Below are positions 1 to 64,000 of a stretch of DNA of 64,000 bases, piece by piece (within the stretch, counting starts at the first letter, position 1; every line of letters begins with the position of its first letter). The position numbers and the translations under genes are program-made. This DNA comes from Candidatus Peribacteraceae bacterium. GTDB taxonomy: Bacteria > Patescibacteriota > Gracilibacteria > Peribacterales > Peribacteraceae. The notes below the pieces were generated by a model. The model saw nothing but the letters and a program-made list of their open reading frames with translations, was not told the origin of the DNA and made no database searches. The DNA is taken from positions 151,050-215,049 of the forward strand of contig JAGOTD010000001.1 of NCBI GenBank assembly GCA_018061945.1, written 5' to 3'.

Positions 1-2583
1 TGCGTTACTTCGTGCAGCGGCACTTACGAGGTGGTAAACGGCAAGAATGGTTCGCTCGATAAAGAGTCGGTCACACCACCCGAGAGCATGACTCTCACGA
101 CTGATTTCGATGGACCGTATGTGCAGATGGCGACGGAAGGATTTATCGATGGAAAGTTTGATAATGCCAATAAACGTCGCCAGCACGTTCTGTTTGGCGC
201 AAGTCAATCGGCTTATACTATCAGTAATATCGGCACGACTGGCGGCACTGTAATAGTGAACGTCTACTCCGGCTATGCATCGTCAAAAGTACGTGGGGAA
301 ACTATCGGTACATACTCCACGACTATTGGCGCATTGAGCCAAAAAACCCTTGTCGTAAACGTGCGTCCGGCAAGTGGGGTGCCTGCTAAAAAAGAAGAAG
401 CTGTCATGATTACATTTGTGACCGCACTGCCAGATGGTACGGAGAAAGTGGATACGATTGCGCTGAATACCAGAGCAGATACGACAATGAGCAGCTCCAT
501 TTCGGCTGATGGAACCGTTGTCACAAAGCCGATTCCTATTACTCCAGAGGAAAAATTGCGGCTTGATCGTATCGTGAGTCGCATCGAAGTTGCCGCAAAT
601 GGCGGAAAGCCGATTGTACGCACCACTCATGATGCTCTTACAATTTTGGCACTTCAATACAAAGCACTGTATCCCGTTATCTCCTATGCGACCACCGACA
701 TAGCAGTGATGAAGGATGCGGCGCAGGAAGAGGATCCTAAACTGCTCAAAGCTGGCACGGCGGTTGTGACGACGGCGCTCAAGATAACTGGCTTAAAACA
801 AGAAGAGTCAACGAATCGTTTATTTGCAATGCTCGATAAGGCTGAAATGTCTGCTTTGCATGGTGCTGCGGAAGCACTACGAGAAAAAACACCCGAAGCT
901 GCCTACAAGCACTTGATGGGTTTGTATACTCTGCCAAATTCGTCGAATTTCGTGAAGATTGATGGAAAATATGTACGCACAGACACAGTCATTGGGAAAA
1001 TGGTCGCTGGTATTTTTCAACGAGTACCGAACATGTCAGATGTTTCTGTTCTAGCACTGTGCAACGAACTACAGCAAGTCACAGGGATTTCATCTACAGA
1101 CCTTTACGGAGTATTGGGACATATTAATAACGGACGCTTCGAGAGCCGATTGCTTCAGCTCTTTGCAGCTAATGGCTATGGGTCTATCATCAGTAATACT
1201 ATCCCTCCTGCTTACAATTCTCCCCTCGTCACCTCTGTGACTTCCGACAAAACTTTGTACACTGGCGGGAATGCACGCATACATTTCGATGTATCCACTG
1301 CCAAAGAGGTTGACCGTGCTCGTGTCTCCTTTGGTTTTGGCACTCTTCCTACAACGTTTTTTGAAACCGATACCTTCCCGACGGATATTCGCTTCAAAAC
1401 ATTCGTCGATATTCCTGTATCCGATCTCCCGTTCTTCGATAGTCAGAATCGAGGGTTTAAAGTCGCGGTGTGGTTTACCGATACGAATATTGCACCAGCT
1501 GGAAATGTCACAAGAAATGGTATTGAAATTCAAAATGGGCTGAAGGATTTGAGTACCAATCCAGATGCGGCGATGCATGCCAAGGAGAATGCTATTTTGA
1601 ATCAGGTGCTGAAGAATTTCCCGCTCCAAAATCCAAGTGAATGGCGATGGGATATGGGATCTGGCTACCACAACGGAGACTCTTTTCATGCAGCTGACTT
1701 AAACTTGGGGAGCGAAAACAATGACTATGGCAATCCTGTGCTACCGATTGCAGATGGTACACTCAAAATTATTTCTGTAGCGTCAGGCATTATTCAGCTC
1801 AAGCACACAACAAATGTAGCTGGCAAGCCTCCTGTGACTTGGTATTCACAATATGATCATATTCCTCTGGAGGAAGAAAATGGAAAGATCTATGTACGCA
1901 AACGCGTCTGGACTCAGGCAAAGGATGCGAATGGCGACCTTCTTTTCCTTGATCCAGAAAAAACAAAACCAAAAATGGAATTAACAATTGATCCCAATTT
2001 TAACTGGGAAATAAAAAATGGAGCGACGATAAAAGCTGCAGATTATTCTTTTAGTAAACCTTTTGTTATTGTGGGTAAAAATGGAACAAATTTTGCCCAT
2101 CTGCATCTTGAAATTTTAGATGAAGCTCTGGATTCTATAGATTTGCGCACTGTGCTAACGGATGCAAAAAAAGGGTTTGGAATGAAAGTAAAAATATATG
2201 ACTCTGGAGCAGATGGTGTTCCAGATACTGCAGATGATAAGGGATTTGGCGCTGAGTGGAACAATGATATGCAGGCGTGGGCAGCTACAACGCCTAAGCC
2301 AGAAGATAATCCATATTTGTTGTATGACAGGTCTGAAGAGAAGGATGCAGTCGCTGGTGGCAATGGAAAGTCATATTTCTTGGCGTGGGAGGAGGGGAAA
2401 GAGTTGAAAGATATGAAGAGAGTAGTGTGGAAAGCCGCGGGAAAAGATGCAAGCAACAAAGATACCTTCGCTTGGATCAGTATTAATCAAATTAATAGCG
2501 TCACATCAGTTTGGCGTAAGAAAGATGGAAAATACTCATTTATTTCCCTTGCTGAGTACAAGGCTGAAAATAACTTGCAATGA
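1..2583 (+). CDS. Large multidomain protein with an M23 (LytM-type) metallopeptidase domain; 5' end cut by the window edge
   Basis: Frame 1 is open from nt 1, with no stop before the GTG at 31, so the ORF probably continues upstream. The translation carries the M23 signatures HxxxD ('SFHAADLNLG') and HxH ('FAHLHLEIL'), with 'PIADGTLK' between them. Ig-like and helical regions precede the domain and about 170 aa of unknown function follow it. Confidence 0.75.
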   Translation, partial: CVTSCSGTYEVVNGKNGSLDKESVTPPESMTLTTDFDGPYVQMATEGFIDGKFDNANKRRQHVLFGASQSAYTISNIGTTGGTVIVNVYSGYASSKVRGETIGTYSTTIGALSQKTLVVNVRPASGVPAKKEEAVMITFVTALPDGTEKVDTIALNTRADTTMSSSISADGTVVTKPIPITPEEKLRLDRIVSRIEVAANGGKPIVRTTHDALTILALQYKALYPVISYATTDIAVMKDAAQEEDPKLLKAGTAVVTTALKITGLKQEESTNRLFAMLDKAEMSALHGAAEALREKTPEAAYKHLMGLYTLPNSSNFVKIDGKYVRTDTVIGKMVAGIFQRVPNMSDVSVLALCNELQQVTGISSTDLYGVLGHINNGRFESRLLQLFAANGYGSIISNTIPPAYNSPLVTSVTSDKTLYTGGNARIHFDVSTAKEVDRARVSFGFGTLPTTFFETDTFPTDIRFKTFVDIPVSDLPFFDSQNRGFKVAVWFTDTNIAPAGNVTRNGIEIQNGLKDLSTNPDAAMHAKENAILNQVLKNFPLQNPSEWRWDMGSGYHNGDSFHAADLNLGSENNDYGNPVLPIADGTLKIISVASGIIQLKHTTNVAGKPPVTWYSQYDHIPLEEENGKIYVRKRVWTQAKDANGDLLFLDPEKTKPKMELTIDPNFNWEIKNGATIKAADYSFSKPFVIVGKNGTNFAHLHLEILDEALDSIDLRTVLTDAKKGFGMKVKIYDSGADGVPDTADDKGFGAEWNNDMQAWAATTPKPEDNPYLLYDRSEEKDAVAGGNGKSYFLAWEEGKELKDMKRVVWKAAGKDASNKDTFAWISINQINSVTSVWRKKDGKYSFISLAEYKAENNLQ

Positions 2584-3164
2584 AAAAAATTGCCTTACTA
2601 CTTTGCATATTCTTTTGTGCATCTTGCTCAACAGGCAAGGTTCCTGCAGGCGTCCAAACGAAAAGATATATAATACGCTCTGAAACCAAAGATGTTCGAC
2701 AACAAGTAATACACTTTGTACCGAATGAATCAACCGAACAAATTGGCGACGATAGTTGGATTACCTTTGTAAATGACATAGAAGGCTTTCTTGTTGCATA
2801 CCCAGCTGATTATCCAAAGGAAAGACCCGTTTCTTTTGCAGACATGTCGATTGAGGAAATTGAGCCATATCAGCCCTGCTCCCCCACCACTCTCGGCGTT
2901 TCAACGCCAAAAGTGATTCAAAATATAAGCGCTAAAATCTTGTGGGGGAAAGTCGATTTTTGGGAGAGATATAGTAGTGGAGAAGGATACCTTGATTACG
3001 ATGGAGAACCTCCTAACTGTAGGCCAGCAACAGGAGAAAATGGCGCTGCGTATGCATTATGTTCCGAGAAAGACGGAAAAACTGTTTTAATCTGCATCTC
3101 GCAAGTGAGTGACAATCCAGGCATCGCTACACAAATTTTTGATTCGTTTAAGTGGATAAAATGA
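2580..3164 (+). CDS. Probable lipoprotein/secreted protein, paralog of 3472..4014
   Basis: The ATG overlaps the upstream TGA (ATGA at 2580-2583). The N-terminus 'MKKIALLLCIFFCASCSTGK' is signal/lipobox-like. The C-terminus 'CSEKDGKTVLICISQVSDNPGIATQIFDSFKWIK' aligns with the C-terminus of the 3472..4014 product. Confidence 0.6.
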   Translation: MKKIALLLCIFFCASCSTGKVPAGVQTKRYIIRSETKDVRQQVIHFVPNESTEQIGDDSWITFVNDIEGFLVAYPADYPKERPVSFADMSIEEIEPYQPCSPTTLGVSTPKVIQNISAKILWGKVDFWERYSSGEGYLDYDGEPPNCRPATGENGAAYALCSEKDGKTVLICISQVSDNPGIATQIFDSFKWIK

Positions 3165-3469
3165 GGAGCCCATTTTGTTCTTCAGGCACAGTATTGGCAT
3201 GGAAGCCTATTGAAAATGAAAATCCAGAGTCTAATGGCATTGCATTTTATGTCGATGGGAATACTGCAATGGGTAGCGATCACAATGTATGGGTAGCGCT
3301 AGAAAACGGAGATAAGAGTAAGATGGTGGAGGTGAGGTGGAAAACTCTTGAATATATGAATGATCAGGGAATAATAGATACAAAGGCTATTTGGGTTAAT
3401 ATTAATGATGATAAGCGTCGCTGGAATTCAGCTAAACGCAAATTTGTTGATCGTCTTACTAATATTTAA
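3152..3469 (+). CDS. Hypothetical protein (105 aa), no recognisable motif
   Basis: The ORF is packed between the two lipoprotein paralogs and overlaps the upstream gene by 13 nt. An alternative ATG lies at 3161. No signal peptide. Confidence 0.4.
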   Translation: MDKMRSPFCSSGTVLAWKPIENENPESNGIAFYVDGNTAMGSDHNVWVALENGDKSKMVEVRWKTLEYMNDQGIIDTKAIWVNINDDKRRWNSAKRKFVDRLTNI

Positions 3470-3471
3470 TT

Positions 3472-4014
3472 ATGAGAATCTATAAAATATTAATCATTGG
3501 CTTTCTGTTTACATTGATTGGTTGCAATTCAACCAAAATTCACCCTGACGATAACTCCTGGAAAGTTATACGTGTTGCAAATATTGAACTTAAATATCCA
3601 GCAGAATTAACAGAGCGACCCAGTGCAGATGATCATAGGATTATTGATAATGATAATGACAGAAATGACTTAGACCATCCCCAAGAATATAGAATTGAAA
3701 TAACGCCTCAAATTGAGACCTGCTCCACCTCCACTCTTCAGGAGCTAGATCCACATACGCGCCCCATATTAGAACTAAAAGAAACAGCTAATCCTTCTAA
3801 TGATATTTTAACTATTAGAGGAGTACAGCGCCCCACAGGTTCAGAGGTTGAAATGAGTGAGGAAAATTTGAAAGAATGGTGGTCGTATCAGGATACTCGG
3901 TATCTTTTTTGTTCTGAGCATGCAGGGAAGTCAGTTGTGATTGTGATTGCACAGAAAACAGATGATCCCAAGCTTGCGAATGAGATTTTTGATTCGTTCC
4001 GGTGGCTACCATAA
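3472..4014 (+). CDS. Lipoprotein, paralog of 2580..3164
   Basis: Canonical lipobox 'FTLIGC' in 'MRIYKILIIGFLFTLIGCNSTK'. The C-terminus 'CSEHAGKSVVIVIAQKTDDPKLANEIFDSFRWLP' matches the first paralog. Confidence 0.65.
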   Translation: MRIYKILIIGFLFTLIGCNSTKIHPDDNSWKVIRVANIELKYPAELTERPSADDHRIIDNDNDRNDLDHPQEYRIEITPQIETCSTSTLQELDPHTRPILELKETANPSNDILTIRGVQRPTGSEVEMSEENLKEWWSYQDTRYLFCSEHAGKSVVIVIAQKTDDPKLANEIFDSFRWLP

Positions 4015-4084
4015 AGCCACTCTGAGCTTGTCGAATGAGTGGATAAAATAATTTCTCCAATCACATTTTTTATTTTTTTACTCC

Positions 4085-5284
4085 ATGACCATGAAACGTA
4101 ATTCCGTAATCCCAATAACTGTACTTTCTCTGACACTTACGTTCTCTGCCGGAGCGCAAACATTATCTGCAGCTACACAAAAAAGTGGCAACAGTTCCAG
4201 TATCAGCTCTGTGCAAAAGCGCTTGGCGCAGCGAAAAGCTTCTGTTACGTCTACATCCGCGTCTTCTCGTGTACGAACGAACAGTGCAACACCGCCGCTC
4301 TCCACTGCGCAGCAGCGATTGTTATTACGAAAACAGGCTGGCATAAGCAGCTCGTCTGCCCGAAGCGTATCTCGTTCCTCATCTTCATCTGCCCCATCGA
4401 TTACCAATACAGAACTGGATATGGGCATCGAAATTCATAAAATTAATGACCGATTCTTTGTCTATTCAATGAAGAAAGACTCGTATGCTCTCCAATCAGA
4501 ATTGGATTTGGGCGATGAAATAATTGCTATCGACGGAAAAGAATTGAAAAGCAATATAACCGTAGCTGCTGTTGAGCAAATGCTTAGCGGACCAGAAGGT
4601 TCTGAATCAACCCTCAAAATTGGACGCATCAATAAAGGCTATATGACTATCACTTTTAGACGAGAACGCAAAAAAGACTTACCTGTTGCTCTGGCATCGA
4701 CCATGAGTGGTATCGGCATTTTGACTATCAATAGCCTCAATGTACAAGCTATACCTCTCATTCGAAAGGCATGTCAAGAATTGTATGACAAAGGCAATCT
4801 AAGAGGCGTTGTTATCGATTTACACACAAACCCCAATGGCGTGCTGGAAGGTGTCGGCAAGCTTGTAAGCTGTTTCGTTCCACAAAATACAACGTATATC
4901 ACCATGACAAATTATCCCATGATGGTCAGTAGCAGACAGGATATTCCGTATGTTACAAAGGATAAGCCAATTTTTGCGGCTGGCACTAAAATTGTCTTGC
5001 TCACTCGCTATTCTCTGAGTCCTGCAACTGTCGTTGCAGCTATGTCGCTCACAAAAAGTGTCAAAGCCAAACTTCTCTATATCGATGCTATCAATACAAA
5101 ATCTGTCAGCACCCCTATTACCATGCTCGGGCCGGATGGCAAAGAACAAGAGCTTCTTCGCGATAGTACCCTTACCCTTGATGCGAAAGACGGCCTGACA
5201 ATGAGCGACCGAATTATTCTCAATGGCGCCCTGACAGATACCGAAGGATTACAAACAGCAGTGAATTATGTATTGCACAATTAA
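4085..5284 (+). CDS. Secreted PDZ-domain protein with S41 (C-terminal processing peptidase)-like domain
   Basis: Signal peptide 'MTMKRNSVIPITVLSLTLTFSAGAQT', then a Ser-rich segment of about 90 aa. PDZ-like 'LGDEIIAIDGKEL'. S41-like 'GVVIDLHTNPNG' and 'VLLTRYSLSPATVVAAMSL' (canonical form is ..SASASE..). Confidence 0.65.
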   Translation: MTMKRNSVIPITVLSLTLTFSAGAQTLSAATQKSGNSSSISSVQKRLAQRKASVTSTSASSRVRTNSATPPLSTAQQRLLLRKQAGISSSSARSVSRSSSSSAPSITNTELDMGIEIHKINDRFFVYSMKKDSYALQSELDLGDEIIAIDGKELKSNITVAAVEQMLSGPEGSESTLKIGRINKGYMTITFRRERKKDLPVALASTMSGIGILTINSLNVQAIPLIRKACQELYDKGNLRGVVIDLHTNPNGVLEGVGKLVSCFVPQNTTYITMTNYPMMVSSRQDIPYVTKDKPIFAAGTKIVLLTRYSLSPATVVAAMSLTKSVKAKLLYIDAINTKSVSTPITMLGPDGKEQELLRDSTLTLDAKDGLTMSDRIILNGALTDTEGLQTAVNYVLHN

Positions 5285-5295
5285 ATCTTATGCAC

Positions 5296-5332
5296 GCTCG
5301 CCCTCTTCTTTCATACAGAAAAGAGGGCGAGC
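5296..5332. terminator. Hairpin between convergent genes (likely bidirectional terminator)
   Basis: 12-bp perfect stem GCTCGCCCTCTT / AAGAGGGCGAGC with a 13-nt loop, lying between the stops at 5284 (+) and 5388 (-). Confidence 0.6.
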
Positions 5333-5387
5333 TCTGATGCCATTATTACTTTCACTTACTCAGACGACCTCGCCTGCGTAGCAATTT

Positions 5388-6461
5388 CTACCACCCCATC
5401 TTTTTTTTCTGCTCGTCTCCACTCGGCTTCTTGAGCAAATACTCAACGTCCTGCGGATCGACCAAGCCTTCGGCGATCATGCGGTTTAAGTCTTTTTCGA
5501 ATGTTAACATTCCCAGTTCCTGATTCGTCTGCATTACGCTTTCCAGCTCCACAAAGCGGTCTTCGCGGATGATGTTAGAAACGGCAGGCGTGCGGATGAG
5601 AATTTCGCGGTTGGCGATACGGCCGCCGCCTTTGCGCGGCACCAGGCGCTGCGCGACGATTGCGCGTAGCGAAAGGGCCAGCTGCATGCGGATCTGCGTC
5701 TGCTGATGCGATGGAAACACGTCGATAATACGGTCCAAGCTTTGCATGGCGTTTGGCGTGTGCAGCGTGGCCAGTACCAAGTGACCGGTTTCTGCCAGAG
5801 TGAGTGCCAGCGAAATGCTATCTAAATCGCGCATTTCTCCGACCATCACGATATCCGGATCCTGGCGCAACACGTGGCGCAGACCATCGGGAAATGTCTG
5901 AAAGTCTGTTCCCAGCTCGCGCTGGCTTATAAGCGCTTTGTCGGATTTGAAGATGAATTCCACCGGGTCTTCCAGGGTGATAATGTTCACTGGGTGCAAC
6001 TCGTTGATCTTATGCAAAATGGCAGCGAGCGAGGTGGATTTACCGGCACCCGTTGGACCTGTGAACAAAATGAGACCGTCTAGGCTTTGAGCGAGACTAA
6101 GCACCACGCCCGGCAAGAACACATCTTCGGGAGTCGGGACAGTCTGGGGCACCAGACGAGCAGCAAACGCCGGCTCACCGGCCACCATGTGACAGTTGAT
6201 ACGAAAGCGCGTGCCATCGGCGTAGGCAAAGCTACAGTCGATGTCGCCGACTTCCATGAATTTCTTGTACTGGCCTTCGGTCACGAATTCCAAAATGAGC
6301 TGCTTTACCTCGGCAAAAGCCAGCGGCTTTGCCTCTGGCATATTCAGCAGTTTGCCGCTCACACGCAGGCGTGGAATCTGGTCGGTTAAGACATGGATAT
6401 CGGACGCACCCATATCGATTGCGGTTTGCCAAAGCGAGGGGAGAGACGACTTTTGTTTCAT
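5388..6461 (-). CDS. pilT: Type IV pilus retraction ATPase PilT (PilT/PilU family)
   Basis: N-terminal 'GASDIHV', Walker A 'GPTGAGKSTS', 'ITLEDPVEF', 'VGEMRD', 'TGHLVLATLHT'. At 357 aa the size is typical. Confidence 0.9.
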   Translation of the reverse strand: MKQKSSLPSLWQTAIDMGASDIHVLTDQIPRLRVSGKLLNMPEAKPLAFAEVKQLILEFVTEGQYKKFMEVGDIDCSFAYADGTRFRINCHMVAGEPAFAARLVPQTVPTPEDVFLPGVVLSLAQSLDGLILFTGPTGAGKSTSLAAILHKINELHPVNIITLEDPVEFIFKSDKALISQRELGTDFQTFPDGLRHVLRQDPDIVMVGEMRDLDSISLALTLAETGHLVLATLHTPNAMQSLDRIIDVFPSHQQTQIRMQLALSLRAIVAQRLVPRKGGGRIANREILIRTPAVSNIIREDRFVELESVMQTNQELGMLTFEKDLNRMIAEGLVDPQDVEYLLKKPSGDEQKKKMGW

Positions 6462-6487
6462 AAATCTGATTAGTATACCAGAAAACA

Positions 6488-6529
6488 GGACTCAGAGGAA
6501 GCAAAGGACTCAGAAGACTCAAAGGAAAA
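6488..6529. repeat. GGACTCAGA-type short tandem repeat block (family A)
   Basis: 'aggactcagaggaagcaaaggactcagaagactcaaaggaaaa'. The same motif recurs at 9237-9278, in reverse orientation at 9325-9392, and at 10711-10753. Confidence 0.7.
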
Positions 6530-6611
6530 TGTACTCTGAAAGCTGATAGCTGGCAGCTGAAAGCTACTACAACTATCTATCCTAACCCTTAACCCCAACC
6601 CCAGCCCTTAT

Positions 6612-6887
6612 TTATGCCTCTCTCGCCTTACGACCCATATCGATAACCGCCTTGGAGATTTTCTCCATTGCTGCTTCTTCCAATTCGTAGTCAAAAGCCT
6701 CTTCCAGCCAGTTGCTGAGCACTTGCTGTTCGCGATCGATATCTGGTTCATCGTCTTTGCGCTGAGTGACGATCTGGCGCACCAAACCCTGGCGACGTGC
6801 GAGGAGCTCTACTATCTGTCTGTCGATCTGGTCAACTTGCCGGCGGAGGTCTAAAAGAGATGCCATTTGCTGCGATATACTCTCCAT
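6612..6887 (-). CDS. Small helical protein, chorismate mutase (AroQ)-like
   Basis: 'LLDLRRQVDQIDRQIVELLARRQGLVRQIV...DREQQVL' follows the AroQ pattern L.R..ID.ID..I..LL..R......K......RE..V. The start is taken at the ATG at 6887; the track start at 6920 adds 11 aa. Confidence 0.45.
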   Translation of the reverse strand: MESISQQMASLLDLRRQVDQIDRQIVELLARRQGLVRQIVTQRKDDEPDIDREQQVLSNWLEEAFDYELEEAAMEKISKAVIDMGRKAREA

Positions 6888-7053
6888 TTTGAGGGACTTT
6901 GCAATTGACAGATATATCAAATTATTTTAATTAGTTATATTTACGGTTTATAGCTCTTAGGTAAGCCAAAAGATCGATATGACTCGCAGAGAACGAGTAT
7001 GAGCGATTCCTTGCGTTTTGGCTTCCAATATTCAGTGGTGATCAAAAGTATAG

Positions 7054-9231
<2,178 letters not shown>

Positions 9232-9236
9232 GGAGG

Positions 9237-9392
9237 AAAGGACTCAGAAGACTCAAAGGACTCAGAAGAAACAGAGGAGTGTTGGAATCGCTTTCTCAAA
9301 ATTTATTCTTTTCTATCCTAAAAATCCTTTGAGTCTTCTGAGTCCTCTGTTTCCTCTGAGTCTTTTCAAATGAGTCTTCTGAGTCATTTTCC
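9237..9392. repeat. Inverted pair of family-A (GGACTCAGA) repeat blocks around an AT-rich core
   Basis: The forward block 9237-9278 ('aaggactcagaagactcaaaggactcagaagaaacagagg') and the reverse block 9325-9392 ('tcctttgagtcttctgagtcctctgtttcctctgagtc...tgagtcttctgagtc') can form a long hairpin directly after the ligA stop. Confidence 0.65.
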
Positions 9393-9464
9393 TTAACACT
9401 AAAGAATCCATAATCCCTACCATCTACAGAGCGGCCGTTCCCGGCCGCGGCGGCAATAGTAATA

Positions 9465-9505
9465 CCGAGACCGCGGGCGCGAACGCCCGCTCTGGTGTGA
9501 AAAAA
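9465..9505. repeat. Conserved GC-rich hairpin element (family C), copy 2
   Basis: 'ccgagaccgcgggcgcgaacgcccgctctggtgtgaaaaa', near-identical to 7091-7128. Confidence 0.6.
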
Positions 9506-9515
9506 ATCAATTTCC

Positions 9516-9678
9516 TTGCATTCCAGAAAAAAAATCCTACACTCTGCATCCAATGCAGATTAATCTCATCGGTCCAATGGCTCGTCGTCGCACCTCCAGC
9601 GAGGTGACGATCTGACAGACCCGTCCGATCTTCCCGTCACTTCCCTGGAGAAAGTATCTCTGGGTTTTTTGAAAATCT
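9516..9678 (+). promoter_or_regulatory. Candidate promoter plus structured leader ending in an intrinsic terminator 9 nt before the start codon (possible attenuator/riboswitch)
   Basis: - Promoter-like TTGCAT (9516-9521), 16-nt spacer, TACACT (9538-9543).
- Hairpins CTGCAT/ATGCAG (9544-9558) and CACCTC/GAGGTG (9591-9606).
- An overlapping alternative stem GGTGACG/CGTCACT (9603-9609 with 9635-9641).
- Terminator stem 9643-9664 followed by T6 (9665-9670).
- CTCCAG (9594-9599) is complementary to CTGGAG (9645-9650) in the 5' arm of the terminator. Confidence 0.35.
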
Positions 9679-10710
9679 ATGCTGAAAAAACTAGAAGCAT
9701 CGGCTGATTACTACAGGATCTACAAGGGTCAGAGTCTGCAAATTCAAATCAATCCTAAAGCAAATGAAGACCAAGTGACCAGAGTCAGGAATGCCATAAA
9801 ACTTTTACTGCATCATAAGATCAGCTATTCCTTCTCGCAAGACAGTACGCAGTCACCGGAGGCTGCAGGGAAGCTGAGTCGGAATGGAAATCAAATTGTG
9901 TTCCTTGGCTATGGCGATGGCATTGAGCAAATACGAAAAGACGGGCCAGAAATCATCTCTTATATGTGTCATGCAAAGCTCGAAACTCTGCTAAGGGGAG
10001 ATAGGCCAGAAAATATGAACATTCCGCCGGCTGTAACAACTATTCTTCCGCTCATCAATCAACTACTGCCGCTCGTTGGAAAAATTGTGGTGACCGATGA
10101 TCTGGAAAGTGAAATCAAAAATTGTCTGGGAGCAGGCACACTTTTTTTTGATACAGACCAATTACAATTTGGCGCCATGAATGAACAGACAGAGGCTGAG
10201 ATTAATACACATATGAATGACTATTATGAAAAAAATGGCTCCTTTAAGCCCAGGAAACATACAGGCGAAACATTCATGCTCCGTATTAAAGGCTCGCCTA
10301 TTTCAGCCTGTACATTCTTTCACCATCCGAATGCAGACAAATCGGAGATGATTGAAATCGGCAAACTATGGGCTGGCGCAACACGCAATGGACTCAGCCA
10401 ATACACTCTCCATCATGCAAACAATTATTTGAAAAAAACCGGCGTAGCCGCAGACAAAATATTCGCCATCACAAAAGAGCGTGGCGCAGCAAAGACATTT
10501 ACTGATGCAGGCTACACAATGGAATCATTACGCACATTGCAGAGTACCGATGCAACCATCTGCGATTACTTAAAGCAATACAAGTTGGCAGATGACGAAG
10601 ACAGAAATGTACATCGGCTTCTACAATTTCCACCCGACCCGGGACGCGGCGTCCGGCCCCGAAGGGGACCCTTTGGGTCTGCGGATATTTTGGATAATTC
10701 CGACATGTAA
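9679..10710 (+). CDS. Hypothetical protein; weak resemblance to the C-terminal end of an amino-acid-kinase fold plus a GNAT-like acetyltransferase (N-acetylglutamate-synthase-like)
   Basis: 'LPLVGKIVVTDDLESEIKNCLGAGTLFF' resembles the end of ArgB-type kinases. 'IEIGKLWAGATRNGLSQYTLHHANNYLKKTG...FAITKERGAAKTFTDAGY' is GNAT-like. The last ~30 codons ('PDPGRGVRPRRGPFGSADIL..') are encoded by repeat-family DNA, so the true C-terminus is uncertain. Confidence 0.45.
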   Translation: MLKKLEASADYYRIYKGQSLQIQINPKANEDQVTRVRNAIKLLLHHKISYSFSQDSTQSPEAAGKLSRNGNQIVFLGYGDGIEQIRKDGPEIISYMCHAKLETLLRGDRPENMNIPPAVTTILPLINQLLPLVGKIVVTDDLESEIKNCLGAGTLFFDTDQLQFGAMNEQTEAEINTHMNDYYEKNGSFKPRKHTGETFMLRIKGSPISACTFFHHPNADKSEMIEIGKLWAGATRNGLSQYTLHHANNYLKKTGVAADKIFAITKERGAAKTFTDAGYTMESLRTLQSTDATICDYLKQYKLADDEDRNVHRLLQFPPDPGRGVRPRRGPFGSADILDNSDM

Positions 10711-10753
10711 TCCTCTGAGTCTTTTGAGTCCCTTGAGTCCTCTGAGTCCTTTC
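10711..10753. repeat. Family-A repeat block (reverse orientation)
   Basis: 'tcctctgagtcttttgagtcccttgagtcctctgagtcctttc', immediately after the stop at 10710. Confidence 0.65.
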
Positions 10754-11180
10754 CGTATGCATGAAGAGCCACCCGCTTTGAAGGTAGCTCTGCATTATGC
10801 CGGTCGGTCCAAATTTCCCCTTCTGTGTGAATGAATAAATAACGATGTAGGCCTGCACGCTCTGTGGCTGAAACAGCAACTCGGGTTAATGTGCAATATG
10901 AATGATCGTGCCTTTGAAGACGTACCGCCCTGAGCTGCCTTACATCCTCATCGCTTGACGAACAGGATGAAAGGCAGAAAGGTTAGTGTGAAAATGCTTA
11001 GAAGTCGCTTTCTTCTGCCATGAGAGCTATAGTATGTAAGTCACATTTGCTCCACTCGTCTTGTTGTAAGAGAATATTTCCGTCACTGATTGTATGACTG
11101 AAAAAGGAGAATCGAACCTTTCTGCCTTACCTGCCCTTGTACTGCCTTTCTGCCCTCTTCTTGTCCTTTCCTCTTTTTCT

Positions 11181-12689
11181 ATGAAATACGTCGTGGAGGC
11201 AATGCTTGCATTTGTCTGCTGCGTGCTGCCTGTAAGTGTCTTTGCCGCCAGCGGGGAATCGCTGCCGCTGAGTGCTGTTATTCGCGGACCTGCACAAATG
11301 GTTGCCGGTCATACGGCTATTTTTAATGCCAGCTCGAGCAAGCTGACAAGCGGTACAGTCACGTATACGTGGTACCAAGACGATATCAAAAAGCCGATTA
11401 GCACCGCATCCGAAGCGTTCTTTTTGCCGAATGATCCGGGAACTTATTCTATCCGCCTGATTGTGAAGTCGGAAAACGCCGGCGAAATCCGCGAAACGAC
11501 CACCACCTTTCCGGTGCATGTCTATAAACGAAAAGTGGCTCTGATCGCCGATACGTCCCAAAGCGACAGCGATATTGAGCAGTGGCAGAAGCTCGCCGAA
11601 AGCGGCAGCGTGTTTCTGACCGTCATTCGTCCCAATGTCTCAACACGCGCACTCGCCGGTCAAACGACATTTGCCCAGGCGGTATCGGAACAGTTTCCTC
11701 AGTTTGTGGATAGTGACGCGATCATCATTGCAACCGAGCCGCCATTACTTGGCATGCAAGCGCTCGTGAAAGCCGGTAATAATGATGAAGAACGACTCGG
11801 AGTAATTGCTGGTCAATCGATAGTCGTTATTTCCAAAGGCAGTTTATCCACTATTTCGCGCACGATCCGCGGACCGTATTCACTGCTGAACCCGGAACGC
11901 TTGTTCCTTACGCGGCCCGAGGCAATTTCGATGGTGCTGGAAGCAAGCAGTATGCAGCAATTTGAAGCCCAGATTCTTAAGAACAATACGGAAGTGATTG
12001 TGCAAAGCAACGTGAAACAAGAACTGCGACCATGGAATGTGTTCTCGGTGATGGTCACATATCTGCTCAAGCGCGGCATTCCAAGCCAGACGGTTATTCT
12101 CCTGCTGCTCCTGCCGATTATTGCGCTTATTCTTGCGTTCTTTAAACAGGTAATCGGTATGACAACGTATGGCTTGTACACGCCATCGATTATTGCACTC
12201 AGCTTCTTAACGCTCGGCTGGCTGCCAGGACTGGCGTTTCTTATTCTGATTGTCGGCTGCAGCTACGGTATTCGCCGGCTCATGCGCAAATGGCGCATGT
12301 TACATGTGCCCAAAATGGCGATCGTGCTCGGCGCCGTGAGTATCGTGTTGCTTCTGACGGTCTCACTCGCCGCCTGGGCGCGCGTGGTGCTGTCGGCCGA
12401 TACAGTGTTTGTGCTGCTTGTCATGTCGACACTGTCAGAAAGCTTACTGGCTACCTCTATCGAGGAAGGTTGGAAAACAGCCATCAGCGGCATTGTCGAA
12501 ACGATTGTGGCCGCCCTTCTGTGTGTATTTATAGTCCGCTGGAACATCGTGCAGTCATACGTTCTGGCGTATCCGGAAATCCTGCTGCTCACCTTCCCGC
12601 TCAATATCATGCTCGGCCGCTACAGCGGACTGCGTTTGACGGAATATTTCCGATTCAGACAATTATTTTCGCATTTGCAGGAAGAATAA
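11181..12689 (+). CDS. Secreted PKD/Ig-like domain fused to a C-terminal 7-TM module of the '7TM usually fused to inactive transglutaminase' type
   Basis: The start is moved to the ATG at 11181 ('MKYVVEAMLAFVCCVLPVSVFAASG' signal peptide); the 29 codons upstream lie in repeat-like DNA. There is a PKD-like 'TYTWYQDD...DPGTYSIRLIV'. The C-terminal ~230 aa contain about 7 hydrophobic helices and end in 'LGRYSGLRLTEYFRF'. The gene is adjacent to the ATP-grasp partner expected for this family. Confidence 0.65.
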   Translation: MKYVVEAMLAFVCCVLPVSVFAASGESLPLSAVIRGPAQMVAGHTAIFNASSSKLTSGTVTYTWYQDDIKKPISTASEAFFLPNDPGTYSIRLIVKSENAGEIRETTTTFPVHVYKRKVALIADTSQSDSDIEQWQKLAESGSVFLTVIRPNVSTRALAGQTTFAQAVSEQFPQFVDSDAIIIATEPPLLGMQALVKAGNNDEERLGVIAGQSIVVISKGSLSTISRTIRGPYSLLNPERLFLTRPEAISMVLEASSMQQFEAQILKNNTEVIVQSNVKQELRPWNVFSVMVTYLLKRGIPSQTVILLLLLPIIALILAFFKQVIGMTTYGLYTPSIIALSFLTLGWLPGLAFLILIVGCSYGIRRLMRKWRMLHVPKMAIVLGAVSIVLLLTVSLAAWARVVLSADTVFVLLVMSTLSESLLATSIEEGWKTAISGIVETIVAALLCVFIVRWNIVQSYVLAYPEILLLTFPLNIMLGRYSGLRLTEYFRFRQLFSHLQEE

Positions 12690-12875
12690 TTTGACTATCA
12701 AAAATTCGAAGATCAAAGAACCAAGCACGAGACAAATCCCAAGATACAAGACACAAGCATCAAAAAAATCTAAAGCCCAATGTCCAAATCCCTAAGTCCC
12801 AAGTCCTAACCCCAGCCCAAACCCCTCACCCTCCCGCCCATCGCCCTCAAGCTCTTCACCCACGGCATCCTCGGC

Positions 12876-15194
12876 ATGAATGCAAGAAATCTCTTGTACA
12901 TCAAGCCGTATAATCCGCGCAGCGCCATTGCGCTGGCCGATGATAAAATAAAAGCCAAGGCGTTTCTGTCGGCTCGCGGTATTCCAACAGCGCGCGTGTT
13001 TGGACACATTCGCACCCACGAACAACTGCTGAATTTCGATTTCTCACAGCTACCTGATCAGTGCGTGCTCAAGCCAAACTTCGGCTTTGGTGGGGAGGGC
13101 ATCAAGGTATTTAAAGGCCGCAAAGACGGTAACTTCATCGAAGGAAAAAAAGTAGTGAGCGAAATCGAACTACGCGAACACATCGAGAAAATCCTGGAAG
13201 GCGAATTTTCGGTCAACGGCAAAGAGGACACGGCATTTTTTGAGCAGTTACTCGTCGCCCACGAAGGCTTTGCACCCTTTCGTCCGGCTGGGCTACCCGA
13301 CATTCGCTTCGTTGTCTTCAATCTCGTACCGGTGATGGCAATGCTGCGCATTCCAACACCGCAAAGCGGCGGCAAGGCCAACGTGCATTTGGGTGGCGTG
13401 GGAGTCGGTATAGATTTGGCAACCGGCAAAACGACATCGGCGGTGCAGTACAATCGCATCGTCGATAAACTGCCAAACGGGATTGATCCGCGCGGCATAC
13501 AGGTGCCGTACTGGCAGGAAATGATGCTCATCGCCTCGCGCATTCAGCAGGTGACCGACATCGGCTACCTGGCAGTGGATTTAACGATCGATGACAAAAC
13601 CGGACCGGAGCTTTTGGAAGTAAATGCCAGAGCCGGACTCATGGTACAGATTGCGAACCTGGCGCCGCTGCGCGCCCGACTGGAACGCGTGAAAGGCGTG
13701 AAAGTGACGAGCCCCGAAAAAGGCGTGCTGCTGGCACAAGAACTGTTTGGCCAGAAAAAGGCCGCGAGCAAAACCGTGGTGCAAAAAGGCGTGCTCGGTT
13801 TGTACGAAACAATTCATATTCCATTGGAAGACGGCGACTTGGAGCTGACAGCTCAAATGAGTCCACAGTACGAACGCACCGCATTTACGCCGGCACTGGT
13901 GCAAGAACTGCTGCGTCGCAACGTGATAGAAGTGGAAGACGAGAAGAAGAAAACATACCGCGCACGGCTCATCATCGGCGGCCGCAAAATTCAGACCATT
14001 ATCGGCGAGCGCGCCATTACCGATCCGCAAGTACGCGCATCCATTGGCCGCCGCGATTTAACGGGCTTTCTGCTCGATCCATCGCGCAAGGAATCGGCGC
14101 CCAAAGAACGCATGGCGCTGCGCATGGACATGAACATGGTCGACCGTCAGCTGTCGCAGCTCGAACGCGAGATGCCGATTCTCAAGTGGATCAAGCCCGA
14201 GAATTTCTTGGAGCATCGTCAGCGCGCCGAACATGATCCACACTACGAACCGCATTTTACGTACGCGCCACTCACGTTCGATGCCATCGATATGCGTACG
14301 CGCATTGCGTCGCTACGCACGGATGATTCCCCGCTTGGTAATCTGCTTGGCAAAAAGCGCGATGAACTGTTACACCGCATCAGCTTGCTCGATGCACGTG
14401 GCGACAATGCAAAATTTACTAGCGCCAGCATCGCCTTGTACGGAAAACTCACACCCGATCTTGTCGCGCAAGCGCATGCTCGTATCGATGCACGCCGCGC
14501 GTGCTTGCTGCCACTTTCGGATGATTTGCTGCAGAGCGATGAAGAGGTGAAAAATATGTTTGAATTGGTGCTCGAGCAATATGGCTTGAGTGACTGGACG
14601 GTGACCATTCGCGATAACCTTCTTTCCGACTGTGCCGTTGGCAAAGGCCACGTGTACATCCGCAGTGGCGCGCGGTTTGAACCAAGTCATATTGGCGCTC
14701 TCATCGCGCACGAAATCGAAACACACGCGCTGTGCGCCGAAAACGGTGCCAATCAGGAATACGAAATACTGCAATCGGGCACAGCTAATTATCTGACAAC
14801 ACAAGAAGGCTTGGCCGTTTTCCGCCAGAACAAAATGCTGCCGGAGTTTCATGACAAACTGTACTGGTCGATGCGCGGTGTGTTGGCGATCGAAAAAGCG
14901 TTGGCACTTGGACTTCACGATCTTCGTCAGGCACTGCAAGACATCGGCTACAGCAAAGGCAAAGCTCTTACGAAAGCCCTCTCACTCAAGCGCGGCTGCG
15001 GCGAAACCAGTAAGCCCGGTTGCTTTACCAAAGATCTGGTGTACTTCCGCGGTCTGCAGATGATCGAGAAATATGTGGAGGAAGGAAAAGATCTAAAGCG
15101 GCTCTACATCGGTCGTGTGTCGGTGGAAGAACTGGATCTCATCGAAAAACTGCCGGACTTAAAGCCGCCGATTCTGCTGCCGAGGAAGATGTAG
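12876..15194 (+). CDS. Fusion protein: RimK-related ATP-grasp ligase (alpha-L-glutamate-ligase-like) plus DUF1704 'QEGLA-motif' metallopeptidase-like domain
   Basis: - N-terminal 'MNARNLLYIKPYNPRSAIALADDKIKAKAFL', as in alpha-L-glutamate-ligase-related ATP-grasp proteins.
- 'FGFGGEGIKVF', 'DIRFVVFNLVPVMAMLRIP' and 'LAVDLTIDDKTGPELLEVNARAG'.
- The C-terminal half has HExxH ('LIAHEIETHAL') and the literal 'TTQEGLAVF' motif. Confidence 0.85.
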   Translation: MNARNLLYIKPYNPRSAIALADDKIKAKAFLSARGIPTARVFGHIRTHEQLLNFDFSQLPDQCVLKPNFGFGGEGIKVFKGRKDGNFIEGKKVVSEIELREHIEKILEGEFSVNGKEDTAFFEQLLVAHEGFAPFRPAGLPDIRFVVFNLVPVMAMLRIPTPQSGGKANVHLGGVGVGIDLATGKTTSAVQYNRIVDKLPNGIDPRGIQVPYWQEMMLIASRIQQVTDIGYLAVDLTIDDKTGPELLEVNARAGLMVQIANLAPLRARLERVKGVKVTSPEKGVLLAQELFGQKKAASKTVVQKGVLGLYETIHIPLEDGDLELTAQMSPQYERTAFTPALVQELLRRNVIEVEDEKKKTYRARLIIGGRKIQTIIGERAITDPQVRASIGRRDLTGFLLDPSRKESAPKERMALRMDMNMVDRQLSQLEREMPILKWIKPENFLEHRQRAEHDPHYEPHFTYAPLTFDAIDMRTRIASLRTDDSPLGNLLGKKRDELLHRISLLDARGDNAKFTSASIALYGKLTPDLVAQAHARIDARRACLLPLSDDLLQSDEEVKNMFELVLEQYGLSDWTVTIRDNLLSDCAVGKGHVYIRSGARFEPSHIGALIAHEIETHALCAENGANQEYEILQSGTANYLTTQEGLAVFRQNKMLPEFHDKLYWSMRGVLAIEKALALGLHDLRQALQDIGYSKGKALTKALSLKRGCGETSKPGCFTKDLVYFRGLQMIEKYVEEGKDLKRLYIGRVSVEELDLIEKLPDLKPPILLPRKM

Positions 15195-15412
15195 CCCCTC
15201 ACCCCTGCCCCTCTTCTCGCTACGCGAGCGAGAGGGGAGTTTTAGCGAAGTGAGATTTGAATGTGGTGTTTGTAATTATCCTAGAATTTCGAATTATTTT
15301 TTGAATAATATTTCCATGCTAAATGGGATAGACGGACAAAAGAATTTTATCAACTTATTAGCTTGAGCTCCCCTCTCCTTGCTTTAGCAAGGAAAGGGGT
15401 TGGGGGTGAGGG
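15195..15412. repeat. MITE-like composite element (family B): two inverted ~45-nt palindromic ends around an AT-rich core
   Basis: The left end 15195-15239 is 'cccctcacccctgcccctcttctcgctacgcgagcgagaggggag'. The right end 15365-15412 is 'gagctcccctctccttgctttagcaaggaaaggggttgggggtgaggg', the same motif in reverse. The core is about 125 nt of AT-rich DNA. The right end encodes the last codons ('..LTPNPFPC') of the methyltransferase ORF. Confidence 0.6.
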
Positions 15413-16085
15413 TACGAGCTATCTCCACCATATACCGATACTCCGCTGCGACATCCGGAATCAATACTGGAATAATTTTTGAGTGGTAGCCAAACGGCAA
15501 TTGTGCAAGTAATCGATCAAAAAATTCAGGCTCTGAGCCATACGACACATCATCGAGTACCGTTTCACACAGACCTTGCTCTGTTTTAACAATGGTACGC
15601 GACAGTGCAATTTCTTCTTGGCTCATTGATGAATCGACCTCTCCACCATCGAATCGCCGATGAAAAGCCAGTGGGGCTAATCGAGCGCTGCCACCGCGCG
15701 ACAGGACGCGACAGATTTCGCAAAGAGCAAGGCTCACCAATTCTTCACCTTCGCAATAGAGCGGACACGCGAAGACTGACAGGACAATATCGAAGGAATG
15801 ATCATCGAACGGCAGCGCGCCAAAGTAGCCGCCCACTGCATTGGCTGTGACAGAATCATCCGCCAGAAAGCATGCATCGAACGATGTCACACGCGCGCTC
15901 GGGACAAGTTGCTGCAACTCTTTTGCCAAACGACAGTCGGGGCCACTGCCCAGATCGAGAATTTTTTTGTTCTGCAACTGCGCAAGTGAGAGCTGAAGAA
16001 TGCTCAGATACTGCTGGAGCGAGCGGTCTGACGGCGTCATTGTTCGCGCAACCTGCTGTGCTTCGGAAAGATGAACTTCATCCAT
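15384..16085 (-). CDS. Class I SAM-dependent methyltransferase
   Basis: Motif I 'KILDLGSGPDCRL', then 'DIVLSVFA' and 'RVLSRGGSARL'. The start is taken at the ATG at 16085 ('MDEVHLSE..') to avoid overlap with the divergent Nudix gene; the track start is 16151. Confidence 0.7.
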   Translation of the reverse strand: MDEVHLSEAQQVARTMTPSDRSLQQYLSILQLSLAQLQNKKILDLGSGPDCRLAKELQQLVPSARVTSFDACFLADDSVTANAVGGYFGALPFDDHSFDIVLSVFACPLYCEGEELVSLALCEICRVLSRGGSARLAPLAFHRRFDGGEVDSSMSQEEIALSRTIVKTEQGLCETVLDDVSYGSEPEFFDRLLAQLPFGYHSKIIPVLIPDVAAEYRYMVEIARTLTPNPFPC

Positions 16086-16132
16086 AGCGCGGCATGATAC
16101 CACGAGTGCATGGAGCGTGGTACGATTGGCGC

Positions 16133-16663
16133 ATGCCAGTAACCGATCCACAAACGGAACTCTTCGATGTTATAGACGAGCAGGATCGCGTGATCGGCCA
16201 AACAACACGCTATAAAGCTCATCGGGATCCATCACTTCTGCACCGCTCGATTGGGATCCTCGTCTTTCGCGGCGACGAAGTGTTTCTGCAAAAGCGCAGC
16301 GCGACGAAAGATACGCTGCCGGGCCTGTGGACCTGTTCGGTAACCGGCCACGTAGATAGTGGCGAAGACTGGCTACACGCAGCCAAACGCGAACTACACG
16401 AAGAAATCGGCATTGAGGCTGACAGTGATCCGGTGCAGATCCATCAATCCATTTTGCGCTATAGCTACGAAAGTGAACTCATGCGGTTTTATCGCTACGA
16501 CATCGATGCGAATGCCATACTGAAACTTGATGCGAATGAGATTGCCGAAGGAAAATGGTTTACGGTTGATCAGACATTTTTGACTGATCAATTACCAGCG
16601 ATGGGAATTACTCCGTGTATGAAATTGATTGCGGAAACATATCTCTCGAGACTGATCGGGTGA
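16133..16663 (+). CDS. Nudix hydrolase (isopentenyl-diphosphate-isomerase-like subfamily)
   Basis: Nudix box 'GHVDSGEDWLHAAKRELHEEIGI' (GX5EX7REUXEEXGU). 'LLHRSIGILVF...KRSATKDTLPGLWTCSVTGH' resembles type-1 IDI-like Nudix proteins. The start is taken at the ATG at 16133. Confidence 0.75.
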   Translation: MPVTDPQTELFDVIDEQDRVIGQTTRYKAHRDPSLLHRSIGILVFRGDEVFLQKRSATKDTLPGLWTCSVTGHVDSGEDWLHAAKRELHEEIGIEADSDPVQIHQSILRYSYESELMRFYRYDIDANAILKLDANEIAEGKWFTVDQTFLTDQLPAMGITPCMKLIAETYLSRLIG

Positions 16664-16805
16664 TGATTTATCAACTTCTCTTCTTGCGCCATTATAGTAG
16701 TAGTAATGGTGCAACTCTGTGCCCTTGTGTGCGGATGATCGTAAAAATCAGAGCTACAAAAAAAGGAACATGCGACTGTATACGTGCCGCTGAAAGCGCT
16801 TTTCT

Positions 16806-16891
16806 TGGTGCCCAGGAGAGGACTCGAACCTCCACAGGATTGCTCCCGCTACCACCTCAAGGTAGTGCGTCTGCCATTTCGCCACCTGGGC
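16806..16891 (-). tRNA. tRNA-Leu, anticodon GAG, long variable arm, genomically encoded CCA
   Basis: The reverse complement reads GCCCAGGTGGCGAAATGGCAGACGCACTACCTTGAGGTGGTAGCGGGAGCAATCCTGTGGAGGTTCGAGTCCTCTCCTGGGCACCA.
- Acceptor stem GCCCAGG/CCTGGGC.
- Anticodon stem CTACC/GGTAG with loop TTGAGGT.
- T-loop GGTTCGAGTCC.
- 15-nt variable arm. Confidence 0.9.
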
Positions 16892-16993
16892 ATTGGATCA
16901 AATGATCATGCTTTTGCGCTTAGAGAGCGCCCAAAGCCGAGAGATTGTACCAGAGTTAGGCAGGAGGGCAATATAACCGACCGAACGTTTCTT

Positions 16994-18820
16994 TTACTGG
17001 CGGGCCTTACCTCCATGCATCGCCTCGCGCACACGATCGTACAGCTCCTGCGCGCCCGGATAATCTGGATACTCTTCTTTGAGCTTTACGAGGTGCGAAA
17101 AGGATTTCATAAGCGAGCCTTGCTGTGCCAGCGCATCGGCCAAGCGGAAGCGGGCATCGGGAAAGCGGGCGTTAAGCTCTAAAGCTCTCGCATATTCCCC
17201 TTCTGCATCGTCCAGCCGACCTCTCTTTTCGTACTGAATACCCAAGTTGTAGTGCGCTTCGGCAATAGTTGGCGCACGCACAGTCGCATCTTTGAATGCC
17301 TGCAGCACCTGCGCGTCATTTCCTTCTTTTTCGAGTAACTCACCCAGCATGTAGTACGCTGCCAGCTTTTGCGGATCGGTAACTGCTCCCGTGCCAAGAG
17401 CGGCAATGGACTGTCTAAACGCATCCTTCGCTTTTTCGGTGTCGCCCAAAGCGTGGTGGGCAACGCCGATATTGGTCAGAATAACCGGGGTTTTTGGCGC
17501 ATTGTTTTCTTGGGCTCTTTCAAATTGTACGAGCGCCTCCTGGGGCTTTCCTTCCTGCATCAGAAATGTTCCGTAGTTGTTGTAGGGCATCCACGCTGTT
17601 GGCTCTTGGCCAATAGCATGACTGTACAACGCCGGATTGGACTGCCAGACCCGGGCATACACATGCGCGGTCCAGCCGTACCATGCAAAAAGACAGGTAC
17701 AAAAGAGCATGACTGGTTTTTCGAGATGAGGAAGTTTTTTTGAGACAAAGACAAGGAGTGCCGCTAAAGCCAATGCAATGCCAATGGTACCGGTGTAGGC
17801 ATAGCGGTCGGACGCGTAGAAGACAAATTCATTTTTGGAGTAGTGGAGCAAGTTCGGCGAGAGTGCGATGAGAAAAAAGAGCCAACCGAGAGCAAGTTTC
17901 TTCGATGAGCGTGCGAGGAAAAACAAGCCAATCAGCAGCAATGCAATAAGGCACACAGGCACAAAAAACTCGGCTGATGCGAGTGTGACAGGCGTTGTCT
18001 GCGGATAAAACATAGTCAAATGCAGCGGCACGACGAGGCGGTGTAAGTAGTAGACAATACTTTTAGCGCTTAGAAGTATGATCATGCCGGGTGATGAATG
18101 CGAGAATGTATTTGTTTTCCCAAAGACGGCAATCACCGCAAAGAGAAGGGCTGCGATGACAAACGGCCAGTACGAAATGAGGCGCTTTTTCGACAGTGAT
18201 CCATCGACCCAATCGATGAGAACGAACATTGCCGGCAACACAATGACCGACACTTTGGACAGCAGTGCGAAAATAAAAAAGACAAGGCTGATCCAAAACC
18301 ACCTGCGTGCATGCGGTGCATGTTTTGAGTGCAAAAAAGCGACCAGCGAGAGCAGGAAGAAGAAAGTCGAGAGTATGTCTTTCCGGCCGCTGGCCCACAT
18401 GACTGCCTCGGTATTGAGCGGATGCAGCGCAAAAAACAATCCAGCGCACAGAGCTGCCAACTTACTACCCGTACACCGTCTTGCGATCATCGTAACCAAA
18501 AGGGCGCTACCAATATGCAACAGGAGATTTGTCAGATGATAGATCCAGGGCTGTAAGCCAAAAAACGCATACTCTATTTGATAGCTGAGAAACGTGAGCG
18601 GAATGTAGAGCTCGGGATCGTAGTGGGTAAAGTTGTACATGAGCGATGCCAATGTCAGCTCATGCACAGCCATGTTTTTTGTGATGAGCAAGCCGTCATC
18701 CACACTCACAAAATCCGCGTGCAACGCCGGCCACAGGTAGACCGCAAGTACTGCCAGAATGATCGGCAGCGACCACCAAAGCCACGAGAGACGAGAGGAT
18801 TGCATGGAGGGAATATACAA
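16994..18820 (-). CDS. Polytopic GT-C-type membrane protein with C-terminal TPR repeats (TMTC/PMT-like putative protein O-glycosyl/mannosyltransferase)
   Basis: About 11 hydrophobic helices. The first-loop acidic motif 'FVSVDDGLLI' is typical of GT-C enzymes. The C-terminal ~200 aa are TPR-like ('AHYNLGIQYEKRGRLDDAEGEYARALELNARFPDARFRLA'). Confidence 0.65.
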   Translation of the reverse strand: MYIPSMQSSRLSWLWWSLPIILAVLAVYLWPALHADFVSVDDGLLITKNMAVHELTLASLMYNFTHYDPELYIPLTFLSYQIEYAFFGLQPWIYHLTNLLLHIGSALLVTMIARRCTGSKLAALCAGLFFALHPLNTEAVMWASGRKDILSTFFFLLSLVAFLHSKHAPHARRWFWISLVFFIFALLSKVSVIVLPAMFVLIDWVDGSLSKKRLISYWPFVIAALLFAVIAVFGKTNTFSHSSPGMIILLSAKSIVYYLHRLVVPLHLTMFYPQTTPVTLASAEFFVPVCLIALLLIGLFFLARSSKKLALGWLFFLIALSPNLLHYSKNEFVFYASDRYAYTGTIGIALALAALLVFVSKKLPHLEKPVMLFCTCLFAWYGWTAHVYARVWQSNPALYSHAIGQEPTAWMPYNNYGTFLMQEGKPQEALVQFERAQENNAPKTPVILTNIGVAHHALGDTEKAKDAFRQSIAALGTGAVTDPQKLAAYYMLGELLEKEGNDAQVLQAFKDATVRAPTIAEAHYNLGIQYEKRGRLDDAEGEYARALELNARFPDARFRLADALAQQGSLMKSFSHLVKLKEEYPDYPGAQELYDRVREAMHGGKARQ

Positions 18821-18846
18821 TTGAATAGTTGCAGTGACCAGTTGCG

Positions 18847-19016
18847 CCCCTCACCCGGGCCTTCGGGCCACCCTCTCCCTGCTGAAGCATGGAGAGGGAC
18901 ATTCAAAAAAACATTTCAAAATAATTGAGATAATGACTTACATCAAATTCAAATCTCTCTTTATTAAAGCTCCCCTCTATCCCGCTTTAGCGGGGAGAGG
19001 GGTTGGGGGTGAGGGT
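18847..19016. repeat. MITE-like composite element (family B)
   Basis: The left end 18847-18900 is 'cccctcacccgggccttcgggccaccctctccctgctgaagcatggagagggac'. The right end 18968-19016 is 'agctcccctctatcccgctttagcggggagaggggttgggggtgagggt' (reverse orientation). The AT-rich core is about 67 nt. The element abuts the purB stop. Confidence 0.6.
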
Positions 19017-20326
19017 CACGACAAAATCTTCAGCAATGCATTTTTATCCCGTCCCGAGATCTGCAGTTTTTCGACAAACTCACGCAGCTTTTCGATGGTT
19101 ACTTTCTGACCGCGACTGAGCGCCTTCATTTGTTCGTACGCATCCTGAAAGCCATTTCTTCGCATGACCGTCTGAATCGCTTCGGTGTAGATTTCCGGAT
19201 GTGTATCAAGCTCTTCTTTGATACGCGCGCTGTCGACAGACAATTTCTTTAAGCCTTTCTGCAGAGATTTGAGCGACAAAATATGATAGCCAAACGCGAC
19301 ACCAATATTGCGCTGAACGGTGGAATCCGACAAATCGCGCTGAAGACGGGAGATAGGGAGCTTGTCGGCGAAGTGGCCAAAAAGCGCATTTGCGAGGCCA
19401 AAGTTGCCTTCGGCATTTTCGAAGTCGATCGGGTTTACTTTGTGGGGCATTGTCGAGGAACCCGTTTCGGTTTTGACCACGCGCTGCTTAAACACACCGC
19501 GCGAAATGTACATCCAGATATCGCGACACAGGTCGATGAACACCGTATCGATGCGCATATACAAGTGACTCAGCTCGGCAATGTCGTCGTGCGGATTGAT
19601 TTGTGTAGTGCTAGTAAGTGGGATGAGGCCGAGCGATTTGATGAACTTACGACCGAATACTTCCCAGTTTACATCCGGATACGCTGCCTTGTGTGCCATG
19701 TAGGTACCAACAGCGCCGCCAAATTTGCCCTGCATTTTGAACGTCGCAAGGTCGTCGCGCATGCGTTCGAGGCGTTCGACGAACACCATGATTTCTTTGC
19801 CGAGCGTACTCGGTGTTGCCGGCTGACCGTGAGTAAGTGAGAGCAGTGTCGTGTTTTTCTGTGCAGCGGCCATTGTCCGTAGTGTGGCGATGACTGCCTG
19901 CAATTCTGGCTTAAGAACGCGCTTGATCGCATCGTGGATTAAGTGTCCATACGCCAAGTTATTCACATCTTCGGATGTGAGGCCAAAGTGGATAAACTCG
20001 GTGCGGATTTTGAGGCCCGCGCCTTTTTCGATTTCTTTGCGCACGTAATATTCAATCGCCTTCACATCGTGATTGGTGACTTTCTCGAACTCGCGGACGG
20101 CGGCGGCTGCTTTGTCATCAAAATTATCAATGATTTCCTGCAGTGCCTTTTTCTGACGGGCGTTGAGTGGCTTCAGTTCCTTGATATTCTTTTCTTCGCA
20201 CAGTGCGCCGAAGTAGCTGATCTCGATGTAAATGCGCGCGCGCATCAGTGCTTCTTCGGAAAAAAACGGGCGGAGAGCATCGACTTTGGATGCGTACCGA
20301 CCGTCGAGTGGCGAGAGAGCTTGCAT
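19016..20326 (-). CDS. purB: Adenylosuccinate lyase PurB
   Basis: 'MQALSPLDGRYASKV...' is the typical PurB N-terminus. Fumarate-lyase signature 'TGSSTMPHKVNPIDFEN'. The start is set at the ATG at 20326; the track ORF adds 54 improbable N-terminal codons. Confidence 0.92.
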   Translation of the reverse strand: MQALSPLDGRYASKVDALRPFFSEEALMRARIYIEISYFGALCEEKNIKELKPLNARQKKALQEIIDNFDDKAAAAVREFEKVTNHDVKAIEYYVRKEIEKGAGLKIRTEFIHFGLTSEDVNNLAYGHLIHDAIKRVLKPELQAVIATLRTMAAAQKNTTLLSLTHGQPATPSTLGKEIMVFVERLERMRDDLATFKMQGKFGGAVGTYMAHKAAYPDVNWEVFGRKFIKSLGLIPLTSTTQINPHDDIAELSHLYMRIDTVFIDLCRDIWMYISRGVFKQRVVKTETGSSTMPHKVNPIDFENAEGNFGLANALFGHFADKLPISRLQRDLSDSTVQRNIGVAFGYHILSLKSLQKGLKKLSVDSARIKEELDTHPEIYTEAIQTVMRRNGFQDAYEQMKALSRGQKVTIEKLREFVEKLQISGRDKNALLKILS

Positions 20327-20667
20327 AGGGCAAAAGATGAATGATGATGAAATTGTAGCAGAGGAAAGGCCAAAGAACAGGAGGAGAGAGTGTTTTTGTT
20401 GCTGAGACCGAATGAGCTGATTATGGTGGACAGAGATATTGGGAACGTCCCGATATTCATCCGTCCTCGAGATGCAGGATATTATCATGAATCTCGCGCT
20501 GCTGCTCCTTCAGGCAATTTACAGCCCGTCGTCCCTTTGCCTCCTTGAGAAACTGGGATGTCCGCTCAGCGAAGGATTCGACCATCCGCAATCGGACAAT
20601 AATCCCGGGAAGCGAACGCGTCCGCCGTGGCGTTACAAGCGAAGAGAGTGTCATGCATAGCGAGACT

Positions 20668-20705
20668 TCGGGCCCTCGGCACCCGCCGAGGGTCCGGCCT
20701 TTTTT
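20668..20705 (+). terminator. Strong rho-independent terminator on the + strand with no annotated + strand gene
   Basis: 13-bp GC-rich stem (20668-20680 pairs with 20685-20697, two G-U pairs), loop ACCC, then CC plus T6 (20700-20705). The only + strand candidates upstream are a weak 57-73-aa ORF (20439/20487..20660) or a non-coding RNA. Confidence 0.5.
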
Positions 20706-20899
20706 GTATGCTGATTTTTCAGCATTCCTCCGCGATTTGTTGAGACGAGAGAATCATAGATTTTGACATTTTCACTTTATAGTTGAATGATATGCGCGTG
20801 GCAATGTCCCGTTTTGTCCCCACTTTGGGGACGCACAGAAGATCGGGCCTGCTATTCAGACAGGACTCTGGTCTTTCAGACTTTAGCGAGGAGGCGTCC

Positions 20900-21271
20900 A
20901 TGATTCTTCGATTGCTGGCAGTCGTGGCTCTTTGGCTCTGCGTCGGGTTCCTGATGTGGCTGACTCAATTCGCCATGGTCATGGCAGCCCTACTTGGATT
21001 CGTCGGGGTCGCTGCAACTGCGGGAATTTTCCTCGCCCAGAGCGACGGACCACCGACTCCGGCGCAGCTCGCTCGACGACAAGAAGCCGATGCGAAGGCC
21101 AAGAAAAAACGGTCCGAACGTCTTCAAAAAAAGACAGAATACGAGCAAGCCAAACTCGCAAAAGCGGCGGCGAAAGCGACGAAAACGCCAAAGCAGAAAT
21201 CCGTCCCTCCTGCTCCGAAGGGCGACAAGGCCAATCTTCAAAAGGCCGTTGCCGCCTCATTAAAAAAATGA
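20900..21271 (+). CDS. Small membrane protein with two TM helices and a Lys/Ala-rich C-terminal tail
   Basis: The ATG at 20900 is preceded by GGAGG, one of the few clear SD sequences in the window. 'MILRLLAVVALWLCVGFLMWLTQFAMVMAALLGFVGVAATAGIFLA' is followed by 'AKAKKKRSERLQKKTEYEQAKLAKAAAKATKTPKQK'. Confidence 0.45.
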   Translation: MILRLLAVVALWLCVGFLMWLTQFAMVMAALLGFVGVAATAGIFLAQSDGPPTPAQLARRQEADAKAKKKRSERLQKKTEYEQAKLAKAAAKATKTPKQKSVPPAPKGDKANLQKAVAASLKK

Positions 21272-21313
21272 TGTCCGACCGGACATCACAACCGGGTCTC
21301 GCCACGTGCGAGG

Positions 21314-21469
21314 CCCCTCACCCGGCCTACGGCCACCCTCTCCCTGCTGAAGCAGGGAGAGGGACATTTTAGACTTATTCTTCCTACGCAAAATTTAATT
21401 ACTTTCTTACCTTGAGCTCCCCTCTCCTCGTCCGCCGTGGCGGACGAGGAGAGGGGCTGGGGGTGAGGG
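21314..21469. repeat. MITE-like composite element (family B)
   Basis: The left end 21314-21365 is 'cccctcacccggcctacggccaccctctccctgctgaagcagggagagggac'. The right end 21413-21469 is 'gagctcccctctcctcgtccgccgtggcggacgaggagaggggctgggggtgagggg'. The AT-rich core is about 45 nt. The right end creates a false N-terminal extension of the ORF that starts at 21412. Confidence 0.6.
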
Positions 21470-21492
21470 GCGTCTGCTGCTATCCTTCCCTC

Positions 21493-22473
21493 ATGTTCCC
21501 ACCCAAACTAAAACTCGGCGACACCATCCGCGTTATCGCGCCATCAAGCAGTTACGGTGCACAGTGGATTACCGACGACGTGCGCCATGCATCGCGCACG
21601 TATTTTGAAGACAAAGGCTACAAACTAACATTTGGAAAATATATTGATGAAATGGATGACTTTGGATCGACGACGATTGAGCATCGACTGGAAGATTTGC
21701 ACGATGCGTTTGCTGATAGCGATGTAAAACTGATTCTGTGTGCGCGTGGCGGGTTTAATGGCAATCAGCTGATCCCCTATTTGAATTACGATCTGATCGC
21801 GAGTAACCCGAAAATTCTGTGCGGCTTTTCGGACATTACCGCGCTTGCCAATGCCATCTACGCCAAAACCGGCATGGTTACCTACAGCGGGCCGAATTAT
21901 TCTCACTTCGGGCGCGAGTTTGGCATGGATTACACCACGCACTATTTTGAGCACTGTCTGATGAAAAGCGAACCACTGATTATTCAGCCGAGCAAACAGT
22001 GGGGCGAGTACGCCAAAGACAATGCAAACGCGCTGCCCATCGTTCATCAGAATGCCGGTTGGCATGTTTTTCACGAAGGCACAGTCGAAGGAACCATTAT
22101 CGGCGGTAACTTGTGTACGCTCAATTTACTGCAAGGCAGTCCGTACTTTCCGGATATCCGCGGATCAGTCTTGTTTCTGGAGGACGATTTTGGATCTACT
22201 CCCACTATCTTCGACCGCGACCTGACATCGGTCATTCATCAGCCGGGATTTGGCGAGGTGCGAGGCATGGTTATCGGCAGATTCGAACCGGGCAGCGGTA
22301 TGACAATCGAACTTCTAGAGAAAATTATCGAAAGCAAACGCGAACTCAAAAATATGCCTATCATCGCCAAAGTCGACTTCGGCCACACGCGTCCGATGAT
22401 CACCTTTCCAATTGGAGGAACGGTGAGGATTGTGGCTGGGAAGGAATCGAGGATAGAGATTGTGGAGCATTGA
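21493..22473 (+). CDS. LD-carboxypeptidase, peptidase family S66 (LdcA/MccF-like)
   Basis: 'LKLGDTIRVIAPSS', nucleophile motif 'CGFSDITAL', C-terminal 'KVDFGHTRPMITFPIGG'. The start is set at the ATG at 21493. Confidence 0.85.
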   Translation: MFPPKLKLGDTIRVIAPSSSYGAQWITDDVRHASRTYFEDKGYKLTFGKYIDEMDDFGSTTIEHRLEDLHDAFADSDVKLILCARGGFNGNQLIPYLNYDLIASNPKILCGFSDITALANAIYAKTGMVTYSGPNYSHFGREFGMDYTTHYFEHCLMKSEPLIIQPSKQWGEYAKDNANALPIVHQNAGWHVFHEGTVEGTIIGGNLCTLNLLQGSPYFPDIRGSVLFLEDDFGSTPTIFDRDLTSVIHQPGFGEVRGMVIGRFEPGSGMTIELLEKIIESKRELKNMPIIAKVDFGHTRPMITFPIGGTVRIVAGKESRIEIVEH

Positions 22474-22479
22474 AACGGA

Positions 22480-22666
22480 CCTCATCCGGCCTACGGCCAC
22501 CTTCTCCTGCCCCAAAGGGGACCCTTTGGGTCGAGGAGAAGGAATCTTTGCAAAATTTACGAATAAAATTTTTCTTAGGATTCCCCTCTCCCAGTGGGAG
22601 AGGGGTGGCGCATCAGCGCCGGCTTGCCGGCCGTAGCTCTTAGAGAGCGAAGGCTGGGGTGAGGCC
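22480..22666. repeat. MITE-like composite element (family B, variant ends)
   Basis: The left end 22480-22545 contains 'ctcatccggcctacggccaccttctcctgccccaaaggggaccctttgggtcgaggagaagg'. The right end 22582-22666 contains 'tcccctctcccagtgggagagggg ... ggctggggtgagg'. It lies between the convergent stops at 22473 and 22670. The 'aaggggaccctttgggtc' hairpin also occurs at about 10660-10680. Confidence 0.5.
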
Positions 22667-22669
22667 CAC

Positions 22670-24559
22670 CTACGCCGCAGCCCTCTTGGCCGCCTCGCGT
22701 TTCTTGCCTTCTTTGGCTTTGGGACCGTCGAAGATTTCGATGAATTCATCGACACTCATCGTTTCGATTTTGAGCAGCATCTGCGTAATCTCTTCCATCT
22801 TTTCGCGGTGTTTAACAATGAATCCGGCGGCACGCTCGTACTGATCGGTAATCGTTTTCTGCACGAACGCATCGATGCGACGCTGCACTTCTTCGGAGTA
22901 ATTGCGGCTCGTTCCCATGTCGATGCCGATTGTCTGAGAGCCATGCTCTTCGCCATAGGCCACAATACCGAGATCGTCGGCCATGCCGTACTTCATGGCC
23001 ATGCCACGGGCGATTGCTGATGCACGCTCGATGTCGTTACTGGCACCAGTCGTAATTTCGTCGAAGATGATTTTCTCGGCGGCGCGACCACCAAGAAGTC
23101 CACAAATTTCATCCAAGAATTTTGTTTTGGAAGTCGTGTACTGATCTTCCTTTGGCAGGAACCACGTGACACCGAGTGCCATACCGCGCGAGACGATGGA
23201 GATTTTATGCAGCGGATCGGATTCTTTGCACAAGTGCCCGACAATCGCGTGACCGACTTCGTGGTAGGCCGTGACCAACTTGTCGCGCTCGTTTAATTTG
23301 CGACTCTTCTTTTCCGAACCGATTGTCACTTTCTCGACAGCATCGACAATATCCTGCTGCGAGACGGTTTTCTGACCGCGTTTTGCGGCGTAGATGGCGG
23401 CTTCGTTCAACACGTTTTCAAGATCTGCACCCGCAAGTCCGACTGTCTGCTTGGCGATGGTTTTAAGATCGATATCTTTGCCCATCTTCTTGTTGCGACA
23501 GTGCACTTCCAAAATTGCTTCGCGCGCGATGAGATCCGGACGATCGATAAACACCCGGCGGTCAAAACGACCCGGGCGCAGAAGCGCGCTGTCGAGAACG
23601 TCCGGACGGTTGGTGGCGGCCATCACAATCACATTCGTGTCTTTTTCAAATCCATCCATTTCGGTGAGGATCTGGTTGAGTGTCTGCTCGCGTTCGTCGT
23701 GTCCGCCGCCAAAACCGGCACCGCCACGCTGGCGACCGACCGCATCAATTTCATCGATGAAAATAATACACGGAGCATTGCGCTTAGCCTTAAGGAACAT
23801 ATCACGCACGCGGCTGGCTCCTACTCCCACAAACATTTCGACGAATTCGGAACCGGAAATGGAGAAGAACGGCACACCGGCCTCGCCGGCAACGGCGCGG
23901 GCCAACAGTGTTTTACCCGTTCCAGGTGCACCGACAAGTAGCGCGCCACGCGGAATTTTGGCACCGATGACCGTGTATTTTTTGGGATTTTTGAGAAAGT
24001 CGACAATCTCCTCCAAATCATTTTTGGCTTCATCGCAACCGGCAACATCCTTAAACGTCGTTTTAACATCTTTCATATCAGCCACTCGTGCGCGCGACTT
24101 GCCAAACGACATGGCGTTGCTCTGGCTGCGGGAAATAGAGCGCAGTACCCACATACCAAGCACAATGATAAAAATCAGAAAGAGTAAATCGCCGAGGTGG
24201 GATTTGAAGAAATTCTTCAATTCAATGTTATCTACTTCGACAATTGTGGGATTGGCCGGATCGTTCCAGCCAAGGGCCGAGAGCGTTTCGGTATTCTCTT
24301 TATAGGATTGCAAGTAGCTGCCCGACTGTGTTTTTGCGTACACCGTATTGCCCTGCACCGTAATACTCTTAAATGTGCCGGAGTTATATCCTTTGGTAAT
24401 TTCACTGATAGGCACTGTTCGGGCGTTGGTCATTTTGTCATCCTGGGCGTTATTTAATGGAAACATATACCCAAGCGACACCACAACAATGGCGGCAATC
24501 AGAAGAAATGTAAAAACCTGATTCTGACGTTTGCGTGGCGGTATAAAATTTGGCGGCAT
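22670..24559 (-). CDS. ftsH: ATP-dependent zinc metalloprotease FtsH
   Basis: N-terminal TM, Walker A '[23 protein letters not shown]', Walker B 'IIFIDEIDA', SRH '[20 protein letters not shown]', Zn site 'HEVGHAIV'. Confidence 0.95.
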
Positions 24560-24758
24560 AGAAAGGTGAGGACAGTATAGAGAGATTGTAGTTTCTCAGT
24601 GCGCATGTTTGAACTTTCGTGCGTGAGATCGGAACAAAGTATACAGCACGAAGCAGAACTCTGTCTGCTATAGGACGAAAAAAAACTCCTTTTCTTGCAG
24701 AAGTTATCTGGACAGAGAGTAATATTGACTCGTGTGCTCAAAATCGTAGTATAGGTGC

Positions 24759-24877
24759 ATACATATCTCTGCGTCCCTCGTCTGCACTGCTTGTACCTGC
24801 TGCTGTCAGCCGGGCTGCTGTCGGATGTAGTTTTTTCTGCACCTTTCAGCCGCCTCTCACCCAGGCGGCTTTTTTTG
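24759..24877 (+). ncRNA. Candidate ~120-nt small RNA or terminator-containing leader (unclassified)
   Basis: Promoter-like TTGACT (24725-24730), 16-nt spacer, TAGTAT (24747-24752). Canonical terminator AGCCGCCT / AGGCGGCT (24848-24855 with 24863-24870, loop CTCACCC) plus T7 (24871-24877). The next plausible ATG is 24896. The GTG-initiated track ORF at 24755 would start inside the -10 region and read through the terminator. Confidence 0.3.
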
Positions 24878-24895
24878 TTTGATTCCTCCACTCGT

Positions 24896-25216
24896 ATGAC
24901 TCTCATGAAATCAGCAGCGACATTGTATACACATACTCTCACTCAAGACCACTCTCGCGGAGAAGATCCGCCCAATCGTGCCGTGGACGTTGTACGCAGA
25001 CTTACTGCACAACGAATACAGATGCGCAGAGAAGTGCTGGATGCATTGCAATCGGACCCGATATTTCGTAAGCAATTTTGTGGCGAGTCAGCAGAAAATA
25101 TTGTCAGGCTCTGCCAGTACATCCTCGAAGGCAAAGTCCGTCCGGTCGATGACTCTCTGAAAGCAATGTCCGACGCATTGTGGTGGAAAATACGTTATGC
25201 AATGCAGTTTTTATAA
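24896..25216 (+). CDS. Hypothetical protein (~106 aa)
   Basis: ORF from the first ATG after the terminator-like hairpin, followed directly by a perfect terminator at 25217-25251. No recognisable motif. Confidence 0.45.
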   Translation: MTLMKSAATLYTHTLTQDHSRGEDPPNRAVDVVRRLTAQRIQMRREVLDALQSDPIFRKQFCGESAENIVRLCQYILEGKVRPVDDSLKAMSDALWWKIRYAMQFL

Positions 25217-25251
25217 GAACGTAGAGGCGGAAATTTTCCGCCTCTACGTTC
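25217..25251. terminator. Bidirectional terminator hairpin
   Basis: Perfect 14-bp stem GAACGTAGAGGCGG / CCGCCTCTACGTTC with loop AAATTTT, between the convergent stops at 25216 (+) and 25258 (-). Confidence 0.8.
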
Positions 25252-25257
25252 TGATTG

Positions 25258-28200
25258 TTACTTACACCTCAACTCCAATGCACGCATGATCATGACAATG
25301 GCGTCGGCCCTCGAGACAGGTGTATTGGGTCCGAACCTGCCTGTTAGTTTTCCTGCCGCATCTTTGTAGCCCGTCACAATGCCAAGATTGAAGGCAAGCT
25401 GAATATCGCGCACATAAGGAGATTTTGCCGTGTCAGAGAATGTCGATACTGTCAGCGAAGAATCGGGTGTATACGCAAATGCTTTGAGGATGAGATGAAT
25501 GACAAGCGCACGATTGATGGGGACGTTGGGATTGACCTGTTTAAGGAGGGGTTCTAGTTGCGCCATAGCACTGACGTACCTTGCAAGATCGAGACTGCCT
25601 GCTTCTTTGCCAGCGGCGATGAGAGCCATTTTAGAGACTTGCGCAGCGGTGACACCATCGGAGGATCCGAAGAAACCAGTGAGATTGTTTTTGGCATCTT
25701 TGTAACCAGAGACAATGTTGAGAGCTGCGGCTTTGGCGATGGCATCGGCAAAGTAGGCACCGGGAGGAACATCCGTAAACGATCGTGATGGGGCAGCAGA
25801 AGCAGTGCAGAGTTCTCCGCCATCAGGCGACGAGATCGCAGGGGTGACGGGAGTAATTGTTGGGGTAGAAGAGCTTGCTGTAGATGATGCTCTCGATGAC
25901 GTCACTTGCCCATTTTCATTTCGTGCTTTGGTACTGAAAGTCTGATTGGTGCCTATTGTCAGGTTGCCCGATGGATCTTTGGATTTAACACGGTAGTGAT
26001 AGTCGGTGTCGGGAGTGAGATTTGCGATACTGACGGTATGAGCGGTCGTGTAGACGGTATCAAGTGGACTGGAAGTTCCGTAGGACGGGTGTCTGCCGTA
26101 CTCGATTTGTGAATTCGACACTTCATCGGTCAGCCAACTAATGGTGGCGGTTTTGTCCGTTGTTGCTGCCCTGGTGGCGGAGATAAATGGTGAAGTGGTA
26201 TCAGTTGTCGTGAGCGTCAAGAACGTGTTATTGGTAGATGTTGCCGTGTTGCTCGTCGCGTCGGTAGACACAACTTGATAGTTGTAGGTAGTACCAGAGA
26301 TGAGACTGGAGAGAGTGACACTGTGACTGAGTGTAAGGGCTGGATTGTTTGGTGTTTGGTCTCCGTAGCTTGTCGTTGTGCCGTACTTGACTTGAGTGCT
26401 GGCTGGGATATTGGTAGTCCAACTGATGGTAGCGGTGTTATTGCCGATACCTGTTGCCGTGATGAGGCTTATAACGAGTGGGGCAGTATTGACTGTCGCC
26501 ACAGTCGTGAAGGTATTATTACCCGATACCGCTTCGTTGCCAGCAGCGTCTTTCGAACGGACACGGTAGTGGTAGGTTGTTCCTGCCGTGAGTGTTGAGA
26601 GCCCAACACTATGAGCGGTGAGGAGTGCGGGGTTGAGTGTCGTGGAATTTCCGTAGGCAATGGTCGTGCCGTAATCGATTTGTGTTGTCGCATTCTCATT
26701 GGTTTGCCAGCTGATAGTGGCACTCGATTCGAGTACATTCATCGCGACAATACTCGAAAGCAGTGGCGGAGTGGTGTCGAGGGCGGCAGGAGTGGTGAAT
26801 GTGTTGTCTGTGCTCGTTGCCGTATTGCTTGCACCGTCTGTGGAGATGACTTGGTAATGATACGTGGTGGAGGGACTCAGTCCCGAAAGTGCCTGTGAGT
26901 GGGACAAAATGAGCGACGAGTTGAGCGTTGTCGTATTGCCATAACTGATAGTTGTTCCGTACCTCACTTGCGTCGTTGCGGCTTCGTTGGTTGTCCACGT
27001 GATGGTTGCTCCAGTTGGCGTCGGATTTGCCGCAGTGATGAGACTGAGAGTCGGAGGAGTGGTGTCTGATGTGGGGGCAGAGGAGGATGAGGAAGCGGAG
27101 GAAGAGGGAGGCGGAGGCGGAAGACCGATGGAGGCGCCAAATTCGTAGGCACCTATATCCCACGCTGCTCCCTGCGGACGAAGGGCACCAAGAATATCTG
27201 TTCCGACAGCTGGCAAATTCGCGCCGGCATTGATACCAGCAGCCGTACTCTTAAGACGATAATCGACAGGCGCAGTGGGATTTGCAGGATCATAGGGGAT
27301 CACGAAGAGATCGCTCGGACTTCCAATAGCAATCGAATTATCTTCTTCAGGTGTGTTCGTTCGCCAAGTATTGAGCTCTGAAGCACCACGAGATCCTGCA
27401 AAAATATTGTAATCCGAATCGACGACAGATCCATATTGCACGTAGTCCCAAATATCGGTACTGATAATACCTGCTGTTCGTTGCACGAAAATATTATTGC
27501 GTATTTTTATATTCGCACTCGCTTTGGTCAGGCGTAGTGGCGGACCTACAATATTGTCCACCGTATTGTGGTAGATCTCAATATTCTTGGGAAGTTCTGC
27601 ACCATTTTCCTGGAAAAGAGTGATCCCCTTCTTCTTGTTATCATAGGCAACGTTATTGCGAATAATTGAATCTTGGACACCATCAAAATCCATAGCCGCA
27701 GATCCATTTCTGTACATAATATTATTTTCAAACAGCATATTTTTGATAATTCCATCAGTGACTTGCCCATACGGACTAGATGCACACGAAGAATAAAAAT
27801 CGCTATTAATATGAAAACCGATGTAATTATTGTCATACGCAATATTTCCCTGCACTAGATGATTATCGGCACTATTGCTAATATAGAAGCCATGCTCGGC
27901 AACGGATCGAAAGCCTTCGTTGTTAATGAGTGTTGCATATGGCGTACAGCTGGTAAAAAATCCCCACTTACTATTACGACCAGCAATACTGTTGAGAATG
28001 GTGATGTTGCGACTAAAACGCGTAGAAAATCCGGCACATGTTGCACGAGCACAATCGTAGGCAGTTAAGCCGTCTATGATAATGTATTCCGATTGATGAA
28101 TATTGACGAGCCCGCGAGTGGCTTGCGCATTCTCTTTTATAACCACATTGCTTCCGCGAGGCATTTTGGGCGTGAGAGCTTTAATGGTAATGGGATTTCC

Positions 28201-31110
28201 AGCCTCACCGTGCTTATTGTTCAGGTCAAATTCATAATAGTCACCATCGGCCATCAAGACAGTGTCTCCCGCCCGAAGACTGGAGAGAAGTGCAGCCATC
28301 TGACGACAGGCTGTTTGTAGAGTCAGGCAAGTGTTGGCATCGCTCCCTGTTGGACTGAGGTAAAATATTCGCCCTGGGCCAACGGCAGCTGCTGTGGTAA
28401 ACGTAAAATTTCCCGATACCGAGAGCCCGCCTGCACCGCGTGATTTCACGCGGTAGTGGTAAAATGTTGCGGGGGCGAGTCCCGTTAAAGAGACGCCATG
28501 TGTTGTGACCAAAGCAGGATCTACGATCGTTGCACTCCCATACGCAGTTGTCGTCCCATATTCTACCTGGGTATCAGCAGGAATGCTGGTCAGCCAGGTA
28601 ATTGTTGCGCTGTTACTCCCAATACTTTTGACAGTGACAGTATTGATAAACGGTAGACTCTGTCCAGTAGTAGTGAACGTAAAATTATTTGATGTCGCAA
28701 GTCCAGCTGCATTTTTCGATTTCACACGGTAGTGATACGTGGTGGATGGAGATAGTCCGGTAAGCACTTGGCTATGCGACGTAAGAAGACTGACGTTGAG
28801 TGTTGTCGTAATGCCGTACGCTGTCGTGAGTCCATATTCCACCTGCGTATCAGAAGCGACGTCGGTCGACCACGTAATGGTTGCATCTGTGGCGGTGATA
28901 CCTGTGCTACCAACTGCGCTCATGACAGGTACAGACGGAGCGCTGGGATGGCCGCCTACCACTGGCATCGCTCCAATATCGGTTCCATCGTGAGCGGTTC
29001 CTTTGTAGGCTGTATTCGTTGGTACAAAGCCCGCTTTCACGTAATCAATCAGGGCTTTAATAGTAAAACGAGCATCGTAGCCTGGATCATTGCGCTTCTC
29101 TAATTCTTTGAGCGCTGCATCAATCACCTGGGCATCTGTTCCTGTTTTCCCAAGGCTCCTACTCCACTTTACAATACCACGGTCGCGATCCACAAAGCCT
29201 GGGTCGCCGCCCCAGACATCATTGCTTCCAGGCACAGTGCCACTTGCATACCCCCAGTAGACAGTGCCAAGTGATGTGCCCTGAAACGCTGTCGACGTTT
29301 TTACATTCCAAAATCCATTATTGGTGGTTTGAGCAGGATCAAAGGAGTTCACACTCTTGCATCGAGCTGGATCGGGTTGGTAGATCGCACCTTGAGTTGG
29401 CGCGTTTGGCGACCATGCGAGGTTGGATTTAAGAGAAATAATCTGATTGACCGGTGCGCAGATACCCTCACCCATCTGCACCAGAATGCCGTGGTTTTTA
29501 TTATCGGTCGCTGGCACCGTATTATGTTCTACAATACGTCTTTCAAGAGGATCTCCGCGCGGGGTATTGAGCGTACACGATGGCTGACCCTTAAAAGAAA
29601 AATTATCTGCAGCATCTCCCGTTGAAACAGGGAGCACTATATTGTTGCGCACGGTAGCAATCGCTTCTGCAAGACGAGGTGCGGAACCTGACTGAATACA
29701 ATCACCCGAATCTCCAGCACTATTTTCTGGCGATTCAAAAATATTCCCTTGAATAGTGACACTATAATTTGGCACAACCACATAATGTGGATTTTGCGAT
29801 TTGGCATACAAAAGATAGGAATCATGCAAATCACCAGCCAGGCTCCACTTATCGTTGAGCCCCATTCCCATATTCAATATATTCGAAGCAGATTCCCACG
29901 AATGATTCGTCGCTTCTGGTAAACCAACTGATTGGCCGCTGGCAACATTGGCGACTTGCCATCCTTTGGATACATGCAGAGCGATTTTTTTTGATTGGCC
30001 CATCAGCACATCAAAGATTTTCAATTCTTTTGATTGGCTGGCTGGAACGTGCGCAATACTCACTCCTTTTGATTTGCCGCTAAAAACGTCATAGATTCTA
30101 AATCCTTTTGCCTCAAGCAGCGTCATTCCCTCATCAAACACGCAGCCGATAATTTCGCGTATGCCACTGGTTTTCGCTACTCCATTCGTGATAATCACAA
30201 GATTAGATTTATTTTGAGGACTATTGACGAACGTGGTATTGCGAATGCTAAAAATAGTATCGCCCTTGAATACAGCATTTTTGGTATCGATACGACCACT
30301 GGTATTAAATGTACTGTTTTGAATCTCGATATTCGCAGAATTCATGGAAAAATTAGCACCATCTCCAATACGTACAACATCTGTATAATATAGCTTATAA
30401 CGTGCATACGAAGAGTATGCAGCACTTGCAGGGGGATTGCCTGCCACCTGTAGCATGGGAGAATTGGTGGATCTAAAATAGCTGCGACTGCCTGCTGTTC
30501 CGTTAAAAGTAAGAGTGTTCGCATCTCCGGTATAGCCACGCACCAAATATTGAATGGGCGACGGCGCGCGGGAACTGTCCATTTCGATCCCGTTACCAGC
30601 TGAGACTGTTATATTCGCTCCAGTCGTCGCCGTGCCGGTTGAGATAGTACTTCCACGAATAACGAGTGGCGCATTCACAAGCAAAGAACCATACGTTGAT
30701 GTGCCATTATTACTGAGAGCAATAGCCCAAGCAGTAAGACTAGAAGAACTGATACCCACTGTGACTGGCACATCGACAGTGACAGCATGATTCACGATGA
30801 CCATGTCCCCAATATCGGGTGTATCGCCCGATAGTTTGCCCGTATTGCCATTGGCCGTTTGCGCCGCCGGACTTCCTGGATACAAACCGCTGCCAGCTGC
30901 TTTGCCCCAAACCGTTGGATCGGACCAGTTACCAGCTTTGACTGAGGTAAAGGTTTGCGTTGCTGCTTCCACTGGGGTTTTGCTATCGGTGATGGCAACA
31001 GCCATCCACAAGGCAAAGATACTCGTGGCCGCCCACGCGACTGCAATAGAGGTACGTACTTGCTGCTTTGTACCATGAGGCTTCTTGGTCTTCTTTTTTG
31101 TGTGGGTCAT
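25258..31110 (-). CDS. 1950-aa cell-surface protein: N-terminal TM anchor, G8-like motif, two right-handed beta-helix regions, about six FN3-like domains, Ser-rich linkers, C-terminal SLH domains
   Basis: - TM 'IAVAWAATSIFALWMAVAI'.
- G8-like 'KAGNWSDPTVWG...GDMVIVNHAVTVDV'.
- Pectate-lyase-like 'RIFYLSPTGSDANTC...AGDTVLMADGDYYEF' and many 'NN..' beta-helix rungs.
- Repeated 'ATITW.T...A.TQVEYGTT.AYG......L...H...L.GL.P.T.YHYRV.S'.
- SLH-like 'FTDVPPGAYFADAIAKAAALNIVSGYKD' and 'FSDTAKSPYVRDIQLAFNLGIVTGYKDAAGKLTGRFGPNTPVSRADAIVMIMRAL'. Confidence 0.88.
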   Translation of the reverse strand: MTHTKKKTKKPHGTKQQVRTSIAVAWAATSIFALWMAVAITDSKTPVEAATQTFTSVKAGNWSDPTVWGKAAGSGLYPGSPAAQTANGNTGKLSGDTPDIGDMVIVNHAVTVDVPVTVGISSSSLTAWAIALSNNGTSTYGSLLVNAPLVIRGSTISTGTATTGANITVSAGNGIEMDSSRAPSPIQYLVRGYTGDANTLTFNGTAGSRSYFRSTNSPMLQVAGNPPASAAYSSYARYKLYYTDVVRIGDGANFSMNSANIEIQNSTFNTSGRIDTKNAVFKGDTIFSIRNTTFVNSPQNKSNLVIITNGVAKTSGIREIIGCVFDEGMTLLEAKGFRIYDVFSGKSKGVSIAHVPASQSKELKIFDVLMGQSKKIALHVSKGWQVANVASGQSVGLPEATNHSWESASNILNMGMGLNDKWSLAGDLHDSYLLYAKSQNPHYVVVPNYSVTIQGNIFESPENSAGDSGDCIQSGSAPRLAEAIATVRNNIVLPVSTGDAADNFSFKGQPSCTLNTPRGDPLERRIVEHNTVPATDNKNHGILVQMGEGICAPVNQIISLKSNLAWSPNAPTQGAIYQPDPARCKSVNSFDPAQTTNNGFWNVKTSTAFQGTSLGTVYWGYASGTVPGSNDVWGGDPGFVDRDRGIVKWSRSLGKTGTDAQVIDAALKELEKRNDPGYDARFTIKALIDYVKAGFVPTNTAYKGTAHDGTDIGAMPVVGGHPSAPSVPVMSAVGSTGITATDATITWSTDVASDTQVEYGLTTAYGITTTLNVSLLTSHSQVLTGLSPSTTYHYRVKSKNAAGLATSNNFTFTTTGQSLPFINTVTVKSIGSNSATITWLTSIPADTQVEYGTTTAYGSATIVDPALVTTHGVSLTGLAPATFYHYRVKSRGAGGLSVSGNFTFTTAAAVGPGRIFYLSPTGSDANTCLTLQTACRQMAALLSSLRAGDTVLMADGDYYEFDLNNKHGEAGNPITIKALTPKMPRGSNVVIKENAQATRGLVNIHQSEYIIIDGLTAYDCARATCAGFSTRFSRNITILNSIAGRNSKWGFFTSCTPYATLINNEGFRSVAEHGFYISNSADNHLVQGNIAYDNNYIGFHINSDFYSSCASSPYGQVTDGIIKNMLFENNIMYRNGSAAMDFDGVQDSIIRNNVAYDNKKKGITLFQENGAELPKNIEIYHNTVDNIVGPPLRLTKASANIKIRNNIFVQRTAGIISTDIWDYVQYGSVVDSDYNIFAGSRGASELNTWRTNTPEEDNSIAIGSPSDLFVIPYDPANPTAPVDYRLKSTAAGINAGANLPAVGTDILGALRPQGAAWDIGAYEFGASIGLPPPPPSSSASSSSSAPTSDTTPPTLSLITAANPTPTGATITWTTNEAATTQVRYGTTISYGNTTTLNSSLILSHSQALSGLSPSTTYHYQVISTDGASNTATSTDNTFTTPAALDTTPPLLSSIVAMNVLESSATISWQTNENATTQIDYGTTIAYGNSTTLNPALLTAHSVGLSTLTAGTTYHYRVRSKDAAGNEAVSGNNTFTTVATVNTAPLVISLITATGIGNNTATISWTTNIPASTQVKYGTTTSYGDQTPNNPALTLSHSVTLSSLISGTTYNYQVVSTDATSNTATSTNNTFLTLTTTDTTSPFISATRAATTDKTATISWLTDEVSNSQIEYGRHPSYGTSSPLDTVYTTAHTVSIANLTPDTDYHYRVKSKDPSGNLTIGTNQTFSTKARNENGQVTSSRASSTASSSTPTITPVTPAISSPDGGELCTASAAPSRSFTDVPPGAYFADAIAKAAALNIVSGYKDAKNNLTGFFGSSDGVTAAQVSKMALIAAGKEAGSLDLARYVSAMAQLEPLLKQVNPNVPINRALVIHLILKAFAYTPDSSLTVSTFSDTAKSPYVRDIQLAFNLGIVTGYKDAAGKLTGRFGPNTPVSRADAIVMIMRALELRCK

Positions 31111-31145
31111 AATTTTTGGGTATAAATCTTAGTATTATAGCACAA
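31111..31145 (-). promoter_or_regulatory. Extended -10 promoter and conserved short leader (shared with three other SLH genes)
   Basis: The minus strand reads TGCTATAAT-ACTA-AGATTTATACCCAAAAATT-ATG. Compare 39664-39700, 42452-42490 and 45264-45300. Confidence 0.5.
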
Positions 31146-31186
31146 ATTGACTATCTTTAGAACATAACTAAACCATAAAAGAACGC

Positions 31187-31223
31187 AGAATGTAGAACGA
31201 TAGAATTCTACGTTCTACATTCT
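31187..31223 (-). terminator. Hairpin downstream of the LamG gene (probable terminator); a related copy is at 32612-32641
   Basis: 13-bp perfect stem AGAATGTAGAACG / CGTTCTACATTCT with an 11-nt loop. T-rich sequence follows on both strands. Confidence 0.5.
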
Positions 31224-31333
31224 TTGTTTGGCTATTTACACCTCAACTCCAATCGCGCTCATGCTCAGCGATTGTCCGGCCACTGCAAAGACGCTCCCCC
31301 AAGAGCCGCGATAGCTATCCGAGAGGAGAGCAA

Positions 31334-32041
31334 TTACGCGGTAATATCGTAGGAGTAGACAATAACTTCCAAAATCTGACCCAAAAACGGCCGCACCAAA
31401 CCGGCTGACGTGACAGTGCCGCCAACAACAGTGTTATCGGCACCCGATACGTGTCCGAACCAGGCAATGGTACCGATGTTCGAGACAGTGAGTGGATTTT
31501 CCTCTGTACCGTTGAGACTAACGTAATAATCCGTCCCATCGTAGACGACGGCGATCGAATATGTAGTGGAAACAAGGAGCGTCGTGAAACCGTTCACTGT
31601 ATGCTTGGTACCGCCGGCATTGGATTCGATGTACATGTTTCCAGCCGAGCTGATACCAATTTCAAACCAGTTGTTGGCAGTGCCGTTATCGGCGCTCGAA
31701 AACAATACTTGATCGCCACGAGTGGCAAATGCCGTCGCGCCGGTTGTAAAAACAATCAGAACCGTACCCACCGTATGACTGAGTGTGTTGGAGGATACTA
31801 GGTAGTCGTCGCTGCCATCGAACAGAATGCTTGGTACCGCTGTTTGTAGAAATGGACGACTGCCGGAAGTGCTCTGCAATCCACTGTAATTGTCGCCGTT
31901 TTGATTATGCCAATTACCGATAGGATCGTTGTTGGCGGTTGCGGCAGTTGTTCCAGCGCTGTTTTGATACACACCGGCATTCGCTCTCAGATTAATAACA
32001 GGGCTACTAGTTGCCGCTAAAATTGCTGGCTGAATGCGCAT
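31334..32041 (-). CDS. LamG/concanavalin-A-like lectin-domain protein, no signal peptide (left copy)
   Basis: 'SGSRPFLQTAVPSILFDGSDDYLVS...NNWFEIGISSAGNMYIESNAGG...YSIAVVYDGTDYYVSLNG' is the typical LamG_3 pattern. It is about 70% identical by eye to the 33863..34570 product. Confidence 0.75.
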   Translation of the reverse strand: MRIQPAILAATSSPVINLRANAGVYQNSAGTTAATANNDPIGNWHNQNGDNYSGLQSTSGSRPFLQTAVPSILFDGSDDYLVSSNTLSHTVGTVLIVFTTGATAFATRGDQVLFSSADNGTANNWFEIGISSAGNMYIESNAGGTKHTVNGFTTLLVSTTYSIAVVYDGTDYYVSLNGTEENPLTVSNIGTIAWFGHVSGADNTVVGGTVTSAGLVRPFLGQILEVIVYSYDITA

Positions 32042-32050
32042 GTGGGGATT

Positions 32051-32431
32051 TTATGAAGTAACCGTACTAGCACCTTTCACCACCCGCTGCTTGGAATTGG
32101 TCTCGAGAATACAGGCAACGTCACCACTATCGAGCGTCACGTTGGTCGAACCCGGGCCGTCGATAGTGACCGTACTGCCAGAATCGTTGACAATCTCTAC
32201 CTCAAAACCGTTACCCAGCGTCCCCACTGCAGGGAGAGAGAACGTGAGCGACGCAGTCGCCACAAAACGCTTGCCGCTGTCGGCACTTGTGAAAGTGTAG
32301 CCGGAGCTTTTGGTCACTTCCACAACTGCACCAATGTTTTCACCGGTCGATGCATGACCGACTTGCAGGAATGTATTGAGAACATCTCCCCATGTACCAC
32401 TGTCACCGCCGGATGTTGGAAGTCTAGCCAT
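32051..32431 (-). CDS. 126-aa protein with a phage-tail-fibre-type N-terminal motif (left copy)
   Basis: 'MARLPTSGGDSGTWGDVLNTFLQVGHASTG' follows the '..P..GD..WG..LN.FL.V.H' motif seen at the N-termini of tail-fibre/beta-helix proteins. It is about 85% identical to the 33475..33855 product. No signal peptide. Confidence 0.75.
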   Translation of the reverse strand: MARLPTSGGDSGTWGDVLNTFLQVGHASTGENIGAVVEVTKSSGYTFTSADSGKRFVATASLTFSLPAVGTLGNGFEVEIVNDSGSTVTIDGPGSTNVTLDSGDVACILETNSKQRVVKGASTVTS

Positions 32432-32674
32432 AAAGAGAAAGGAGAGAAGTGATCGAATGTACTATTTGGAAAAATAGTATAGAAAATGTGCTATCTATAG
32501 CAATAAAATTACGCAATATTCACCTGTGAAAAATACCTTTATATTGCAGATACGCTATTTGAAAAAAGTATTGCTTTAAAAAATTCGAATCGCAGAAAGG
32601 ATGCAGGGTACAGAATGTAAAACGATAGAATCCTACATTCTACTGTTTTTACCTCGATGACACAGAGGATGTCA

Positions 32675-33160
32675 TCATGATCTAACAGCACTTTTGGCCG
32701 ACGATTTCATCGCCGGCATAGCCGAACTGTTTGTCGATGCCGGAGTAGCAGCCGGAGCCTGGAGCTGAACTGGAACAACATCCAGAATAATATTCTTTGT
32801 CGGGTCGTAGAGCAGTGCGCGCGTTGGTGTCACAATGAGGTAGTCACCGTTTTTTGCGAAATTGTAGAAACTGTTCTTCTCTTTTAACTTGTCCACATCC
32901 ACAATCTGGGCGACGGTTGGGTCAATATCACCAGGAATGGAATACAGCTTACGTACTTTGTCGACAATGCCTTTGGCCATTTCCACATTTTGCGGATTAT
33001 CGCCGCCTGCCTGCAGTTGATCGGCTTGCACTTTTGCCTTCTGTAATTCCTTCGCATAGTCCATGCGTTGCTTATAATTGACGAAAGCAAAAGTACCCAA
33101 GCCAAGTACAAGAGCAATGACCAGAATTTTTCCGAACCCGCCTGACGAAGTTGGAGACAT
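32675..33160 (-). CDS. Small single-pass membrane protein (162 aa) at the centre of the inverted duplication
   Basis: From the ATG at 33160: 'MSPTSSGGFGKILVIALVLGLGTFAFVNY', one TM helix followed by a soluble domain. The track start at 33247 adds 29 unlikely codons. Confidence 0.55.
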   Translation of the reverse strand: MSPTSSGGFGKILVIALVLGLGTFAFVNYKQRMDYAKELQKAKVQADQLQAGGDNPQNVEMAKGIVDKVRKLYSIPGDIDPTVAQIVDVDKLKEKNSFYNFAKNGDYLIVTPTRALLYDPTKNIILDVVPVQLQAPAATPASTNSSAMPAMKSSAKSAVRS

Positions 33161-33474
33161 AAAAATGCGTACGAAATAAAGAAAAGAAGCAAATGAATTA
33201 TACACATGGCAAAGGGTCTTGCAATGCAGGCGTGTAGCTTCATACACTTATTTGACGCACAAGACACTATAATCTTAGGAAGAATAATCCCTGCGGAAGA
33301 ACCGCGTGCATAGTATTTTTTTTCTACAATCGACAGAGCTGAAAATGCTTCTTTTACAAGCGAAGATATTGATGGGCAATATATTGCTTTTAAAGTAATT
33401 GATTCATAAAAAAACATTCGTATACTTGATCAGCTATTGATGCATTTCGTTCAATACTACCTTCATTTATTTTT

Positions 33475-33855
33475 ATGGCACGACTTCCGGTAAGTGGCAG
33501 CGACAGTGGCACATGGGGAGATGTTTTGAATACTTTCTTGCAAGTCGGTCATGCATCGACCGGTGAAAACATTGGTGCGGTTGTGGAAGTGACTAAAAGC
33601 TCCGGCTACACTCTGGTTGCAGGCGATAGCGGCAAACGTATTGTGGCAACAGCTGCCATTACTATTTCTGTGCCGGCTGTCGCTACACTAGGTAATGGTT
33701 TTGAAGTGGAGATTGTCAATGATTCCGGTGGCACTGTGACGATCGATGGACCAGGATCGACCAATGTCTCGCTCGATAACGGCGACGTCGCCTGCGTTCT
33801 GGAGACGAATAGTAAACAACGGGTCGTGAAAGGGCCTTCTACTATTGTTTCGTGA
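33475..33855 (+). CDS. 126-aa protein with a phage-tail-fibre-type N-terminal motif (right copy)
   Basis: 'MARLPVSGSDSGTWGDVLNTFLQVGHASTGENIGAVVEV...'. Paralog of 32051..32431 on the opposite strand. Confidence 0.75.
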   Translation: MARLPVSGSDSGTWGDVLNTFLQVGHASTGENIGAVVEVTKSSGYTLVAGDSGKRIVATAAITISVPAVATLGNGFEVEIVNDSGGTVTIDGPGSTNVSLDNGDVACVLETNSKQRVVKGPSTIVS

Positions 33856-33862
33856 TTCTCCT

Positions 33863-34570
33863 ATGAGAGCATTTTCTGCCGTTGTGGCATCGGCGAGAGC
33901 TCCATTCATGCATTTTAAAGCGATCAATGGCTTGTTTCAGAGTTCGGCAGGCACGACGCCCGCAACCGCCAACAACGATCCTGTCGGCTATTGGCATAAC
34001 AATAATGGCGATAGTTACAATATTTCGCAGTCCACAACGGATAGTCGGCCACTTCTGCAGACCGCACTTCCGAGCGTTCTCTTTGACGGCACGAATGACT
34101 ATCTAGCGTATGCCGGCTCGACCAGTACGACAGTCGGAACAGCGATCATCGTGTATAAAACCGGCGCCACTGCTTTTTCCAGTCGCGGCGCTCAGGTGCT
34201 GCTTTCCAGTGCCGATACAGGAAGCGCCAACAACTGGTTTGAAATCGGCATCAGCTCGGCTGGGAAAATATACATCGAATCCAACGCCGGCGGCACCAAG
34301 AATACCGTCACCGGTTTGACGATTCTTTCCGTATCGACTGCCTACTGTGTGGCTGTTATGTACGATGGAACAGATTACTATGTCAGCATCAATGGAACCG
34401 AGGAAAATCCGCTCATTGTCTCGAACGTCGGCACCATTGCCTGGCTGGGTAACGTATCAAGTCCTAACAATATCGTTCTGGGCGGCACTGTCACATCGGC
34501 CGGGCTCGTGCGCCCGTTTCAAGGCGAAATACTTGAAGCGGCATTGTATGCGATAGATATTTCCTCGTAG
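33863..34570 (+). CDS. LamG/concanavalin-A-like lectin-domain protein (right copy)
   Basis: The ATG at 33863 lies 7 nt after the upstream stop, mirroring the 9-nt gap in the left copy. 'TDSRPLLQTALPSVLFDGTNDYLAY...NNWFEIGISSAGKIYIESNAGG'. Confidence 0.75.
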   Translation: MRAFSAVVASARAPFMHFKAINGLFQSSAGTTPATANNDPVGYWHNNNGDSYNISQSTTDSRPLLQTALPSVLFDGTNDYLAYAGSTSTTVGTAIIVYKTGATAFSSRGAQVLLSSADTGSANNWFEIGISSAGKIYIESNAGGTKNTVTGLTILSVSTAYCVAVMYDGTDYYVSINGTEENPLIVSNVGTIAWLGNVSSPNNIVLGGTVTSAGLVRPFQGEILEAALYAIDISS

Positions 34571-34611
34571 ACAGATAATCCCTATTTTCAGCAGTTCAAT
34601 TCTTCTCTCCT

Positions 34612-37023
34612 ATGGCAATAAGTCTTGTAACACAGGGTGGAACCGGTAATACAAAAACCGGCTCGTGGTCATCGGGGGGAACCGATAATCCTCAATACAG
34701 CTCCACCCGTTCTTTTGCCCAATGCACCGGAACTGCCACGCCTACCCATACGCAACTCTATAAATTCGGCGGCGTTGGCGGCCAAGGAACATTGACAGCC
34801 GGAACCACCTATCTGCTTGCCATCACTATTCCGACATTGAGCAACCGTCAGGCTGATCAGGTAATTAAAGTGTACGACAGCGATGGAACGACCGTGCTTT
34901 GTAACAGCACCATGAACGGTCAGGTTGCGTTTAGTGATTTTACCTATGCTACCGGTGCAGCATTCGGCAGTCCTACATGGTTATGGCTCGGACAATACAC
35001 GCCGTCGTCCAATGCATCCGGTGCGTCGCTTACTATCTATACGGATAACTCCGGCGCCGATTCCACAAAATACGCAATCGGTGATGCTGCCTATATACAG
35101 CTAGCAACCGATAGCTACACTCCTGTATACGGCAGTTGCCAGAGCGGAAACTGGAGTAGCGCCAGCACGTGGAAATTCGGAGTGCCACCCTCAAGTGCTC
35201 TGGTGACAATCGGCTATGGCCACACGGTGACAGTCGATACGAATACCACGCACGGCTCGAGTCCTACTGCCGGTAACGATGCAGTCAATATCCAGAACCT
35301 GGCCAGTTTGATTGTGGCTGATGGCGCAACTTTTACCTGCCGTGGTGGAGTAAAGCTCACTACTACCTCTGGTGCTTCGCGTGTAGCCGGATATTTTCCG
35401 CTGCAAATTGGAACAGGTACGAATGGTGGCGGTGCAATATTTGAATTCGATGCGTCTCAGGCTGTGTCACCATCAACAGCTATCTACACCATCGGTCCAA
35501 GCAGCAGTGCTCAAACAAATGCATGGGTAAAAATGCGTGGAACTCAAGGCAACCGCGCCCAAGTGAGATCCAATGCGTCCGGAGCCAATGGCCGATTTTC
35601 TCTGCGTAGTTTTGTACAAAACAGTACAGGCGGCCTTGGGATGCTTGATGCACAGGATTGTGATTTTATACGCCTAGGAAGCTCCACTTTGCCTGCGTTC
35701 GAAAATGCACTCCGTCTGTCAGGAGAAGGATTCAGCATGGTGCGTTGTTCGGTACAATATTGCTGGGGTGGCGGTGGCGGGGCGGATTACGCTATTGGTG
35801 TATCTTTCAATGGTGATGGCACCTATGCCACTTTTACCGACGTGACATTTTCCAACACACAAGCCACGTACTCTCTCGCATTGACGCGGGCGTCGGGCAC
35901 GACACTTGGCACTATCACTGTCCAGCGATGTGTGTTTGATAAAGTTGTCGCCTTCTTCTTAACCTCCTGCTTTGGGACCGCCTATTTCCAAGACAACATT
36001 TACAATCATCAAGTACGCTATACCAATGCCACCAGTACGCCTGCACTCGATACAGGCCATTTCTTTTATATGCGGGCAGCCAACGACGGCGTTCCGTCAT
36101 ATTCATTGAGCGGCAATATGACCAATGCCTACTTTCTGGCCGATAAAACGGATGATTCCAACCCCAGCACAACGGGCAATCCTCATTATGTAGGAGCCAT
36201 TGCCGGATTCACACTGACTGGTGCTGTATTTGATTACATTGGTGAATTTGGTTTGGATGTCGGCGATACATTTACCGCCGATGGCGGAACATGCATCATG
36301 CGTCATTCTATCATTCTAAAAGGCACATCCAGCACGAATGCACCTTCAGCTGGAACAATATGGTTAATGACTGGAATATCTGCAACATTAACCCTTGAAC
36401 ACAATACCGTATACTGTTCACATGGTGCGCTCAGCGGTCTCAATATGGGACACGATGCAGCAGCTGGAACTGCAGGTTCTATTCCATCGGTGAAGTCCAA
36501 TATATTTCATTCTCCAAACAGCACGGTCTACGCTATTTCCAGTGACACGCAATCAACTATTGTCAACGACTTCATTACACCCAGCGGCATTACCGCCAAC
36601 ACCTTTAACGGAGTGGGAACCGGTACCAGCAACATTATCAATGGCGTGTCCGGACAATCAATTGTCGGCATGCAAAGCCTGAAACTGTCGGCACAGCCGA
36701 CCGGGAATATCACAACGGCACCCGCTTTTGTAGATTCGACCGTGAACTTCCTCTCGTGGGCGGTATCGCAAGGCTGTACCGGCACCAATGACCAAAAGCG
36801 CGATGCCGCACTCGCGCTTATCGCCGCTACACCGACGCTCGTCCGTACGAGTCTCTTGCCGCATATTCGTGACGGATTTCGGACAACAGCAACCGCACTG
36901 CGCACTGCAGGTCACGATAGTGCCCCCATCGGCGCGTGTAACTATGGCAAAACCACACGCACACTTACGGCTCTCACTGCCTTCCGCACGAATGTGAATA
37001 CGCGATACAGCATAAGCGTGTAA
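34612..37023 (+). CDS. 803-aa signal-less beta-helix protein with a G8-like motif (tail-spike/fibre-like)
   Basis: N-terminus 'MAISLVTQGGTGNTKTGSW', with no signal or TM. 'QSGNWSSASTWKFGVPPSSALVTIGYGHTVTVDTNT' is G8-like. Gly/Thr/Asn-rich beta-helix-like repeats follow. It is the third gene of the + strand operon that starts at 33475. Confidence 0.75.
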   Translation: MAISLVTQGGTGNTKTGSWSSGGTDNPQYSSTRSFAQCTGTATPTHTQLYKFGGVGGQGTLTAGTTYLLAITIPTLSNRQADQVIKVYDSDGTTVLCNSTMNGQVAFSDFTYATGAAFGSPTWLWLGQYTPSSNASGASLTIYTDNSGADSTKYAIGDAAYIQLATDSYTPVYGSCQSGNWSSASTWKFGVPPSSALVTIGYGHTVTVDTNTTHGSSPTAGNDAVNIQNLASLIVADGATFTCRGGVKLTTTSGASRVAGYFPLQIGTGTNGGGAIFEFDASQAVSPSTAIYTIGPSSSAQTNAWVKMRGTQGNRAQVRSNASGANGRFSLRSFVQNSTGGLGMLDAQDCDFIRLGSSTLPAFENALRLSGEGFSMVRCSVQYCWGGGGGADYAIGVSFNGDGTYATFTDVTFSNTQATYSLALTRASGTTLGTITVQRCVFDKVVAFFLTSCFGTAYFQDNIYNHQVRYTNATSTPALDTGHFFYMRAANDGVPSYSLSGNMTNAYFLADKTDDSNPSTTGNPHYVGAIAGFTLTGAVFDYIGEFGLDVGDTFTADGGTCIMRHSIILKGTSSTNAPSAGTIWLMTGISATLTLEHNTVYCSHGALSGLNMGHDAAAGTAGSIPSVKSNIFHSPNSTVYAISSDTQSTIVNDFITPSGITANTFNGVGTGTSNIINGVSGQSIVGMQSLKLSAQPTGNITTAPAFVDSTVNFLSWAVSQGCTGTNDQKRDAALALIAATPTLVRTSLLPHIRDGFRTTATALRTAGHDSAPIGACNYGKTTRTLTALTAFRTNVNTRYSISV

Positions 37024-37057
37024 AAACGTACAATGCTAGGAAATGCCAGTCACCCTG

Positions 37058-37092
37058 AACAACCAACTCCCAGACTTTGGGAATTGGTTGTT
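37058..37092. terminator. Bidirectional terminator hairpin between convergent genes
   Basis: 15-bp stem AACAACCAACTCCCA / TGGGAATTGGTTGTT (one mismatch), loop GACTT. Confidence 0.65.
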
Positions 37093-37110
37093 GGTGCATT
37101 GGTCGTTGCG

Positions 37111-39663
37111 CTAGCTGCCATATCCCTGCTCCAGGAGTCTTCCGAGGAGTGTCGCTACTTCGGCACGGTTGATCGGACTGTTGGGACGGAAGGTGCCGTC
37201 GGGATTGCCTTTGACGATGCCCATGCCCTTGAAAGTATTGATGAGGGGATCGCTGGTATCCGAGAAGAAGACACCAATGCGCGGATCGGGCTGAACGCCG
37301 AGAATGTCGGCCATGGCGTGAATCACCTGCCCGCGCGTCATGGGGGTAAAGACATTCAGATCTTTCGTGTACAGCGAGGGACTTTTCGCCTCCAGTGCAG
37401 CAACGAAGGGGGCTGCCCATGTGTTTTGCGCCGATGCATTGACTGGTGTTGATCCAGACAGATTCATCAATTGCGCGAGCATCTTGGCGACTTCGGCATA
37501 CTGCACATCGCGGCTTGGACGATACAAGCCGAGTGGCTTGCCGTTTGCATCGTTGTAGCCGCTCACAATATTCAGATCTACCAGTATGTCGACAGCCGGA
37601 GCAAAGTAATCGGTAATGAAGACATCTTTGAAGATGACTTGTGTACTGTTGATGGTTTTGGCGAGGAAGCCGGAGGAGGAAGTAAGTTCGGATGGTGTTT
37701 TGAGGACCATTTGACGACGAGGATTGAGTGATGACGACGTAGAGCTTGCGGCAGCTTTCAATGCGGCTTGAGCAGCAAGGTAGTCGGCAAGGGCTTTTTC
37801 GCGCAGTGCTTTTTCATTACTGGACGAAGAAAGTGACGAGCGCGACCAAGAAGAGACAGAGCCAGTTGGCAGAGAGGAGGAGGAAGCTTGGACGAAGGGG
37901 ATGGAAGAGCTGGATGAGCTAGAGCTTGGAAGCGAGGAGGATGCAGAGGAACTCGATAGGCTCGAAGCAGCGCTCGATGACGCTGCGCTGTGCACAGCCC
38001 CGACTCGCTGCCGACAGGCAACGTAATCGAAGCTCAAGCGGTAGTTCTGCGAAAAGGGCTTTCCTTGATCGAGCCACGCATATTGCACACCGGCAGCAAA
38101 AATTTGATCACCTTGTGTGAGATATTTTGGATCCCCTGTTTTTTCGTACAGCCAGCAGTAGGTTGGAGCAATAAGGAGGTTTAAATCTGGCGCGGCAGTA
38201 GTGCAACTAGTGTGATCTTGAAAATCTTGATAACAAAACCCTGTTCCACGCCACATGTTGGCCCAAATATAATCTGCACCTCGTTGAATACCAGGAAGTA
38301 TACGCAGGTCACCAGTCTTTTTTTCGTAGTCCATCAATGCATTTGTCGTGAGTGCAAACATGAAAGGCGCAATACGATAATAATTCCCTGTCTGAAACCA
38401 TTGATCAAGATGGCCAAGCGCCGATGTTACTTGGTCTGCAAGAAGTGGCATGGCACCGAAGCCAGCAGTTTCGTTGTCCATTTTTGCATCGATAGCATAC
38501 GCTGCTTCACGACTGTAAAATTCATTAATATTAGAACTGAGTGCTGTATTGCCGCGTGCACCATTCTTCGCGAGCAAATTAACAGCATTCAGCGAATCTG
38601 CGTCCCCTGTTTTCTGCCAATCGAGAAGAAGACCGCGTGTAAACACACGATAGCCTTGTATTGCGCCATTGTTCACGAAGACATGGCTCCTGTAGACAGC
38701 CTTCACATACTGCGCGCATGTTGTCGCCCACACCGGATCCTTTAGATACTCCGCCATCTGATAGTACACACGAATGCCATCGTAAAACCACACGCTGCCA
38801 TCCCACGTACCTTGAAGATTGATGAGCGACTGATTACAGTGCTTTGTGCCATATTTCTTCATATTCGATTCCCATAGTGCTAACTGCGGAATGGCTGGTG
38901 GAGGATTGATGTATGGCTGTGGCGTGACTCGCACTGGCGCTGGATCAACAATAAGAGGAAGGATGATGCTATGAGCTTTAGCAGCATATGTTCCCGTTAC
39001 CTGAAACGAGTAATTGCCAACCGGCGCATTCGGCGCAGCAGTAACGCGCAGCGATTCAACACCAAACCACTCATCGACAGCACTGACTGTAATCCCGGGC
39101 GGAACATTGTCGAAGGTATATTTTATAGTGAGGTTCGATGCGCCTCCAAGCTGACGAGCACGCACGCTAAAAAGTGCATAACTCCCCTGAAAGACATGGC
39201 TAGGGCTCGACGGATTAACGAGATCAAAATCTACAGGAGCGGTTTTATCGAAAAGCGTAAGAGCACTAAGATCGTCTTGTGCTTTTCCTATTCCTCCAAC
39301 GCCATCTGTTGATACAGCGCGAATGTAATACAGCGTCGAAGGATCCAGTCCGCTGACCGTCACGGCATGAGTCGTTGTCATCGTTTGATCGACAGGTGTC
39401 GATATATCGAATTTTGTTCCCCATGCACTATATTGTACTTGCGATGTCGCTGGCACATTGGTCACCCAATTGAGCGTAAAGCTCGAAATGGTAATATTGG
39501 AAACGCTGATAGACGTAAGAGTAATGGGAGTAGCAGCAAACGTTTGTATTTTTGTTGGCTGCAATAAAGATGGATACACCAGCACTGCTGCAAATACGAT
39601 CATTAACTGACTGAAGATGACGGCGGCAACTTGGACATGGCGTGGATGTGTCTGTTTCTTCAT
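37111..39663 (-). CDS. SLH-anchored surface protein, paralog 1 of 3 (TM anchor, FN3, Ig-like, helical-repeat central domain, Ser-rich linker, 3 SLH)
   Basis: - The ATG at 39663 gives 'MKKQTHPRHVQVAAVIFSQLMIVFAAVLVY', aligning with the other two paralogs; the track TTG start is at 39684.
- FN3 'ITISSFTLNWVTNVPATSQVQYS'.
- SLH 'FKDVFITDYFAPAVDILVDLNIVSGYND' and 'FFSDTSDPLINTFKGMGIVKGNPDGTFRPNSPINRAEVATLLGRLL'. Confidence 0.85.
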   Translation of the reverse strand: MKKQTHPRHVQVAAVIFSQLMIVFAAVLVYPSLLQPTKIQTFAATPITLTSISVSNITISSFTLNWVTNVPATSQVQYSAWGTKFDISTPVDQTMTTTHAVTVSGLDPSTLYYIRAVSTDGVGGIGKAQDDLSALTLFDKTAPVDFDLVNPSSPSHVFQGSYALFSVRARQLGGASNLTIKYTFDNVPPGITVSAVDEWFGVESLRVTAAPNAPVGNYSFQVTGTYAAKAHSIILPLIVDPAPVRVTPQPYINPPPAIPQLALWESNMKKYGTKHCNQSLINLQGTWDGSVWFYDGIRVYYQMAEYLKDPVWATTCAQYVKAVYRSHVFVNNGAIQGYRVFTRGLLLDWQKTGDADSLNAVNLLAKNGARGNTALSSNINEFYSREAAYAIDAKMDNETAGFGAMPLLADQVTSALGHLDQWFQTGNYYRIAPFMFALTTNALMDYEKKTGDLRILPGIQRGADYIWANMWRGTGFCYQDFQDHTSCTTAAPDLNLLIAPTYCWLYEKTGDPKYLTQGDQIFAAGVQYAWLDQGKPFSQNYRLSFDYVACRQRVGAVHSAASSSAASSLSSSSASSSLPSSSSSSSSIPFVQASSSSLPTGSVSSWSRSSLSSSSNEKALREKALADYLAAQAALKAAASSTSSSLNPRRQMVLKTPSELTSSSGFLAKTINSTQVIFKDVFITDYFAPAVDILVDLNIVSGYNDANGKPLGLYRPSRDVQYAEVAKMLAQLMNLSGSTPVNASAQNTWAAPFVAALEAKSPSLYTKDLNVFTPMTRGQVIHAMADILGVQPDPRIGVFFSDTSDPLINTFKGMGIVKGNPDGTFRPNSPINRAEVATLLGRLLEQGYGS

Positions 39664-39700
39664 AGGTTTTTTGTATGAAATCAATCTGGATATTATACCA
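39664..39700 (-). promoter_or_regulatory. Extended -10 promoter and conserved leader
   Basis: The minus strand reads TGGTATAAT-ATCCAGATTG-ATTTCATACAAAAAACCT-ATG. Confidence 0.5.
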
Positions 39701-39765
39701 TAAAAACGCCGTTGTTTAAATGATGTGAGACGGCAAAAGACGGAGATGGGAAGTGGAAGAGGTAT

Positions 39766-39836
39766 TGTAAGTAAGGTATGTAAGGTAGGTGATGCGGATT
39801 TTTACCTACCTTACCCACTATACGTACCTTACTTCC
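39766..39836 (-). terminator. Nested hairpin terminator after paralog 2
   Basis: Inner stem GTAAGGTAGGT / ACCTACCTTAC (39779-39789 with 39803-39813). Outer GTAAGGTA / TACCTTAC arms. A homologous structure lies at 42551-42610. Confidence 0.6.
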
Positions 39837-39841
39837 TGTAA

Positions 39842-42451
39842 TTACTGCCCATATCCCTGCTCCAGCAATCGCCCAAGTAAAGTGGCTACTTCGGCTCGGT
39901 TGATCGGACTATCGGGACGGAAGGTACCATCGGGATTGCCTTTCACAATGCCCATGCCTTTAAAAGTATTCACAAGCGGATCTTTGGTATCGGAGAAGAA
40001 ACTGCCGACATTGGGGTTAGCAGTGATAGCGAGAGTGTCGGCCATCGCGTGAATAACTTGTAACCTTGTCATGGGGGTAAAGACGTTGAGTGAAGAGGTG
40101 TAGATGGTGGGAGATTTCGACTCCAGTGCAGCAACGAAGGGGGCTGCCCATGTGTTTTGCGCCGATGCATTGACTGGTGTTGATCCAGACAGATTCATCA
40201 ATTGCGCGAGCATCTTGGCGACTTCGGCATACTGCACATCGCGGCTTGGACGGTACAAACCGAGTGGCTTGCCGTTTGCATCGTTGTAGCCGCTCACAAT
40301 ATTCAGATCTACCAGTATGTCGACAGCCGGAGCAAAGTAATCGGTAATGAAGACATCTTTGAAGATGACTTGTGCGCTATTGATGGTTTTGGCGAGAAAG
40401 CCAGAGGCGGAAGTAAGTTCGGATGGTGTTTTGAGGAAAACAAGTTGTCTGGAGCGAGAAAGAGAGGAGGCAGAACCAGCAGCCGCTTTTTCGGCGGCAA
40501 CTTTGGCAAGATACTCTTCGAGCGCCTTCTGACGTTTGACAATTTCATCACGCGAAGAAGATGAGCTGAGCGATGACCGCGAGAACGATGAAACAGATCC
40601 TGCCAGAACAGAAGACGAACTACTCGAAAAGGCCGAAATGCTGGAAGACGATGAGACAGACGAAGAAACTGATGACACGAATGAAGAAGACGCAGACGAC
40701 GATATCGAAGACGCAGCGGAGCTCGACGAGCTGGAAACAGATGCGCTTGAAGACGACGATGTACTGGATGCCGAGCTAGCCGCACCAAGACGCTGACGAC
40801 AGGCAATGTAATCGAAACTTAAGCGATAGCTCTGCGAGAATTGCTTACCTTGATCCAGCCATGCATACAGCACGCCGTTGGCAAAAATCTGATCGCTTTG
40901 GGTCAGATATTTTGGATCACCGGTTTTCTCGTAAATCCAGCAGTAGGCGGGAGCAATGAGCATATTCAAATCTGCTGCGGGAGTAGTGCAGCTGCTGGCA
41001 CCATCCTGAAAGATCTGATAACAGAAACCTGTGCCGCGCCACATGTTATTCCACATATAGTCGGCACCGCGTTGCAGTGCCGGAAGCACGCGTAAATCCC
41101 CTGTTTTCTTTTCGTAGGCAATCAGCGCTTCGGCTGTGAGTCCGTACATGAAAGGCGCGATACGTTCGTGGTTTCCCGTCTGGAACCATTGATCCAAATG
41201 CCCGATGGCCACCGTCGCATAATCGGCAAGCAGCGGATTGGGGGCGAAACCCGCCGTCTCGCTGTCCATTTTTGCATTGACTGCGTAGGCCACTTCGCGA
41301 CTGAGTGCTTCATGTACCACCGCTCCAATCCGCACGTTGCCGTATGCCGCATTTTTAGAGAGAAGATTCACAGCATTTGAAGAATCTGTGTCACCTGTCT
41401 TCTGCCAGTCGACGAGAAAGCCACGAGTAAAAACACGCCATCCGGGCACGCCGCCATTACTGGCAAGGACGTAGGGGCGATAGACACTTTTTGCATACTG
41501 CGCACAGGTCGTACCCCAAATTGGTTCGTTGAGATATTCGGCCATCTGATAATACACACGAATACCATCGTAATACCATACATTCCCTTCCCACATACCT
41601 TGTGCCTCAATATTGGTTTTATTACACATTTTGGTACCGTATTTTTTCATGTTTGATTCCCATAAATCAAACTGCGAAATAGCAGGTGCTGGATACGCAT
41701 ATGGTAACGGGGTGACGGCTGCCGGAGCCGCATCCACCACAAGCGGTAGAATAATAGTACGGGTTTTCCCGCTCGCTGTGCCTGTCACTTGAAAGGAATA
41801 ATTGCCAGGAGCAATGCTCGACGAAGCTGTGACTTTAAACACATACGTGCCGTAGTAATCACCTACATTGGTAATGGTGATACCGCTGGGAATATTTTGC
41901 GTCGTGTACACAATGGTCGGCGACGACTGTCCTCCAAGCTGACGCGATCGTACCGAAAAGAAAGCCGAATATCCCTGTGCAACGTGGCTCGAACTGTGAA
42001 AATTGTCGAGTGCAAAATCGTACGGAGCGGTTTTGTCATACAGTGTGAGAGCATAATAATCATCCTGGATACGCGTGGTTCGTCCTGCTGAATCTGTCGA
42101 TATGGTGCGTATGCTATAATTTATGGACGGCTCCAAATTAGTGATAGTCACGCTGTGATCGGTGACTAAATTTGTATCTAAAGGAGAGGAAAGATCAAAT
42201 TTGGATGTACCCGCGCTATACTGTACCTGAGATGTGGTAGGCACATCTGTCTTCCATATAATCGTGGCACTATTAAACGTGATATTGGTAACAGACATGG
42301 ATAATACTGTAGGAGGATTTGCCGCCTGCGTATTGATAAGACTGGGCTTATAAAAATACGGATACACCAGTACTGCCGCAAATACGACCATCAATTGGCT
42401 AAATATAACCATGCCAACCTGGACATGCTTGGGATGAGAGAAGGTCTTCAT
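39842..42451 (-). CDS. SLH-anchored surface protein, paralog 2 of 3
   Basis: 'MKTFSHPKHVQVGMVIFSQLMVVFAAVLVY'. Same architecture as paralog 1. The C-terminal SLH region is near-identical in blocks to paralogs 1 and 3. Confidence 0.88.
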   Translation of the reverse strand: MKTFSHPKHVQVGMVIFSQLMVVFAAVLVYPYFYKPSLINTQAANPPTVLSMSVTNITFNSATIIWKTDVPTTSQVQYSAGTSKFDLSSPLDTNLVTDHSVTITNLEPSINYSIRTISTDSAGRTTRIQDDYYALTLYDKTAPYDFALDNFHSSSHVAQGYSAFFSVRSRQLGGQSSPTIVYTTQNIPSGITITNVGDYYGTYVFKVTASSSIAPGNYSFQVTGTASGKTRTIILPLVVDAAPAAVTPLPYAYPAPAISQFDLWESNMKKYGTKMCNKTNIEAQGMWEGNVWYYDGIRVYYQMAEYLNEPIWGTTCAQYAKSVYRPYVLASNGGVPGWRVFTRGFLVDWQKTGDTDSSNAVNLLSKNAAYGNVRIGAVVHEALSREVAYAVNAKMDSETAGFAPNPLLADYATVAIGHLDQWFQTGNHERIAPFMYGLTAEALIAYEKKTGDLRVLPALQRGADYMWNNMWRGTGFCYQIFQDGASSCTTPAADLNMLIAPAYCWIYEKTGDPKYLTQSDQIFANGVLYAWLDQGKQFSQSYRLSFDYIACRQRLGAASSASSTSSSSSASVSSSSSSAASSISSSASSSFVSSVSSSVSSSSSISAFSSSSSSVLAGSVSSFSRSSLSSSSSRDEIVKRQKALEEYLAKVAAEKAAAGSASSLSRSRQLVFLKTPSELTSASGFLAKTINSAQVIFKDVFITDYFAPAVDILVDLNIVSGYNDANGKPLGLYRPSRDVQYAEVAKMLAQLMNLSGSTPVNASAQNTWAAPFVAALESKSPTIYTSSLNVFTPMTRLQVIHAMADTLAITANPNVGSFFSDTKDPLVNTFKGMGIVKGNPDGTFRPDSPINRAEVATLLGRLLEQGYGQ

Positions 42452-42490
42452 GAAGTGAATATTGGTATGAAATCTTCATATTATACCATA
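42452..42490 (-). promoter_or_regulatory. Extended -10 promoter and conserved leader
   Basis: The minus strand reads TGGTATAAT-ATGA-AGATTTCATACCAATATTCACTTC-ATG. Confidence 0.5.
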
Positions 42491-42550
42491 AAAACGCCGT
42501 TCTTTAAATGATGTGAGACGGTAAAAGACGGAGATAGCAACAGGCGAAAG

Positions 42551-42610
42551 TATAGTAGGTACGGTACGCAAGGTAGGTAATGCGGATTTTTACCTACCTT
42601 ACCTACTATA
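42551..42610 (-). terminator. Nested hairpin terminator after paralog 3
   Basis: Outer stem TATAGTAGGT / ACCTACTATA (42551-42560 with 42601-42610). Inner stem AAGGTAGGTA / TACCTACCTT. Confidence 0.6.
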
Positions 42611-42629
42611 CGTACCTTACTTCCTGTAT

Positions 42630-45263
42630 TTATTGCCCATATCCCTGCTCCAGCAATCGCCCAAGTAAAGTGGCTACTTCGGCACGGTTGATCGGACTAT
42701 CGGGACGGAAGGTGCCATCGGGATTGCCTTTCACAATGCCCATGCCCTTGAAAGTATTGATGAGCGGATCTTTGGTATCGGAGAAGAAACTGCCGACATT
42801 GGGGTTAGCAGTGATAGCGAGAGTGTCGGCCATCGCGTGAATAACTTGTAACCTTGTCATGGGGGTAAAGACATTCAGATCTTTCGTATACAGCGAGGGG
42901 CTTTTCGCCTCCAAAGCAGCAACGAACGAGGCTGCCCACGTGTTTTGCGCCGATGTATTGACCGGCGTTGATCCAGGCAAATTCATCAGTTGCGCGAGTA
43001 TTTTGGCAACTTCTGCGTGCTGCACATCGCGGCTTGGACGGTACAAACCGAGTGGCTTGCCGTTTTCATCGTTATAGCCAGAGACGATACCAAGATCCAC
43101 GAGCAGGTCGACTGCCGGAGCAAAGTAATCGGTAATGAAGACATCTTTGAAAACGATTTGTGTACTGTTGACGGTTTTGACGAGAAAGCCGGAGGAGGAA
43201 GTAAGTTCGATCGGTTTTTTCAGGGTGAGGGGTTGTTGCGAGGGAGAAGCAGAAGTTTGAGACGATTTCTGCGCTTGAGACGCGAGATAATCGGCAAGAG
43301 CTTTTTCACGGAGTGCTTTTTCGTTACTGGAGGAAGAAAGTGATGAGCGCGACCAGGAGGAGACAGAGCCAGTTGGCAGAGAGGATGTGGAGGAAGAAGC
43401 TTGGACGAAGGGAATGGAAGTGCTGGAAGAAGAAAGAGCAATGGAAGAAGCGATGCTGGAAGCAGACGAAGGAGATTGCATGACAGACGAAGCAGACGAC
43501 GATGAGACGGAAGATGCCGATGAACTCGATGAACTGGAGAGAGAACTGGCAACACTGGAGCTGGAAGAAGTAGACGGCGGAGCGCCGTGCAGGTCCGCTC
43601 CCAATGTCTTGCGCCAATGAACATATTCAAAACTCAAGCGATAGTTCTGCGCAAACTGCTTCCCTTGCTCGAGCCACGCGCCTTTGACTCCTCCGGCAAA
43701 AATCTGATCACCGCGGGTTAAGTACTTCGGATCACCGGTCATTTTGTAGAGCCAGCCGTACGGATAGACAATCAGCAAATTCAAATCCGGCGAACCAGCT
43801 TTGCATTTTTTGCCATCCATAAGAATCTGGTAGCAGAAGCTTTCGTTACCTGGCACCCAGAGATTATCCCACAAATAATCAGCTCCTTTTTGAATGGCAG
43901 GAAGAACGCGGGGGTCTTTCGTTTTTTCGTAATAATCAATAAGGCTATCGGCGGAAAGCGCAAACATAAAGGGAGCAATACGGGTGTATCGATTGGCGGT
44001 AAACCATTGTTCCATGTGACCGAGAACAATATCGGCGTACGCCTGGAGATACTGGTTCGGGCCATTGCCGGCTGTTTCGGTATCAATTTTTGCATCCAGC
44101 GCGTAAGCGGCTTCGCGACTATAACTGTCGCCGAGAACTGCCCACGGTACATTGCTAAATGCCGCATTTTTGGCCATGAGATCGATGGCCCGCTTCGATT
44201 CGGTATCACCACTTTTCTGCCAGTCGAGCAGCGCACCGCGCGGGAACACGCGATAGCCGGTAATGACACCGTTGTTGTCGAGTACATGTTTGCGAAACAC
44301 GGTTTCCACATACTGCGCACAGGTAGTGCCCCACACCGGATCATTCAGATAATCGGCCATTTGATAGTACGCGCGCGTGCCATCGTAAAACCACACGCTG
44401 CCGTCCCACATGCCCATGGAAATAATATCAGCCTGATTGCAAAATTTTGTTCCGTACTTCTTCATGTTCGATTCCCAAAGAGCAATCTGAGGAATGGCTG
44501 GTGGTGGTGATTGATACGCTTGAGGTGTCACAACTGCCGGCACAGGATCGACAATAAGCGGCATATTCACTGTATGTGATTTACTCCCAGCCATAACCGT
44601 CAGCTGAAAATTGTACGAACCGGGCTGCGCTGTCGGCGCAGCTGTCACTTTCATGGAGACCGTATTGTAGTAATTCTGGAAAAAAGAGACCGTAACGCCA
44701 GAGGGAACATTCTGGAACGAGAAGGTGGTAATCGGAAAAGATGATCCTCCGGTCCGACGCAGACTGGCTCTCAGATAGGAAGTATAGCCCTGCGTGACAT
44801 GAGAGATTGGCCCGACATCGACTAGGAAATCGAACGGCTGTGTTGTATCGACGAGCGTTTGGAATTTCAAGTCATCCTGTATTTTTGTTGTAGCACCGGC
44901 ACTGTCAACCGCCGTAATGGCATACGAATACCATGAGTCCATTTCGAGGCCGGTGAGCACGACACTGTGCGATGTCTGAAGTGTCGCATCGGACGCCGGG
45001 CCGAGTGCAAAACGCGTGGTTCGATCGTAGGCAACAGAACCGGTTGTCGGCACATTCGTCGTCCAATTGATGGTTGCAGAATTGAACGTGATATTCGTGA
45101 CGGTATTCGAGGTGATTTGTGGCGGAGAACCGGCATGTGTCTGCACGTCCTGCTTGGCATCGAACAGATACGGATAGACCATAAGCGCGGCAAACACGAG
45201 CATCAGCTGGCTTAGTACTATCGCTCCAAATTGGATATGACGCGGATGTGTTTGTTTCTGCAT
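42630..45263 (-). CDS. SLH-anchored surface protein, paralog 3 of 3
   Basis: 'MQKQTHPRHIQFGAIVLSQLMLVFAALMVY'. Same architecture, but the N-terminal and central regions are the most diverged of the three. Confidence 0.88.
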   Translation of the reverse strand: MQKQTHPRHIQFGAIVLSQLMLVFAALMVYPYLFDAKQDVQTHAGSPPQITSNTVTNITFNSATINWTTNVPTTGSVAYDRTTRFALGPASDATLQTSHSVVLTGLEMDSWYSYAITAVDSAGATTKIQDDLKFQTLVDTTQPFDFLVDVGPISHVTQGYTSYLRASLRRTGGSSFPITTFSFQNVPSGVTVSFFQNYYNTVSMKVTAAPTAQPGSYNFQLTVMAGSKSHTVNMPLIVDPVPAVVTPQAYQSPPPAIPQIALWESNMKKYGTKFCNQADIISMGMWDGSVWFYDGTRAYYQMADYLNDPVWGTTCAQYVETVFRKHVLDNNGVITGYRVFPRGALLDWQKSGDTESKRAIDLMAKNAAFSNVPWAVLGDSYSREAAYALDAKIDTETAGNGPNQYLQAYADIVLGHMEQWFTANRYTRIAPFMFALSADSLIDYYEKTKDPRVLPAIQKGADYLWDNLWVPGNESFCYQILMDGKKCKAGSPDLNLLIVYPYGWLYKMTGDPKYLTRGDQIFAGGVKGAWLEQGKQFAQNYRLSFEYVHWRKTLGADLHGAPPSTSSSSSVASSLSSSSSSSASSVSSSSASSVMQSPSSASSIASSIALSSSSTSIPFVQASSSTSSLPTGSVSSWSRSSLSSSSNEKALREKALADYLASQAQKSSQTSASPSQQPLTLKKPIELTSSSGFLVKTVNSTQIVFKDVFITDYFAPAVDLLVDLGIVSGYNDENGKPLGLYRPSRDVQHAEVAKILAQLMNLPGSTPVNTSAQNTWAASFVAALEAKSPSLYTKDLNVFTPMTRLQVIHAMADTLAITANPNVGSFFSDTKDPLINTFKGMGIVKGNPDGTFRPDSPINRAEVATLLGRLLEQGYGQ

Positions 45264-45300
45264 GAAAAAATGTTGGTATAAAATCTCTTAATTATACCAG
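45264..45300 (-). promoter_or_regulatory. Extended -10 promoter and conserved leader
   Basis: The minus strand reads TGGTATAAT-TAAG-AGATTTTATACCAACATTTTTTC-ATG. Confidence 0.5.
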
Positions 45301-45367
45301 AAAAAGCCCGTTAATTAAAGCAAGAGAATCACAAAAAACCTGTGTTCCTCGCCTTATCGTCTGGAAA

Positions 45368-48300
45368 TTATTGTTGCGGAGTGATGAATTTACTCACGAT
45401 ATAACCCTGTCTGTCTGTACCAAAAAGAATACGACTCCACTCGCCTATTATCTCGAGCACAGTCACCGGCGTGTTTGCAGATAGCTGAGCAATAATTTTT
45501 GCTGTTACACTTGGCTCTATTCGCACATTCACAGCCCGGGTCGCCGTGAAATCGGTCACCGTGGATGCGGTTTCATCTGAAGCGGCATGCAGCTTCTGCC
45601 TGTCGATCTCTAAGGATCGCACTAAAAGCACTGCCGCCTCTGCCCGACTGACCGGTTCATCCGCCTTCACAATATTGAGCGACATGCCCGCTTCGTCCCG
45701 GTAGCCTGTCACCAGTCCAAGTGTATATCCAGTTGCAATGGCTTTGGCGTAGAGATCCGACGGACGCACATCGGTAAACGGATGATTGTACTGCACTATA
45801 GGGACGCCGAGTGTTTCCAGAATAATCTGCACCACTGCTCCTCTGGGAGCAGAAGTATGCACATCTAACCGCGGGCCATACAACGATGTTTTTGATTCTA
45901 TCGCTGCAACCCACGACTCTGCCCATGTATTGCGAGCGCTTCTATTGCGAGGTGCCTGTGTTGACTGCTCCAGCTGCATGAGCAATACCACCATTTTTGC
46001 AATCTGCGCGTAGGTCACAGGATCATTTGGACCAAACACATTGGCTGTAGTGCCATAGCCAGATACCACATCTTTTTGGAACAACATTTCAATAAACGGT
46101 GCATACCATGCATCATGGGCAATATCGGTAAAGCTGGTCCCCGACGATTGACCACTCTCTGGCGCCGAAGAATGATCTACTGCAGGCGCACTGCTGGAAG
46201 CACCGCTCGAAGAGCCGCTGGTTCCGATCGTCGATAGTGGCGAGTACGTCCCCGGTCGTCGGGATCCTCCTCCTGACGGCTGCTTTGCAGAACTTGAGCT
46301 ACTACTCGAACTGCTGCTACTGCTTGAAGATGCTGTGACAACTTGGCTGAGTATCGTTGAAGTGGATCCACGGTAGTACGAACTGCCGCTGTATGTGACG
46401 GTAATAGGATGTGTTCCAGCCGTCAGAGAGGAAGTGGAAAGCCTGCCCGATCCGCTGCCAAGTGTCGCCGTACCGATACTCACCGCATTGTCGTAGAACG
46501 TAAGACCTCCTGTTGCACTCACAGGGCTCACAGTCGCCGTAAATGTAACGCTCTGTCCTACGATTGACGGATTGACTGATGAGACAACCACGAGCGAGCC
46601 CGTGTTCGTAACCGTAACCAGAACGCTCGACGATGTCTGCGAATTGCCGGCCGCGTCGCGGGCAGTTGCCGTAAGAGTGTGTGAACCGAGTGTCGCGCCG
46701 GTAGTACTCCACATAATGGTGTACGGAGCAGCTGTGTCTTCGCTTTGTAAATTTGATCCATCCAACTTGAATTGCACGCCGACAACAGCCACGTTGTCCG
46801 AGGCAGATGCACTTACCGTCGTGCTACCCGAGACTGTCGCTCCAGTTAAAGGAGTGGAAAGCGAAATGCTTGGCGCAGTCGTATCGGCGGAAGTAGTAAA
46901 CGTGGCATTTGAGCCTGAGCCGGTAAAGCTGGCCAAATCGACAGACTTTACTTTGAAATTGTAGAGCGTCGATGGAGCGAGTCCGGTGATTCTGGCGGTA
47001 TGACTTGTCACGTATGAACCCGATAGCGTGGTCGAAGAACCGTAGGCTGTTGTTGTGCCATAGTCGACTTGCGATGTACTCAGCTCGTTGGTTGTCCACG
47101 TGACGGTTGCACCGCTAGACGTAATATTGCTGGTTGCAACAGACGACACGACAGGGGGCAACATGGGGATAGCGCCCATGTCGGGACTGCCGTCGGTTGG
47201 CGAACCGGCGCCGCGCAGCTGTGTGTTGGTCGGTTCATACCCTGCGCGTACCCACTGCAGCAAGTTGGCAACTGTATAGCGCGCATCGTAGCCGGTTGCG
47301 TCGTTACGGGACATAAGTTCGGCAATGGCATTTGCCGCCGTTCCAGGTCCACCAAGTGCGGCGTCCCAGCTTGCGATATTGCGCGTTGAATCCGCAAATT
47401 GTGGATTGGCTTCCAGGTCGTTCGCGCCTGGGGTGTAGCTGCTCCACTCAAGATTGTAGTAACGCCCGGCACCAGTTGTCAGGTTATAATGTGTGCTGTA
47501 GTCCAAGTCGGTTACAGCGTCGGGCACGTTGTTGTTGGCACCCGAATCACCGAAAATATAACCACCGGCTGAGCCGGCAGTGCTCATACAAATATTATTG
47601 CGATACGCCGCAATAAGGTCTGCCTTTCCGGCGTACGTTTCTCCGATGTACGAACACGTGACAGTGCGAGGAATAACAATCGTATTGTTACGGAAAATAC
47701 TGCCGGAAGAAGTGGACGCACCGCCACCCGACACGAAAGCGGATGTCCTGGTTTTGCCTGTAGCGGAAATGACCACGTTTCCCGACGCCGTCACTTTGCC
47801 CGTCGACGGAACAAAGATAATGTCCCCGTCATCGGTACCGCCGCTAAAGTCGGTTTCAAAAACGTTGTCTCGTACAATCACGTTTGGATTAGAACTTCCT
47901 ATAGCAGTCGAGTTAATAAAGTGAGGATTATCTGTGGTTGCATACCAATAGTTACTGACAAGTGATTCTGTCGTATGCGGACTGGTAAAAACGCTACCGG
48001 CCACAGTCGGAGCAATGAGGTTATTGGAAAAGACTCTCAGGTTAGCTACGGATCCCGCGCGCGCAATGTAGCGACGGAATATGTTATTGGTCACCGTCCA
48101 GCCGGGCCCGTAAATGTTGATGGTTTTATCTACGATGTTGCCCGTAAAATTGCGCTGGCCAGATGGACTGCTGACAGTGCCGGGAAGTTGAATTGTTGCC
48201 GAATTCAGCGAGTTCGACACCGTCACGTTATTGATAGCAAGATCGTCGCTGCTGTTATCGGTCCCAGCTAGAGTGATCTGGCCACAGTTATCTATGGAGC

Positions 48301-49282
48301 CATCATTGAGTGTAAATATATTTTTACTGGCCGTGCGGTTGTAGCCGTTGATTGCCGACACAGAGGCGGTCCCCAAACGGTATAACCGAAAATTTTTGAA
48401 TGAAAGACGCTGTGAGTGCAGCAAGTCACTGCCGATGTTTATTTTTACGATACCTGCTCCCGATCCTTGCAACACAGCCGGAGACGCGATAGATGCACCG
48501 GTCATCGCCCAGACCACTCTGTCATCGCCTCCACTTGTCCAGAGCGAATACGCACTCACAGTTGTGGCACTGTCTGGCGTCACAATCGTCATGGTACGCG
48601 CACCTTGGTTGATGGTGGGACGGGCAGCACTGGCTCTCATATAGATATCGCCGCGCACAGTTAAGTCATCATCCATATTTATTTTTCCATTCAAGGTAAT
48701 CGCAGGTGTTGGCAATGTGCCGATAGTGACACCCGTTGCGCCATCGCCGGCTATATTGGTATCGGCAACGACGGCTGATGCGGCCTGATTGGTCGCAATA
48801 CGAACCGTCGTGCTTGCCCCGACAGAAGAAGTCGTACCGCGAAAAACATCGAATCCGGTTGCGTTGGTTGGCAGCGCACTTGGCATGGTAATGTCAACAC
48901 GCTGACTACTTGTAGGAGACAGGTTCGACGGACTCGCCGACTTCTGCAAGGTGTAGGCGGTGCCGGAACTGTCTCGTCCAATCACCCAATAATACACAGC
49001 AGTGCTGTTGAATGTCGTTGCCTCAGAAGCAGTCGCTATCGTGGGAGCGGTAGGGTTAGCACCAAGATTTGCGCCGATTGTAACGGCATTGCCCGAGGTG
49101 ACGGTAACCGTATGTCCAGCGGTAACAGTGACCGTGTCACCAGCCGCCGGCACGTTGCCGCCAGTCCAGGTGGAAGAACTCGACCAGTTACCCGTCTGGG
49201 CGCTGGTAATGGCAGCTGCATGGGAAAAAATCGGGACCAGTGCGCAAGCGCAGGCAATAGAGATATGAATGGATAGCCTCAT
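45368..49282 (-). CDS. 1304-aa surface protein: signal peptide, G8-like motif, beta-helix, FN3, two bacterial Ig-like domains, poly-Ser linker, SLH domains, C-terminal SH3b-like domain
   Basis: - Signal peptide 'MRLSIHISIACACALVPIFSHAAA'.
- G8-like 'QTGNWSSSSTWTGGNVPAAGDTVTVTAGHTVTVTSG'.
- FN3 'ATVTWTTNELSTSQVDYGTTTAYG...STLYNFKVKS'.
- Ig-like 'DNVAVVGVQFKLDGSNL...YTIMWST' and 'GQSVTFTATVSP...GTHPITVTYSGSSYY'.
- SLH 'FTDIAHDAWYAPFIEMLFQKDVVSGYG'.
- SH3b-like 'VNVRIEPSVTAKIIAQLSANTPVTVLEIIGEWSRILFGTDRQGYIVSKFI'. Confidence 0.88.
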   Translation of the reverse strand: MRLSIHISIACACALVPIFSHAAAITSAQTGNWSSSSTWTGGNVPAAGDTVTVTAGHTVTVTSGNAVTIGANLGANPTAPTIATASEATTFNSTAVYYWVIGRDSSGTAYTLQKSASPSNLSPTSSQRVDITMPSALPTNATGFDVFRGTTSSVGASTTVRIATNQAASAVVADTNIAGDGATGVTIGTLPTPAITLNGKINMDDDLTVRGDIYMRASAARPTINQGARTMTIVTPDSATTVSAYSLWTSGGDDRVVWAMTGASIASPAVLQGSGAGIVKINIGSDLLHSQRLSFKNFRLYRLGTASVSAINGYNRTASKNIFTLNDGSIDNCGQITLAGTDNSSDDLAINNVTVSNSLNSATIQLPGTVSSPSGQRNFTGNIVDKTINIYGPGWTVTNNIFRRYIARAGSVANLRVFSNNLIAPTVAGSVFTSPHTTESLVSNYWYATTDNPHFINSTAIGSSNPNVIVRDNVFETDFSGGTDDGDIIFVPSTGKVTASGNVVISATGKTRTSAFVSGGGASTSSGSIFRNNTIVIPRTVTCSYIGETYAGKADLIAAYRNNICMSTAGSAGGYIFGDSGANNNVPDAVTDLDYSTHYNLTTGAGRYYNLEWSSYTPGANDLEANPQFADSTRNIASWDAALGGPGTAANAIAELMSRNDATGYDARYTVANLLQWVRAGYEPTNTQLRGAGSPTDGSPDMGAIPMLPPVVSSVATSNITSSGATVTWTTNELSTSQVDYGTTTAYGSSTTLSGSYVTSHTARITGLAPSTLYNFKVKSVDLASFTGSGSNATFTTSADTTAPSISLSTPLTGATVSGSTTVSASASDNVAVVGVQFKLDGSNLQSEDTAAPYTIMWSTTGATLGSHTLTATARDAAGNSQTSSSVLVTVTNTGSLVVVSSVNPSIVGQSVTFTATVSPVSATGGLTFYDNAVSIGTATLGSGSGRLSTSSLTAGTHPITVTYSGSSYYRGSTSTILSQVVTASSSSSSSSSSSSSSAKQPSGGGSRRPGTYSPLSTIGTSGSSSGASSSAPAVDHSSAPESGQSSGTSFTDIAHDAWYAPFIEMLFQKDVVSGYGTTANVFGPNDPVTYAQIAKMVVLLMQLEQSTQAPRNRSARNTWAESWVAAIESKTSLYGPRLDVHTSAPRGAVVQIILETLGVPIVQYNHPFTDVRPSDLYAKAIATGYTLGLVTGYRDEAGMSLNIVKADEPVSRAEAAVLLVRSLEIDRQKLHAASDETASTVTDFTATRAVNVRIEPSVTAKIIAQLSANTPVTVLEIIGEWSRILFGTDRQGYIVSKFITPQQ

Positions 49283-49527
49283 TCCGTCACGATACCACGA
49301 AATATTTTTTAAAAAAATAAACCATCACCTATTTATGCAAAATCTAGCAAGCTGATATAAAATTTGTTTTATGCAAATGATACAAATTTCATTCATAAAG
49401 CATATATAAAAAGGATGAGAACAGACACCTATCACATTTTCCGTGAAGAAGTTGCGAGAGAATCCTTTATATAACAACGCCTAAGAATATGGTGTTACCG
49501 ATTGGCAGTTGCGAAGTGGTCATTGCT

Positions 49528-52500
49528 TTAGTTATTCGACTCACTCGACGAACTGGAAGACTCCGAACTGGAGGTGCTCGACTGCGAACTGGATTCACTC
49601 GATTCACTTGAGCTGCTACTCGATTCTTCACTGCTGGATGCACTACTGGACACAGAACTTTCACTACTCGACTCCGAGCTACTGCTGCTCGATTCTTCGC
49701 TTACAGAAGAGCTGATCGACTGCTCACTCGAACTGCTGGAAGAGACAGTAAGCGCATTCCCCTGTTCCTGTACCACTGCTTGGTACCCGACTGGGAGAAT
49801 GAGAATTTTCGGATCGCTTGTCCCGTTCCACGTAAAGGTAATGCGCAAATCCGGATGATCCCACTGGGCGTCGCTGTGGTAGCGACTACAGCTGAATGGC
49901 TGGCCATCAATATCCAAGATCGTCTGATTGCGCACACACGCATTCCAAATCGCGTTGGTCGAAACCGGCACGCCGAGGCTATCGACCGGGAAGGCGATGA
50001 AGCTACCTGTCATAGTGGTACCGCTACTTGTACGCGGAGCGTCTGTTGGGATAGCAATCCATGAGAATGTAATAGCTTGCGGCGCAGGAGAAGCAATACG
50101 AATGGTAAAGCCAGTTGCAGTCGCCTTCGAGACAGCGAAGAGAATTGGATAGTCTGGTGAAGCGGTGACAATCGGCCTCGCAATGAAACCACTGGCGAAC
50201 AGAACGGTAACTGATGTACCGGTTTGTGGAATGACTGCGTAGCCAACCTGTTTGCTGCTCAACTTGAACTCACCCTTCACTTCGACGTCGCCGAGGAAGA
50301 CAGCCAGACCGTTGATGGTGACACCGCCGATAACTTTGAGACTGTTGCGGTCGAGCAGCGAGCCAATATTCACCTGTGCTCCACTGAGTGTCAGTGAGCC
50401 GAGTGAGAAACCGCTACCGGTTGTAATAGGACCATCGATGCGCAAACCACCTTGAATGGTCGCTCCGCTGGATACCGACAGGCCGCCTGCTGCATGGAGT
50501 GGACCAAAAATGGTTGCCCCACTTTCTACACGCAGACTCGTGAATGTGACGCTAGTGGCTCGAAGCGCTCCGGAGAGGAACATATCGGCGGTTACAACTG
50601 TTGCACCGCTGTGAGTAGAGAGACCATAACGAGTTTGCAGCAGATTGGTGATGCCGTCGGTAGAGATAGACGCACCAGAGGACGACAGGCGCTGATCGAT
50701 AAGGTGATTCACCTGCGCCGTCAAATCGAGGGCTTGCAACTGATCGCGTACCGCGGTTGTGACGTTGTCATCCAGATTGAAATTGCGAATGGTATCGCCA
50801 ACCATTTGGTTCACCTGATCATCAATCTTCATAGCGGCAATGCTGTCTAAGACTTTCTGTTCAACGCCTTCGACGGTGAGCGACTGATTGCGTCGCGAGA
50901 TGAGGACATTGATCACTGCTTCCGGTCCACTTGAACCGTTGAATGCTTCGAGCGCCACACCGACAGTACTTTCGCCGGCGCTAGCCCGACGCGCAAAGCC
51001 CGGCTTGCTGGCCGATGTGAGTGAATCACCTGGGTGAATCGGACCATTTTCGAGCGTTACTTTTGCTGGCACCTGACCAATGAGACCGACCAGCTTATAG
51101 CCTGGAGGCATCACGCCATCGGCACCAGTAATATGATTTCCGATGTAGGCCGGATGCGTGGAAATAATACCCATCAGGTTGGTATCGGCATCGCGCATAC
51201 AGCGCTTGACGGTATTGTCATCCAGCGGATCGATACAGACCACTTCGCCTGGCATCAAATCCGCATCTTTGGACTTAAACCACTCCGCGTAGTCGGCACC
51301 GGAGGAGTTATACACGCCGTCGGCGTAGACCGCACCGCTGCCCGAAATACGGAAGACGGTATTATCCGTAGAGCTGACATCCGTAATAATCTTAAACATA
51401 TCTTGCGTGGCCGTCGTTTCGCGGCTGCGAATGCGAATGGCCTCGATATTGTCTGAATTTTTTGTTTCGATGTATAAAGCGGCAGTGGGCACAACGGATC
51501 CTCCAGATCCCAAGGAGACGAGTGCGCCCGAACGACTCGTAATAGAGAGAGCGTAGGCACCTGTAGATGTATTCATTATGGTCGATGCTCCGTGGGCTGT
51601 GACGCCATGTCCGAATACTCCTTCTCCTTGAACGTTCAGATCGCCAAAAATAGTTGCGTTGGTACGAACACTTAACGTTGCCGCTTCCAGAGCACCAACT
51701 TCCAGCTGCTGGATATAGGCACCACCAAGATCGAAGACGTTGAAATATGCCAACGCTGCCGCTGGGTAGGTGGAATAGAGATACCGGCCCTGCATCGCCA
51801 TAACAGCATATCCAGGTGCTGTAAGAGTACCTACCTGAAAGGGCAGACGCGGATTTGAGACGTCGTAGACGAGAATGTTCGAGGAAGATGTCGAAATGTA
51901 CAAATATCGCCCCTGCAGCACCATACGAGACATCGTAGCCGCAGGAACTATCCTGCCTACCGCCGCGCCGACAGATGAAGGATTGCTGATATCAAATATC
52001 TGTAATCCATTGCTGTTATAACCAGACACATAGGCGTAGCGACCTTGCACCTGCACTTCGGTGATGCGGTTTTGCGTATTAATATTGCTCGTCAGTACAA
52101 GATTACGCGGGTTACTCGTATCAAAAATGTACAAATTTCCTCCACTGGCTGCTACATATAAATAGCGACCCTGTACGGTGAGACGCGCCATGGCCGGTGT
52201 TGCAAACTGAGCCGTAGGATTCGCATAAACTGAGACAATCACGGGGGCTGATGGATCACTTATATCTGCCACATAAATGGAATAGGAGGTACCTGTTCCA
52301 ATAAACGCATAGCGACCTTGAACGGCTACCTGAGAGACTCCAGCGCCTGATATTGGAAGAGTAGACACAAATCTTGGCGCTGATGGATTACTAATATCAT
52401 AAATATTCATACCCAAGCTTGAAGCCAAGCCTACGTATGCATACCGACCCTGCACTACAATAGATTGCATGACCGCCGACGCAGCAGTCGACGTACCGAC

Positions 52501-55500
52501 TGTCGTGGGAGTTTCTGGATTCGTCAGATCTCTTACAACAAGTTGATTGGATGAATTAGATACATAGGCGTAGCGGCCTTGGACGGCCAAGGCCATCGTT
52601 GCTGTTGTTGCGTACGAACCGGAACCGACTGGACGAGTGATAGATTTTCCAGGAAGAAACAGCTGCGGAACTATAGCTCCAGTCGAGCCACGCTGAAGGA
52701 AGCCTGATCCAAATTGCACAGTGCCAGTGGCAAGATTTGTACTGATCAATGGAGTCTTTTGGCTGCCCGTACCGGAGATGTACAGACCTTGGCCAGACAT
52801 GGTGCCGCGCACAGAGAGTTGCGTACCCGATAGCGCCGCTGCATAGAAATTCGCATTGGTTTGCAACGCATTTCCCGTTGGCCGACGCAGCGAGACATCG
52901 TAGGTCGTACCCGTACCAAACATTATATGAGCCGTGTTTGTGGTACCACGAGCAGCAATGCGCAGGGCACCCGAGTACGTAGAAATAATAGTGAATGCAT
53001 TCGAACCTGTACTTGTATTAATGAATGACGACTCTCCTTGTACATAGATTCCGCGACCAAATGAACCTCCTCCTGCTACGTTCAATTCACCGAAGATTGC
53101 AGCATTCCCTCTTACCGACAACTGACTTGTCTCGATGCCGCCCGCTTCCAGCTGCTGGATGTATGTACCGCCAATATCAAAGGTATTAATTGCGTTTTTC
53201 GAACCGTTGAGCGCATACAAATATCTTCCTTGCACCGATACATCATTAATCGTTCCGACGTACGGAATGGTGCCGACAGCCTTAGCAACACGAGGATTAC
53301 TAACATCAACAACGGTTATCACTCCGCTTAGATCCGTTACGTACAAGAAGCGTCCTTGGAGAGATAATCTACGTCGTCCGTTATTTCCCGACCCAACAGA
53401 CAGCGTCCTTACAAGCGTTGGATTACTTGGCGTGCTTACGTCAATAATTTGTACTGTGGAACTAATTCCGCTTGCCAAATACACGTAACGTCCTTGAGCC
53501 AGCAAAGCTGACGTGTTAGCAGAAATACTCGTAGAGACCGTCCCTACCTTTACCATGTTGGATGGATTGGAAATATCGAAAACGCTCATGGCCTGCGAAC
53601 AACATGTACCGTTGGTGACATACAAGTATTTACCTTGCGCAGCCATATACGATGTTTGTGACGAGTTTGCAAATGACGCCGTTCCAACTGTAACAATATT
53701 GGAAGGATTACTAATATCGTAGGCAGTAAGCGTACTAGACGATGGCGCTACTCCAAACATATAGCGCCCCTGTATTTCGTCTGCTATGGCCAAAGGGTTA
53801 CTGATTAATGTAGGAGAAGTCGGATTCGATACATCGAAAACATATGTTCGACTATTGCCAAAATTGGACAAATACACGTAGTGTCCCGAAACAAGAAGGT
53901 TCGCAATAGCTTGGTTTACAGTACCGAAACTCGTCGAGCTTAACTGTATGGGAGACTGCGGATTCGACACATCGTAAATATCGAGTTTTGGTGCTGCGCC
54001 AGCAGCCTGATTATAGTTTGCCACGTAGGCCAATCTCCCCTGCACCTTGATAACGTATGGCGTTATTGAAGTTGCGCCAGATCCAACGTACGTCGATGGG
54101 AAGTTAATGCCCGTGTAAAGATTGGGCGTCATGGCACCTGTCGATGTACCAGCAAGAGAAATTGCACCCGAGCCAATGAGAATAGTATTCGTTGGCGTAT
54201 TTGTACGTAACAGCGGACGAGAGCCGGTGCCTGTTATCGTAAGAGATGTGCCAGAGAAGCTATTGGCGTAGAAGTTTGCATTCGTCATCAGCACCAATCC
54301 AGTTGAACGGCGTAGCGACACATCGTACGTGGTGCCGGTACCAAACATAATGTGCGCAGCCGAACTTGTGCCACGGGCGGCGATGCGCAAAGCACCAGAG
54401 TAAGTAGAAATGAGCGTGAGAGTTGTGCCACCCGTTGATGTACTTGAAATTGCAGAGAGTCCGTTAGCATTAAATCCTTGGCCAAAACTTGCAGCTCCGC
54501 GCACATCCAAGTTGCCGAAGATACGCGCGTTGTTCGTCACAGCAAGATCTGTCGTCTCCAAGCTGCCTACTTCTAGTTGCTGGATGTACGCACCACCAAG
54601 ATCGAAGACATTAATCGATGAATTGTTATAATCGATTGTATACGCATACCGGCCTTGTACGGAAATTCCTTGCTGCAAGCTTCCAACGCTTGTCGTTCCT
54701 AGTAAAGTAGGCACACGGGGATTGCTTATGTCATACGTCAGAAGACCATTGGATCCATTGGTAGCATAGAGATAGCGTCCACTGACATCGAAGGAAGTTA
54801 TATTATTAGAAATTGTCGATACTAGTACTGCACTCAATGGATTACTAATATCGTAGATCTTCATACCAAGACCTCCTGATGAACCCATATATAAATACTT
54901 ACCAATTACTTTCAATGTCGTATAACGAAAGCCGGAGCTAATTGTTGCTGCAGTGAATGGATTGGCAGGATTCGATATATCGACAACATACGTTGCCGCT
55001 GTACCAAACGAGTTTGATACATACGCGTACCGTCCCGATACCGTTACACCGCCACCGTAGTTACCGTAAGTTATACTGCCAACAACGTACGGATTGGATG
55101 GATTCGAAATATCTGTGACTCTGAATATACCTCCACTAAACGTCTGCGAATACAAATAGCGTCCTTGAATAGCGATACTCGACTGTGTGCCACCTGCTCC
55201 AACCGCAGACATAAAAATTGGTGTAGCAGGATTACTAATATCGTAAATACGAATTGTCGAAGCACCAGTATAGTTCTGCACGTACGCATAACGACCTTGC
55301 ACCAAAATGCCGTACGGATTAGAAATACCCGACGTCGTTGTCGACAGAAGCTGTGGCTGCTTATTAGAAATATCAAAAATCTGGAAACTGTTCCCCGAGT
55401 AGTTCACCACATACGCGAAACGACCTTGTACCGTTATGGCACTTGGGTTTGCCTGTGTTGCGCCAGAACCCACGTAGGTTGTTGGTACTCTGCCTGCAAC

Positions 55501-58500
55501 GTACAGCTGCGGAGCCATGGCACCCGTACCGTTTTTCATCGCACCTGTACCCATCATTATGGTGCCGTAGCGGTTATCAGTCTTTATGAGCGGCTGTGAA
55601 CCTGTCCCTGTAACAACCAAGCTCTTGCCCGACATAGTACCGCGAATCATGGCATTGCCGTTGATAATCAAGTTGGCACCAGACAGAGTTCCCTTTGTCG
55701 TAATGTTGCCTTTGGCCACAATCGAACCAGAAGTGGTGATGTCGCCAGAGATGTTGAGGGACGAGCCGGAGATAGTAGCGCGGACAGTGAGGGCGCCTGT
55801 CATGGTGCCGCCAGCAGTTCTTAGGTAACGACTGTCACCGATAGTGACGACGTTGCCAGAGCCAAAGGTGCCCGAGCCTCCTGTTAAATCTGTACCACAG
55901 GTAACGTTGCCGCTTCCATCTGTTTTGAGGGTACAGTTACCAAAGTTCTGGAACATCAATGCACCTCTGATGATCATGCCACCCGAACCAGAGATGAGGC
56001 TGGAGATCTTAAGTTGTGAGCCAGAGATGGTGCCAACGACGTCGAGCTGTGTACCAGCGGACACAGTTGTTTTACCAATCGAGAGGACTCCATTTTGAAT
56101 GTAGCTGTTGCCGTTCATGATGGTGAGTAGGCCACCAGAGAGGGTGCCGCGTGTTGAGAGATTGTTTTGGAAGAGACCTGTGCCCTTGGTAATGATGGAA
56201 CCAGAAGTGGTGATGTTGTTAGAAACATTCAAGCTGTAACCCGACATGGTGCCACGGATCAAAAGCTTGGTGCCAGACAGAGAAGCAGCATAGAAATTGG
56301 CATTGGTCTGAAGTGCATTGCCAGTTGGACGACGCAATGAGACATCGTACGTGGTACCCGTACCGAACATAATGTGTGCAGTGGAAGAGCTTCCGCGAGC
56401 GTTGATACGCAATGCACCGGTGTTTGCGGATACTATGGTAAACGCATTGGAGCCCGTGCTGGTATTCAAAATAGTTGACTGGCCCTGCGCAAAGAAACCG
56501 CGACCGAAATATGATCCTCCCATTACAACCAACTCTCCACCCACAGTGGCATTGCCACGTACTGAGAGAGTCCCCGCTTCCAGCCCACCAGTTTCCATTT
56601 GCTGGATATACGCACCACCGATATCGTACACATTCAAAACGTTTTTGCTTCCATTGATGACATACAGATAGCGGCCTTGAACGGCAATATCGTTAATAGT
56701 ACCGGCTGAGGCGAACGTGTTAACCACTTTTGCAACTCGAGGGTTACTCACATCAATCGCGGTAATAACGTTATTTGAGTCGGACACATACAGATATCTG
56801 CCCTGAATCGCCATTCTGCGTCTGCCGTTATTGGCTGCCAATGTCAAAGTCTTGACTGCAAGCGGTCTTGCCGGATTACTAATATCGACAATCTGTACCT
56901 GATTTGACGCACCGCCACCCAAATAGGCATACCGACCCTGTACAAGAACTGATGTGACATAGGTGATAGTAGTTGATGTACCCATACCGCCTACTTTCGT
57001 TAAATTCGTCGGGTTCGATATATCGTATATCGAAAAAGCAGGCGAGCAGCATCCGCCGTTTGCAACGTACAAGTATTTACCTTGAATAGCAGCGTAGCCA
57101 AGGGAGCTCGATCCTGTTTGCGTAGCAGATCCTACCTGGATAGGACTGATCGGATTACTGATGTCATAGGAATAGACACGGCCGTTCGTCGGGTCGGAAC
57201 CGTACAAATAGCGACCCTGTATTTCTGTCGCAACTCCGGAATTAAAACTGATGCCTACCGGCGTAACAGGATTGGATACGTCATAGACTATAACGTTGCT
57301 GTTGGCCGCGTACTCAATATAAACATACCGTCCTCCAACGACAATGTTTGTCAGCGGGTGATTTGGCGTATGAACCGCAGTGCTACTAAGCTTCACAGGA
57401 GCTTGCGGTATGGAAAGATCGAAAATATCAAGCGTCGAACTGGCAGATGAATTGTTAATTACATAGGCAAATTTGCCCTGCACCCTCATGGTAAACGGCG
57501 TAACCGTAGTCGCACCGGAGCCGATATACGAAGATGGGAATGCCGTACCGACATACATGTTTGGCGTCATAGCGCCTGTGGAAGTTCCGGCATTGGAAAG
57601 ATACCCCGAACCGAATGACACAGTGCCTGTTGTCAAATTTGTCTGGATGAGCGGAGAATGTTGTGCACCCGTACCAGAGATGTACAACCCCTGACCCGAC
57701 ATGGTGCCGCGCACATTCAGAAGTGGTGTCGATGTTTCAGTATGCGTGTTGCCGTTTTGTATACTGACTGCACCAGTAAGCGTGCCACCAGACAGTCTGA
57801 GGTAGCGTGCATCGGCAGCAGTCATGGTGAAGGCAGTTCCACAGCTTGTCACTCCGTTACCATCGGTGATGATCATGGCACAGCTCTTAAGGCTGGAGAC
57901 AGTGAGAGTCTGACCCGAGAGGGTTCCACGGAAGGTGGCGTTACCATTGATGAGAATACCACCAGAGCCAGAGATGAGGCTGGAGATCTTAAGTTGTGAA
58001 CCAGAGATGGTGCCAACGACATCGAGCTGTGTACCAGCGGACACAGTTGTTTTACCAATCGAGAGGACTCCATTTTGAATGTAGCTGTTGCCGTTCATGA
58101 TGGTGAGCAGGCCACCAGAGAGGGTGCCGCGTGTTGAGAGATTGTTTTGGAAGAGACCTGTGCCCTTGGTAATGATGGAACCAGAAGTGGTGATGTTGTT
58201 AGAAACATTCAAGCTGTAACCCGACATTGTGCCACGGATCAAAAGCTTGGTGCCAGACAGAGAAGCAGCGTAGAAATTGGCATTGGTCTGAAGTGCATTG
58301 CCAGTTGGACGACGCAATGAGACATCGTACGTGGTACCCGTACCGAACATAATGTGTGCAGCCGAACTTGTGCCACGAGCAGCTATACGTAGTGCGCCTG
58401 AATAGGTAGAAATAAGTGTCAGAGCAGTTGCACCTGTAGATGTAGACGCGATGGCCGATGGACCGTTAGCATTAAATCCATTACCAAAGCTTGCACCACC

Positions 58501-61500
58501 AGCAACGTCCAAGTTTCCGTAGACAGCTGCATTGCCACGCACAGCTAATGTGCCTGCTTCAATGCCACCAACTTCCAACTGCTGGATATACGCACCGCCA
58601 AGGTCGTACGTATTAATGCTGCTAGATGTCTGATTCACGACGTATGCATAACGACCCTGGACAAACACAGAATTTGCCAGTGAGCCAGTTGGCATCGTTC
58701 CAACAAGTGTAGGTACAGACGGATTGGAAACATCAACAACAATGACCGTATTATTAGCCCCTCCCGCGATATACGCATAACGACCCTGGACATACACTGA
58801 CAGTGTTGGATTTCCAGAAGCAATCGTGAGCGAACTTCGTAATGTGAGTGCTGTTGGACTGGAAAGATCCGTAATATTGAAACTATTTGTATACGCCGTA
58901 TACGCATAGCGACCTTGAACGAATAATGCTCCACCAACACGAGTTGCAGACTGCCCAACATACGCTGGTGCGGCTGGGTTGCTTACATCCACAGAGAAAA
59001 GGTAGTTCGTGCTTGCATTAGATCCAGTAACGTAAACATAGTTACCGAGAACAGATATGTTCGTGACAGCCGAAAGATTCGCATTCGTTGTGGTCCCAAC
59101 CATAATTGGATTGGCTGGATTACTAATATCAAAGACACCAACTCCACCTGACGATGCAGACCCTCCGTACAAATATCGTCCTTGTATTGCCAACGCTCCA
59201 CCAGCAACTGTGCTAGCTAAGTACTTCACAAGGCGTGGCGACGCAGGATTCGAAATATCCACAATCCACAATCCATGACCAGCACCACCCTTCGTAACAA
59301 AGTATGCATACCGACCCTGAACCACGACGTGCGTTGCAATATAGTTTGTACCTATGGAATACGAACCAACTAATTGAGGCGTTGCTGTACTTACATCGAA
59401 TATCTCCAATTTATTCGTTGAGAAATTACCACCTACCACGTAAGCATAACGACCCTGCACATACACATCGAAAGGAGTCGCATTTGTTGCTCCGCTACCA
59501 ACCCACGTTGTCGGAACACGACCTGCAACGTACAGCTGCGGAGCCATGGCACCAGTACCGTTTTTCATGGCGCCAGTTCCCATCATTATGGTGCCGTAGC
59601 GGTTGTCAGTTTTTATGAGCGGCTGGGAACCTGTCCCTGTAACAACCAAGCTCTTGCCCGACATAGTACCGCGAATCATGGCATTGCCGTTGATAATCAA
59701 GTTGGCGCCAGACAGAGTTCCCTTCGTCGTGATATTTCCTTTAGTCACAATCGAACCAGAAGTGGTGATGTTGTTAGAGATGTTGAGCGATGAGCCGGAG
59801 ATAGCGGCGCGGACGGTGAGAGCACCTGTGACAGTACCACCCGAGAGACGGAGGTAGCGTGCGTCAGCAGCAGTCATGGTGAAGGCAGTTCCACAGCTTG
59901 TCACTCCGTTACCATCGGTGATGATCATGGCACAGCTCTTAAGGCTGGAGACAGTGAGAGTCTGACCCGAGAGGGTTCCACGGAAGGTGGAGTTACCATT
60001 GATGAGAATGCCACCAGAGCCAGAGATGAGGCCGGAGATCTTGAGGGCAGAGCCAGAGATGGTGCCGACGACATCGAGCTTAGTTCCAGCGGAGACGGTT
60101 GTTTTGCCGATAGAGAGAGAACCATTTTGAATGTAGCTGTTGCCGTTCATAATGGTGAGCAGACCACCAGAGAGGGTGCCGCGAGTGGAGAGGTTGTTTT
60201 GGAAGAGACCTGTGCCCTTGGCAATAATGGAACCAGAAGTGGTGATGTTGTTGGAGATGTTGAGCGACGAACCAGAGATGGCGGCGCGGACGGTGAGGGC
60301 GCCTGTCATGGTGCCGCCAGCAGTTCTTAGGTAACGACTGTCACCGATAGTGATGACGTTGCCAGAGCCAAAGGTGCCCGAGCCTCCTCCTGTTAAGTCT
60401 GTGCCACAGGTAACGTTGCCGTTTCCATCTGTCTTAAGGGTACAGTTACCAAAGTTCTGGAACATCAATGCACCTCTTATGATCATGCCACCCGAGCCAG
60501 AGATGAGACTAGAGATTTTAAGTTGTGAGCCAGAGATAGTACCGACGACGTCGAGTTTGGTGCCAGCTGCGACAGAGGTTTTACCGATGGCGATGTTTCC
60601 CAGAAGGTAGGAATCTCCATTCATAATTCTAAGCGCTGCGCCAGAGAGTGATGTACGAGCATTGATCGATCCATTGGTGGTGATGGATCCAGAGTTCGAG
60701 ATATTGCCAGAAATATTGGCGTTCCCATTAAGGATAAGGCCAGCGCCAGAGAAGGTAGATTTTGTGGTAATGGAGTTCTTGGCGATAATGGCGCCAGAAG
60801 TGGTGATGTTGTTAGAGATATTGAGCGACGAACCAGAGATGGCGGCGCGGACGGTGAGGGCGCCTGTCATGGTACCGCCAGCAGTTCTGACGTAACGACT
60901 GTCACCGATAGTAACAACTTGTCCAGAACCGAAACCAGCGGGAGTTGTAGACCAAGTCAGGTTTCCAGCTCCATCAGTCTTGAGGTAACCACTTGGTGTT
61001 TGCGAACCGGCAAACGTATATGTTTGACCGTTAATTGTGAGAGTAGAATTGAATCGAACGTCTTTCGTAAAGACAGTAGTGCCCGAGAAACCAGCAGTCC
61101 CCATAATGCGCAGCGCTGCACCCGAGAGTGTGCCCTTTACGGTTGTATCATTTTTCAGAAGTGATGGACCAACAACTGTAAGCGTGCCAGACGACGACAA
61201 TCCTTTTTCTGCATGAATGTACGCACCCGATGCCGTCTGAAGAATATTGAGTCCGAGATAGCCAGATTTAAGGTTGATGACCAGACCACCCGTCATCGTA
61301 TCGCCGGTCTGCTTCACATAATGCAAATCTGCATATAATTGCGACAGACCCGTCACAGCAACGGATGACCACATAAGTCCGCCAGTTGGCGTAACAGTCA
61401 GCACCTGTCCATTGGAACCAATACCGAAATCTGTAAACGTTCCAGCAGCATTTCCTAGAAGCAACGATCCAGAACCGATGCTACTAAGACCCGTTCCGCC

Positions 61501-62343
61501 TCTGCTAACTGCCAGAATGCCAGTCACTTCACTACTGAGATTGATCGGCTGGCCAGCAAAATCGCGCTGGCTTCCACCAGATGTAGAACCAGATGTCTGA
61601 TTACCACCGCCACCTCCGCCTCCATAATGACGCTCGACGGGAGATCCATCCGCGGGCTGCACATACGGTATGCGGCCGCTGCTTATCGGATGCAGCGAAG
61701 AATATGCCTCATCAATATCGATCCACACCAATTTTCCTTTCTGATAGCTGAGCACTTGTCCGTCGGTTGCCGGACCCATCGCCATAAGAAGGACGCGCAG
61801 CGAACGAGCCAAAAGGCCGGACGTATCGACTGTCGCTAGGGCGGAAGGAATAGGAGGTTGCTGTCCTTCTTGAACCGGACCATACGCTGGAGCTGCGGCG
61901 TGATTATTCGCCAAGCGTGCCAAGCGACGCAGATACGCTCTTTCGTTTGTAGCTGAGTAATAGGTTTCGTGCGTCACTGCTTCTTTGCCATTGGATGTGA
62001 AAATATTTTCTTGCGTAAACAGTGGAGCGGAAACAGTTGAGCCGTTGCCTGCTGGCACGACTGAAGTCACCGTTCGTGTCATATGGGCGACACCGGTAAA
62101 CGGACGGATCGCAGTATTGATAATCAATCCACTATCTGGCTTCTCGCCGATGCCAAGTGAGAGACGATTGATGATCGCACCCTTTGGAATAATTTCGAGA
62201 GCCGGCACATTCAAGAATAAGAGACCACCCTCCCCGGCCAAGTTGGACGCCTGCGTGATGGCAATCGCCAGGAGCGACAGCAGCAGTATGCCTGCAGCTA
62301 GCAGGAGCGAGGAAAGCCGGTGAGGACGGTTTATATATCTCAC
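49528..62343 (-). CDS. 4271-aa giant surface protein: N-terminal TM anchor, tail-fibre-like repeats, five 7-bladed LVIVD-type beta-propellers, Peptidase_G2/IMC-like domain, possible H-type-lectin-like domain, acidic poly-Ser tail
   Basis: - Uninterrupted 12.8-kb ORF with a GTG start overlapping the upstream stop (GTGA at 62340-62343).
- TM 'LSSLLLAAGILLLSLLAIAI'.
- Tail-fibre motifs 'VSRGGTGLSS', 'KQTGDTMTGGLVI' and repeated 'RTAGGTMTGALTVRA'.
- 35 blades of the form 'VQGRYAYV....L.I.D(V/I)SNP..P'.
- Five 'GGAYIQQLE' junctions.
- 'SGADYAEWF...PGEVVCID...NLMGIISTHPAYIGN'.
- Tail '...SSSSSESSESSSQSSTSSSESSSSSSESNN'. Confidence 0.9.
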   Translation of the reverse strand: MRYINRPHRLSSLLLAAGILLLSLLAIAITQASNLAGEGGLLFLNVPALEIIPKGAIINRLSLGIGEKPDSGLIINTAIRPFTGVAHMTRTVTSVVPAGNGSTVSAPLFTQENIFTSNGKEAVTHETYYSATNERAYLRRLARLANNHAAAPAYGPVQEGQQPPIPSALATVDTSGLLARSLRVLLMAMGPATDGQVLSYQKGKLVWIDIDEAYSSLHPISSGRIPYVQPADGSPVERHYGGGGGGGNQTSGSTSGGSQRDFAGQPINLSSEVTGILAVSRGGTGLSSIGSGSLLLGNAAGTFTDFGIGSNGQVLTVTPTGGLMWSSVAVTGLSQLYADLHYVKQTGDTMTGGLVINLKSGYLGLNILQTASGAYIHAEKGLSSSGTLTVVGPSLLKNDTTVKGTLSGAALRIMGTAGFSGTTVFTKDVRFNSTLTINGQTYTFAGSQTPSGYLKTDGAGNLTWSTTPAGFGSGQVVTIGDSRYVRTAGGTMTGALTVRAAISGSSLNISNNITTSGAIIAKNSITTKSTFSGAGLILNGNANISGNISNSGSITTNGSINARTSLSGAALRIMNGDSYLLGNIAIGKTSVAAGTKLDVVGTISGSQLKISSLISGSGGMIIRGALMFQNFGNCTLKTDGNGNVTCGTDLTGGGSGTFGSGNVITIGDSRYLRTAGGTMTGALTVRAAISGSSLNISNNITTSGSIIAKGTGLFQNNLSTRGTLSGGLLTIMNGNSYIQNGSLSIGKTTVSAGTKLDVVGTISGSALKISGLISGSGGILINGNSTFRGTLSGQTLTVSSLKSCAMIITDGNGVTSCGTAFTMTAADARYLRLSGGTVTGALTVRAAISGSSLNISNNITTSGSIVTKGNITTKGTLSGANLIINGNAMIRGTMSGKSLVVTGTGSQPLIKTDNRYGTIMMGTGAMKNGTGAMAPQLYVAGRVPTTWVGSGATNATPFDVYVQGRYAYVVGGNFSTNKLEIFDVSTATPQLVGSYSIGTNYIATHVVVQGRYAYFVTKGGAGHGLWIVDISNPASPRLVKYLASTVAGGALAIQGRYLYGGSASSGGVGVFDISNPANPIMVGTTTNANLSAVTNISVLGNYVYVTGSNASTNYLFSVDVSNPAAPAYVGQSATRVGGALFVQGRYAYTAYTNSFNITDLSSPTALTLRSSLTIASGNPTLSVYVQGRYAYIAGGANNTVIVVDVSNPSVPTLVGTMPTGSLANSVFVQGRYAYVVNQTSSSINTYDLGGAYIQQLEVGGIEAGTLAVRGNAAVYGNLDVAGGASFGNGFNANGPSAIASTSTGATALTLISTYSGALRIAARGTSSAAHIMFGTGTTYDVSLRRPTGNALQTNANFYAASLSGTKLLIRGTMSGYSLNVSNNITTSGSIITKGTGLFQNNLSTRGTLSGGLLTIMNGNSYIQNGVLSIGKTTVSAGTQLDVVGTISGSQLKISSLISGSGGILINGNATFRGTLSGQTLTVSSLKSCAMIITDGNGVTSCGTAFTMTAADARYLRLSGGTLTGAVSIQNGNTHTETSTPLLNVRGTMSGQGLYISGTGAQHSPLIQTNLTTGTVSFGSGYLSNAGTSTGAMTPNMYVGTAFPSSYIGSGATTVTPFTMRVQGKFAYVINNSSASSTLDIFDLSIPQAPVKLSSTAVHTPNHPLTNIVVGGRYVYIEYAANSNVIVYDVSNPVTPVGISFNSGVATEIQGRYLYGSDPTNGRVYSYDISNPISPIQVGSATQTGSSSLGYAAIQGKYLYVANGGCCSPAFSIYDISNPTNLTKVGGMGTSTTITYVTSVLVQGRYAYLGGGASNQVQIVDISNPARPLAVKTLTLAANNGRRRMAIQGRYLYVSDSNNVITAIDVSNPRVAKVVNTFASAGTINDIAVQGRYLYVINGSKNVLNVYDIGGAYIQQMETGGLEAGTLSVRGNATVGGELVVMGGSYFGRGFFAQGQSTILNTSTGSNAFTIVSANTGALRINARGSSSTAHIMFGTGTTYDVSLRRPTGNALQTNANFYAASLSGTKLLIRGTMSGYSLNVSNNITTSGSIITKGTGLFQNNLSTRGTLSGGLLTIMNGNSYIQNGVLSIGKTTVSAGTQLDVVGTISGSQLKISSLISGSGGMIIRGALMFQNFGNCTLKTDGSGNVTCGTDLTGGSGTFGSGNVVTIGDSRYLRTAGGTMTGALTVRATISGSSLNISGDITTSGSIVAKGNITTKGTLSGANLIINGNAMIRGTMSGKSLVVTGTGSQPLIKTDNRYGTIMMGTGAMKNGTGAMAPQLYVAGRVPTTYVGSGATQANPSAITVQGRFAYVVNYSGNSFQIFDISNKQPQLLSTTTSGISNPYGILVQGRYAYVQNYTGASTIRIYDISNPATPIFMSAVGAGGTQSSIAIQGRYLYSQTFSGGIFRVTDISNPSNPYVVGSITYGNYGGGVTVSGRYAYVSNSFGTAATYVVDISNPANPFTAATISSGFRYTTLKVIGKYLYMGSSGGLGMKIYDISNPLSAVLVSTISNNITSFDVSGRYLYATNGSNGLLTYDISNPRVPTLLGTTSVGSLQQGISVQGRYAYTIDYNNSSINVFDLGGAYIQQLEVGSLETTDLAVTNNARIFGNLDVRGAASFGQGFNANGLSAISSTSTGGTTLTLISTYSGALRIAARGTSSAAHIMFGTGTTYDVSLRRSTGLVLMTNANFYANSFSGTSLTITGTGSRPLLRTNTPTNTILIGSGAISLAGTSTGAMTPNLYTGINFPSTYVGSGATSITPYVIKVQGRLAYVANYNQAAGAAPKLDIYDVSNPQSPIQLSSTSFGTVNQAIANLLVSGHYVYLSNFGNSRTYVFDVSNPTSPTLISNPLAIADEIQGRYMFGVAPSSSTLTAYDISNPSNIVTVGTASFANSSQTSYMAAQGKYLYVTNGTCCSQAMSVFDISNPSNMVKVGTVSTSISANTSALLAQGRYVYLASGISSTVQIIDVSTPSNPTLVRTLSVGSGNNGRRRLSLQGRFLYVTDLSGVITVVDVSNPRVAKAVGTIPYVGTINDVSVQGRYLYALNGSKNAINTFDIGGTYIQQLEAGGIETSQLSVRGNAAIFGELNVAGGGSFGRGIYVQGESSFINTSTGSNAFTIISTYSGALRIAARGTTNTAHIMFGTGTTYDVSLRRPTGNALQTNANFYAAALSGTQLSVRGTMSGQGLYISGTGSQKTPLISTNLATGTVQFGSGFLQRGSTGAIVPQLFLPGKSITRPVGSGSYATTATMALAVQGRYAYVSNSSNQLVVRDLTNPETPTTVGTSTAASAVMQSIVVQGRYAYVGLASSLGMNIYDISNPSAPRFVSTLPISGAGVSQVAVQGRYAFIGTGTSYSIYVADISDPSAPVIVSVYANPTAQFATPAMARLTVQGRYLYVAASGGNLYIFDTSNPRNLVLTSNINTQNRITEVQVQGRYAYVSGYNSNGLQIFDISNPSSVGAAVGRIVPAATMSRMVLQGRYLYISTSSSNILVYDVSNPRLPFQVGTLTAPGYAVMAMQGRYLYSTYPAAALAYFNVFDLGGAYIQQLEVGALEAATLSVRTNATIFGDLNVQGEGVFGHGVTAHGASTIMNTSTGAYALSITSRSGALVSLGSGGSVVPTAALYIETKNSDNIEAIRIRSRETTATQDMFKIITDVSSTDNTVFRISGSGAVYADGVYNSSGADYAEWFKSKDADLMPGEVVCIDPLDDNTVKRCMRDADTNLMGIISTHPAYIGNHITGADGVMPPGYKLVGLIGQVPAKVTLENGPIHPGDSLTSASKPGFARRASAGESTVGVALEAFNGSSGPEAVINVLISRRNQSLTVEGVEQKVLDSIAAMKIDDQVNQMVGDTIRNFNLDDNVTTAVRDQLQALDLTAQVNHLIDQRLSSSGASISTDGITNLLQTRYGLSTHSGATVVTADMFLSGALRATSVTFTSLRVESGATIFGPLHAAGGLSVSSGATIQGGLRIDGPITTGSGFSLGSLTLSGAQVNIGSLLDRNSLKVIGGVTINGLAVFLGDVEVKGEFKLSSKQVGYAVIPQTGTSVTVLFASGFIARPIVTASPDYPILFAVSKATATGFTIRIASPAPQAITFSWIAIPTDAPRTSSGTTMTGSFIAFPVDSLGVPVSTNAIWNACVRNQTILDIDGQPFSCSRYHSDAQWDHPDLRITFTWNGTSDPKILILPVGYQAVVQEQGNALTVSSSSSSEQSISSSVSEESSSSSSESSSESSVSSSASSSEESSSSSSESSESSSQSSTSSSESSSSSSESNN

Positions 62344-63173
62344 TGGGCGGAAGGAGAAGATGTATCGTTTACCTGCGTACTCAACACCGATCGACCTGTA
62401 TCGTTCACCTGTGTCCGAATATCATGCGCAAAAATCGCCAACTGGCTTGAGGCCAGTAGCCAACCGATTGCAACGAGCGACAGGGCGATGCCGAGCTTAT
62501 GGAGCACCGAGGTAACTGCATGGAACAAATGCGAAGCCTGTTTCTCTGAAGGGGAAACAGATGTCTGCACTTTTTTCAGGGCAGCGCAGACATCTAATTC
62601 CGGAACTGATGTAATGGGCAACATGCTGTCAGCAAGTACCGATCGTCTATCGGCTACCTGCATGAATGGCTGCACATTGTCATTCGATTGAGGTGCTGAT
62701 TGCCCTTGCACCAATGCGCGATCGAGTTCTTGTACCGACATCCAGATACCCTGCTCGCGCGCCAGAATTTGTAGCAGCTGCTTTTTTTCGAGGTACGGAT
62801 ACTGGCGATGATAGTGCGTAACCACTTGAACCAAGTGATGCGACACCGACACTTTTTTTATCTGCAGCGAACGATGAGATCTCTCTTCCAAGCTAAATGG
62901 ATTACTTGGATCAAAACGCACTAACCAACGCTGCAACGTCGTGCGTGCAATCGCGAAGTAATGACACGTTTTGCTTATAGATCGACCATGATCGACGAAG
63001 TACACCAGCCACTCCAAGCGTTGCTTTGCCTCCGGAGACAGACGCAGCTCTTCCTGCCTCTTTTGAAGGCTTTGTAACTGCTCGCGCTGGAGAGAAGAAA
63101 ATCGCATTGAGTGTATATATGTGTTGGTATATGCGTGTCGCGCTTCATCGCAACTATCAAATTTTCTAGTCAT
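62340..63173 (-). CDS. Transposase-derived (IS481/IS3-type N-terminal) HTH protein lacking a catalytic domain, with a C-terminal TM helix; translationally coupled to the giant gene
   Basis: 'LSPEAKQRLEWLVYFVDHGRSISKTCHYFAIARTTLQRWLVRFDPSNPFSLEERSHRS...YPYLEKKQLLQILAREQGIWMSVQELDRAL' matches the double-HTH N-terminal region of rve-type transposases. No DDE/rve region follows. Instead there is a linker and the TM helix 'IALSLVAIGWLLASSQLAIFA'. The start is uncertain; an alternative ATG at 63107 gives 'MRFSSLQ..'. Confidence 0.65.
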   Translation of the reverse strand: MTRKFDSCDEARHAYTNTYIHSMRFSSLQREQLQSLQKRQEELRLSPEAKQRLEWLVYFVDHGRSISKTCHYFAIARTTLQRWLVRFDPSNPFSLEERSHRSLQIKKVSVSHHLVQVVTHYHRQYPYLEKKQLLQILAREQGIWMSVQELDRALVQGQSAPQSNDNVQPFMQVADRRSVLADSMLPITSVPELDVCAALKKVQTSVSPSEKQASHLFHAVTSVLHKLGIALSLVAIGWLLASSQLAIFAHDIRTQVNDTGRSVLSTQVNDTSSPSAQ

Positions 63174-63456
63174 TATAGCAGAAAAACACTTTTCTTACAA
63201 TAGTCACATACTGGAGTTTTCCGCATATCTGTAAGCAGGCAAACGCTGTGTAGTCGCAACGAAAAAATTTCGCCCCCTATGACCACCGACCTGCTGTCTT
63301 TGATAGATACATGCCGCATGAGCGGGTTGCGCGACAGAAATTAATAAATGGCTTTTACATGCCATATTTGCCTGTAGCGAATCACACATCACACGACAAA
63401 TTCATTCACTTTATATCGATACTATGGTCTGATATGTAATACCGGGCACACAGCGT

Positions 63457-63568
63457 GTCACTCTGAGCGCAGCCGAAGAGTGACTTGGCGATTTGCAAGC
63501 ATTTCCTCGGCGTCATAGTTCGACCCGTCCGACCGCATCCGGGCAGGCTGCGCTCACTATGACACATT
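63457..63568. repeat. Cluster of short palindromes (GTCACTCTGAGCGCAGCC.. type)
   Basis: GTCACTCT/AGAGTGAC (63457-63484) and GTCATAGT/ACTATGAC (63512-63568). GAGCGCAGCC (63465-63474) is complementary to GGCTGCGCTC (63546-63555). Confidence 0.5.
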
Positions 63569-63654
63569 GTTGTATGTTTATGAGATGACTCTAGAACCAA
63601 ATACCTTTCTGCCATTTCTCACATTCCTGCCTTTTTATGATATTCTCTCAGCCT

Positions 63655-64000
63655 ATGCACACACCTTCGTCGATCCAGCCATTTTTACACGTCACGCTCG
63701 ACGACACACATTTTGACTGGCTCGGAAAAAAGTATCAGGGCAAAGTGCGCGATGTCTACGACCAAGGCTCACAAGCCATTCTCATTGCAACCGATCGTCA
63801 ATCAGCTTTCGATATCGCGTGGTGCACAATTCCACTGAAAGGCCAAGTGCTCAATCAGATGAGCACCTGGTGGTTCGAACACATCAAAGACATTGCACCG
63901 ATTCACGTGTTGTCCTCGCCCGATCCAAACGTTACTGTCGTCAAAACGCTCAAGATGCTGAAAGTCGAAATCGTCGTTCGTGGCTACCTAACGGGCTCAA
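63655..64000 (+). CDS. purC: Phosphoribosylaminoimidazole-succinocarboxamide (SAICAR) synthase PurC, 3' end cut by the window edge
   Basis: Open frame from the ATG at 63655 to the window end (not in the ORF track because there is no stop). 'LGKKYQGKVRDVYDQGSQAILIATDRQSAFD...LKGQVLNQMSTWWF...VEIVVRGYLTGS' is the typical long-form PurC N-terminus. Confidence 0.85.
   Translation, partial: MHTPSSIQPFLHVTLDDTHFDWLGKKYQGKVRDVYDQGSQAILIATDRQSAFDIAWCTIPLKGQVLNQMSTWWFEHIKDIAPIHVLSSPDPNVTVVKTLKMLKVEIVVRGYLTGS

Follow-up and report, generated by a model that had tools for sequence, protein, structure and literature searches.

Do the genes between positions 25258 and 63173 of the window (the whole 64,000-nt stretch of DNA that was analysed) build one machine at the cell surface, or do they share a neighborhood only? 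The host is a Peregrinibacteria-like bacterium (Patescibacteria/CPR). A preliminary description of the region had counted twelve genes, ∼93% coding; its layout mostly stood, but the region holds 13 ORFs and is ∼96% coding. The features are as follows.

25258..31110, minus strand: wall protein of 1950 aa with a hydrophobic N-terminus, taking the place of the third gene in the minus-strand cassette (Pfam)
31187..31223, no strand: palindromic terminator-like element, copy 1, 37 nt, 3′ of the minus-strand LamG gene
31334..32041, minus strand: signal-less LamG cargo of 235 aa (Pfam Laminin_G_3, E = 1.9e-6; N-terminal motif)
32051..32431, minus strand: adaptor of 126 aa, copy 1, predicted phage tail-fibre N-terminal domain fold (AF2 model, homologs)
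32612..32641, no strand: palindromic element, copy 2, 3′ of the small membrane protein gene (read from the sequence)
32675..33160, minus strand: single-pass membrane protein of 161 aa (ATG at 33160; own promoter-like site)
33475..33855, plus strand: adaptor of 126 aa, copy 2 (AF2 model, homologs)
33863..34570, plus strand: LamG cargo of 235 aa (Pfam Laminin_G_3, E = 3e-7; likely start at Met7 of a 241-aa ORF)
34612..37023, plus strand: signal-less third-gene protein of 803 aa (AF2, Foldseek, homology to a relative's 729-aa protein)
37111..39684, minus strand: SLH paralog 1, 857 aa (Pfam SLH)
39842..42451, minus strand: SLH paralog 2, 869 aa (Pfam SLH)
42630..45263, minus strand: SLH paralog 3, 877 aa (Pfam SLH)
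39692..39720 (paralog 1), 42480..42508 and 45291..45319, minus strand: promoter-like box TTTAAA-17-TGgTATAAT (motif matches)
45368..49282, minus strand: wall protein of 1304 aa (Pfam; alignment to the relative's 729-aa protein)
49528..62343, minus strand: membrane-anchored LVIVD protein of 4,271 aa (Pfam LVIVD; N-terminal hydrophobic anchor)
62340..63173, minus strand: protein of 277 aa, weak HTH of the HTH_28/IS630 type plus a TM helix at the C-terminus (sub-threshold HTH matches)

According to the preliminary description, these genes function and evolve together, that is, SLH enzymes, a giant fibre, phage-tip proteins and a regulator would form one co-evolving, co-regulated surface attachment apparatus. 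The genes are indeed contiguous, dense and all envelope-related. Codon usage, a comparison already proposed there, varies less inside the island (RSCU r 0.71-0.82) than when the island is set against the left flank (0.61-0.76). Several genes also have in common a G8-like motif, the homologous domain that accompanies it, and FN3 domains of one subtype.

Five proteins (1950, 857, 869, 877 and 1304 aa) carry SLH domains above the Pfam threshold, as had been described, together with FN3 (Pur_ac_phosph_N type), Beta_helix/NosD and Big_7/Big_3_5 domains. In the 1950-aa protein, an N-terminal membrane/signal segment is followed by the G8-like motif and a beta-helix-like domain, six FN3 domains, Beta_helix/NosD and SLH; the 1304-aa protein consists of a Sec signal, a homolog of a 729-aa protein from a close Peregrinibacteria relative, FN3, Big_7, Big_3_5, SLH and SH3. 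The G8-like motif (GNWSxxxTW) and the homologous domain around it are common to the 803-, 1304- and 1950-aa proteins, which bears out the earlier observation of a shared motif; the fold of this domain is tentatively predicted to be beta-helix-like. Paralog 1 comprises a TM anchor, FN3, a conserved W/Y-rich domain of ∼300 aa without an assigned fold, a Ser-rich linker and SLH, and for the putative "helical-repeat" domain of the three paralogs there are weak hints of an (alpha/alpha)6 fold. Nucleotide identity among the three paralogs is 81-99% in their SLH ends versus 40-70% in their central parts, in agreement with the proposed concerted evolution of the anchors. The promoter box TTTAAAnAACGGnnTTTTTnTGGTATAAT, by contrast, was said to be common to the gene groups but has its three matches (0 expected) solely 5′ of the tandem paralogs. 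It belongs to the paralog duplication unit and is a by-product of tandem duplication, which argues against co-regulation of the whole.

The 4,271-aa protein matches LVIVD with E = 3e-127 and has five propeller blocks behind its N-terminal hydrophobic anchor, just as described, along with fibre-like Gly/Thr repeats and a poly-Ser/Glu tail. The phage-type autoprocessing domain attributed to it is discernible near residues 3660-3737 as a Peptidase_G2 (IMC autocleavage) match, but with E = 7e-5 and 22.8 bits it scores below the Pfam cut-off of 25; this segment would be an addition to the ordinary LVIVD giant. The stop of the HTH gene overlaps the start of the giant gene by 4 nt, and the two are translationally coupled. 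For the HTH protein, described as a transposase-derived membrane protein, the C-terminal TM helix was found, whereas the HTH_28 and IS630 HTH matches both stay sub-threshold. Judged by their domains, both the five SLH proteins and the 4,271-aa protein are ordinary representatives of known classes.

Apart from the gene for the 161-aa membrane protein, the remaining genes are organized in two mirrored cassettes whose signal-less, phage-tip-like character had been recognized correctly: the adaptors share 85% and the LamG proteins 65% amino acid identity, and an N-terminal hydrophobic segment is absent from all five cassette proteins. The AF2 model of the adaptor (pLDDT 81.5) yields 235 matches at E ≤ 1e-3 in BFVD, mostly tail fibres, and in the PDB it is closest to the phage Pa223 spike and the Mu tail fibre. 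The adaptor is thus predicted to adopt the fold of a phage tail-fibre N-terminal domain, in line with its first description. The minus-strand cargo starts 9 nt past the adaptor stop with the peptide MRIQPAILAATSS; the plus-strand cargo begins with MRAFSAVVASA if translation starts at Met7, a start also called on the identical contig L001. Both cargoes are LamG proteins (concanavalin-like, Laminin_G_3) without a recognized enzyme domain in Pfam. The 803-aa protein combines the G8-like motif, a beta-solenoid (∼residues 173-665) and a C-terminal helical domain. Its AF2 model is of low confidence (pLDDT 56), and the top Foldseek matches, all weak, are P22/HK620 tailspikes, PL6 lyases and AlgE, so that it is probably a tailspike-like, polysaccharide-active enzyme. 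It has 31% identity to the relative's 729-aa protein and almost no further homologs.

The slot of the third gene in the minus-strand cassette is occupied by the 1950-aa SLH protein, whose residues 149-714 are homologous to the 729- and 803-aa cassette proteins. Residues 23-696 of the 1304-aa protein align with residues 2-696 of the signal-less 729-aa protein and thereby represent a full-length homolog; its C-terminal half aligns over 374 aa, at 38% identity, with a YG-SLH anchor at another locus (L023; see below). Judged by these alignments, the beta-helix-like family of the third gene exists both free (803 aa) and in Sec-exported, SLH-anchored fusions (1304 and 1950 aa). This distinguishes two of the window's SLH proteins from ordinary SLH S-layer enzymes.

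Copies 1 and 2 of the palindromic element bracket the minus-strand adaptor-LamG pair; the element occurs at two window sites (0 expected) and at none of 49 other loci. The inverted-repeat arms of the cassettes (627 nt and 157 nt) enclose a 1-kb spacer and carry fibre-like genes, as would be expected of a shufflon-like switch of receptor-binding genes comparable to the G segment of phage Mu or the C segment of P1. Such an invertible segment is nevertheless highly improbable: the arms are merely 71-85% identical in nucleotide sequence, both operons face outward from the spacer with starts and promoter-like sites of their own, the window ORFs scanned contain no recombinase or reverse transcriptase, and the window is colinear with two contigs, L001 and L022, that are independent of it. 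Moreover, the spacer gene, coding for the 161-aa membrane protein, is an ancestral resident.

The latter became evident from the close relative, whose FtsH gene is 83% identical to that of the window at the nucleotide level. There, a single SLH paralog (849 aa; closest to paralog 3 of the window), a small TM gene with 73% nucleotide identity to that for the 161-aa protein, and FtsH are direct neighbors, and both the cassettes and the 1950-aa gene are absent. The small TM gene, whose product matches no Pfam or PHROG family, is therefore an ancestral neighbor of FtsH and no cassette component; the preliminary description had its position between the cassettes right, but not its membership. Given this adjacency in the relative, both window cassettes are insertions, and independent ones. 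The relative's own cassette trio resides at an unrelated locus between DUF1697 and flavodoxin genes, alone amid metabolic genes. Hence, the island is not conserved as a block, and the claim that it evolves as a unit fails with it. The giant and the HTH protein, assigned to the apparatus as parts, do not recur beside related cassettes either: a search of the sequences flanking 19 cassette loci returned no homolog of these two and no full-length homolog of the three SLH paralogs, whose matches were confined to shared FN3/SLH domains. A single attachment apparatus is, in our view, improbable, ranking third among the alternatives considered. The 38 kb are instead a mosaic, fast-changing cell-envelope locus, neither one fixed machine nor one conserved apparatus.

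The adaptor has 188 homologs (the best 120 at 64-100% identity); between Patescibacteria, Planctomycetes and Alphaproteobacteria, its sequence identity is 63-87%. Genome matches come from Peregrinibacteria, Parcubacteria/Paceibacterota/Adlerbacteria/Saccharibacteria, Planctomycetaceae/Pirellulales and Rhodoplanes, and a separate search added a homolog from Bradyrhizobium. The cargo ORF begins ∼0-17 nt past the adaptor stop, and in ∼20 distinct loci its product starts with M-x(1-3)-[RH]-[SAP]-G-[IV]-[IL]-[AG]-[AG]. Cargo domains comprise SASA, GDSL/SGNH, GH5, Polysacc_lyase, LamG, beta-helix or none.

Fold and cargo types, which are those of classic tailspike enzymes, would also suit phage remnants or satellites: spare receptor-binding proteins for virions, tailocins or GTA-like particles, or genes of a decaying prophage, with TatAC and peptidoglycan-binding neighbors (see below) derived from a lysis module. 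Some loci lie in mobile or defence-island surroundings, PG_binding_1 proteins match "endolysin" PHROGs via that domain, and an unnamed PHROG matches 12 neighbors. The adaptor domain stands at a fibre N-terminus in one phage and in one IMG/VR contig, followed by an ORF with a similar start; the ORF behind the tail fibre of Microcystis phage Mel-JY34 begins with MAGLRSGA, and this weak parallel to the cargo peptide leaves room for a virion role of the adaptor-cargo pair. Yet the adaptor was found in only 1 of 50,697 phage genome records (besides the IMG/VR contig), and the cassette-linked TatC likewise in 1. Among the 129 cassette neighbors, no capsid, portal, terminase, tail or other virion family recurs within the best 25 of 75 PHROGs or the best 25 of 85 Pfam families; a single "virion structural protein" match appears among the PHROGs listed (best 25 of 75 families), and no virion match among the Pfam families listed (best 25 of 85). 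The window itself is free of virion genes, which agrees with the preliminary placement of the signal-less, fibre-derived genes outside any prophage. Furthermore, the ORFs are intact and strongly constrained across three phyla, housekeeping genes (ATP synthase, Mur ligase, aminoacyl-tRNA synthetases) flank them in large CPR contigs, the PG-binding proteins are non-catalytic by domain and equipped with Sec signals, YG motifs and FN3/Ig stalks, and the minipeptides described next bear Tat motifs regarded as canonical. We therefore consider a phage remnant unlikely, if the least unlikely of the alternatives.

In most other lineages, adaptor and cargo belong to a six-gene module that further encodes TatA, TatC, a minipeptide and a YG wall anchor. 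Pfam detected TatC in 14 and PG_binding_1 in 11 of the 129 neighbors, and TatA plus TatC lie beside the adaptor-cargo pair in 22 of 27 informative distinct loci (mapping covered 20 loci and 3 further contexts). All-against-all clustering returned only adaptor, wall anchor, TatC, TatA and minipeptide as families recurring near the adaptor. The YG minipeptide (∼55 aa) pairs a Tat signal of the form [ST]-R-[RKGA]-x-F-L with YGxxxYGG at its C-terminus; among 23 distinct loci, R..FL and YG...YGG are present in at least 80%, the Arg pair reads RR in 3, RK in 14, RG in 4 and RA in 2, and an obvious AxA cleavage site was not seen. The wall anchor opens with a Sec signal and the same YG motif, continues with an FN3/Ig stalk and is fixed by PG_binding_1 or SLH. 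At least 19 wall-anchored proteins have the YG motif after the predicted signal-peptide cleavage site, and the PG_binding_1 proteins contain no catalytic domain. Adaptor and TatC identities co-vary (r = 0.56), the adaptor being much more conserved (68% versus 39%), and TatC clades mix Alphaproteobacteria with Patescibacteria. The module looks undescribed as far as our incomplete check of the literature goes. Genes for TatA, TatC, a YG minipeptide or a YG anchor were found neither in the 64-kb window nor up to 10 kb from the trio of the relative; these parts may be encoded elsewhere in the genome.

The most probable reading (about 0.5) is a mosaic envelope locus, composed of SLH proteins, an HTH-LVIVD pair and two mobile, fibre-derived cassettes, the latter related to a wider module putatively serving Tat export and wall display. 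Gene content, folds, conservation, linkage and synteny, all observed here, suggest how this module could operate. Fibre-like adaptor and cargo would fold and oligomerize in the cytoplasm, as phage fibres do, held together via the N-terminal peptide of the cargo; the adaptor would dock on the YG motif of the Tat minipeptide, and the folded complex would cross the dedicated TatAC translocase as a hitchhiker. Alternatively, the minipeptides could be the sole Tat passengers, without a hitchhiker. Once exported, the complex would be retained at the membrane or handed to the wall-anchored YG stalk, and the displayed enzyme or lectin might bind or cut polysaccharide on a host cell, a neighbor or a particle. 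In the window, the beta-helix family is fused straight to Sec signal, stalk and SLH (1304 and 1950 aa) in place of the Tat/YG parts. The idea that phage hardware was recruited to the cell surface thus survives in part, through the link between cassette and wall-anchored FN3/Ig protein (anchored by PG_binding_1 or by SLH) that three phyla have in common, whereas the single apparatus does not, and the mechanism remains conjectural.

Several known systems resemble parts of this scheme. Phages use adaptors with exchangeable tailspikes (SP6/K1-5 gp37; G7C gp66/gp63.1; the branched tailspikes of CBA120). The cassettes likewise pair a small conserved protein of the fibre N-terminal type with exchangeable enzymes bearing short N-terminal attachment segments; SGNH/SASA esterases, beta-helix depolymerases, lyases and lectin domains recur, and the carrier-binding part is highly conserved while the distal part turns over fast. 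Unlike phage modules, the pair is chromosomal, sits beside housekeeping genes without virion genes, is nearly absent from phage genome collections and has TatAC, the Tat minipeptide and the wall anchor as its linked partners. In Bacillus subtilis, TatAd-TatCd adjoins phoD as a substrate-dedicated minimal TatAC, and signal-less partners hitchhike through Tat in E. coli HybO/HybC and DmsA/DmsB. Here, too, TatA and TatC without TatB lie beside a putative passenger with S/T-R-R/K-x-F-L, and signal-less, presumably cytoplasm-folded oligomers are encoded nearby. The differences are that the signal carrier, of only ∼55 aa, has a YG motif at its end, that its second Arg is usually Lys, that the presumed hitchhiker is a phage-fibre-like complex instead of a cofactor enzyme, and that the window lacks Tat genes.

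PblA/PblB of Streptococcus mitis are prophage tail-fibre proteins acting as cell-surface adhesins; their genes lie in an intact prophage, holin/lysin action sets them free, and they bind wall choline. The cassette products would similarly be signal-less fibre proteins on the producer's wall that bind another surface, but they are encoded without a prophage, and a typical module comes with a translocase of its own and a protein as wall anchor. Cellulosomes (SLH scaffoldin, cohesin-dockerin) offer the analogy of a wall-anchored stalk that would present a docking element to exchangeable carbohydrate-active enzymes. The docking parts proposed here are instead a YG peptide and a phage-fibre domain, the module's enzymes lack Sec signals, and Pfam detected no cohesin or dockerin domains in window proteins, cargoes or cassette neighbors.

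The target of the displayed proteins might also be the producer itself: tethered esterases, lyases and lectins could act on its own glycans or peptidoglycan (e.g., by O-acetyl removal) for envelope remodeling or destruction of phage receptors. Cargoes of the receptor-destroying type (SGNH, SASA, lyase) tethered to the own wall by PG_binding_1/SLH are compatible with this, as is the Bradyrhizobium module located amid defence genes; in diderm hosts (Planctomycetes, Alphaproteobacteria), Tat export would end in the periplasm only, placing the enzymes beside peptidoglycan. Diverse, fast-turning cargo next to an ultra-conserved adaptor is, however, the pattern of host-range or ligand diversification, and the window cargo is lectin-like. 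We hold a self-directed role to be doubtful, second among the alternatives after the phage remnant. Aside from the question of target, the preliminary description had named no way for the signal-less proteins to leave the cytoplasm; the wider family suggests that a TatAC pair is dedicated to this task.

Across the island (25258–63173), 13 ORFs were found at a coding density of ~96%; housekeeping genes (ligA, ftsH, purB, the gene for a PilT-like ATPase, and tRNA-Leu) make up the left part of the window. Genes and domains were largely as the preliminary description had listed them, including the five SLH proteins, the LVIVD giant, and the mirrored gene sets. A protein was considered SLH-anchored when it matched PF00395 above the gathering score and also carried a signal peptide or membrane anchor. 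Five proteins did so, scoring between 43.6 and 55.6 bits (cut-off 20.8) and each starting with a hydrophobic N-terminus, which confirmed this part of the earlier annotation. Whether the island is foreign could not be read from its composition, as its GC content (0.50) is identical to that of the flank and its codon usage only modestly different, which is uninformative. The features relevant here are:

25258–31110, minus strand: 1950-aa protein with six FN3 repeats (Pur_ac_phosph_N type), Beta_helix/NosD, and SLH
31334 to 37023, both strands: two mirrored sets of signal-less genes, each encoding a 126-aa protein and a LamG protein
45368–49282, minus strand: 1304-aa protein with FN3, Big_7, Big_3_5, SLH, and SH3
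Within the island: three tandem paralogs (857, 869, and 877 aa), each with FN3 and SLH (Pfam) and an unassigned W/Y-rich domain of ~300 aa

The two copies of the 126-aa protein are 85% identical and those of the LamG protein 65%; the plus-strand set contains an extra gene, for an 803-aa protein. Very few relatives of the SLH paralogs were found by homology search, and comparison with PDB sequences yielded nothing informative beyond their own SLH and FN3 domains. A promoter box, previously thought to be common to all gene groups, was found only 5′ of the three tandem paralogs.

The closest genome match of the 126-aa gene (87%) was that of a Candidatus Peregrinibacteria MAG, the FtsH of which falls into one 90% cluster with FtsH of the window. 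At the FtsH locus of this relative, the order is SLH paralog (849 aa), small membrane gene, FtsH, a 773-aa gene, S66 peptidase, PurB, TPR protein, and tRNA; its small membrane gene is 73% identical at the nucleotide level to window 32752–33153, and its FtsH gene 83%. It follows from this order that FtsH, the small membrane gene, and one SLH paralog formed a neighborhood in the ancestor, and that both cassettes of the window are insertions flanking the small membrane gene (assigned from synteny with the relative):

33475–37023, plus strand: inserted plus-strand cassette
32431–25258, minus strand: inserted minus-strand cassette together with the 1950-aa gene

The relative's own trio (126 aa, 235-aa LamG, and 729 aa) has a different location, where DUF1697 and flavodoxin genes flank it and no SLH gene lies in the vicinity. 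The 38 kb are thus not conserved as a block, and for the block as a whole the relative displays the very dispersal that the preliminary description had itself named as speaking against it. The synteny shows the island to be a patchwork and no conserved machine, and the notion of a single 38-kb apparatus is not supported. The small membrane protein was also considered as TatA-like or as part of a cassette and set aside, as it has no Pfam or PHROG match and is an ancestral neighbor of FtsH. The relative's 773-aa gene between FtsH and the S66 peptidase (positions 5504–7825 of its locus L044) has no Pfam match and is missing from the window, which is further evidence of a neighborhood in flux. Unrelated to the cassettes, the window contains at 11094–15194 an unusual pair of genes, encoding a 7TM_transglut protein followed by a fused ATPgrasp_ST and MATCAP (tyrosine carboxypeptidase-like) protein.

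A palindrome of ~30–37 nt (AGAATGTAG...TACATTCT) brackets the minus-strand pair of 126-aa and LamG genes, at 31187–31223 and 32612–32641. Two sites in the window compare with a chance expectation of 0, and the palindrome was present in 0 of the 49 other loci compared; the pair could represent terminators or a scar left by cassette insertion. The mirrored arrangement as such is suggestive of an invertible segment or shufflon; such a segment calls for near-identical inverted repeats and a site-specific recombinase, and it was rejected on the grounds that the arms are 71–85% identical, the spacer gene is ancestral, and no recombinase was present among the ORFs scanned. Likewise, a DGR was dismissed, as no reverse transcriptase was found among the window ORFs scanned.

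The giant of the island (4,271 aa) matched LVIVD (PF08309) with E = 3.1e-127 in 15 stretches, and its five propeller blocks are visible in the sequence and in DNA repeats. Near its C-terminus, a match to the autocleavage domain Peptidase_G2 (PF11962, phi29 gp12 type) remained sub-threshold (E = 7e-5; 22.8 bits, cut-off 25; 77 of 228 profile positions). The 277-aa HTH protein also scored below the cut-offs, for both HTH_28 (21.5 bits, cut-off 25) and HTH_Tnp_IS630 (19.0 bits, cut-off 21.3), and Pfam detected no DDE domain in it. Its assignment as an IS630 transposase/HTH regulator thus found no support; the most that can be said is that it is an HTH protein carrying a TM helix at its C-terminus. 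At 62340–62343, the stop codon of its gene and the start codon of the 4,271-aa gene lie in a shared stretch of 4 nt, an arrangement that suggests translational coupling of the membrane HTH protein with the giant.

The 126-aa protein, henceforth termed the adaptor, is conserved far beyond the window. Among 188 homologs, the best 120 are 64–100% identical and nearly all 125–127 aa long; an alignment of 26 sequences contained 39 invariant columns. Genome matches were from Parcubacteria, Paceibacterota, Adlerbacteria, Saccharibacteria, Planctomycetaceae, Pirellulales, and Rhodoplanes, and a Bradyrhizobium homolog was found apart from these. The AF2 model of the adaptor (pLDDT 81.5; >90 at roughly residues 40–120) had 235 viral matches in BFVD at E ≤ 1e-3, mostly tail fibers and including the N-terminal domain of Mtd and the lambda Stf repeat. 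Matches in the PDB were 9ny6_C (E = 2.7e-4) and 6o38 (E = 1e-3); phage capsid spike and Mu tail fiber were recovered, and the tail fiber family phrog_4209 was matched weakly (E = 0.003). As judged from the model, the adaptor has the fold of a tail-fiber N-terminal domain. An exhaustive profile search recovered this domain, or its N-terminal segment, within larger proteins in 3,553 cluster representatives, and the tight adaptor family falls into one 50% cluster. Phage-borne relatives were confined to one of 50,697 phage genomes (a weak match) and one IMG/VR contig, where they lie at or near the N-terminus of fiber proteins. The 126-aa protein is a phage-fiber domain living in cells.

At ~20 distinct loci, the next ORF, the cargo, starts 0–17 nt past the adaptor stop codon. 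Cargo proteins begin with the peptide M-x(1-3)-[RH]-[SAP]-G-[IV]-[IL]-[AG]-[AG], of which the window contains the variants MRIQPAILAATSS and MRAFSAVVASA. The bodies that follow are SASA esterases at four loci, GDSL/SGNH enzymes at five or six, and otherwise GH5, polysaccharide lyase, LamG, or no known domain, the same repertoire and evolutionary pattern as in phage tailspikes. The N-terminal peptide was considered as a Tat or type IV prepilin signal and set aside because it is too short and has no h-region; in the cargo of locus L007, moreover, the catalytic domain begins by about residue 16, which counts against a signal function. Of cultured phages, Microcystis phage Mel-JY34 (L021, 29498–31134) alone has a related domain, and there the tail-fiber gene is followed by an ORF that starts with MAGLRSGAELL. 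The likeness of this start to the cargo peptide hints that the docking mode of adaptor and cargo may have been inherited from phages.

When the neighborhoods of the adaptor gene were surveyed (129 ORFs from 18 loci), Pfam identified TatC in 14 and PG_binding_1 in 11. By BLAST and jackhmmer, a tatA-tatC pair was mapped in 20 loci, and three more independent contexts are alike; TatA/TatC was present in 22 of the 27 informative distinct loci (best TatC E = 1.5e-43). One paper (PMC9166423) mentions no more than that Paceibacteria and Saccharimonadia have TatA and TatC. Next to tatC lies the gene for a wall protein, the YG anchor, in which a Sec-type signal is followed, right after the predicted cleavage site, by A-x-(T)-YG-x-G-x-YG-x-G-x-YG, then by a stalk of FN3, Big_7, or Big_3_5 repeats and a C-terminal PG_binding_1 domain (SLH instead at loci L008 and L023). 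Encoded between tatC and the YG anchor, at 23 distinct loci, is a minipeptide of 49–65 aa. In it, a canonical Tat motif ([ST]-R-[RKGA]-x-F-L) is followed by a hydrophobic stretch and then by a basic one without AxA site, and (S)YG(N/S)xxYGG stands within a few residues of the stop codon. The twin residues are RR in 3, RK in 14, and RG or RA in 6 of the 23. The minipeptide is the only protein of the module with a Tat motif; YG anchors were rejected as Tat passengers, as their signals look Sec-like and have no consistent RR. All-against-all clustering revealed no other recurrent family around the module.

Linkage to Tat was assessed by the presence at the locus of genes for TatC (PF00902) and TatA (PF02416) and of a passenger with S/T-R-R-x-F-L-K, h-region, and c-region. 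No tatA, tatC, minipeptide, or YG anchor gene was found in the window or at the relative's trio locus (TatA/TatC by jackhmmer), which therefore makes the window a reduced or split version of the module. One Paceibacterota MAG (SO_2016_GW1_52) has two adaptor loci on two contigs (L009 and L012), one with adaptor, SASA cargo, and TatAC, and the other with YG minipeptide, YG-PG_binding anchor, adaptor, and cargo; a single genome can thus distribute parts of the module over separate loci. Identities of the adaptor co-vary with those of TatC (r = 0.56), the adaptor being far more conserved (68%) than TatC (39%). In the TatC clades, sequences from Alphaproteobacteria and Patescibacteria are intermingled, which indicates that the module was transferred as one unit. 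Its flanks include genes for ATP synthase, Mur ligase, and aminoacyl-tRNA synthetases.

The phage ancestry of the adaptor raises the question of whether a prophage is being observed, a possibility against the earlier reading that the preliminary description had reckoned with for the signal-less genes. Among the window ORFs scanned, no capsid, portal, terminase, tail, integrase, or lysis family was found. Around the 129 neighbors, no virion family recurred among the 25 of 85 Pfam and 25 of 75 PHROG families listed; the latter contained one single "virion structural protein" match. Against 50,697 phage records, the TatC of the module gave one weak match, to an unannotated 7.5-kb "Bacteriophage sp." fragment, so that adaptor and TatC have one weak phage record each. 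The prophage explanation was rejected on these grounds, and the signal-less genes do not belong to an adjacent one. A family of unknown function, phrog_36238, accounted for 12 matches among the 129 ORFs of the 18 loci, which are probably the TatC genes. A cellulosome-like assembly was not supported either, with no cohesin or dockerin in the window or the cargo proteins (Pfam), nor among the 25 of 85 neighbor families listed.

Phage fibers fold and oligomerize in the cytoplasm, and the Tat pathway moves folded proteins; Tat therefore suits fiber-like proteins, unlike Sec, which exports chains in an unfolded state. Hitchhiking through Tat has precedents in HybO/HybC and DmsAB, and a substrate-dedicated TatAC pair exists in TatAdCd-PhoD of B. 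subtilis. We propose, at a probability of roughly one in three, that the module is an undescribed six-gene surface-display system, spread horizontally in Patescibacteria, Planctomycetes, and Alphaproteobacteria. Its TatAC would export a cytoplasm-folded, fiber-derived adaptor–enzyme complex on the ~55-aa minipeptide, with the C-terminal YGxxxYGG as docking site, and the complex would be mounted on the YG wall stalk as an exchangeable receptor-binding or depolymerase head; the window would then be a Peregrinibacteria derivative, with heads also fused to SLH anchors. In the most parsimonious version of such a system, the adaptor, holding the cargo via its N-terminal peptide, would bind the YG motif, the complex would cross TatAC as a hitchhiker on the minipeptide, and it would subsequently be kept at the membrane or passed to the wall-anchored stalk. 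Hitchhiker export is proposed because the YG motif is common to minipeptide and wall anchor and because the signal-less adaptor and cargo are encoded alongside; having to bind three partners would account for the extreme conservation of the adaptor. No description of the module was found in the literature searched, coverage of which was incomplete, so that an earlier one is possible.

The preliminary description had offered no export route for the signal-less proteins, for which TatAC is now a candidate. Its idea that phage receptor-binding hardware was recruited to the envelope together with wall-anchored FN3 proteins is supported by the cross-phylum gene linkage, in a form that does not extend to one 38-kb apparatus. 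If true, this may be a new principle, in which domesticated phage receptor-binding hardware would be displayed on the cell and a conserved adaptor would take interchangeable enzyme heads. It would give a handle on how ultra-small CPR bacteria attach to hosts and particles, or digest their coats, and could be the reason for which the Tat pathway is retained in many CPR bacteria of minimal metabolism. The ultra-conserved adaptor and the short, defined Tat, YG, and cargo peptides make binding, export, and mutagenesis tests easy to design.

The third gene of the cassettes bears on the fusion of heads to anchors. The signal-less 729-aa protein of the relative, starting with MAAITSAQTGNWSS, aligns end-to-end with residues 23–696 of the 1304-aa protein of the window, a part which directly follows the signal peptide (...SHAAAITSAQTGNWSS); in its C-terminal half, the 1304-aa protein shares 38% identity with the YG-SLH anchor encoded at L023. 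The domain of the 729-aa protein occurs also in the 1950-aa protein, which takes the place of the third gene in the minus-strand cassette and matches Beta_helix (PF13229, E = 1.7e-11) and also NosD. One and the same head thus comes in a free form and in a form fused to an SLH anchor, which supports a role of the free one at the surface. The 803-aa protein has very few relatives by homology search, and nothing informative was found among PDB sequences; its AF2 model, of low pLDDT (56), is a beta-solenoid, which matches the tailspikes of P22 (E = 8.6e-4) and HK620 and PL6 lyases best, though weakly. Neither of the beta-helix candidates (1950 and 803 aa) yielded catalytic residues. In the 1950-aa and 1304-aa proteins, each FN3 repeat (residues 759–1671 and 741) contains the sequence Y-G-x-T-x-x-Y-G, which resembles the terminal YG motif of module anchor and minipeptide; it is probably just characteristic of the FN3 subtype.

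Among relatives of the window's adaptor that come with Tat genes, the closest (79%) is encoded at L023 (contig_29396, 144 kb); the YG protein there is SLH-anchored, and around it lie two IS elements and three reverse transcriptases of group II introns. A complete module is present in a cultured alphaproteobacterium, Bradyrhizobium sediminis (L005; CP076136, 878851–899318), where it neighbors genes for Shedu (SduA_C), ORC/Cdc6-like, SMC-like, and MmeI restriction proteins and DUF932, a defense or mobile-island context; this organism offers an experimentally tractable host.

Follow-up and report, generated by a model that had tools for sequence, protein, structure and literature searches.

An inverted duplication of a LamG cassette with phage tail-fibre affinities in the chromosome of a CPR bacterium

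Modular phage receptor-binding proteins, such as those of the multi-depolymerase Klebsiella phages, combine a conserved N-terminal anchor or adaptor with exchangeable depolymerase or lectin modules that are attached via short conserved N-terminal peptides. Invertible tail-fibre segments are known from Mu (G segment, Gin) and P1 (C segment, Cin), alongside the shufflons of plasmids. In Bacillus subtilis, phoD-tatAd-tatCd forms a substrate-linked Tat operon, and SLH-anchored scaffolds display proteins at the surface by cellulosome-type anchoring. CPR bacteria are presumed to lead a life of attachment to other cells; to our knowledge, few factors for attachment or envelope attack are known in them beyond type IV pili.

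An earlier note on a 64-kb stretch of DNA (the window) described an inverted duplication of a two-gene, tail-fibre-like module, consisting of a 126-aa protein and a LamG protein, on either side of a small membrane protein gene. The inverted duplication is genuine. The open reading frames were found where they had been placed (32431 to 32051 and 32041 to 31334 in the minus arm, 33475 to 33855 and 33863 to 34570 in the plus arm), with the same gene order in both arms and intergenic gaps of 9 nt (minus) and 7 nt (plus). The elements in and around the two arms were as follows.

31186..31225, minus strand: predicted intrinsic terminator hairpin ending the minus-arm unit of 126-aa and LamG genes (direct repeat D1)
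31334..32041, minus strand: LamG protein (Laminin_G_3), copy a, 235 aa, with a degenerate N-terminal tag (MRIQPAILAA)
32051..32431, minus strand: 126-aa protein, copy a (MARLPTSGGDSGTWGDVLNTFL...), with an N-terminal tailspike-type motif and a predicted tail-fibre-like beta domain (ORF, family, AF2, Foldseek)
32503-32476, minus strand: promoter-like site of the minus arm, TTGCTA-16-TATACT, a consensus-scan match without evidence of function
32675..33160, minus strand: spacer gene (ORF), 161-aa single-pass membrane protein
33399..33426, plus strand: promoter-like site TTGATT-16-TATACT, lying 49 nt before the plus arm, likewise a consensus-scan match without evidence of function
33475..33855, plus strand: 126-aa protein, copy b (ORF, identity to copy a, family, AF2)
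33863..34570, plus strand: LamG protein (Laminin_G_3), copy b, 235 aa, N-terminus MRAFSAVVAS

A repeat search of the window yielded three collinear inverted-repeat blocks between the arms, 31366-31992/33912-34538 (627 nt, 71%), 32055-32282/33624-33851 (228 nt, 73%) and I3, 32294-32450/33456-33612 (157 nt, 85%). In ungapped alignment the 126-aa pair was 85% identical in amino acids, in agreement with the earlier estimate, and 76% in nucleotides. The LamG pair, put at about 70% by the earlier note, came close to that figure at 66% in amino acids and 68% in nucleotides. No indels separated the arms in either pair, and the two LamG copies matched each other with a BLASTP E value of 2.5e-113, so their similarity is not due to chance. 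Both LamG copies exceeded the PF13385 gathering cutoff of 27.6 bits (28.6 bits for copy a, 31.3 bits for copy b), and their family comprised 41 clusters. As claimed, the differences fell mostly in third codon positions, which accounted for 57 of the 90 between the 126-aa genes and 128 of the 224 between the LamG genes, and an island of exact identity was present, although the longest measured 40 nt (32328-32367/33539-33578) rather than 41. Similarity ended about 20 nt before each ATG and the upstream regions are thus unrelated, as had been stated. The spacer of about 1 kb (1,043 nt) held the one membrane protein gene; its product formed a singleton cluster, had no Pfam or NCBIfam matches and no tblastn matches in 17 related loci, and adjoined the module in no relative.

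Folding of the terminator hairpin was predicted to be highly stable (dG -27.2 kcal/mol, z = -8.0), with a U-run following it, and a weaker related copy was located at 32611-32650. In the plus arm, LamG copy b was followed by an 803-aa gene after a gap of 41 nt. The predicted transcription layout of the two arms is therefore asymmetrical, the hairpin shutting the minus arm after LamG and the plus arm continuing.

The definition of the module as two genes proved too small. A homologous third gene also lay 3′ of each arm. This gene family had a third member in the window.

28966..30954, minus strand (within gene 25258-31110): residues ~53-715 of a 1950-aa surface protein, homologous to the 803-aa protein with ~27% identity (BLASTP)
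34612..37023, plus strand: third gene of the plus arm, 803 aa, with a 'GNWSxxxTW' motif at residue ~179
45368..49282, minus strand: 1304-aa third-gene paralogue with a signal peptide, the homologous domain (residues 23-696), fn3, Big_7, Big_3_5, SLH and SH3 (Pfam)

The 803-aa protein was characterized by a beta-strand-rich middle and a helical C-terminus, gave a poor AF2 model (pLDDT 44) and had only 3 database matches. Over its full length it was 29% identical to the 729-aa third gene of the nearest relative, locus L006, where a single-copy three-gene set lies among ordinary cellular genes. The 1950-aa protein began with a signal/TM segment and further contained six repeats of fn3 type, SLH anchors and a right-handed beta-helix (Pfam). 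It was also homologous to the 729-aa protein and, like the 803-aa protein, to phage proteins of 591-620 aa (BLASTP), and the 1304-aa paralogue matched the 729-aa protein at E = 2e-30 (BLASTP). Two paralogues in the window thus join the third-gene domain to a signal peptide and SLH anchors. Because the identity between the third genes of the two arms (27%) was no higher than that to the third paralogue 11 kb off, their homology may stem from expansion of the family rather than from the same duplication event. In a neighbour-joining tree the LamG copies did not form an exclusive pair, copy a grouping with L006 and others, so a second acquisition at the same locus may have taken the place of a local duplication.

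Both arms are under purifying selection. The calculation of dN/dS between the arms, proposed in the earlier note, gave about 0.10-0.15 in both genes, at a saturated dS of 1.2-2.0. Consistent with the view that both copies are maintained, a second strain, X4, kept both arms intact with mostly synonymous changes; in its minus-arm LamG gene, 19 of the 26 listed differences were in third codon positions and 6 led to conservative amino acid changes. That one arm is redundant and heading for loss would fit the single copy in L006. This explanation is nevertheless highly improbable given the intact reading frames of equal length in both arms, the low dN/dS at saturated dS and the conservation of both arms in the second strain.

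The 5′ ends of the 126-aa genes are homogenised by gene conversion, in the following tracts.

32294..32450, minus strand: conversion tract of arm a, comprising 19 nt upstream and codons 1-46 of the 126-aa gene and including the exact repeat 32328-32367
33456..33612, plus strand: conversion tract of arm b, including the exact repeat 33539-33578

Over codons 1-45 dS between the two copies was 0.44, compared with 2.9 over the rest of the gene, and dS between either copy and the L006 orthologue was 1.5-1.6 over the same codons. Where the amino acid was shared, the codon was the same in 31 cases and different in 10 within codons 1-45, as opposed to 25 and 39 in the rest (Fisher p = 3e-4). The far lower divergence between the arms than from the orthologue indicates that they still exchange sequence at their 5′ ends.

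Such exchange raises the model of a recombinational switch, in which a crossover between the 157-nt conserved 5′ segments would flip the 1-kb spacer, so that the arms traded their unrelated upstream regions and the membrane protein gene was turned round between them. The result would be a recombinase-independent phase variation of which promoter drives which cassette. The conversion tract sits precisely where the arms border the spacer, a perfect inverted repeat of 40 nt exists, and each of the unrelated upstream regions carries a promoter-like site by consensus scan. Against this, perfect identity is limited to those 40 nt, gene conversion is possible without reciprocal inversion, and the two-copy layout was found in none of ~30 other loci. 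Each arm also has a complete 126-aa gene with its own start codon and upstream region, with no shared promoter or constant 5′ exon, and would remain a complete gene set whichever the orientation. Contigs assembled from public runs (Logan) end exactly at the 40-nt repeat; they do not phase the orientation of the spacer. The description of the layout as recombinase-free stood at the sensitivity of Pfam, no recombinase domain being detected in the scanned window ORFs of at least 120 aa. Taken together, we consider a switch of this kind distinctly unlikely. The sole recombinase-related match in the window was an HTH_28/IS630-type HTH protein 28 kb from the arms.

The label 'tail-fibre-like' was borne out by fold matches, by the N-terminal motif and by the occurrence of LamG together with a protein of ~600 aa in phage structural regions. 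The 126-aa protein is predicted to contain a tail-fibre-type beta domain: its AF2 model (pLDDT 82) matched the capsid spike of phage Pa223 best in the PDB (Foldseek, E = 8.6e-4, TMq 0.55). The Foldseek comparison that the earlier note had proposed, run here against BFVD, returned 163 viral matches at E<=1e-3, with named matches to tail fibre, tail collar, Stf, Mtd-N and minor tail proteins. The beta domain was found in 3,523 proteins, alone, C-terminally or in tandem, and the N-terminal 30-59 residues matched the N-termini of tailspike-like beta-helix proteins of 478-501 aa from phage contigs, one of which contained Pfam Beta_helix. In four phage contigs a LamG protein (53-61% identical) accompanied a 587-620-aa homologue of the 803-aa protein beside portal, capsid or terminase genes; the phage LamG homologues were devoid of the N-terminal tag. 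Among cultured phages the 126-aa query gave one weak match, a 'putative tail fiber protein' of a Microcystis phage, and the LamG query gave none. From these sequence and model comparisons, the cassette appears to be assembled from parts of phage receptor-binding proteins.

The phage or tailocin setting raised earlier was not supported; the window is chromosomal, and no virion genes appeared in its scanned ORFs. It contains ligA (LigA), ftsH (FtsH), purB (PurB), an LD-carboxypeptidase gene and a tRNA, and the locus is bordered by housekeeping genes together with giant SLH/fn3/Ig surface proteins. No capsid, portal, terminase, sheath, tail tube or baseplate genes, and no integrase or lysis genes, were detected in the scanned ORFs of the 64 kb (Pfam, PHROGs). 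A degraded prophage, tailocin or phage satellite, whose cassettes work only with a phage particle, would explain why all three gene families have phage relatives and why no product of the cassette has a signal peptide, as for virion parts freed by lysis. In addition to the missing virion, integrase and lysis genes, a remnant of this kind is made very unlikely by the relatives, which in CPR chromosomes lie between dnaB, cysS, groEL and pil genes and have a stable tatC synteny, tatC and the 126-aa gene giving congruent clusters by pairwise identity, and by the joining of the third-gene domain to Sec signals and SLH wall anchors.

The 126-aa family, for which there is no Pfam or NCBIfam model, comprised 188 matches with 65-87% identity, in CPR bacteria, Planctomycetes and two Alphaproteobacteria. 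In these relatives the gene after the 126-aa gene almost always encoded a variable protein, a glycan enzyme or lectin, with a short conserved N-terminal peptide. This tag, M-x-[RLT]-[HR]-[SP]-G-[IV]-[IL]-[AG]-[AG], was carried in 21 of 27 loci by an ORF that began 2-20 nt past the stop codon of the 126-aa gene, whatever the domains of the partner (LamG, SASA, GDSL, polysaccharide lyase or a CBM6-like module). It was most degenerate in the two LamG copies of the window, which counts against the reading preferred below. The module in relatives usually lay beside tatA/tatC and a wall-anchored protein with a signal peptide, a YGxGxYG motif, fn3/Big_7 and PG_binding_1 or SLH.

The family might accordingly be the cargo of a dedicated TatAC translocase, with [RH]-[SP]-G-[IV]-[IL] as a targeting motif of an unconventional kind. 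Adaptor and enzyme would be exported as a folded complex and passed to the YG-motif wall protein, and the window lineage would use a tatAC elsewhere on its chromosome. Indeed, tatC was located 0.3-5 kb from the module in 18 of ~22 informative loci, as well as on the contig of P0122, a LamG protein of the window's clade; TatC and the 126-aa protein clustered congruently by pairwise identity, the wall-anchored protein co-occurs, and the B. subtilis operon provides a precedent. However, adjacency alone does not show export, and the module N-termini contain no twin arginine (RR motif), hydrophobic core or cleavage region. In locus L007 the SASA catalytic motif starts at residue 23, leaving no room for either of the latter. 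L006 also had no tatC nearby, and tblastn detected neither tatC nor tatA in the 64-kb window, which counts against the reading preferred below as well. We give dedicated Tat export little probability.

With phage affinities in its parts, a cellular context and synteny in relatives, the locus probably consists, and to this we lean without great confidence, of old, diverged paralogous surface glycan-binding cassettes of a Peregrinibacteria-like (CPR) bacterium, derived from phage receptor-binding-protein parts. We prefer this to a phage or tailocin and do not regard an invertible switch as proven. In the preferred model, the 126-aa protein would act as a conserved adaptor through its tailspike-type N-terminal motif and tail-fibre-like beta domain, the LamG lectin, begun a few bases past the adaptor stop, would dock on it by its short N-terminal tag, and the large beta-rich 'GNWS..TW' protein would be the third component. 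The drop in cross-arm identity from 85% (126-aa) to 66% (LamG) and ~27% (third gene) is what a constant part for attachment bearing a variable part for binding would show. Since the third protein has Sec targeting and SLH anchoring to the wall in the minus arm and neither in the plus arm, the cassettes would most probably differ in glycan-binding specificity, for instance for a host cell or a polymer. Glycans would be their targets. Both are kept by purifying selection, and gene conversion homogenises their 5′ ends. The 126-aa and LamG proteins would be located at the surface; the lack of a recognisable signal peptide in these and in the 803-aa protein counts against that location.

A broader version, which we regard as possible but on the unlikely side, would make the 126-aa protein the constant core of an undescribed, horizontally mobile surface-display system derived from the tail fibres of phages. 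Alongside this adaptor, the system would include a TatAC that co-evolves with it, a stalk protein with the YG motif anchored in the wall, and interchangeable glycan enzymes or lectins recognised via the ~10-residue N-terminal peptide. The pair in the window would be a two-cargo version with recombining 5′ ends, possibly inverting the promoter-bearing spacer.

If the preferred model is true, CPR bacteria would have in this phage-RBP-like adaptor, with its exchangeable esterases, lyases and lectins, a direct candidate for recognising a host or processing its envelope. The pattern of a free-standing 126-aa protein, a peptide tag and linkage to tatAC and a wall protein extends across CPR bacteria, Planctomycetes and Alphaproteobacteria, among which Bradyrhizobium, with B. 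sediminis as a carrier, is open to genetics. The inverted duplication itself is less noteworthy than this pattern, being a pair of paralogues that were retained and undergo gene conversion at their 5′ ends.

Compared with SLH-anchored and cellulosome-type scaffolds, the family also places wall-anchored (SLH or PG_binding_1) fn3/Ig stalk proteins beside exchangeable carbohydrate-active proteins with a short common module, but it lacks cohesin and dockerin domains and the analogy is purely architectural. As in phoD-tatAd-tatCd, the tatA/tatC genes of relatives directly adjoin the module and cluster congruently with it, whereas the module proteins have no twin-arginine signal peptide and the window has no tatC. 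The locus shares with Mu G, P1 C and the shufflons two alternative, inverted fibre-gene sets with common 5′ sequence. It differs from them in lacking both an invertase gene and short crossover sites, and its arms diverge from a central spacer instead of lying within an invertible segment that one promoter and one constant exon serve; every arm is a complete gene set, and inversion here is hypothetical. Unlike modular phage receptor-binding proteins, the cassette occurs in cellular chromosomes without virion genes, is linked to tatAC and a wall-anchored protein, has a free-standing constant part of 126 aa that is 65-87% identical across phyla, and would dock its partners in a way that is inferred here. 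Like those proteins, it pairs a constant part of tail-fibre-like fold and tailspike N-terminal motif with glycan esterases, lyases or lectins as variable partners. These are otherwise unrelated but share a short conserved N-terminal peptide, and conservation drops steeply away from the anchor.

The inverted duplication is real. ORF calling in the window confirmed the four gene positions reported in the earlier note, and a repeat search resolved the arms into three collinear inverted-repeat blocks of 627, 228 and 157 nt with 71%, 73% and 85% identity, respectively. The features of the locus are as follows.

25258-31110, gene following the minus arm: 1950-aa protein
31186-31225, after the minus-arm LamG gene: strong terminator hairpin (ΔG -27.2 kcal/mol, z = -8), followed by a U-run
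32041 to 31334, minus strand: LamG protein, minus arm (copy a)
32431 to 32051, minus strand: 126-aa protein, minus arm
33160 to 32675, minus strand: 161-aa single-pass membrane protein
33475 to 33855, plus strand: 126-aa protein, plus arm (copy b)
33863 to 34570, plus strand: LamG protein, plus arm
34612-37023, gene following the plus arm: 803-aa protein

The 126-aa proteins were 85% identical, as claimed (76% at the nucleotide level), and the LamG pair (235 aa) was 66% identical (nucleotides 68%), slightly below the reported figure of about 70%; all values are ungapped. Differences fell mostly at third positions, as had been noted (57 of 90 in the 126-aa genes and 128 of 224 in the LamG genes), and the reported island of identity exists, its longest exact stretch being 40 nt instead of 41 (32328-32367 and 33539-33578). 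Arm similarity stops about 20 nt before each ATG, which upholds the description of the upstream regions as unrelated. The 20 nt before each 126-aa ATG are pyrimidine/T-rich (…CTCTCCTTTCTCTTT-ATG and …CCTTCATTTATTTTT-ATG) and are the sole upstream stretch common to both arms; no recognisable Shine-Dalgarno sequence precedes either 126-aa gene (32432-32452 and 33455-33474). The 1,043-nt spacer holds one gene, again as described, for the membrane protein. Membership of this protein in the module was considered and rejected: no homologue lies beside the module in 17 related loci, and it forms a singleton cluster. Among the related loci compared, two copies at one locus were found in the window only.

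For both gene pairs dN/dS was 0.10-0.15 by three methods, with dS (0.9-2.0) at or near saturation. Both arms are also retained in a related strain from a bioreactor metagenome (run X4). The minus-arm LamG gene of that strain carries 26 listed differences, of which 19 are third-position changes; six conservative residue changes result, and the gene is undisrupted. The selection on both copies inferred in the earlier note was thus correct. This selection, together with the retention of both arms and the undisrupted minus-arm LamG gene in X4, contradicts the view of the pair as a decaying duplicate, which is extremely unlikely. Divergence from the X4 strain was a mosaic, with about 3.7% nucleotide difference across the minus-arm LamG (31336-32097) and less than 0.5% across the 3′ end of the plus-arm 126-aa gene and the first half of its LamG gene (33614-34165).

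In the 126-aa gene pair, dS was 0.44 in codons 1-45 versus 2.9 in the remaining codons. At identical amino acids, same and different codons numbered 31 and 10 in codons 1-45 versus 25 and 39 in the rest (Fisher p = 3e-4). When either copy was compared with the orthologue in L006, the nearest relative's locus, dS in codons 1-45 was 1.5-1.6. Because these same codons are saturated against the orthologue, the low 5′ dS reflects intragenomic gene conversion, and general nucleotide-level constraint was rejected as the source of the conserved 5′ end. Conversion acts at the spacer-proximal ends of the arms, and the duplication is a retained paralogue pair still undergoing conversion. The conversion tract shows that the arms pair at their conserved 5′ segments, as they would in a recombinational switch. 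In such a switch, recombination within these 157-nt segments would flip the spacer and exchange the unrelated upstream regions. However, conversion does not imply inversion and no recombinase is present; indeed, the layout is recombinase-free, as first described, across all scanned window ORFs. By what could be tested the switch idea is unsupported, and we consider it unlikely.

The cassette unit exceeds two genes, and its arms are asymmetrical. The L006 locus comes from a MAG labelled uncultured Candidatus Peregrinibacteria, whose FtsH shares a 90% cluster with the window FtsH. Its module is single-copy (126 + 235 + 729 aa) and lies among ordinary cellular genes, e.g. aldo-keto reductase, flavodoxin and MFS transporter. 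The 729-aa protein aligned end to end with the 803-aa protein of the window (29% identity, E = 2e-51). The same family forms residues ~53-715 of the 1950-aa protein after the minus arm and residues 23-696 of a 1304-aa protein (45368-49282); in both paralogues a signal peptide or TM segment precedes the domain, and the fusion partners are fn3, Ig-like and beta-helix domains plus SLH wall anchors. The search with the 803-aa protein returned three homologues only, and its AF2 model had a pLDDT of 44. The minus arm closes after LamG with the strong terminator hairpin at 31186-31225, and the plus arm runs on into the 803-aa gene after 41 nt. Arm-to-arm identity drops along the cassette from 85% to 66% to 27%; the third paralogue is equally distant, so that a common duplication event of the third genes is not demonstrable. 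In a neighbour-joining tree the window LamG copies were not exclusive sisters, and copy a grouped with L006 and others. Their split would therefore be as old as the genus-level divergence, or one copy came separately.

The hairpin palindrome is one unit of a 40-nt direct repeat (31186-31225 and 32611-32650, 85% identical), of which the second copy separates the membrane-protein gene from the minus-arm 126-aa gene and has a weak fold. In assembled Logan contigs from 4 of the 16 metagenome runs found, contigs stop at the 40-nt exact repeat shared by the two 126-aa genes (32328-32367 and 33539-33578), and spacer orientation is unreadable from them.

The duplication lies in a cellular rather than a phage setting. 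Genes in the window include those for NAD-dependent DNA ligase, FtsH, adenylosuccinate lyase, LD-carboxypeptidase, a type II/IV secretion ATPase and tRNA-Leu, and fn3/Ig/SLH surface proteins of very large size succeed one another from 25 to 62 kb. Pfam and PHROGs scans of the window ORFs revealed no gene for virion parts, an integrase, lysis or a recombinase, and the Rfam scan of the window returned tRNA-Leu only. With cellular gene content and no virion genes, the phage/tailocin frame of the earlier note is unsupported by what could be tested. Three tandem paralogous genes on the minus strand (37111-45263; 857, 869 and 877 aa) each encode an N-terminal TM/signal segment, fn3 (Pur_ac_phosph_N-type) and a C-terminal SLH, and a 4271-aa ORF (49528-62343, minus strand) contains numerous LVIVD repeats along with beta-propeller matches, suggestive of a giant surface protein. 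At 11094-15194 a PKD-bearing 7TM_transglut membrane protein precedes a protein in which sugar-transfer-associated ATP-grasp and MATCAP-like carboxypeptidase domains are fused; this pairing looks like a peptide- or protein-modification system.

The label 'tail-fibre-like' was justified by Foldseek matches to tail fibres, a phage N-terminal motif and LamG pairs in phage contigs. The 126-aa protein belongs to no Pfam or NCBIfam family, no module protein matched NCBIfam, and full-text literature searches returned no paper on the family or its synteny. Its AlphaFold model (25 homologues, pLDDT 82) has an N-terminal helix and a beta sandwich (residues 37-121). The top Foldseek match in the PDB was the capsid spike of Pseudomonas phage Pa223 (E = 8.6e-4), and 163 predicted viral structures matched at E<=1e-3, those named being tail fibre, tail collar, lambda Stf repeat, Mtd N-terminal and minor tail proteins. 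By sequence, the profile found nothing in the PDB below E = 0.09, PHROGs gave only weak tail-fibre matches (E about 3e-3 to 7e-3), and the cultured-phage database gave one weak match for the 126-aa protein and none for LamG.

An exhaustive search with the 126-aa profile recovered 3,523 proteins at E<=1e-3. The protein divides into a domain (residues 37-126) seen alone, C-terminally or in up to six tandem copies, and a separate N-terminal motif (residues 1-35). The motif M-x-R-L-P-x-x-G-x-D-x-x-S-W-G-x-x-L-N-x-F-L-Q-V-G-H starts proteins of 478-501 aa in viral contigs, in tail-gene neighbourhoods, and one of these proteins carries a Pfam right-handed beta-helix. Four phage contigs with portal, head-tail connector, capsid, Mu-F, terminase or SU10-adaptor genes hold LamG relatives (53-61% identity), and a 587-620-aa homologue of the 803-aa protein follows each of these relatives. 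In one related locus (L028, 8824-15537), a phage contig that encodes dUTPase, endonuclease VII and an SU10 adaptor, Sec-like signal peptides head both the LamG homologue and each of its neighbours (134, 262, 607 and 967 aa), which is unusual for virion proteins. Phage ancestry of the parts and the missing signal peptides of the window proteins would both match a prophage or tailocin remnant. Such an origin conflicts with the window gene content and with stable chromosomal synteny in CPR genomes, and is very unlikely.

The 126/127-aa family comprised 188 matches at 65-87% identity, in one single 50% cluster. A one-genome-per-species scan found it in only 12 genomes, from CPR (Peregrinibacteria, Paceibacterota, Parcubacteria, Saccharibacteria), Planctomycetaceae/Pirellulales and Rhodoplanes; it is also encoded in the complete Bradyrhizobium sediminis genome. 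The ORF 2-20 nt after the 126-aa stop starts with a short tag, M-x-[RLT]-[HR]-[SP]-G-[IV]-[IL]-[AG]-[AG], in 21 of 27 non-redundant loci, and a tagged ORF lies directly upstream in two more. The tag is independent of partner type (LamG, SASA or GDSL esterase, polysaccharide lyase, CBM6-like, or a small protein of 84-113 aa) and is absent from the phage LamG homologues. In the SASA partner of one locus the catalytic GQSN motif begins at residue 23, and the tag is thus too short for a cleavable signal peptide.

The 126-aa gene has tatC within 0.3-5 kb in 18 of ~22 informative loci, often accompanied by tatA, and TatC and the 126-aa protein form the same groups by pairwise identity. In 15 loci another neighbour is a wall protein with a signal peptide, YGxGxYGxGxYGG, fn3/Big_7 and PG_binding_1 (SLH in one). 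Loci listed for tatC linkage and this YG-motif protein are L001, L007-L011, L013-L016, L022, L025, L032, L034, L035, L040-L042 and the contig of P0122, a LamG of the window's own clade (65% identical) whose locus reads PG_binding_1, tatC, tatA, 367-aa gene, 126-aa gene, LamG. Neither tatC nor the YG-motif protein is within reach in the window or L006, and tatA is likewise absent from the window; its single YGxGxYG pattern match was rejected, the frame being broken by stop codons. The tatA/tatC synteny in relatives suggests dedicated Tat cargo with an unconventional N-terminal targeting peptide, an improbable reading given the lack of a twin arginine and a hydrophobic core and a window without tatC.

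L001 (B. sediminis CP076136.1, 878851-899318) holds the 126-aa, GDSL, tatA, tatC and PG_binding_1 set within an island with many small unknown genes, DUF932, SduA_C (Shedu-like), ORC/Cdc6-like, an SMC-like ATPase and an MmeI-type restriction enzyme. The island is apparently of a mobile or defence kind, and its host is cultured and tractable. L022 (55490-75870 of a 143,984-nt contig) has the next-closest 126-aa homologue on a long contig (79% identical). Around its module lie three group II intron-type reverse transcriptases as well as IS elements, an IS separates the module from tatC-tatA, and the neighbouring YG-motif protein has an SLH anchor instead of PG_binding_1.

We somewhat favour a model in which each arm is a surface glycan-binding cassette. 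The near-invariant 126-aa protein would be a constant adaptor, the counterpart of the anchor part of a phage tailspike, on which LamG would dock via its N-terminal tag, contributing the lectin. The large third protein would add another binding or enzymatic surface, in the minus arm as a covalent part of an SLH-anchored wall protein, and the two arms would offer two specificities. Conservation drops steeply with distance from the adaptor, and partners in other lineages are glycan-active; both facts argue for variable specificity on a constant mount. No signal peptide was found on the 126-aa, LamG or 803-aa proteins, which leaves their export route unexplained.

The only likeness of the locus to the invertible fibre segments Mu G and P1 C is that two fibre-like gene sets lie inverted and share 5′ sequence; unlike those segments it is without invertase, crossover sites or a single-promoter, constant-exon design. 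Modular phage receptor-binding proteins are alike in parts and logic, although the window cassette is not within a phage or particle gene cluster. The window LamG proteins are ordinary members of Laminin_G_3. More interesting than the duplication is the conserved adaptor-plus-tagged-partner system to which the window pair belongs.

Follow-up and report, generated by a model that had tools for sequence, protein, structure and literature searches.

A giant Peribacteria protein with five LVIVD beta-propellers in series, a candidate phage-type fibre of the cell surface

Described fibres with self-cleaving chaperones or propellers

The C-terminal domain of phi29 gp12 was reportedly found by Xiang et al. 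in 2009 to drive trimer assembly of this receptor-binding fibre and then to auto-cleave. Mature gp12* ends at residue 691 (PMC6542822). The giant protein described here shares the gp12 fold in its C-terminal domain (Foldseek, BFVD) and carries a motif, 'x|D-[YF]-A-E-[WY]-F', that falls on gp12 S691|D692..E695. It differs from gp12 in being cellular, exported and five times longer. The body of gp12 consists of one right-handed beta-helix that acts as a depolymerase; the giant protein combines a repeat stalk with propellers instead, and the 588 residues that follow its predicted cleavage site add helices, a lectin-like domain and a Ser-rich tail.

Among characterised cellular systems, the nearest analogue is the mosaic adhesive trimer (MAT) fibre family of Bdellovibrio bacteriovorus, which comprises surface-displayed adhesins with a trimeric, intertwined beta-helical fibre (Caulton et al. 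2024, PMC10769870), 13 of 21 of which terminate in an autoproteolytic intramolecular chaperone (PMC10769870). Like the giant protein, MAT proteins are chromosomally encoded, phage-like fibres with a signal peptide from a bacterium living on other bacteria, and they occur as many paralogues that join a conserved part to a variable binding part. Stalks homologous to that of the giant protein also give a weak profile match with Bd2133 (8ond_A, E 2.8e-4). MAT proteins are shorter (~1,000 aa) and have one tip domain at the C-terminus instead of five binding domains in series along the stalk, propeller tips have not been reported for them, and their chaperone is of the S74 (SDxxxK) rather than the G2 type. 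Their signal peptide is followed by a conserved, beta-rich N-terminal domain of ~130 aa, whereas the first ~260 residues of the giant protein are conserved only with its closest orthologue (L001).

Virion components without propellers share further parts of the giant protein. Chain cU of 8h2i, which we take to be the PBCV-1 capsid, is a virus fibre protein ('P22', 1343 aa) that has the pre-cleavage motif '...FRV.GDG..Y..G....GADYAE' and 'NN.IGVVS..P' in common with it, by a weak sequence match (E 2.5e-3). The fold of the C-terminal module recurs in BFVD entries from chloroviruses (e.g. A7IW45 B170R). For propellers, a precedent comes from the CPR bacterium Nanosynbacter lyticus TM7x, in which PilX2 has been proposed as the host-binding adhesin of this episymbiont (PMC12206443). 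PilY1 and PilX2 likewise hold a 7-bladed beta-propeller away from the cell on a filament (the type IV pilus tip), but the propeller is single, pilus-mounted and built from RCC1 or PilY1-type repeats, not LVIVD, while the giant protein is a covalent fibre.

A first, sequence-only reading of this DNA could match the architecture to no characterised system. IMC-capped phage-type fibres, of which the giant protein is a variant, and the MAT family are nevertheless near counterparts, and the architecture recurs in other, uncharacterised proteins with 2-6 or more propeller-junction modules. These include the multi-propeller LVIVD proteins P0223 (6 modules), P0279 (5437 aa), P0225, P0227 and P0271 (4 modules), together with a 'tail fiber domain-containing protein' of Candidatus Babeliales (MFI5332522.1). 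All six carry serial 7-bladed LVIVD plus 'GGAYIQQLE' cassettes and a C-terminal intramolecular chaperone, but most such proteins terminate in Peptidase_S74 rather than G2, and they have unlike stalk repeats and come from other lineages; none was characterised or described in the literature searched. LVIVD propellers also occur in tail or virion proteins on phage contigs (IMG/VR contigs L030-L051), some of them with the junction, and there the genes adjoin tape-measure, tail-fibre-like, terminase, portal and virion structural genes, a position that suggests a receptor-binding role. These uncharacterised phage proteins are shorter and have one propeller or two (16 blades in L034, 15 in L040), and most lack a signal peptide, some having phage-fibre N-termini.

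Five propeller modules on a repetitive stalk

The window, as we call the whole 64-kb stretch of DNA that was analysed, comes from the chromosome of an uncultured Candidatus Peregrinibacteria/Peribacteria (CPR) organism and not from a phage. The chromosome around the giant gene encodes LigA, PurB, FtsH and PilT, and the gene itself belongs to a cluster of surface-protein genes (SLH, fn3, Big, beta-helix and ConA-like lectin; Table 1). Its reading frame runs for 12.8 kb without an internal stop, as first read from the sequence. The Pfam profile search also bore out that the protein lacks the SLH domains of its neighbours, with zero matches in the giant protein against five downstream neighbours that have SLH. 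Synteny of the locus extends to a second MAG (L001). The features conserved there include a short upstream ORF whose stop overlaps the start codon of the giant gene (GTGA), and which is probably co-transcribed with it; this ORF is a candidate functional partner of the fibre, not an established one.

Table 1. Features of the giant gene and its upstream neighbour (coordinates within the window)
Feature	Residues	Coordinates	Strand	Basis or remark
Upstream 277-aa ORF, weak HTH and C-terminal TM helix		62340..63173	minus	
Whole ORF, 4271 aa		49528..62343	minus	GTG start; stop codon 49528-49530
N-terminus, positive charge and sole strongly hydrophobic segment (aa 12-30)	1-31	62251..62343	minus	
Membrane-proximal region, Gly-rich linker at its end	32-260	61564..62250	minus	
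Stalk of repeated units	261-951	59491..61563	minus	motif recurrence
Propeller P1, 7 LVIVD blades	952-1248	58600..59490	minus	Pfam, blade alignment
Junction 1 ('GGAYIQQLE...') and inter-propeller stalk	1249-1610	57514..58599	minus	
Propeller P2, 7 blades	1611-1908	56620..57513	minus	
Junction 2 and inter-propeller stalk	1909-2294	55462..56619	minus	
Propeller P3, 7 blades	2295-2582	54598..55461	minus	AlphaFold2 model
Junction 3 and short stalk	2583-2756	54076..54597	minus	
Propeller P4, 7 blades	2757-3057	53173..54075	minus	
Junction 4 and short stalk	3058-3243	52615..53172	minus	
Propeller P5, 7 blades	3244-3539	51727..52614	minus	also TIGR04312
Junction 5 and pre-cleavage stalk domain ('...VFRISGSGAVYADGVYNSSGA')	3540-3683	51295..51726	minus	
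Peptidase_G2-type intramolecular chaperone/autoprotease domain, predicted	3684 to ~3820	50884..51294	minus	
Long helices, then beta-helix-like stretch	~3821-4018	50290..50883	minus	low-to-medium-confidence model
Two confidently modelled beta domains	~4019-4199	49747..50289	minus	boundaries of first approximate
Ser/Glu-rich low-complexity tail	4200-4271	49531..49746	minus	

The N-terminal hydrophobic helix noted in the first reading is the single strong segment of the protein (Kyte-Doolittle 2.55, against 1.55 for the runner-up). It is directly followed by 'TQA|S' and could be either a Sec signal peptide that is cleaved or a TM anchor; the L001 orthologue has the same N-terminus. Neither SLH nor LPXTG, the cell-wall retention motifs, was found in the giant protein, and retention of the fibre on the cell would be unexplained if the segment is a cleaved signal peptide. 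The membrane-proximal region is conserved in the orthologue only (67%), shares a weak motif ('GQVL..G..W ... RHYGGGGGG') with the paralogue P0226, and has no match in Pfam or PHROG.

The stalk is built from recurring motifs, namely 'RGGTGLSS' (aa 281), 'GDTMTGGL' (aa 347), 'DSRY.RTAGGTMTGALTVRA', 'IGKT.V.AGTKLDVVGTISGS' and Cys-x12-Cys loops, and all 16 cysteines of the protein fall in eight local pairs. 'DSRY[LV]RTAGGTMTGALTVRA', first put at four or more copies, is present exactly three times (aa 481, 668 and 2170), alongside two variants, 'DARYLRLSGGT[VL]TGA' (aa 827 and 1511). Some stretches of the stalk, but only some, reach 88-98% identity to each other, and all giant Peribacteria paralogues contain many copies of the same repeat. 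These motifs had initially been taken as hallmarks of phage tail fibres, a reading that does not hold beyond the motif level: N-terminus, stalk, linker and C-terminus matched no PHROG family, and the stalk had no tblastn match in 50,697 phage genomes. The affinity to phage fibres stands instead mainly through the Peptidase_G2-type C-terminus and the occurrence of the propeller cassette in phage tail modules.

Seven blade motifs precede each of five 'GG[AT]YIQQ[LM]E' junctions (aa 1249, 1909, 2583, 3058 and 3540; plus-strand coordinates 58599, 56619, 54597, 53172 and 51726), which lie no more than about 20 nt from where they had been placed at first, and all 35 blades counted there align on VQGRY.Y ... 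D(I/V)SNP..P. The blade identity was borne out by the LVIVD profile (Pfam PF08309), which reported 15 stretches at 414.2 bits (cutoff 20.2; E 3e-127), and by the AlphaFold2 model of module 3, with 28 strands (seven blades of four) at pLDDT >90 and matches to 7-bladed propellers at E ~1e-13 (Foldseek). At the level of sequence and model, these data show five LVIVD beta-propellers of seven blades each, strung along a repetitive stalk, the closed fold being modelled for module 3 and the other four being read from seven aligned blades each. In the model, the last blade of P3 is completed by the N-terminal strand 'YVGSGAT' (velcro closure), and entry and exit of the chain thus share one blade; stalk and junction in the monomer model have pLDDT 50-85 (50-70 in the stalk). 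P5 also passes the TIGR04312 choice-of-anchor-B profile marginally (aa 3258-3425, 102.7 bits against a cutoff of 100), which essentially re-describes the LVIVD propeller. To our knowledge, a ligand has been demonstrated for none of the LVIVD propellers, and the papers that we found on them are computational only.

The five propellers differ from each other, with identities of 35-52%. The connecting segments, at first described as nearly identical, are less alike than that: J1-J4 are 63-80% identical downstream of the junction, and J5 only ~40%. Within the 35-blade alignment, entropy is highest in the BC and DA loops, and the conserved residues make up a structural repeat motif. Substitutions relative to the orthologue follow the same pattern, affecting 29% of positions in BC/DA loops vs. 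12% in opposite-face loops (Fisher p = 0.002), although the conserved loops may be under structural constraint, in which case the difference need not reflect selection on a binding face.

The C-terminal cap and the spread of the cassette

The predicted Peptidase_G2-type domain opens with 'DYAEWF', contains a conserved cysteine pair (Cys3703/Cys3715) and is modelled at pLDDT 85-97. 'ADYAExF' is >=90% conserved in a C-terminal alignment of 58 sequences (the window segment and 57 homologues), and hhalign places A3683|D3684-Y-A-E3687 on gp12 S691|D692-F-A-E695, with an overall probability of 29%; self-cleavage is predicted at A3683|D3684. The best PDB fold matches of the C-terminal model are pre-mature phi29 gp12 (3suc, E 5e-6) and its C-terminal fragment (3gqh, E 1e-4), and BFVD matches range from E 1e-8 to 7e-13 and include a 'preneck appendage protein' and a 'Peptidase G2 IMC autoproteolytic cleavage domain-containing protein' (Foldseek). 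Weak phage matches cover the G2 core only. On the isolated C-terminal segment PF11962 (MEROPS G2) scores 19.6 bits (E 6.4e-4), under the 25-bit cutoff, and it is precomputed on many homologues with 40-50% identity. A profile search for the S74 domain found no match in the giant protein. From sequence and model, we predict that the C-terminal module is a phi29-gp12-type (Peptidase_G2) intramolecular chaperone/autoprotease. The sequence-only reading had overlooked this module, listing Peptidase_G2 just as a check.

Downstream of this domain, the helices (model residues 283-367) are probably a coiled coil according to the model, and homologues of this region are annotated as bactofilin-like. The first of the two beta domains (~aa 4025-4125) resembles Helix pomatia agglutinin (4q56/2ce6/2ccv, E ~4e-3, TM ~0.54 on target), the Foldseek matches to Helix pomatia/aspersa agglutinin and discoidin II together spanning E 4e-3 to 5e-2. 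A search of the C-terminal segment for H_lectin (PF09458) gave no Pfam match at E <= 1, and we describe the domain, by its modelled fold, as putatively H-type-lectin-like. The second contains the pair Cys4136/Cys4152. The Ser/Glu-rich tail is also found in the L001 orthologue, and paralogue tails have other compositions. The predicted cleaved-off part measures 588 aa, compared with 163 aa in gp12, and such a conserved part bearing a lectin-like domain is odd for a discarded chaperone. The cap is common to many Peribacteria ORFs of 2,000 to >4,000 aa built from the matching stalk repeat.

The closest orthologue has three propellers, in a different order: its first corresponds to P4 of the giant protein (80% identity) and its third to P3 (78%), and its second is unique to it. 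Peribacteria genomes hold many paralogous giants, e.g. two on contig JAHFJM010000003.1 and two on CAZKJL010000002.1. The propeller with its junction is a widespread cassette, not one unique to the giant protein. It is found in hundreds of shorter CPR proteins (at least 35 of 120 listed shorter proteins, mostly CPR, have propeller + junction units, and for several an S74 chaperone domain is precomputed). A few other giants, e.g. from Babeliales, contain 2-6 or more such propellers, and phage contigs encode the cassette in tail and virion modules, next to genes for tape measure, terminase and portal. One phage propeller shares 38-42% identity with each propeller of the window, similar to the identity of the latter among themselves.

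A proposed surface fibre weighed against other readings

On the most probable reading, the giant protein is a trimeric, phage-RBP-like adhesin fibre with shuffled propeller cassettes. With moderate confidence, we propose that it is a giant, Sec-exported cell-surface fibre built from phage receptor-binding-protein parts, and that it works as follows. The N-terminal hydrophobic segment would direct the chain to export and may hold the fibre in the membrane; the local pairing of all cysteines and the surrounding surface-protein genes also favour export. After export, the Peptidase_G2-type chaperone would gather three chains, nucleate a stalk folding that starts at the C-terminal end and proceeds towards the N-terminus, like its phi29 gp12 counterpart, and then excise itself at the predicted site. 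The ~1,900 stalk residues would form a long fibre of ~100 nm, a rough scaling from phage fibres. Each chain would leave the stalk five times, each loop being a 7-bladed LVIVD propeller. If each propeller has the velcro closure modelled for P3, the chain would rejoin the stalk where it left it, at the 'GGAYIQQLE' junction, and a trimer would therefore show five tiers of three propellers. Since the propellers are divergent, with the variable loops gathered on one face, the ligands that they bind probably differ, and these would sit on host or prey cell surfaces or be polymers. Cassettes may be gained, lost and reordered through recombination between similar stalk segments. We infer trimerisation, cleavage, surface display and ligands; a multivalent adhesin function is plausible. 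Points that weigh against this reading are the stalk without detectable homology to phage proteins, the Pfam G2 score under its cutoff, the low hhalign probability against gp12 and the size and conservation of the part predicted to be cleaved off.

It is also conceivable, if rather unlikely, that the protein is an envelope structural or nutrient-capture component, either a spacer or scaffold in the S-layer region or a binder of dissolved or particulate polymers, e.g. polysaccharides, that the cell itself would take up; the propellers would then bind carbohydrates or proteins generically. The surrounding gene block is typical of envelope and polymer-handling proteins, the C-terminus has an H-type-lectin-like domain, and Peribacteria genomes are known to devote much to large exported proteins and to polymers of the cell surface (PMC4736985). 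This reading is nevertheless hard to reconcile with the use of the cassette in phage tail modules, where its job would be host-cell recognition, and the differing cassette order in the orthologue and the variability on one face form a pattern to be expected of receptor recognition rather than of a scaffold; the protein also has no SLH domain for integration into an S-layer.

The architecture could alternatively be real and its module count or order an artefact of repeat mis-joining, which we regard as improbable. The number five is known from one assembly, the exact protein has no record in any other, the orthologue has three modules, and the stalk repeats extend to 414 nt at 97.6% identity and to 124 nt of exact match. 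These repeats are, however, broken by mismatches every few tens of bases and are diverged, not collapsed, copies; no two of the five propellers are the same, and none can therefore be a duplicated read-through; and the frame stays open throughout. Moreover, 4 contigs yielded the orthologous protein (3054 aa), and 4-6 modules are also seen in other proteins.

We give little credence to the idea that the propellers are enzymes (lactonase, phosphotriesterase, selenium-binding-protein/methanethiol-oxidase-like or polysaccharide-degrading) and the fibre a scaffold for multi-enzyme display. Weak Pfam/NCBIfam co-matches to SBP56, MtoX, 6-phosphogluconolactonase and cytochrome D1 point that way, but they are far under their cutoffs (MtoX 44 bits vs. 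650, lactonase 23 vs. 370) and overlap the LVIVD repeat signal. The phosphotriesterase propeller 5hrm is the second-best Foldseek match, yet these matches are generic to the 7-blade fold at 10-15% identity. Vicinal cysteine pairs lie in the variable loops of P2 (Cys1765-Cys1766) and P4 (Cys2914-Cys2915), while across the 35 aligned blades the structural motif is conserved and no recurrent His/Asp/Cys constellation was found. That the gene encodes part of a phage or tailocin, e.g. a prophage tail fibre, is extremely unlikely despite the gp12-like G2-type chaperone, the cassette common to phage contigs and the 'tail fiber protein' annotation of some relatives, given zero phage genes in the 64 kb (flanks included, which hold housekeeping and surface-protein genes), an N-terminal export/anchor segment that fibre-like viral-contig proteins lack (L043, which begins with a hydrophobic segment, is an exception), a locus syntenic in a second MAG, and many paralogous giants in each Peribacteria genome.

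The adhesin fibre reading makes the giant protein a strong candidate for recognising other cells in a likely host-dependent bacterium. More tentatively, such proteins might be 'cellular tail fibres', i.e. host-range determinants of obligately host-associated bacteria (CPR/Peregrinibacteria, Babeliales) that would be assembled by phage-type self-cleaving chaperones and owe their specificity to a string of interchangeable LVIVD cassettes, exchanged among paralogues and orthologues and taken from a pool that phages share. If this is true, one fibre would offer up to 15 binding sites with five specificities, and propeller cassettes could predict the hosts to which an uncultured CPR bacterium attaches.

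Architecture of the giant protein and its propellers

The gene of the 4271-aa giant is a single uninterrupted open frame (coordinates are collected in the table below). A regular-expression census of its product counted 35 blade motifs, seven ahead of each of five 'GG[AT]YIQQ[LM]E' junctions (aa 1249, 1909, 2583, 3058 and 3540), reproducing the count made in a sequence-only reading; all 35 blades align on VQGRY.Y ... D(I/V)SNP..P, and Pfam LVIVD matches the giant at 414 bits (E 3e-127), which bears out the repeat assignment. The five propellers (P1-P5) share 35-52% pairwise identity and are indeed divergent between modules, as had been noted, while the "nearly identical" connecting segments were overstated, the post-junction segments J1-J4 being 63-80% identical among themselves and J5 only ~40%. 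Of the stalk motifs named at that stage, 'RGGTGLSS' (aa 281) and 'GDTMTGGL' (aa 347) are present, and 'DSRY.RTAGGTMTGALTVRA', reported in four or more copies, occurs in three exact copies and two variants. Their interpretation as phage-tail-fibre hallmarks was not supported beyond the motif level: neither a PHROGs search with four segments of the giant nor a tblastn comparison of its stalk with phage genomes returned a match, and we therefore reject the idea that the stalk has detectable homology to known phage tail fibres.

A Pfam scan detected no SLH domain in the giant and SLH domains in five downstream neighbours, in agreement with the earlier description. The only strongly hydrophobic segment, aa 12-30, is followed by TQA|S, so that what had been read as a transmembrane (TM) helix may be a membrane anchor or a cleavable signal peptide. 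A type IV pilin-like N-terminus was rejected, as no G|FTLIE-type motif is present. All 16 cysteines fall into eight local pairs. Among them are Cys-x12-Cys loops of the stalk, while the C-terminal G2 domain and the last beta domain have one pair each; such pairing suggests disulfides in an exported protein. Look-up of the exact protein sequence found no database record.

AlphaFold2 modelling of module 3 (aa 2195-2718; input alignment, the five modules plus 45 homologues) yielded 28 strands forming seven four-stranded blades, with pLDDT >90 across residues 95-390, consistent with the beta-propeller proposed from the repeats. Foldseek matches of this model were generic 7-bladed propellers (E about 1e-13, 10-15% identity), which confirm the modelled fold and yield no functional clue. 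Strand 1 of the model is a conserved 'YVGSGAT' ahead of blade 1, and the final blade lacks a fourth strand; the propeller as modelled has a velcro closure. The chain would accordingly enter and leave each propeller at one blade, so that propellers could be inserted serially into a continuing stalk. Across the 35-blade alignment, the QG turn and the SNP..P loop are conserved, and the loops after RYAYV and after VG(S/T) show high entropy and variable length. Successive loops of a standard propeller alternate between its two faces, which would place both variable blade loops on one face. Between orthologous propellers, these variable loops differ at 29% of positions versus 12% for the opposite-face loops (Fisher p = 0.002), and strands differ at 21%; the loop differences are compatible with a variable binding face and are no proof of selection.

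Features of the giant, its surroundings and its relatives (window positions unless another contig is named)
Feature	Position	Strand	Details
Giant ORF	49528..62343	-	4271 aa, GTG start
Five junctions of the giant	plus-strand 58599, 56619, 54597, 53172, 51726		regular-expression census
Vicinal Cys-Cys, P2	aa 1765-1766, about 57046-57051	-	variable loop, blade 4
Vicinal Cys-Cys, P4	aa 2914-2915, about 53599-53604	-	variable loop, blade 4
Predicted cleaved-off part, 588 aa	aa 3684-4271, 49531-51294	-	includes H-type-lectin-like domain and Ser/Glu-rich tail
Long helices, ~85 residues	downstream of G2-type domain	-	AF2 model
Beta-helix-like stretch, poorly modelled	after long helices	-	AF2 model
Two beta domains, confident	after beta-helix-like stretch	-	AF2 model
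Ser/Glu-rich tail, 70 aa	end of giant	-	sequence
Upstream ORF, 277 aa	62340-63173	-	stop overlaps giant's GTG start by four bases (GTGA)
Surface-protein island	25258-49282 (-) and 31334-34570		gene domains
SLH/beta-helix/fn3 protein, 1950 aa	within surface-protein island		
Three tandem ~860-aa SLH paralogues	37111-39684, 39842-42451, 42630-45263	-	
Big_7/Big_3_5/SLH/SH3 protein, 1304 aa	within surface-protein island		
Two small ConA-like lectin (Laminin_G_3) ORFs	within surface-protein island		
P0223	L054 (JGI 3300034227), in 2-9838 / 9982-19838 gene pair		at least 3278 aa, six modules, S74 end
P0279	L054 (JGI 3300034227), adjoins P0223		5437 aa, six junctions, S74-capped
P0271	L053 1-13329 (ENA ERZ25039454 contig_15828, 778,864 bp)		3442 aa, signal peptide
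P0225			four modules
P0224			three modules; 'tail fiber domain-containing protein', Candidatus Babeliales
P0227			three modules
Phage-contig propeller genes	L031 7623-9884; L034 6708-13106; L040 6669-10562; L030 7302-9407		

The C-terminal cap and the family of capped giants

The giant ends in a C-terminal module that the sequence-only reading had not described. Pfam Peptidase_G2 matches its last 732 aa at 19.6 bits, under the cutoff of 25, so this assignment stays sub-threshold in the giant itself and finds support in its 101 homologues, many with precomputed PF11962. A 58-sequence alignment revealed a strongly conserved core ('GADYAExF ... GExVC.D ... KRC ... MGIVST.P ... LIGQVPAKV ... PGD.LT ... 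GVALE ... VLI.RRN'). Sequence comparison of the C-terminus and of one propeller with the PDB gave nothing useful. The AF2 model of the G2-type domain (pLDDT 85-97) has as its top PDB fold matches the pre-mature phi29 gp12 tail spike 3suc (E 5e-6) and the C-terminal autochaperone fragment 3gqh, and among its best matches in a viral structure library are a 'preneck appendage protein', a 'Peptidase G2 IMC autoproteolytic cleavage domain-containing protein' (IMC, intramolecular chaperone) and chlorovirus proteins (E 1e-8 to 1e-13). In a profile-sequence alignment, A3683-D3684-Y-A-E3687 of the giant falls on S691-D692-F-A-E695 of gp12; since residue 691 is the last of mature gp12* in the virion (PMC6542822), we predict a trimerisation-coupled self-cleavage between A3683 and D3684, whose upstream product would end in ...NSSGA. 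The part predicted to be released is far larger than the 163-aa chaperone discarded by phi29 gp12, and one of its beta domains resembles H-type lectins (Helix pomatia agglutinin, fold match E about 4e-3). It is conserved across 84-98% of its length in Peribacteria homologues, for which simple discard would give no explanation.

Many Peribacteria MAGs contain very long open frames that end in the same cap (e.g. 3906, 3915, >4035 and >4127 aa), with two on each of contigs JAHFJM010000003.1 and CAZKJL010000002.1. Their bodies contain many copies of the stalk repeat seen at aa ~330-480 of the giant, and most have few or zero LVIVD blades. This common cap and stalk repeat indicate that Peribacteria possess a family of giant capped fibres, of which the giant is the propeller-loaded member. 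In the homologue lists for the C-terminus and the module the longest protein is ~1,141 aa, and giants missing there are no evidence of absence. Peribacteria genomes encode many large exported proteins (PMC4736985), and huge uncharacterised proteins are enriched in Peregrinibacteria (PMC11573180). In two paralogous giant capped fibres from other Peribacteria (P0226, 3482 aa, and L015 413-12158) the fibre is preceded by a TM helix and, ahead of that, by an N-terminal segment of ~130 aa that looks cytoplasmic ('...SREEKG.IR.F.....GYSRAQ..R.I...'), an order that implies an N-in/C-out membrane anchor in these two proteins.

The sole orthologue found (P0222 on contig L001) is 86% identical at the C-terminus and 67% at the N-terminus, has the same flanking genes and is present on four contigs; when metagenomes were scanned with the N-terminal domain specific to the orthologues, L001 alone came back. 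It carries three propellers, the first 80% identical to P4, the third 78% identical to P3 and the second matching none of the five, indicating that the number and order of cassettes vary between close relatives.

Propeller cassettes in bacteria and phages

A search with one complete module returned 989 proteins. At least 35 of the 120 matches listed have about seven blades followed directly by 'GG.Y[IVL]QQLE', and the cassette proteins among the matches listed are mostly 600-1000 aa long, several with a precomputed Peptidase_S74 chaperone domain; where a source is named it is mostly CPR (Saccharibacteria, Pacebacteria, Uhrbacteria), and one is annotated 'tail fiber protein'. Serial arrangements are scarcer. 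When 1.84 billion representatives were searched exhaustively with the junction segment, only 66 proteins came up, about ten of them multi-module, so the serial-propeller fibre is rare yet not confined to the window, and five modules fall below the record. The architecture thus has counterparts where the sequence-only reading could match none, themselves uncharacterised (P0223, P0279, P0271, P0225, P0224, P0227). P0271 contains at least four propeller-junction modules with fn3-like segments between them and lies directly after another LVIVD protein (2056 aa), and alongside P0223 and P0279 a related partial protein bears the annotation 'tail fiber domain-containing protein' (Candidatus Babeliales).

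Among IMG/VR contigs, 22 likewise encode the cassette; the proteins mostly have no signal peptide, and some have two propellers (16 and 15 blades). These genes adjoin tape-measure and tail-fibre-like genes on L031, terminase and portal genes on L034, and virion structural protein and phage replication genes on L030, and the L031 and L041 proteins begin with 'KRGT.AN.P.L..GE.AFTTD', presumably a phage-fibre N-terminal motif. With each window propeller the L030 propeller shares 38-42% identity, which places it as near to them as they are to one another or to the best cellular non-orthologues (41-46%). The LVIVD propeller with its GGAYIQQLE junction shows itself to be a mobile cassette common to CPR, Babeliales-like bacteria and phages.

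Genomic setting, function and significance

The window contains LigA, PurB, FtsH, a PilT ATPase and tRNA-Leu, no phage genes were found within its 64 kb, and homologues of the giant's C-terminal region come almost entirely from Candidatus Peregrinibacteria/Peribacteria MAGs; the window accordingly represents part of a CPR bacterial chromosome. A 772-aa fusion protein encoded at 12876-15194 (+) joins a RimK-related alpha-L-glutamate ligase-like domain (TIGR02291) to a QEGLA-motif protein (TIGR02421). The 277-aa ORF preceding the giant, conserved upstream of the orthologue in L001, has weak HTH_28/HTH_Tnp_IS630 matches and a C-terminal TM helix; it may encode a regulator that is tethered to the membrane and transcribed together with the fibre. 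Just upstream of this ORF, at 63200-63172, lies the region's best promoter-like site (10/12 + TG), from a promoter/terminator scan that over the region as a whole performed no better than chance. Homology of the ORF to the cytoplasmic-looking segments of P0226 and L015 was rejected (no similarity by BLAST or Pfam).

From 25 to 62 kb, the window is a block of surface-protein genes, and this neighbourhood agrees with the giant being an envelope scaffold or polymer-capture component, a role that accounts less well for cassette shuffling and phage usage and that we consider unlikely. Whatever the function, an assembly error in the module count is a still slimmer prospect given five mutually divergent propellers in one open frame; the longest exact DNA repeat in the gene is 124 nt and the best long one 414 nt at 97.6% (aa ~1328-1465 and ~1988-2125), and the repeats read as diverged, not collapsed, copies. 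That the propellers are enzymes is highly doubtful, because the matches that might favour it, to repeat-containing enzyme families, are all sub-threshold and overlap the LVIVD repeat signal, and we rejected this function. A prophage or tailocin origin, at variance with both the phage-free window and the giant's export signal, can be dismissed almost entirely.

Alongside the observed domain anatomy, fold assignments, family distribution, cassette reshuffling and phage co-occurrence, we infer export, anchoring, trimerisation, cleavage, fibre length (roughly 100 nm), binding and the nature of the targets: the giant would be an exported, probably trimeric fibre, assembled by its gp12-type chaperone starting from the C-terminus and carrying its binding modules, the divergent LVIVD propellers, in five tiers, with recognition of other cells' surfaces as its likely use. 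Its closest characterised cellular analogue is the Bdellovibrio mosaic adhesive trimer (MAT) family, surface-displayed phage-like trimeric adhesins with variable tips, many S74-capped (PMC10769870), and homologous stalks weakly match the MAT protein Bd2133. In contrast to MAT fibres, the giant has a G2-type rather than an S74 cap, internal and serial binding domains rather than a single tip, and four times the size; its N-terminal region is conserved only in the orthologue, and the comparison with MAT covers cap, binding domains, size and stalk. Propellers, LVIVD or CPR are not mentioned in the MAT paper and supplements (PMC10769870), and TM7x PilX2 provides a precedent for a 7-bladed propeller as a CPR host adhesin (PMC12206443). 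All parts of the giant are of known kinds, namely phage-type IMC fibres, LVIVD repeats and phage-like bacterial adhesin fibres; a literature search found no paper on LVIVD-propeller or IMC-capped fibres in CPR.

To our knowledge, host finding and attachment in CPR/Patescibacteria are largely unknown, with type IV pili the only experimentally supported players. These include a propeller-bearing minor pilin in TM7x (PMC12206443). For the Peregrinibacteria, already noted for an unusual wealth of huge exported proteins that lack annotation (PMC4736985, PMC11573180), one class of giants gains a testable anatomy as a putative phage-style chaperone-assembled fibre, with a defined predicted cleavage site and five separable candidate binding domains, and the conserved cap can serve as a handle to find the whole giant-fibre family. 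The LVIVD Pfam repeat family, lacking a functional context since 2004, would acquire its first one in cell-surface recognition. The giant fibre, whose functional steps we infer, offers a testable handle on host recognition in uncultured CPR bacteria and, if confirmed, single expressed propellers could be used as probes for their hosts.
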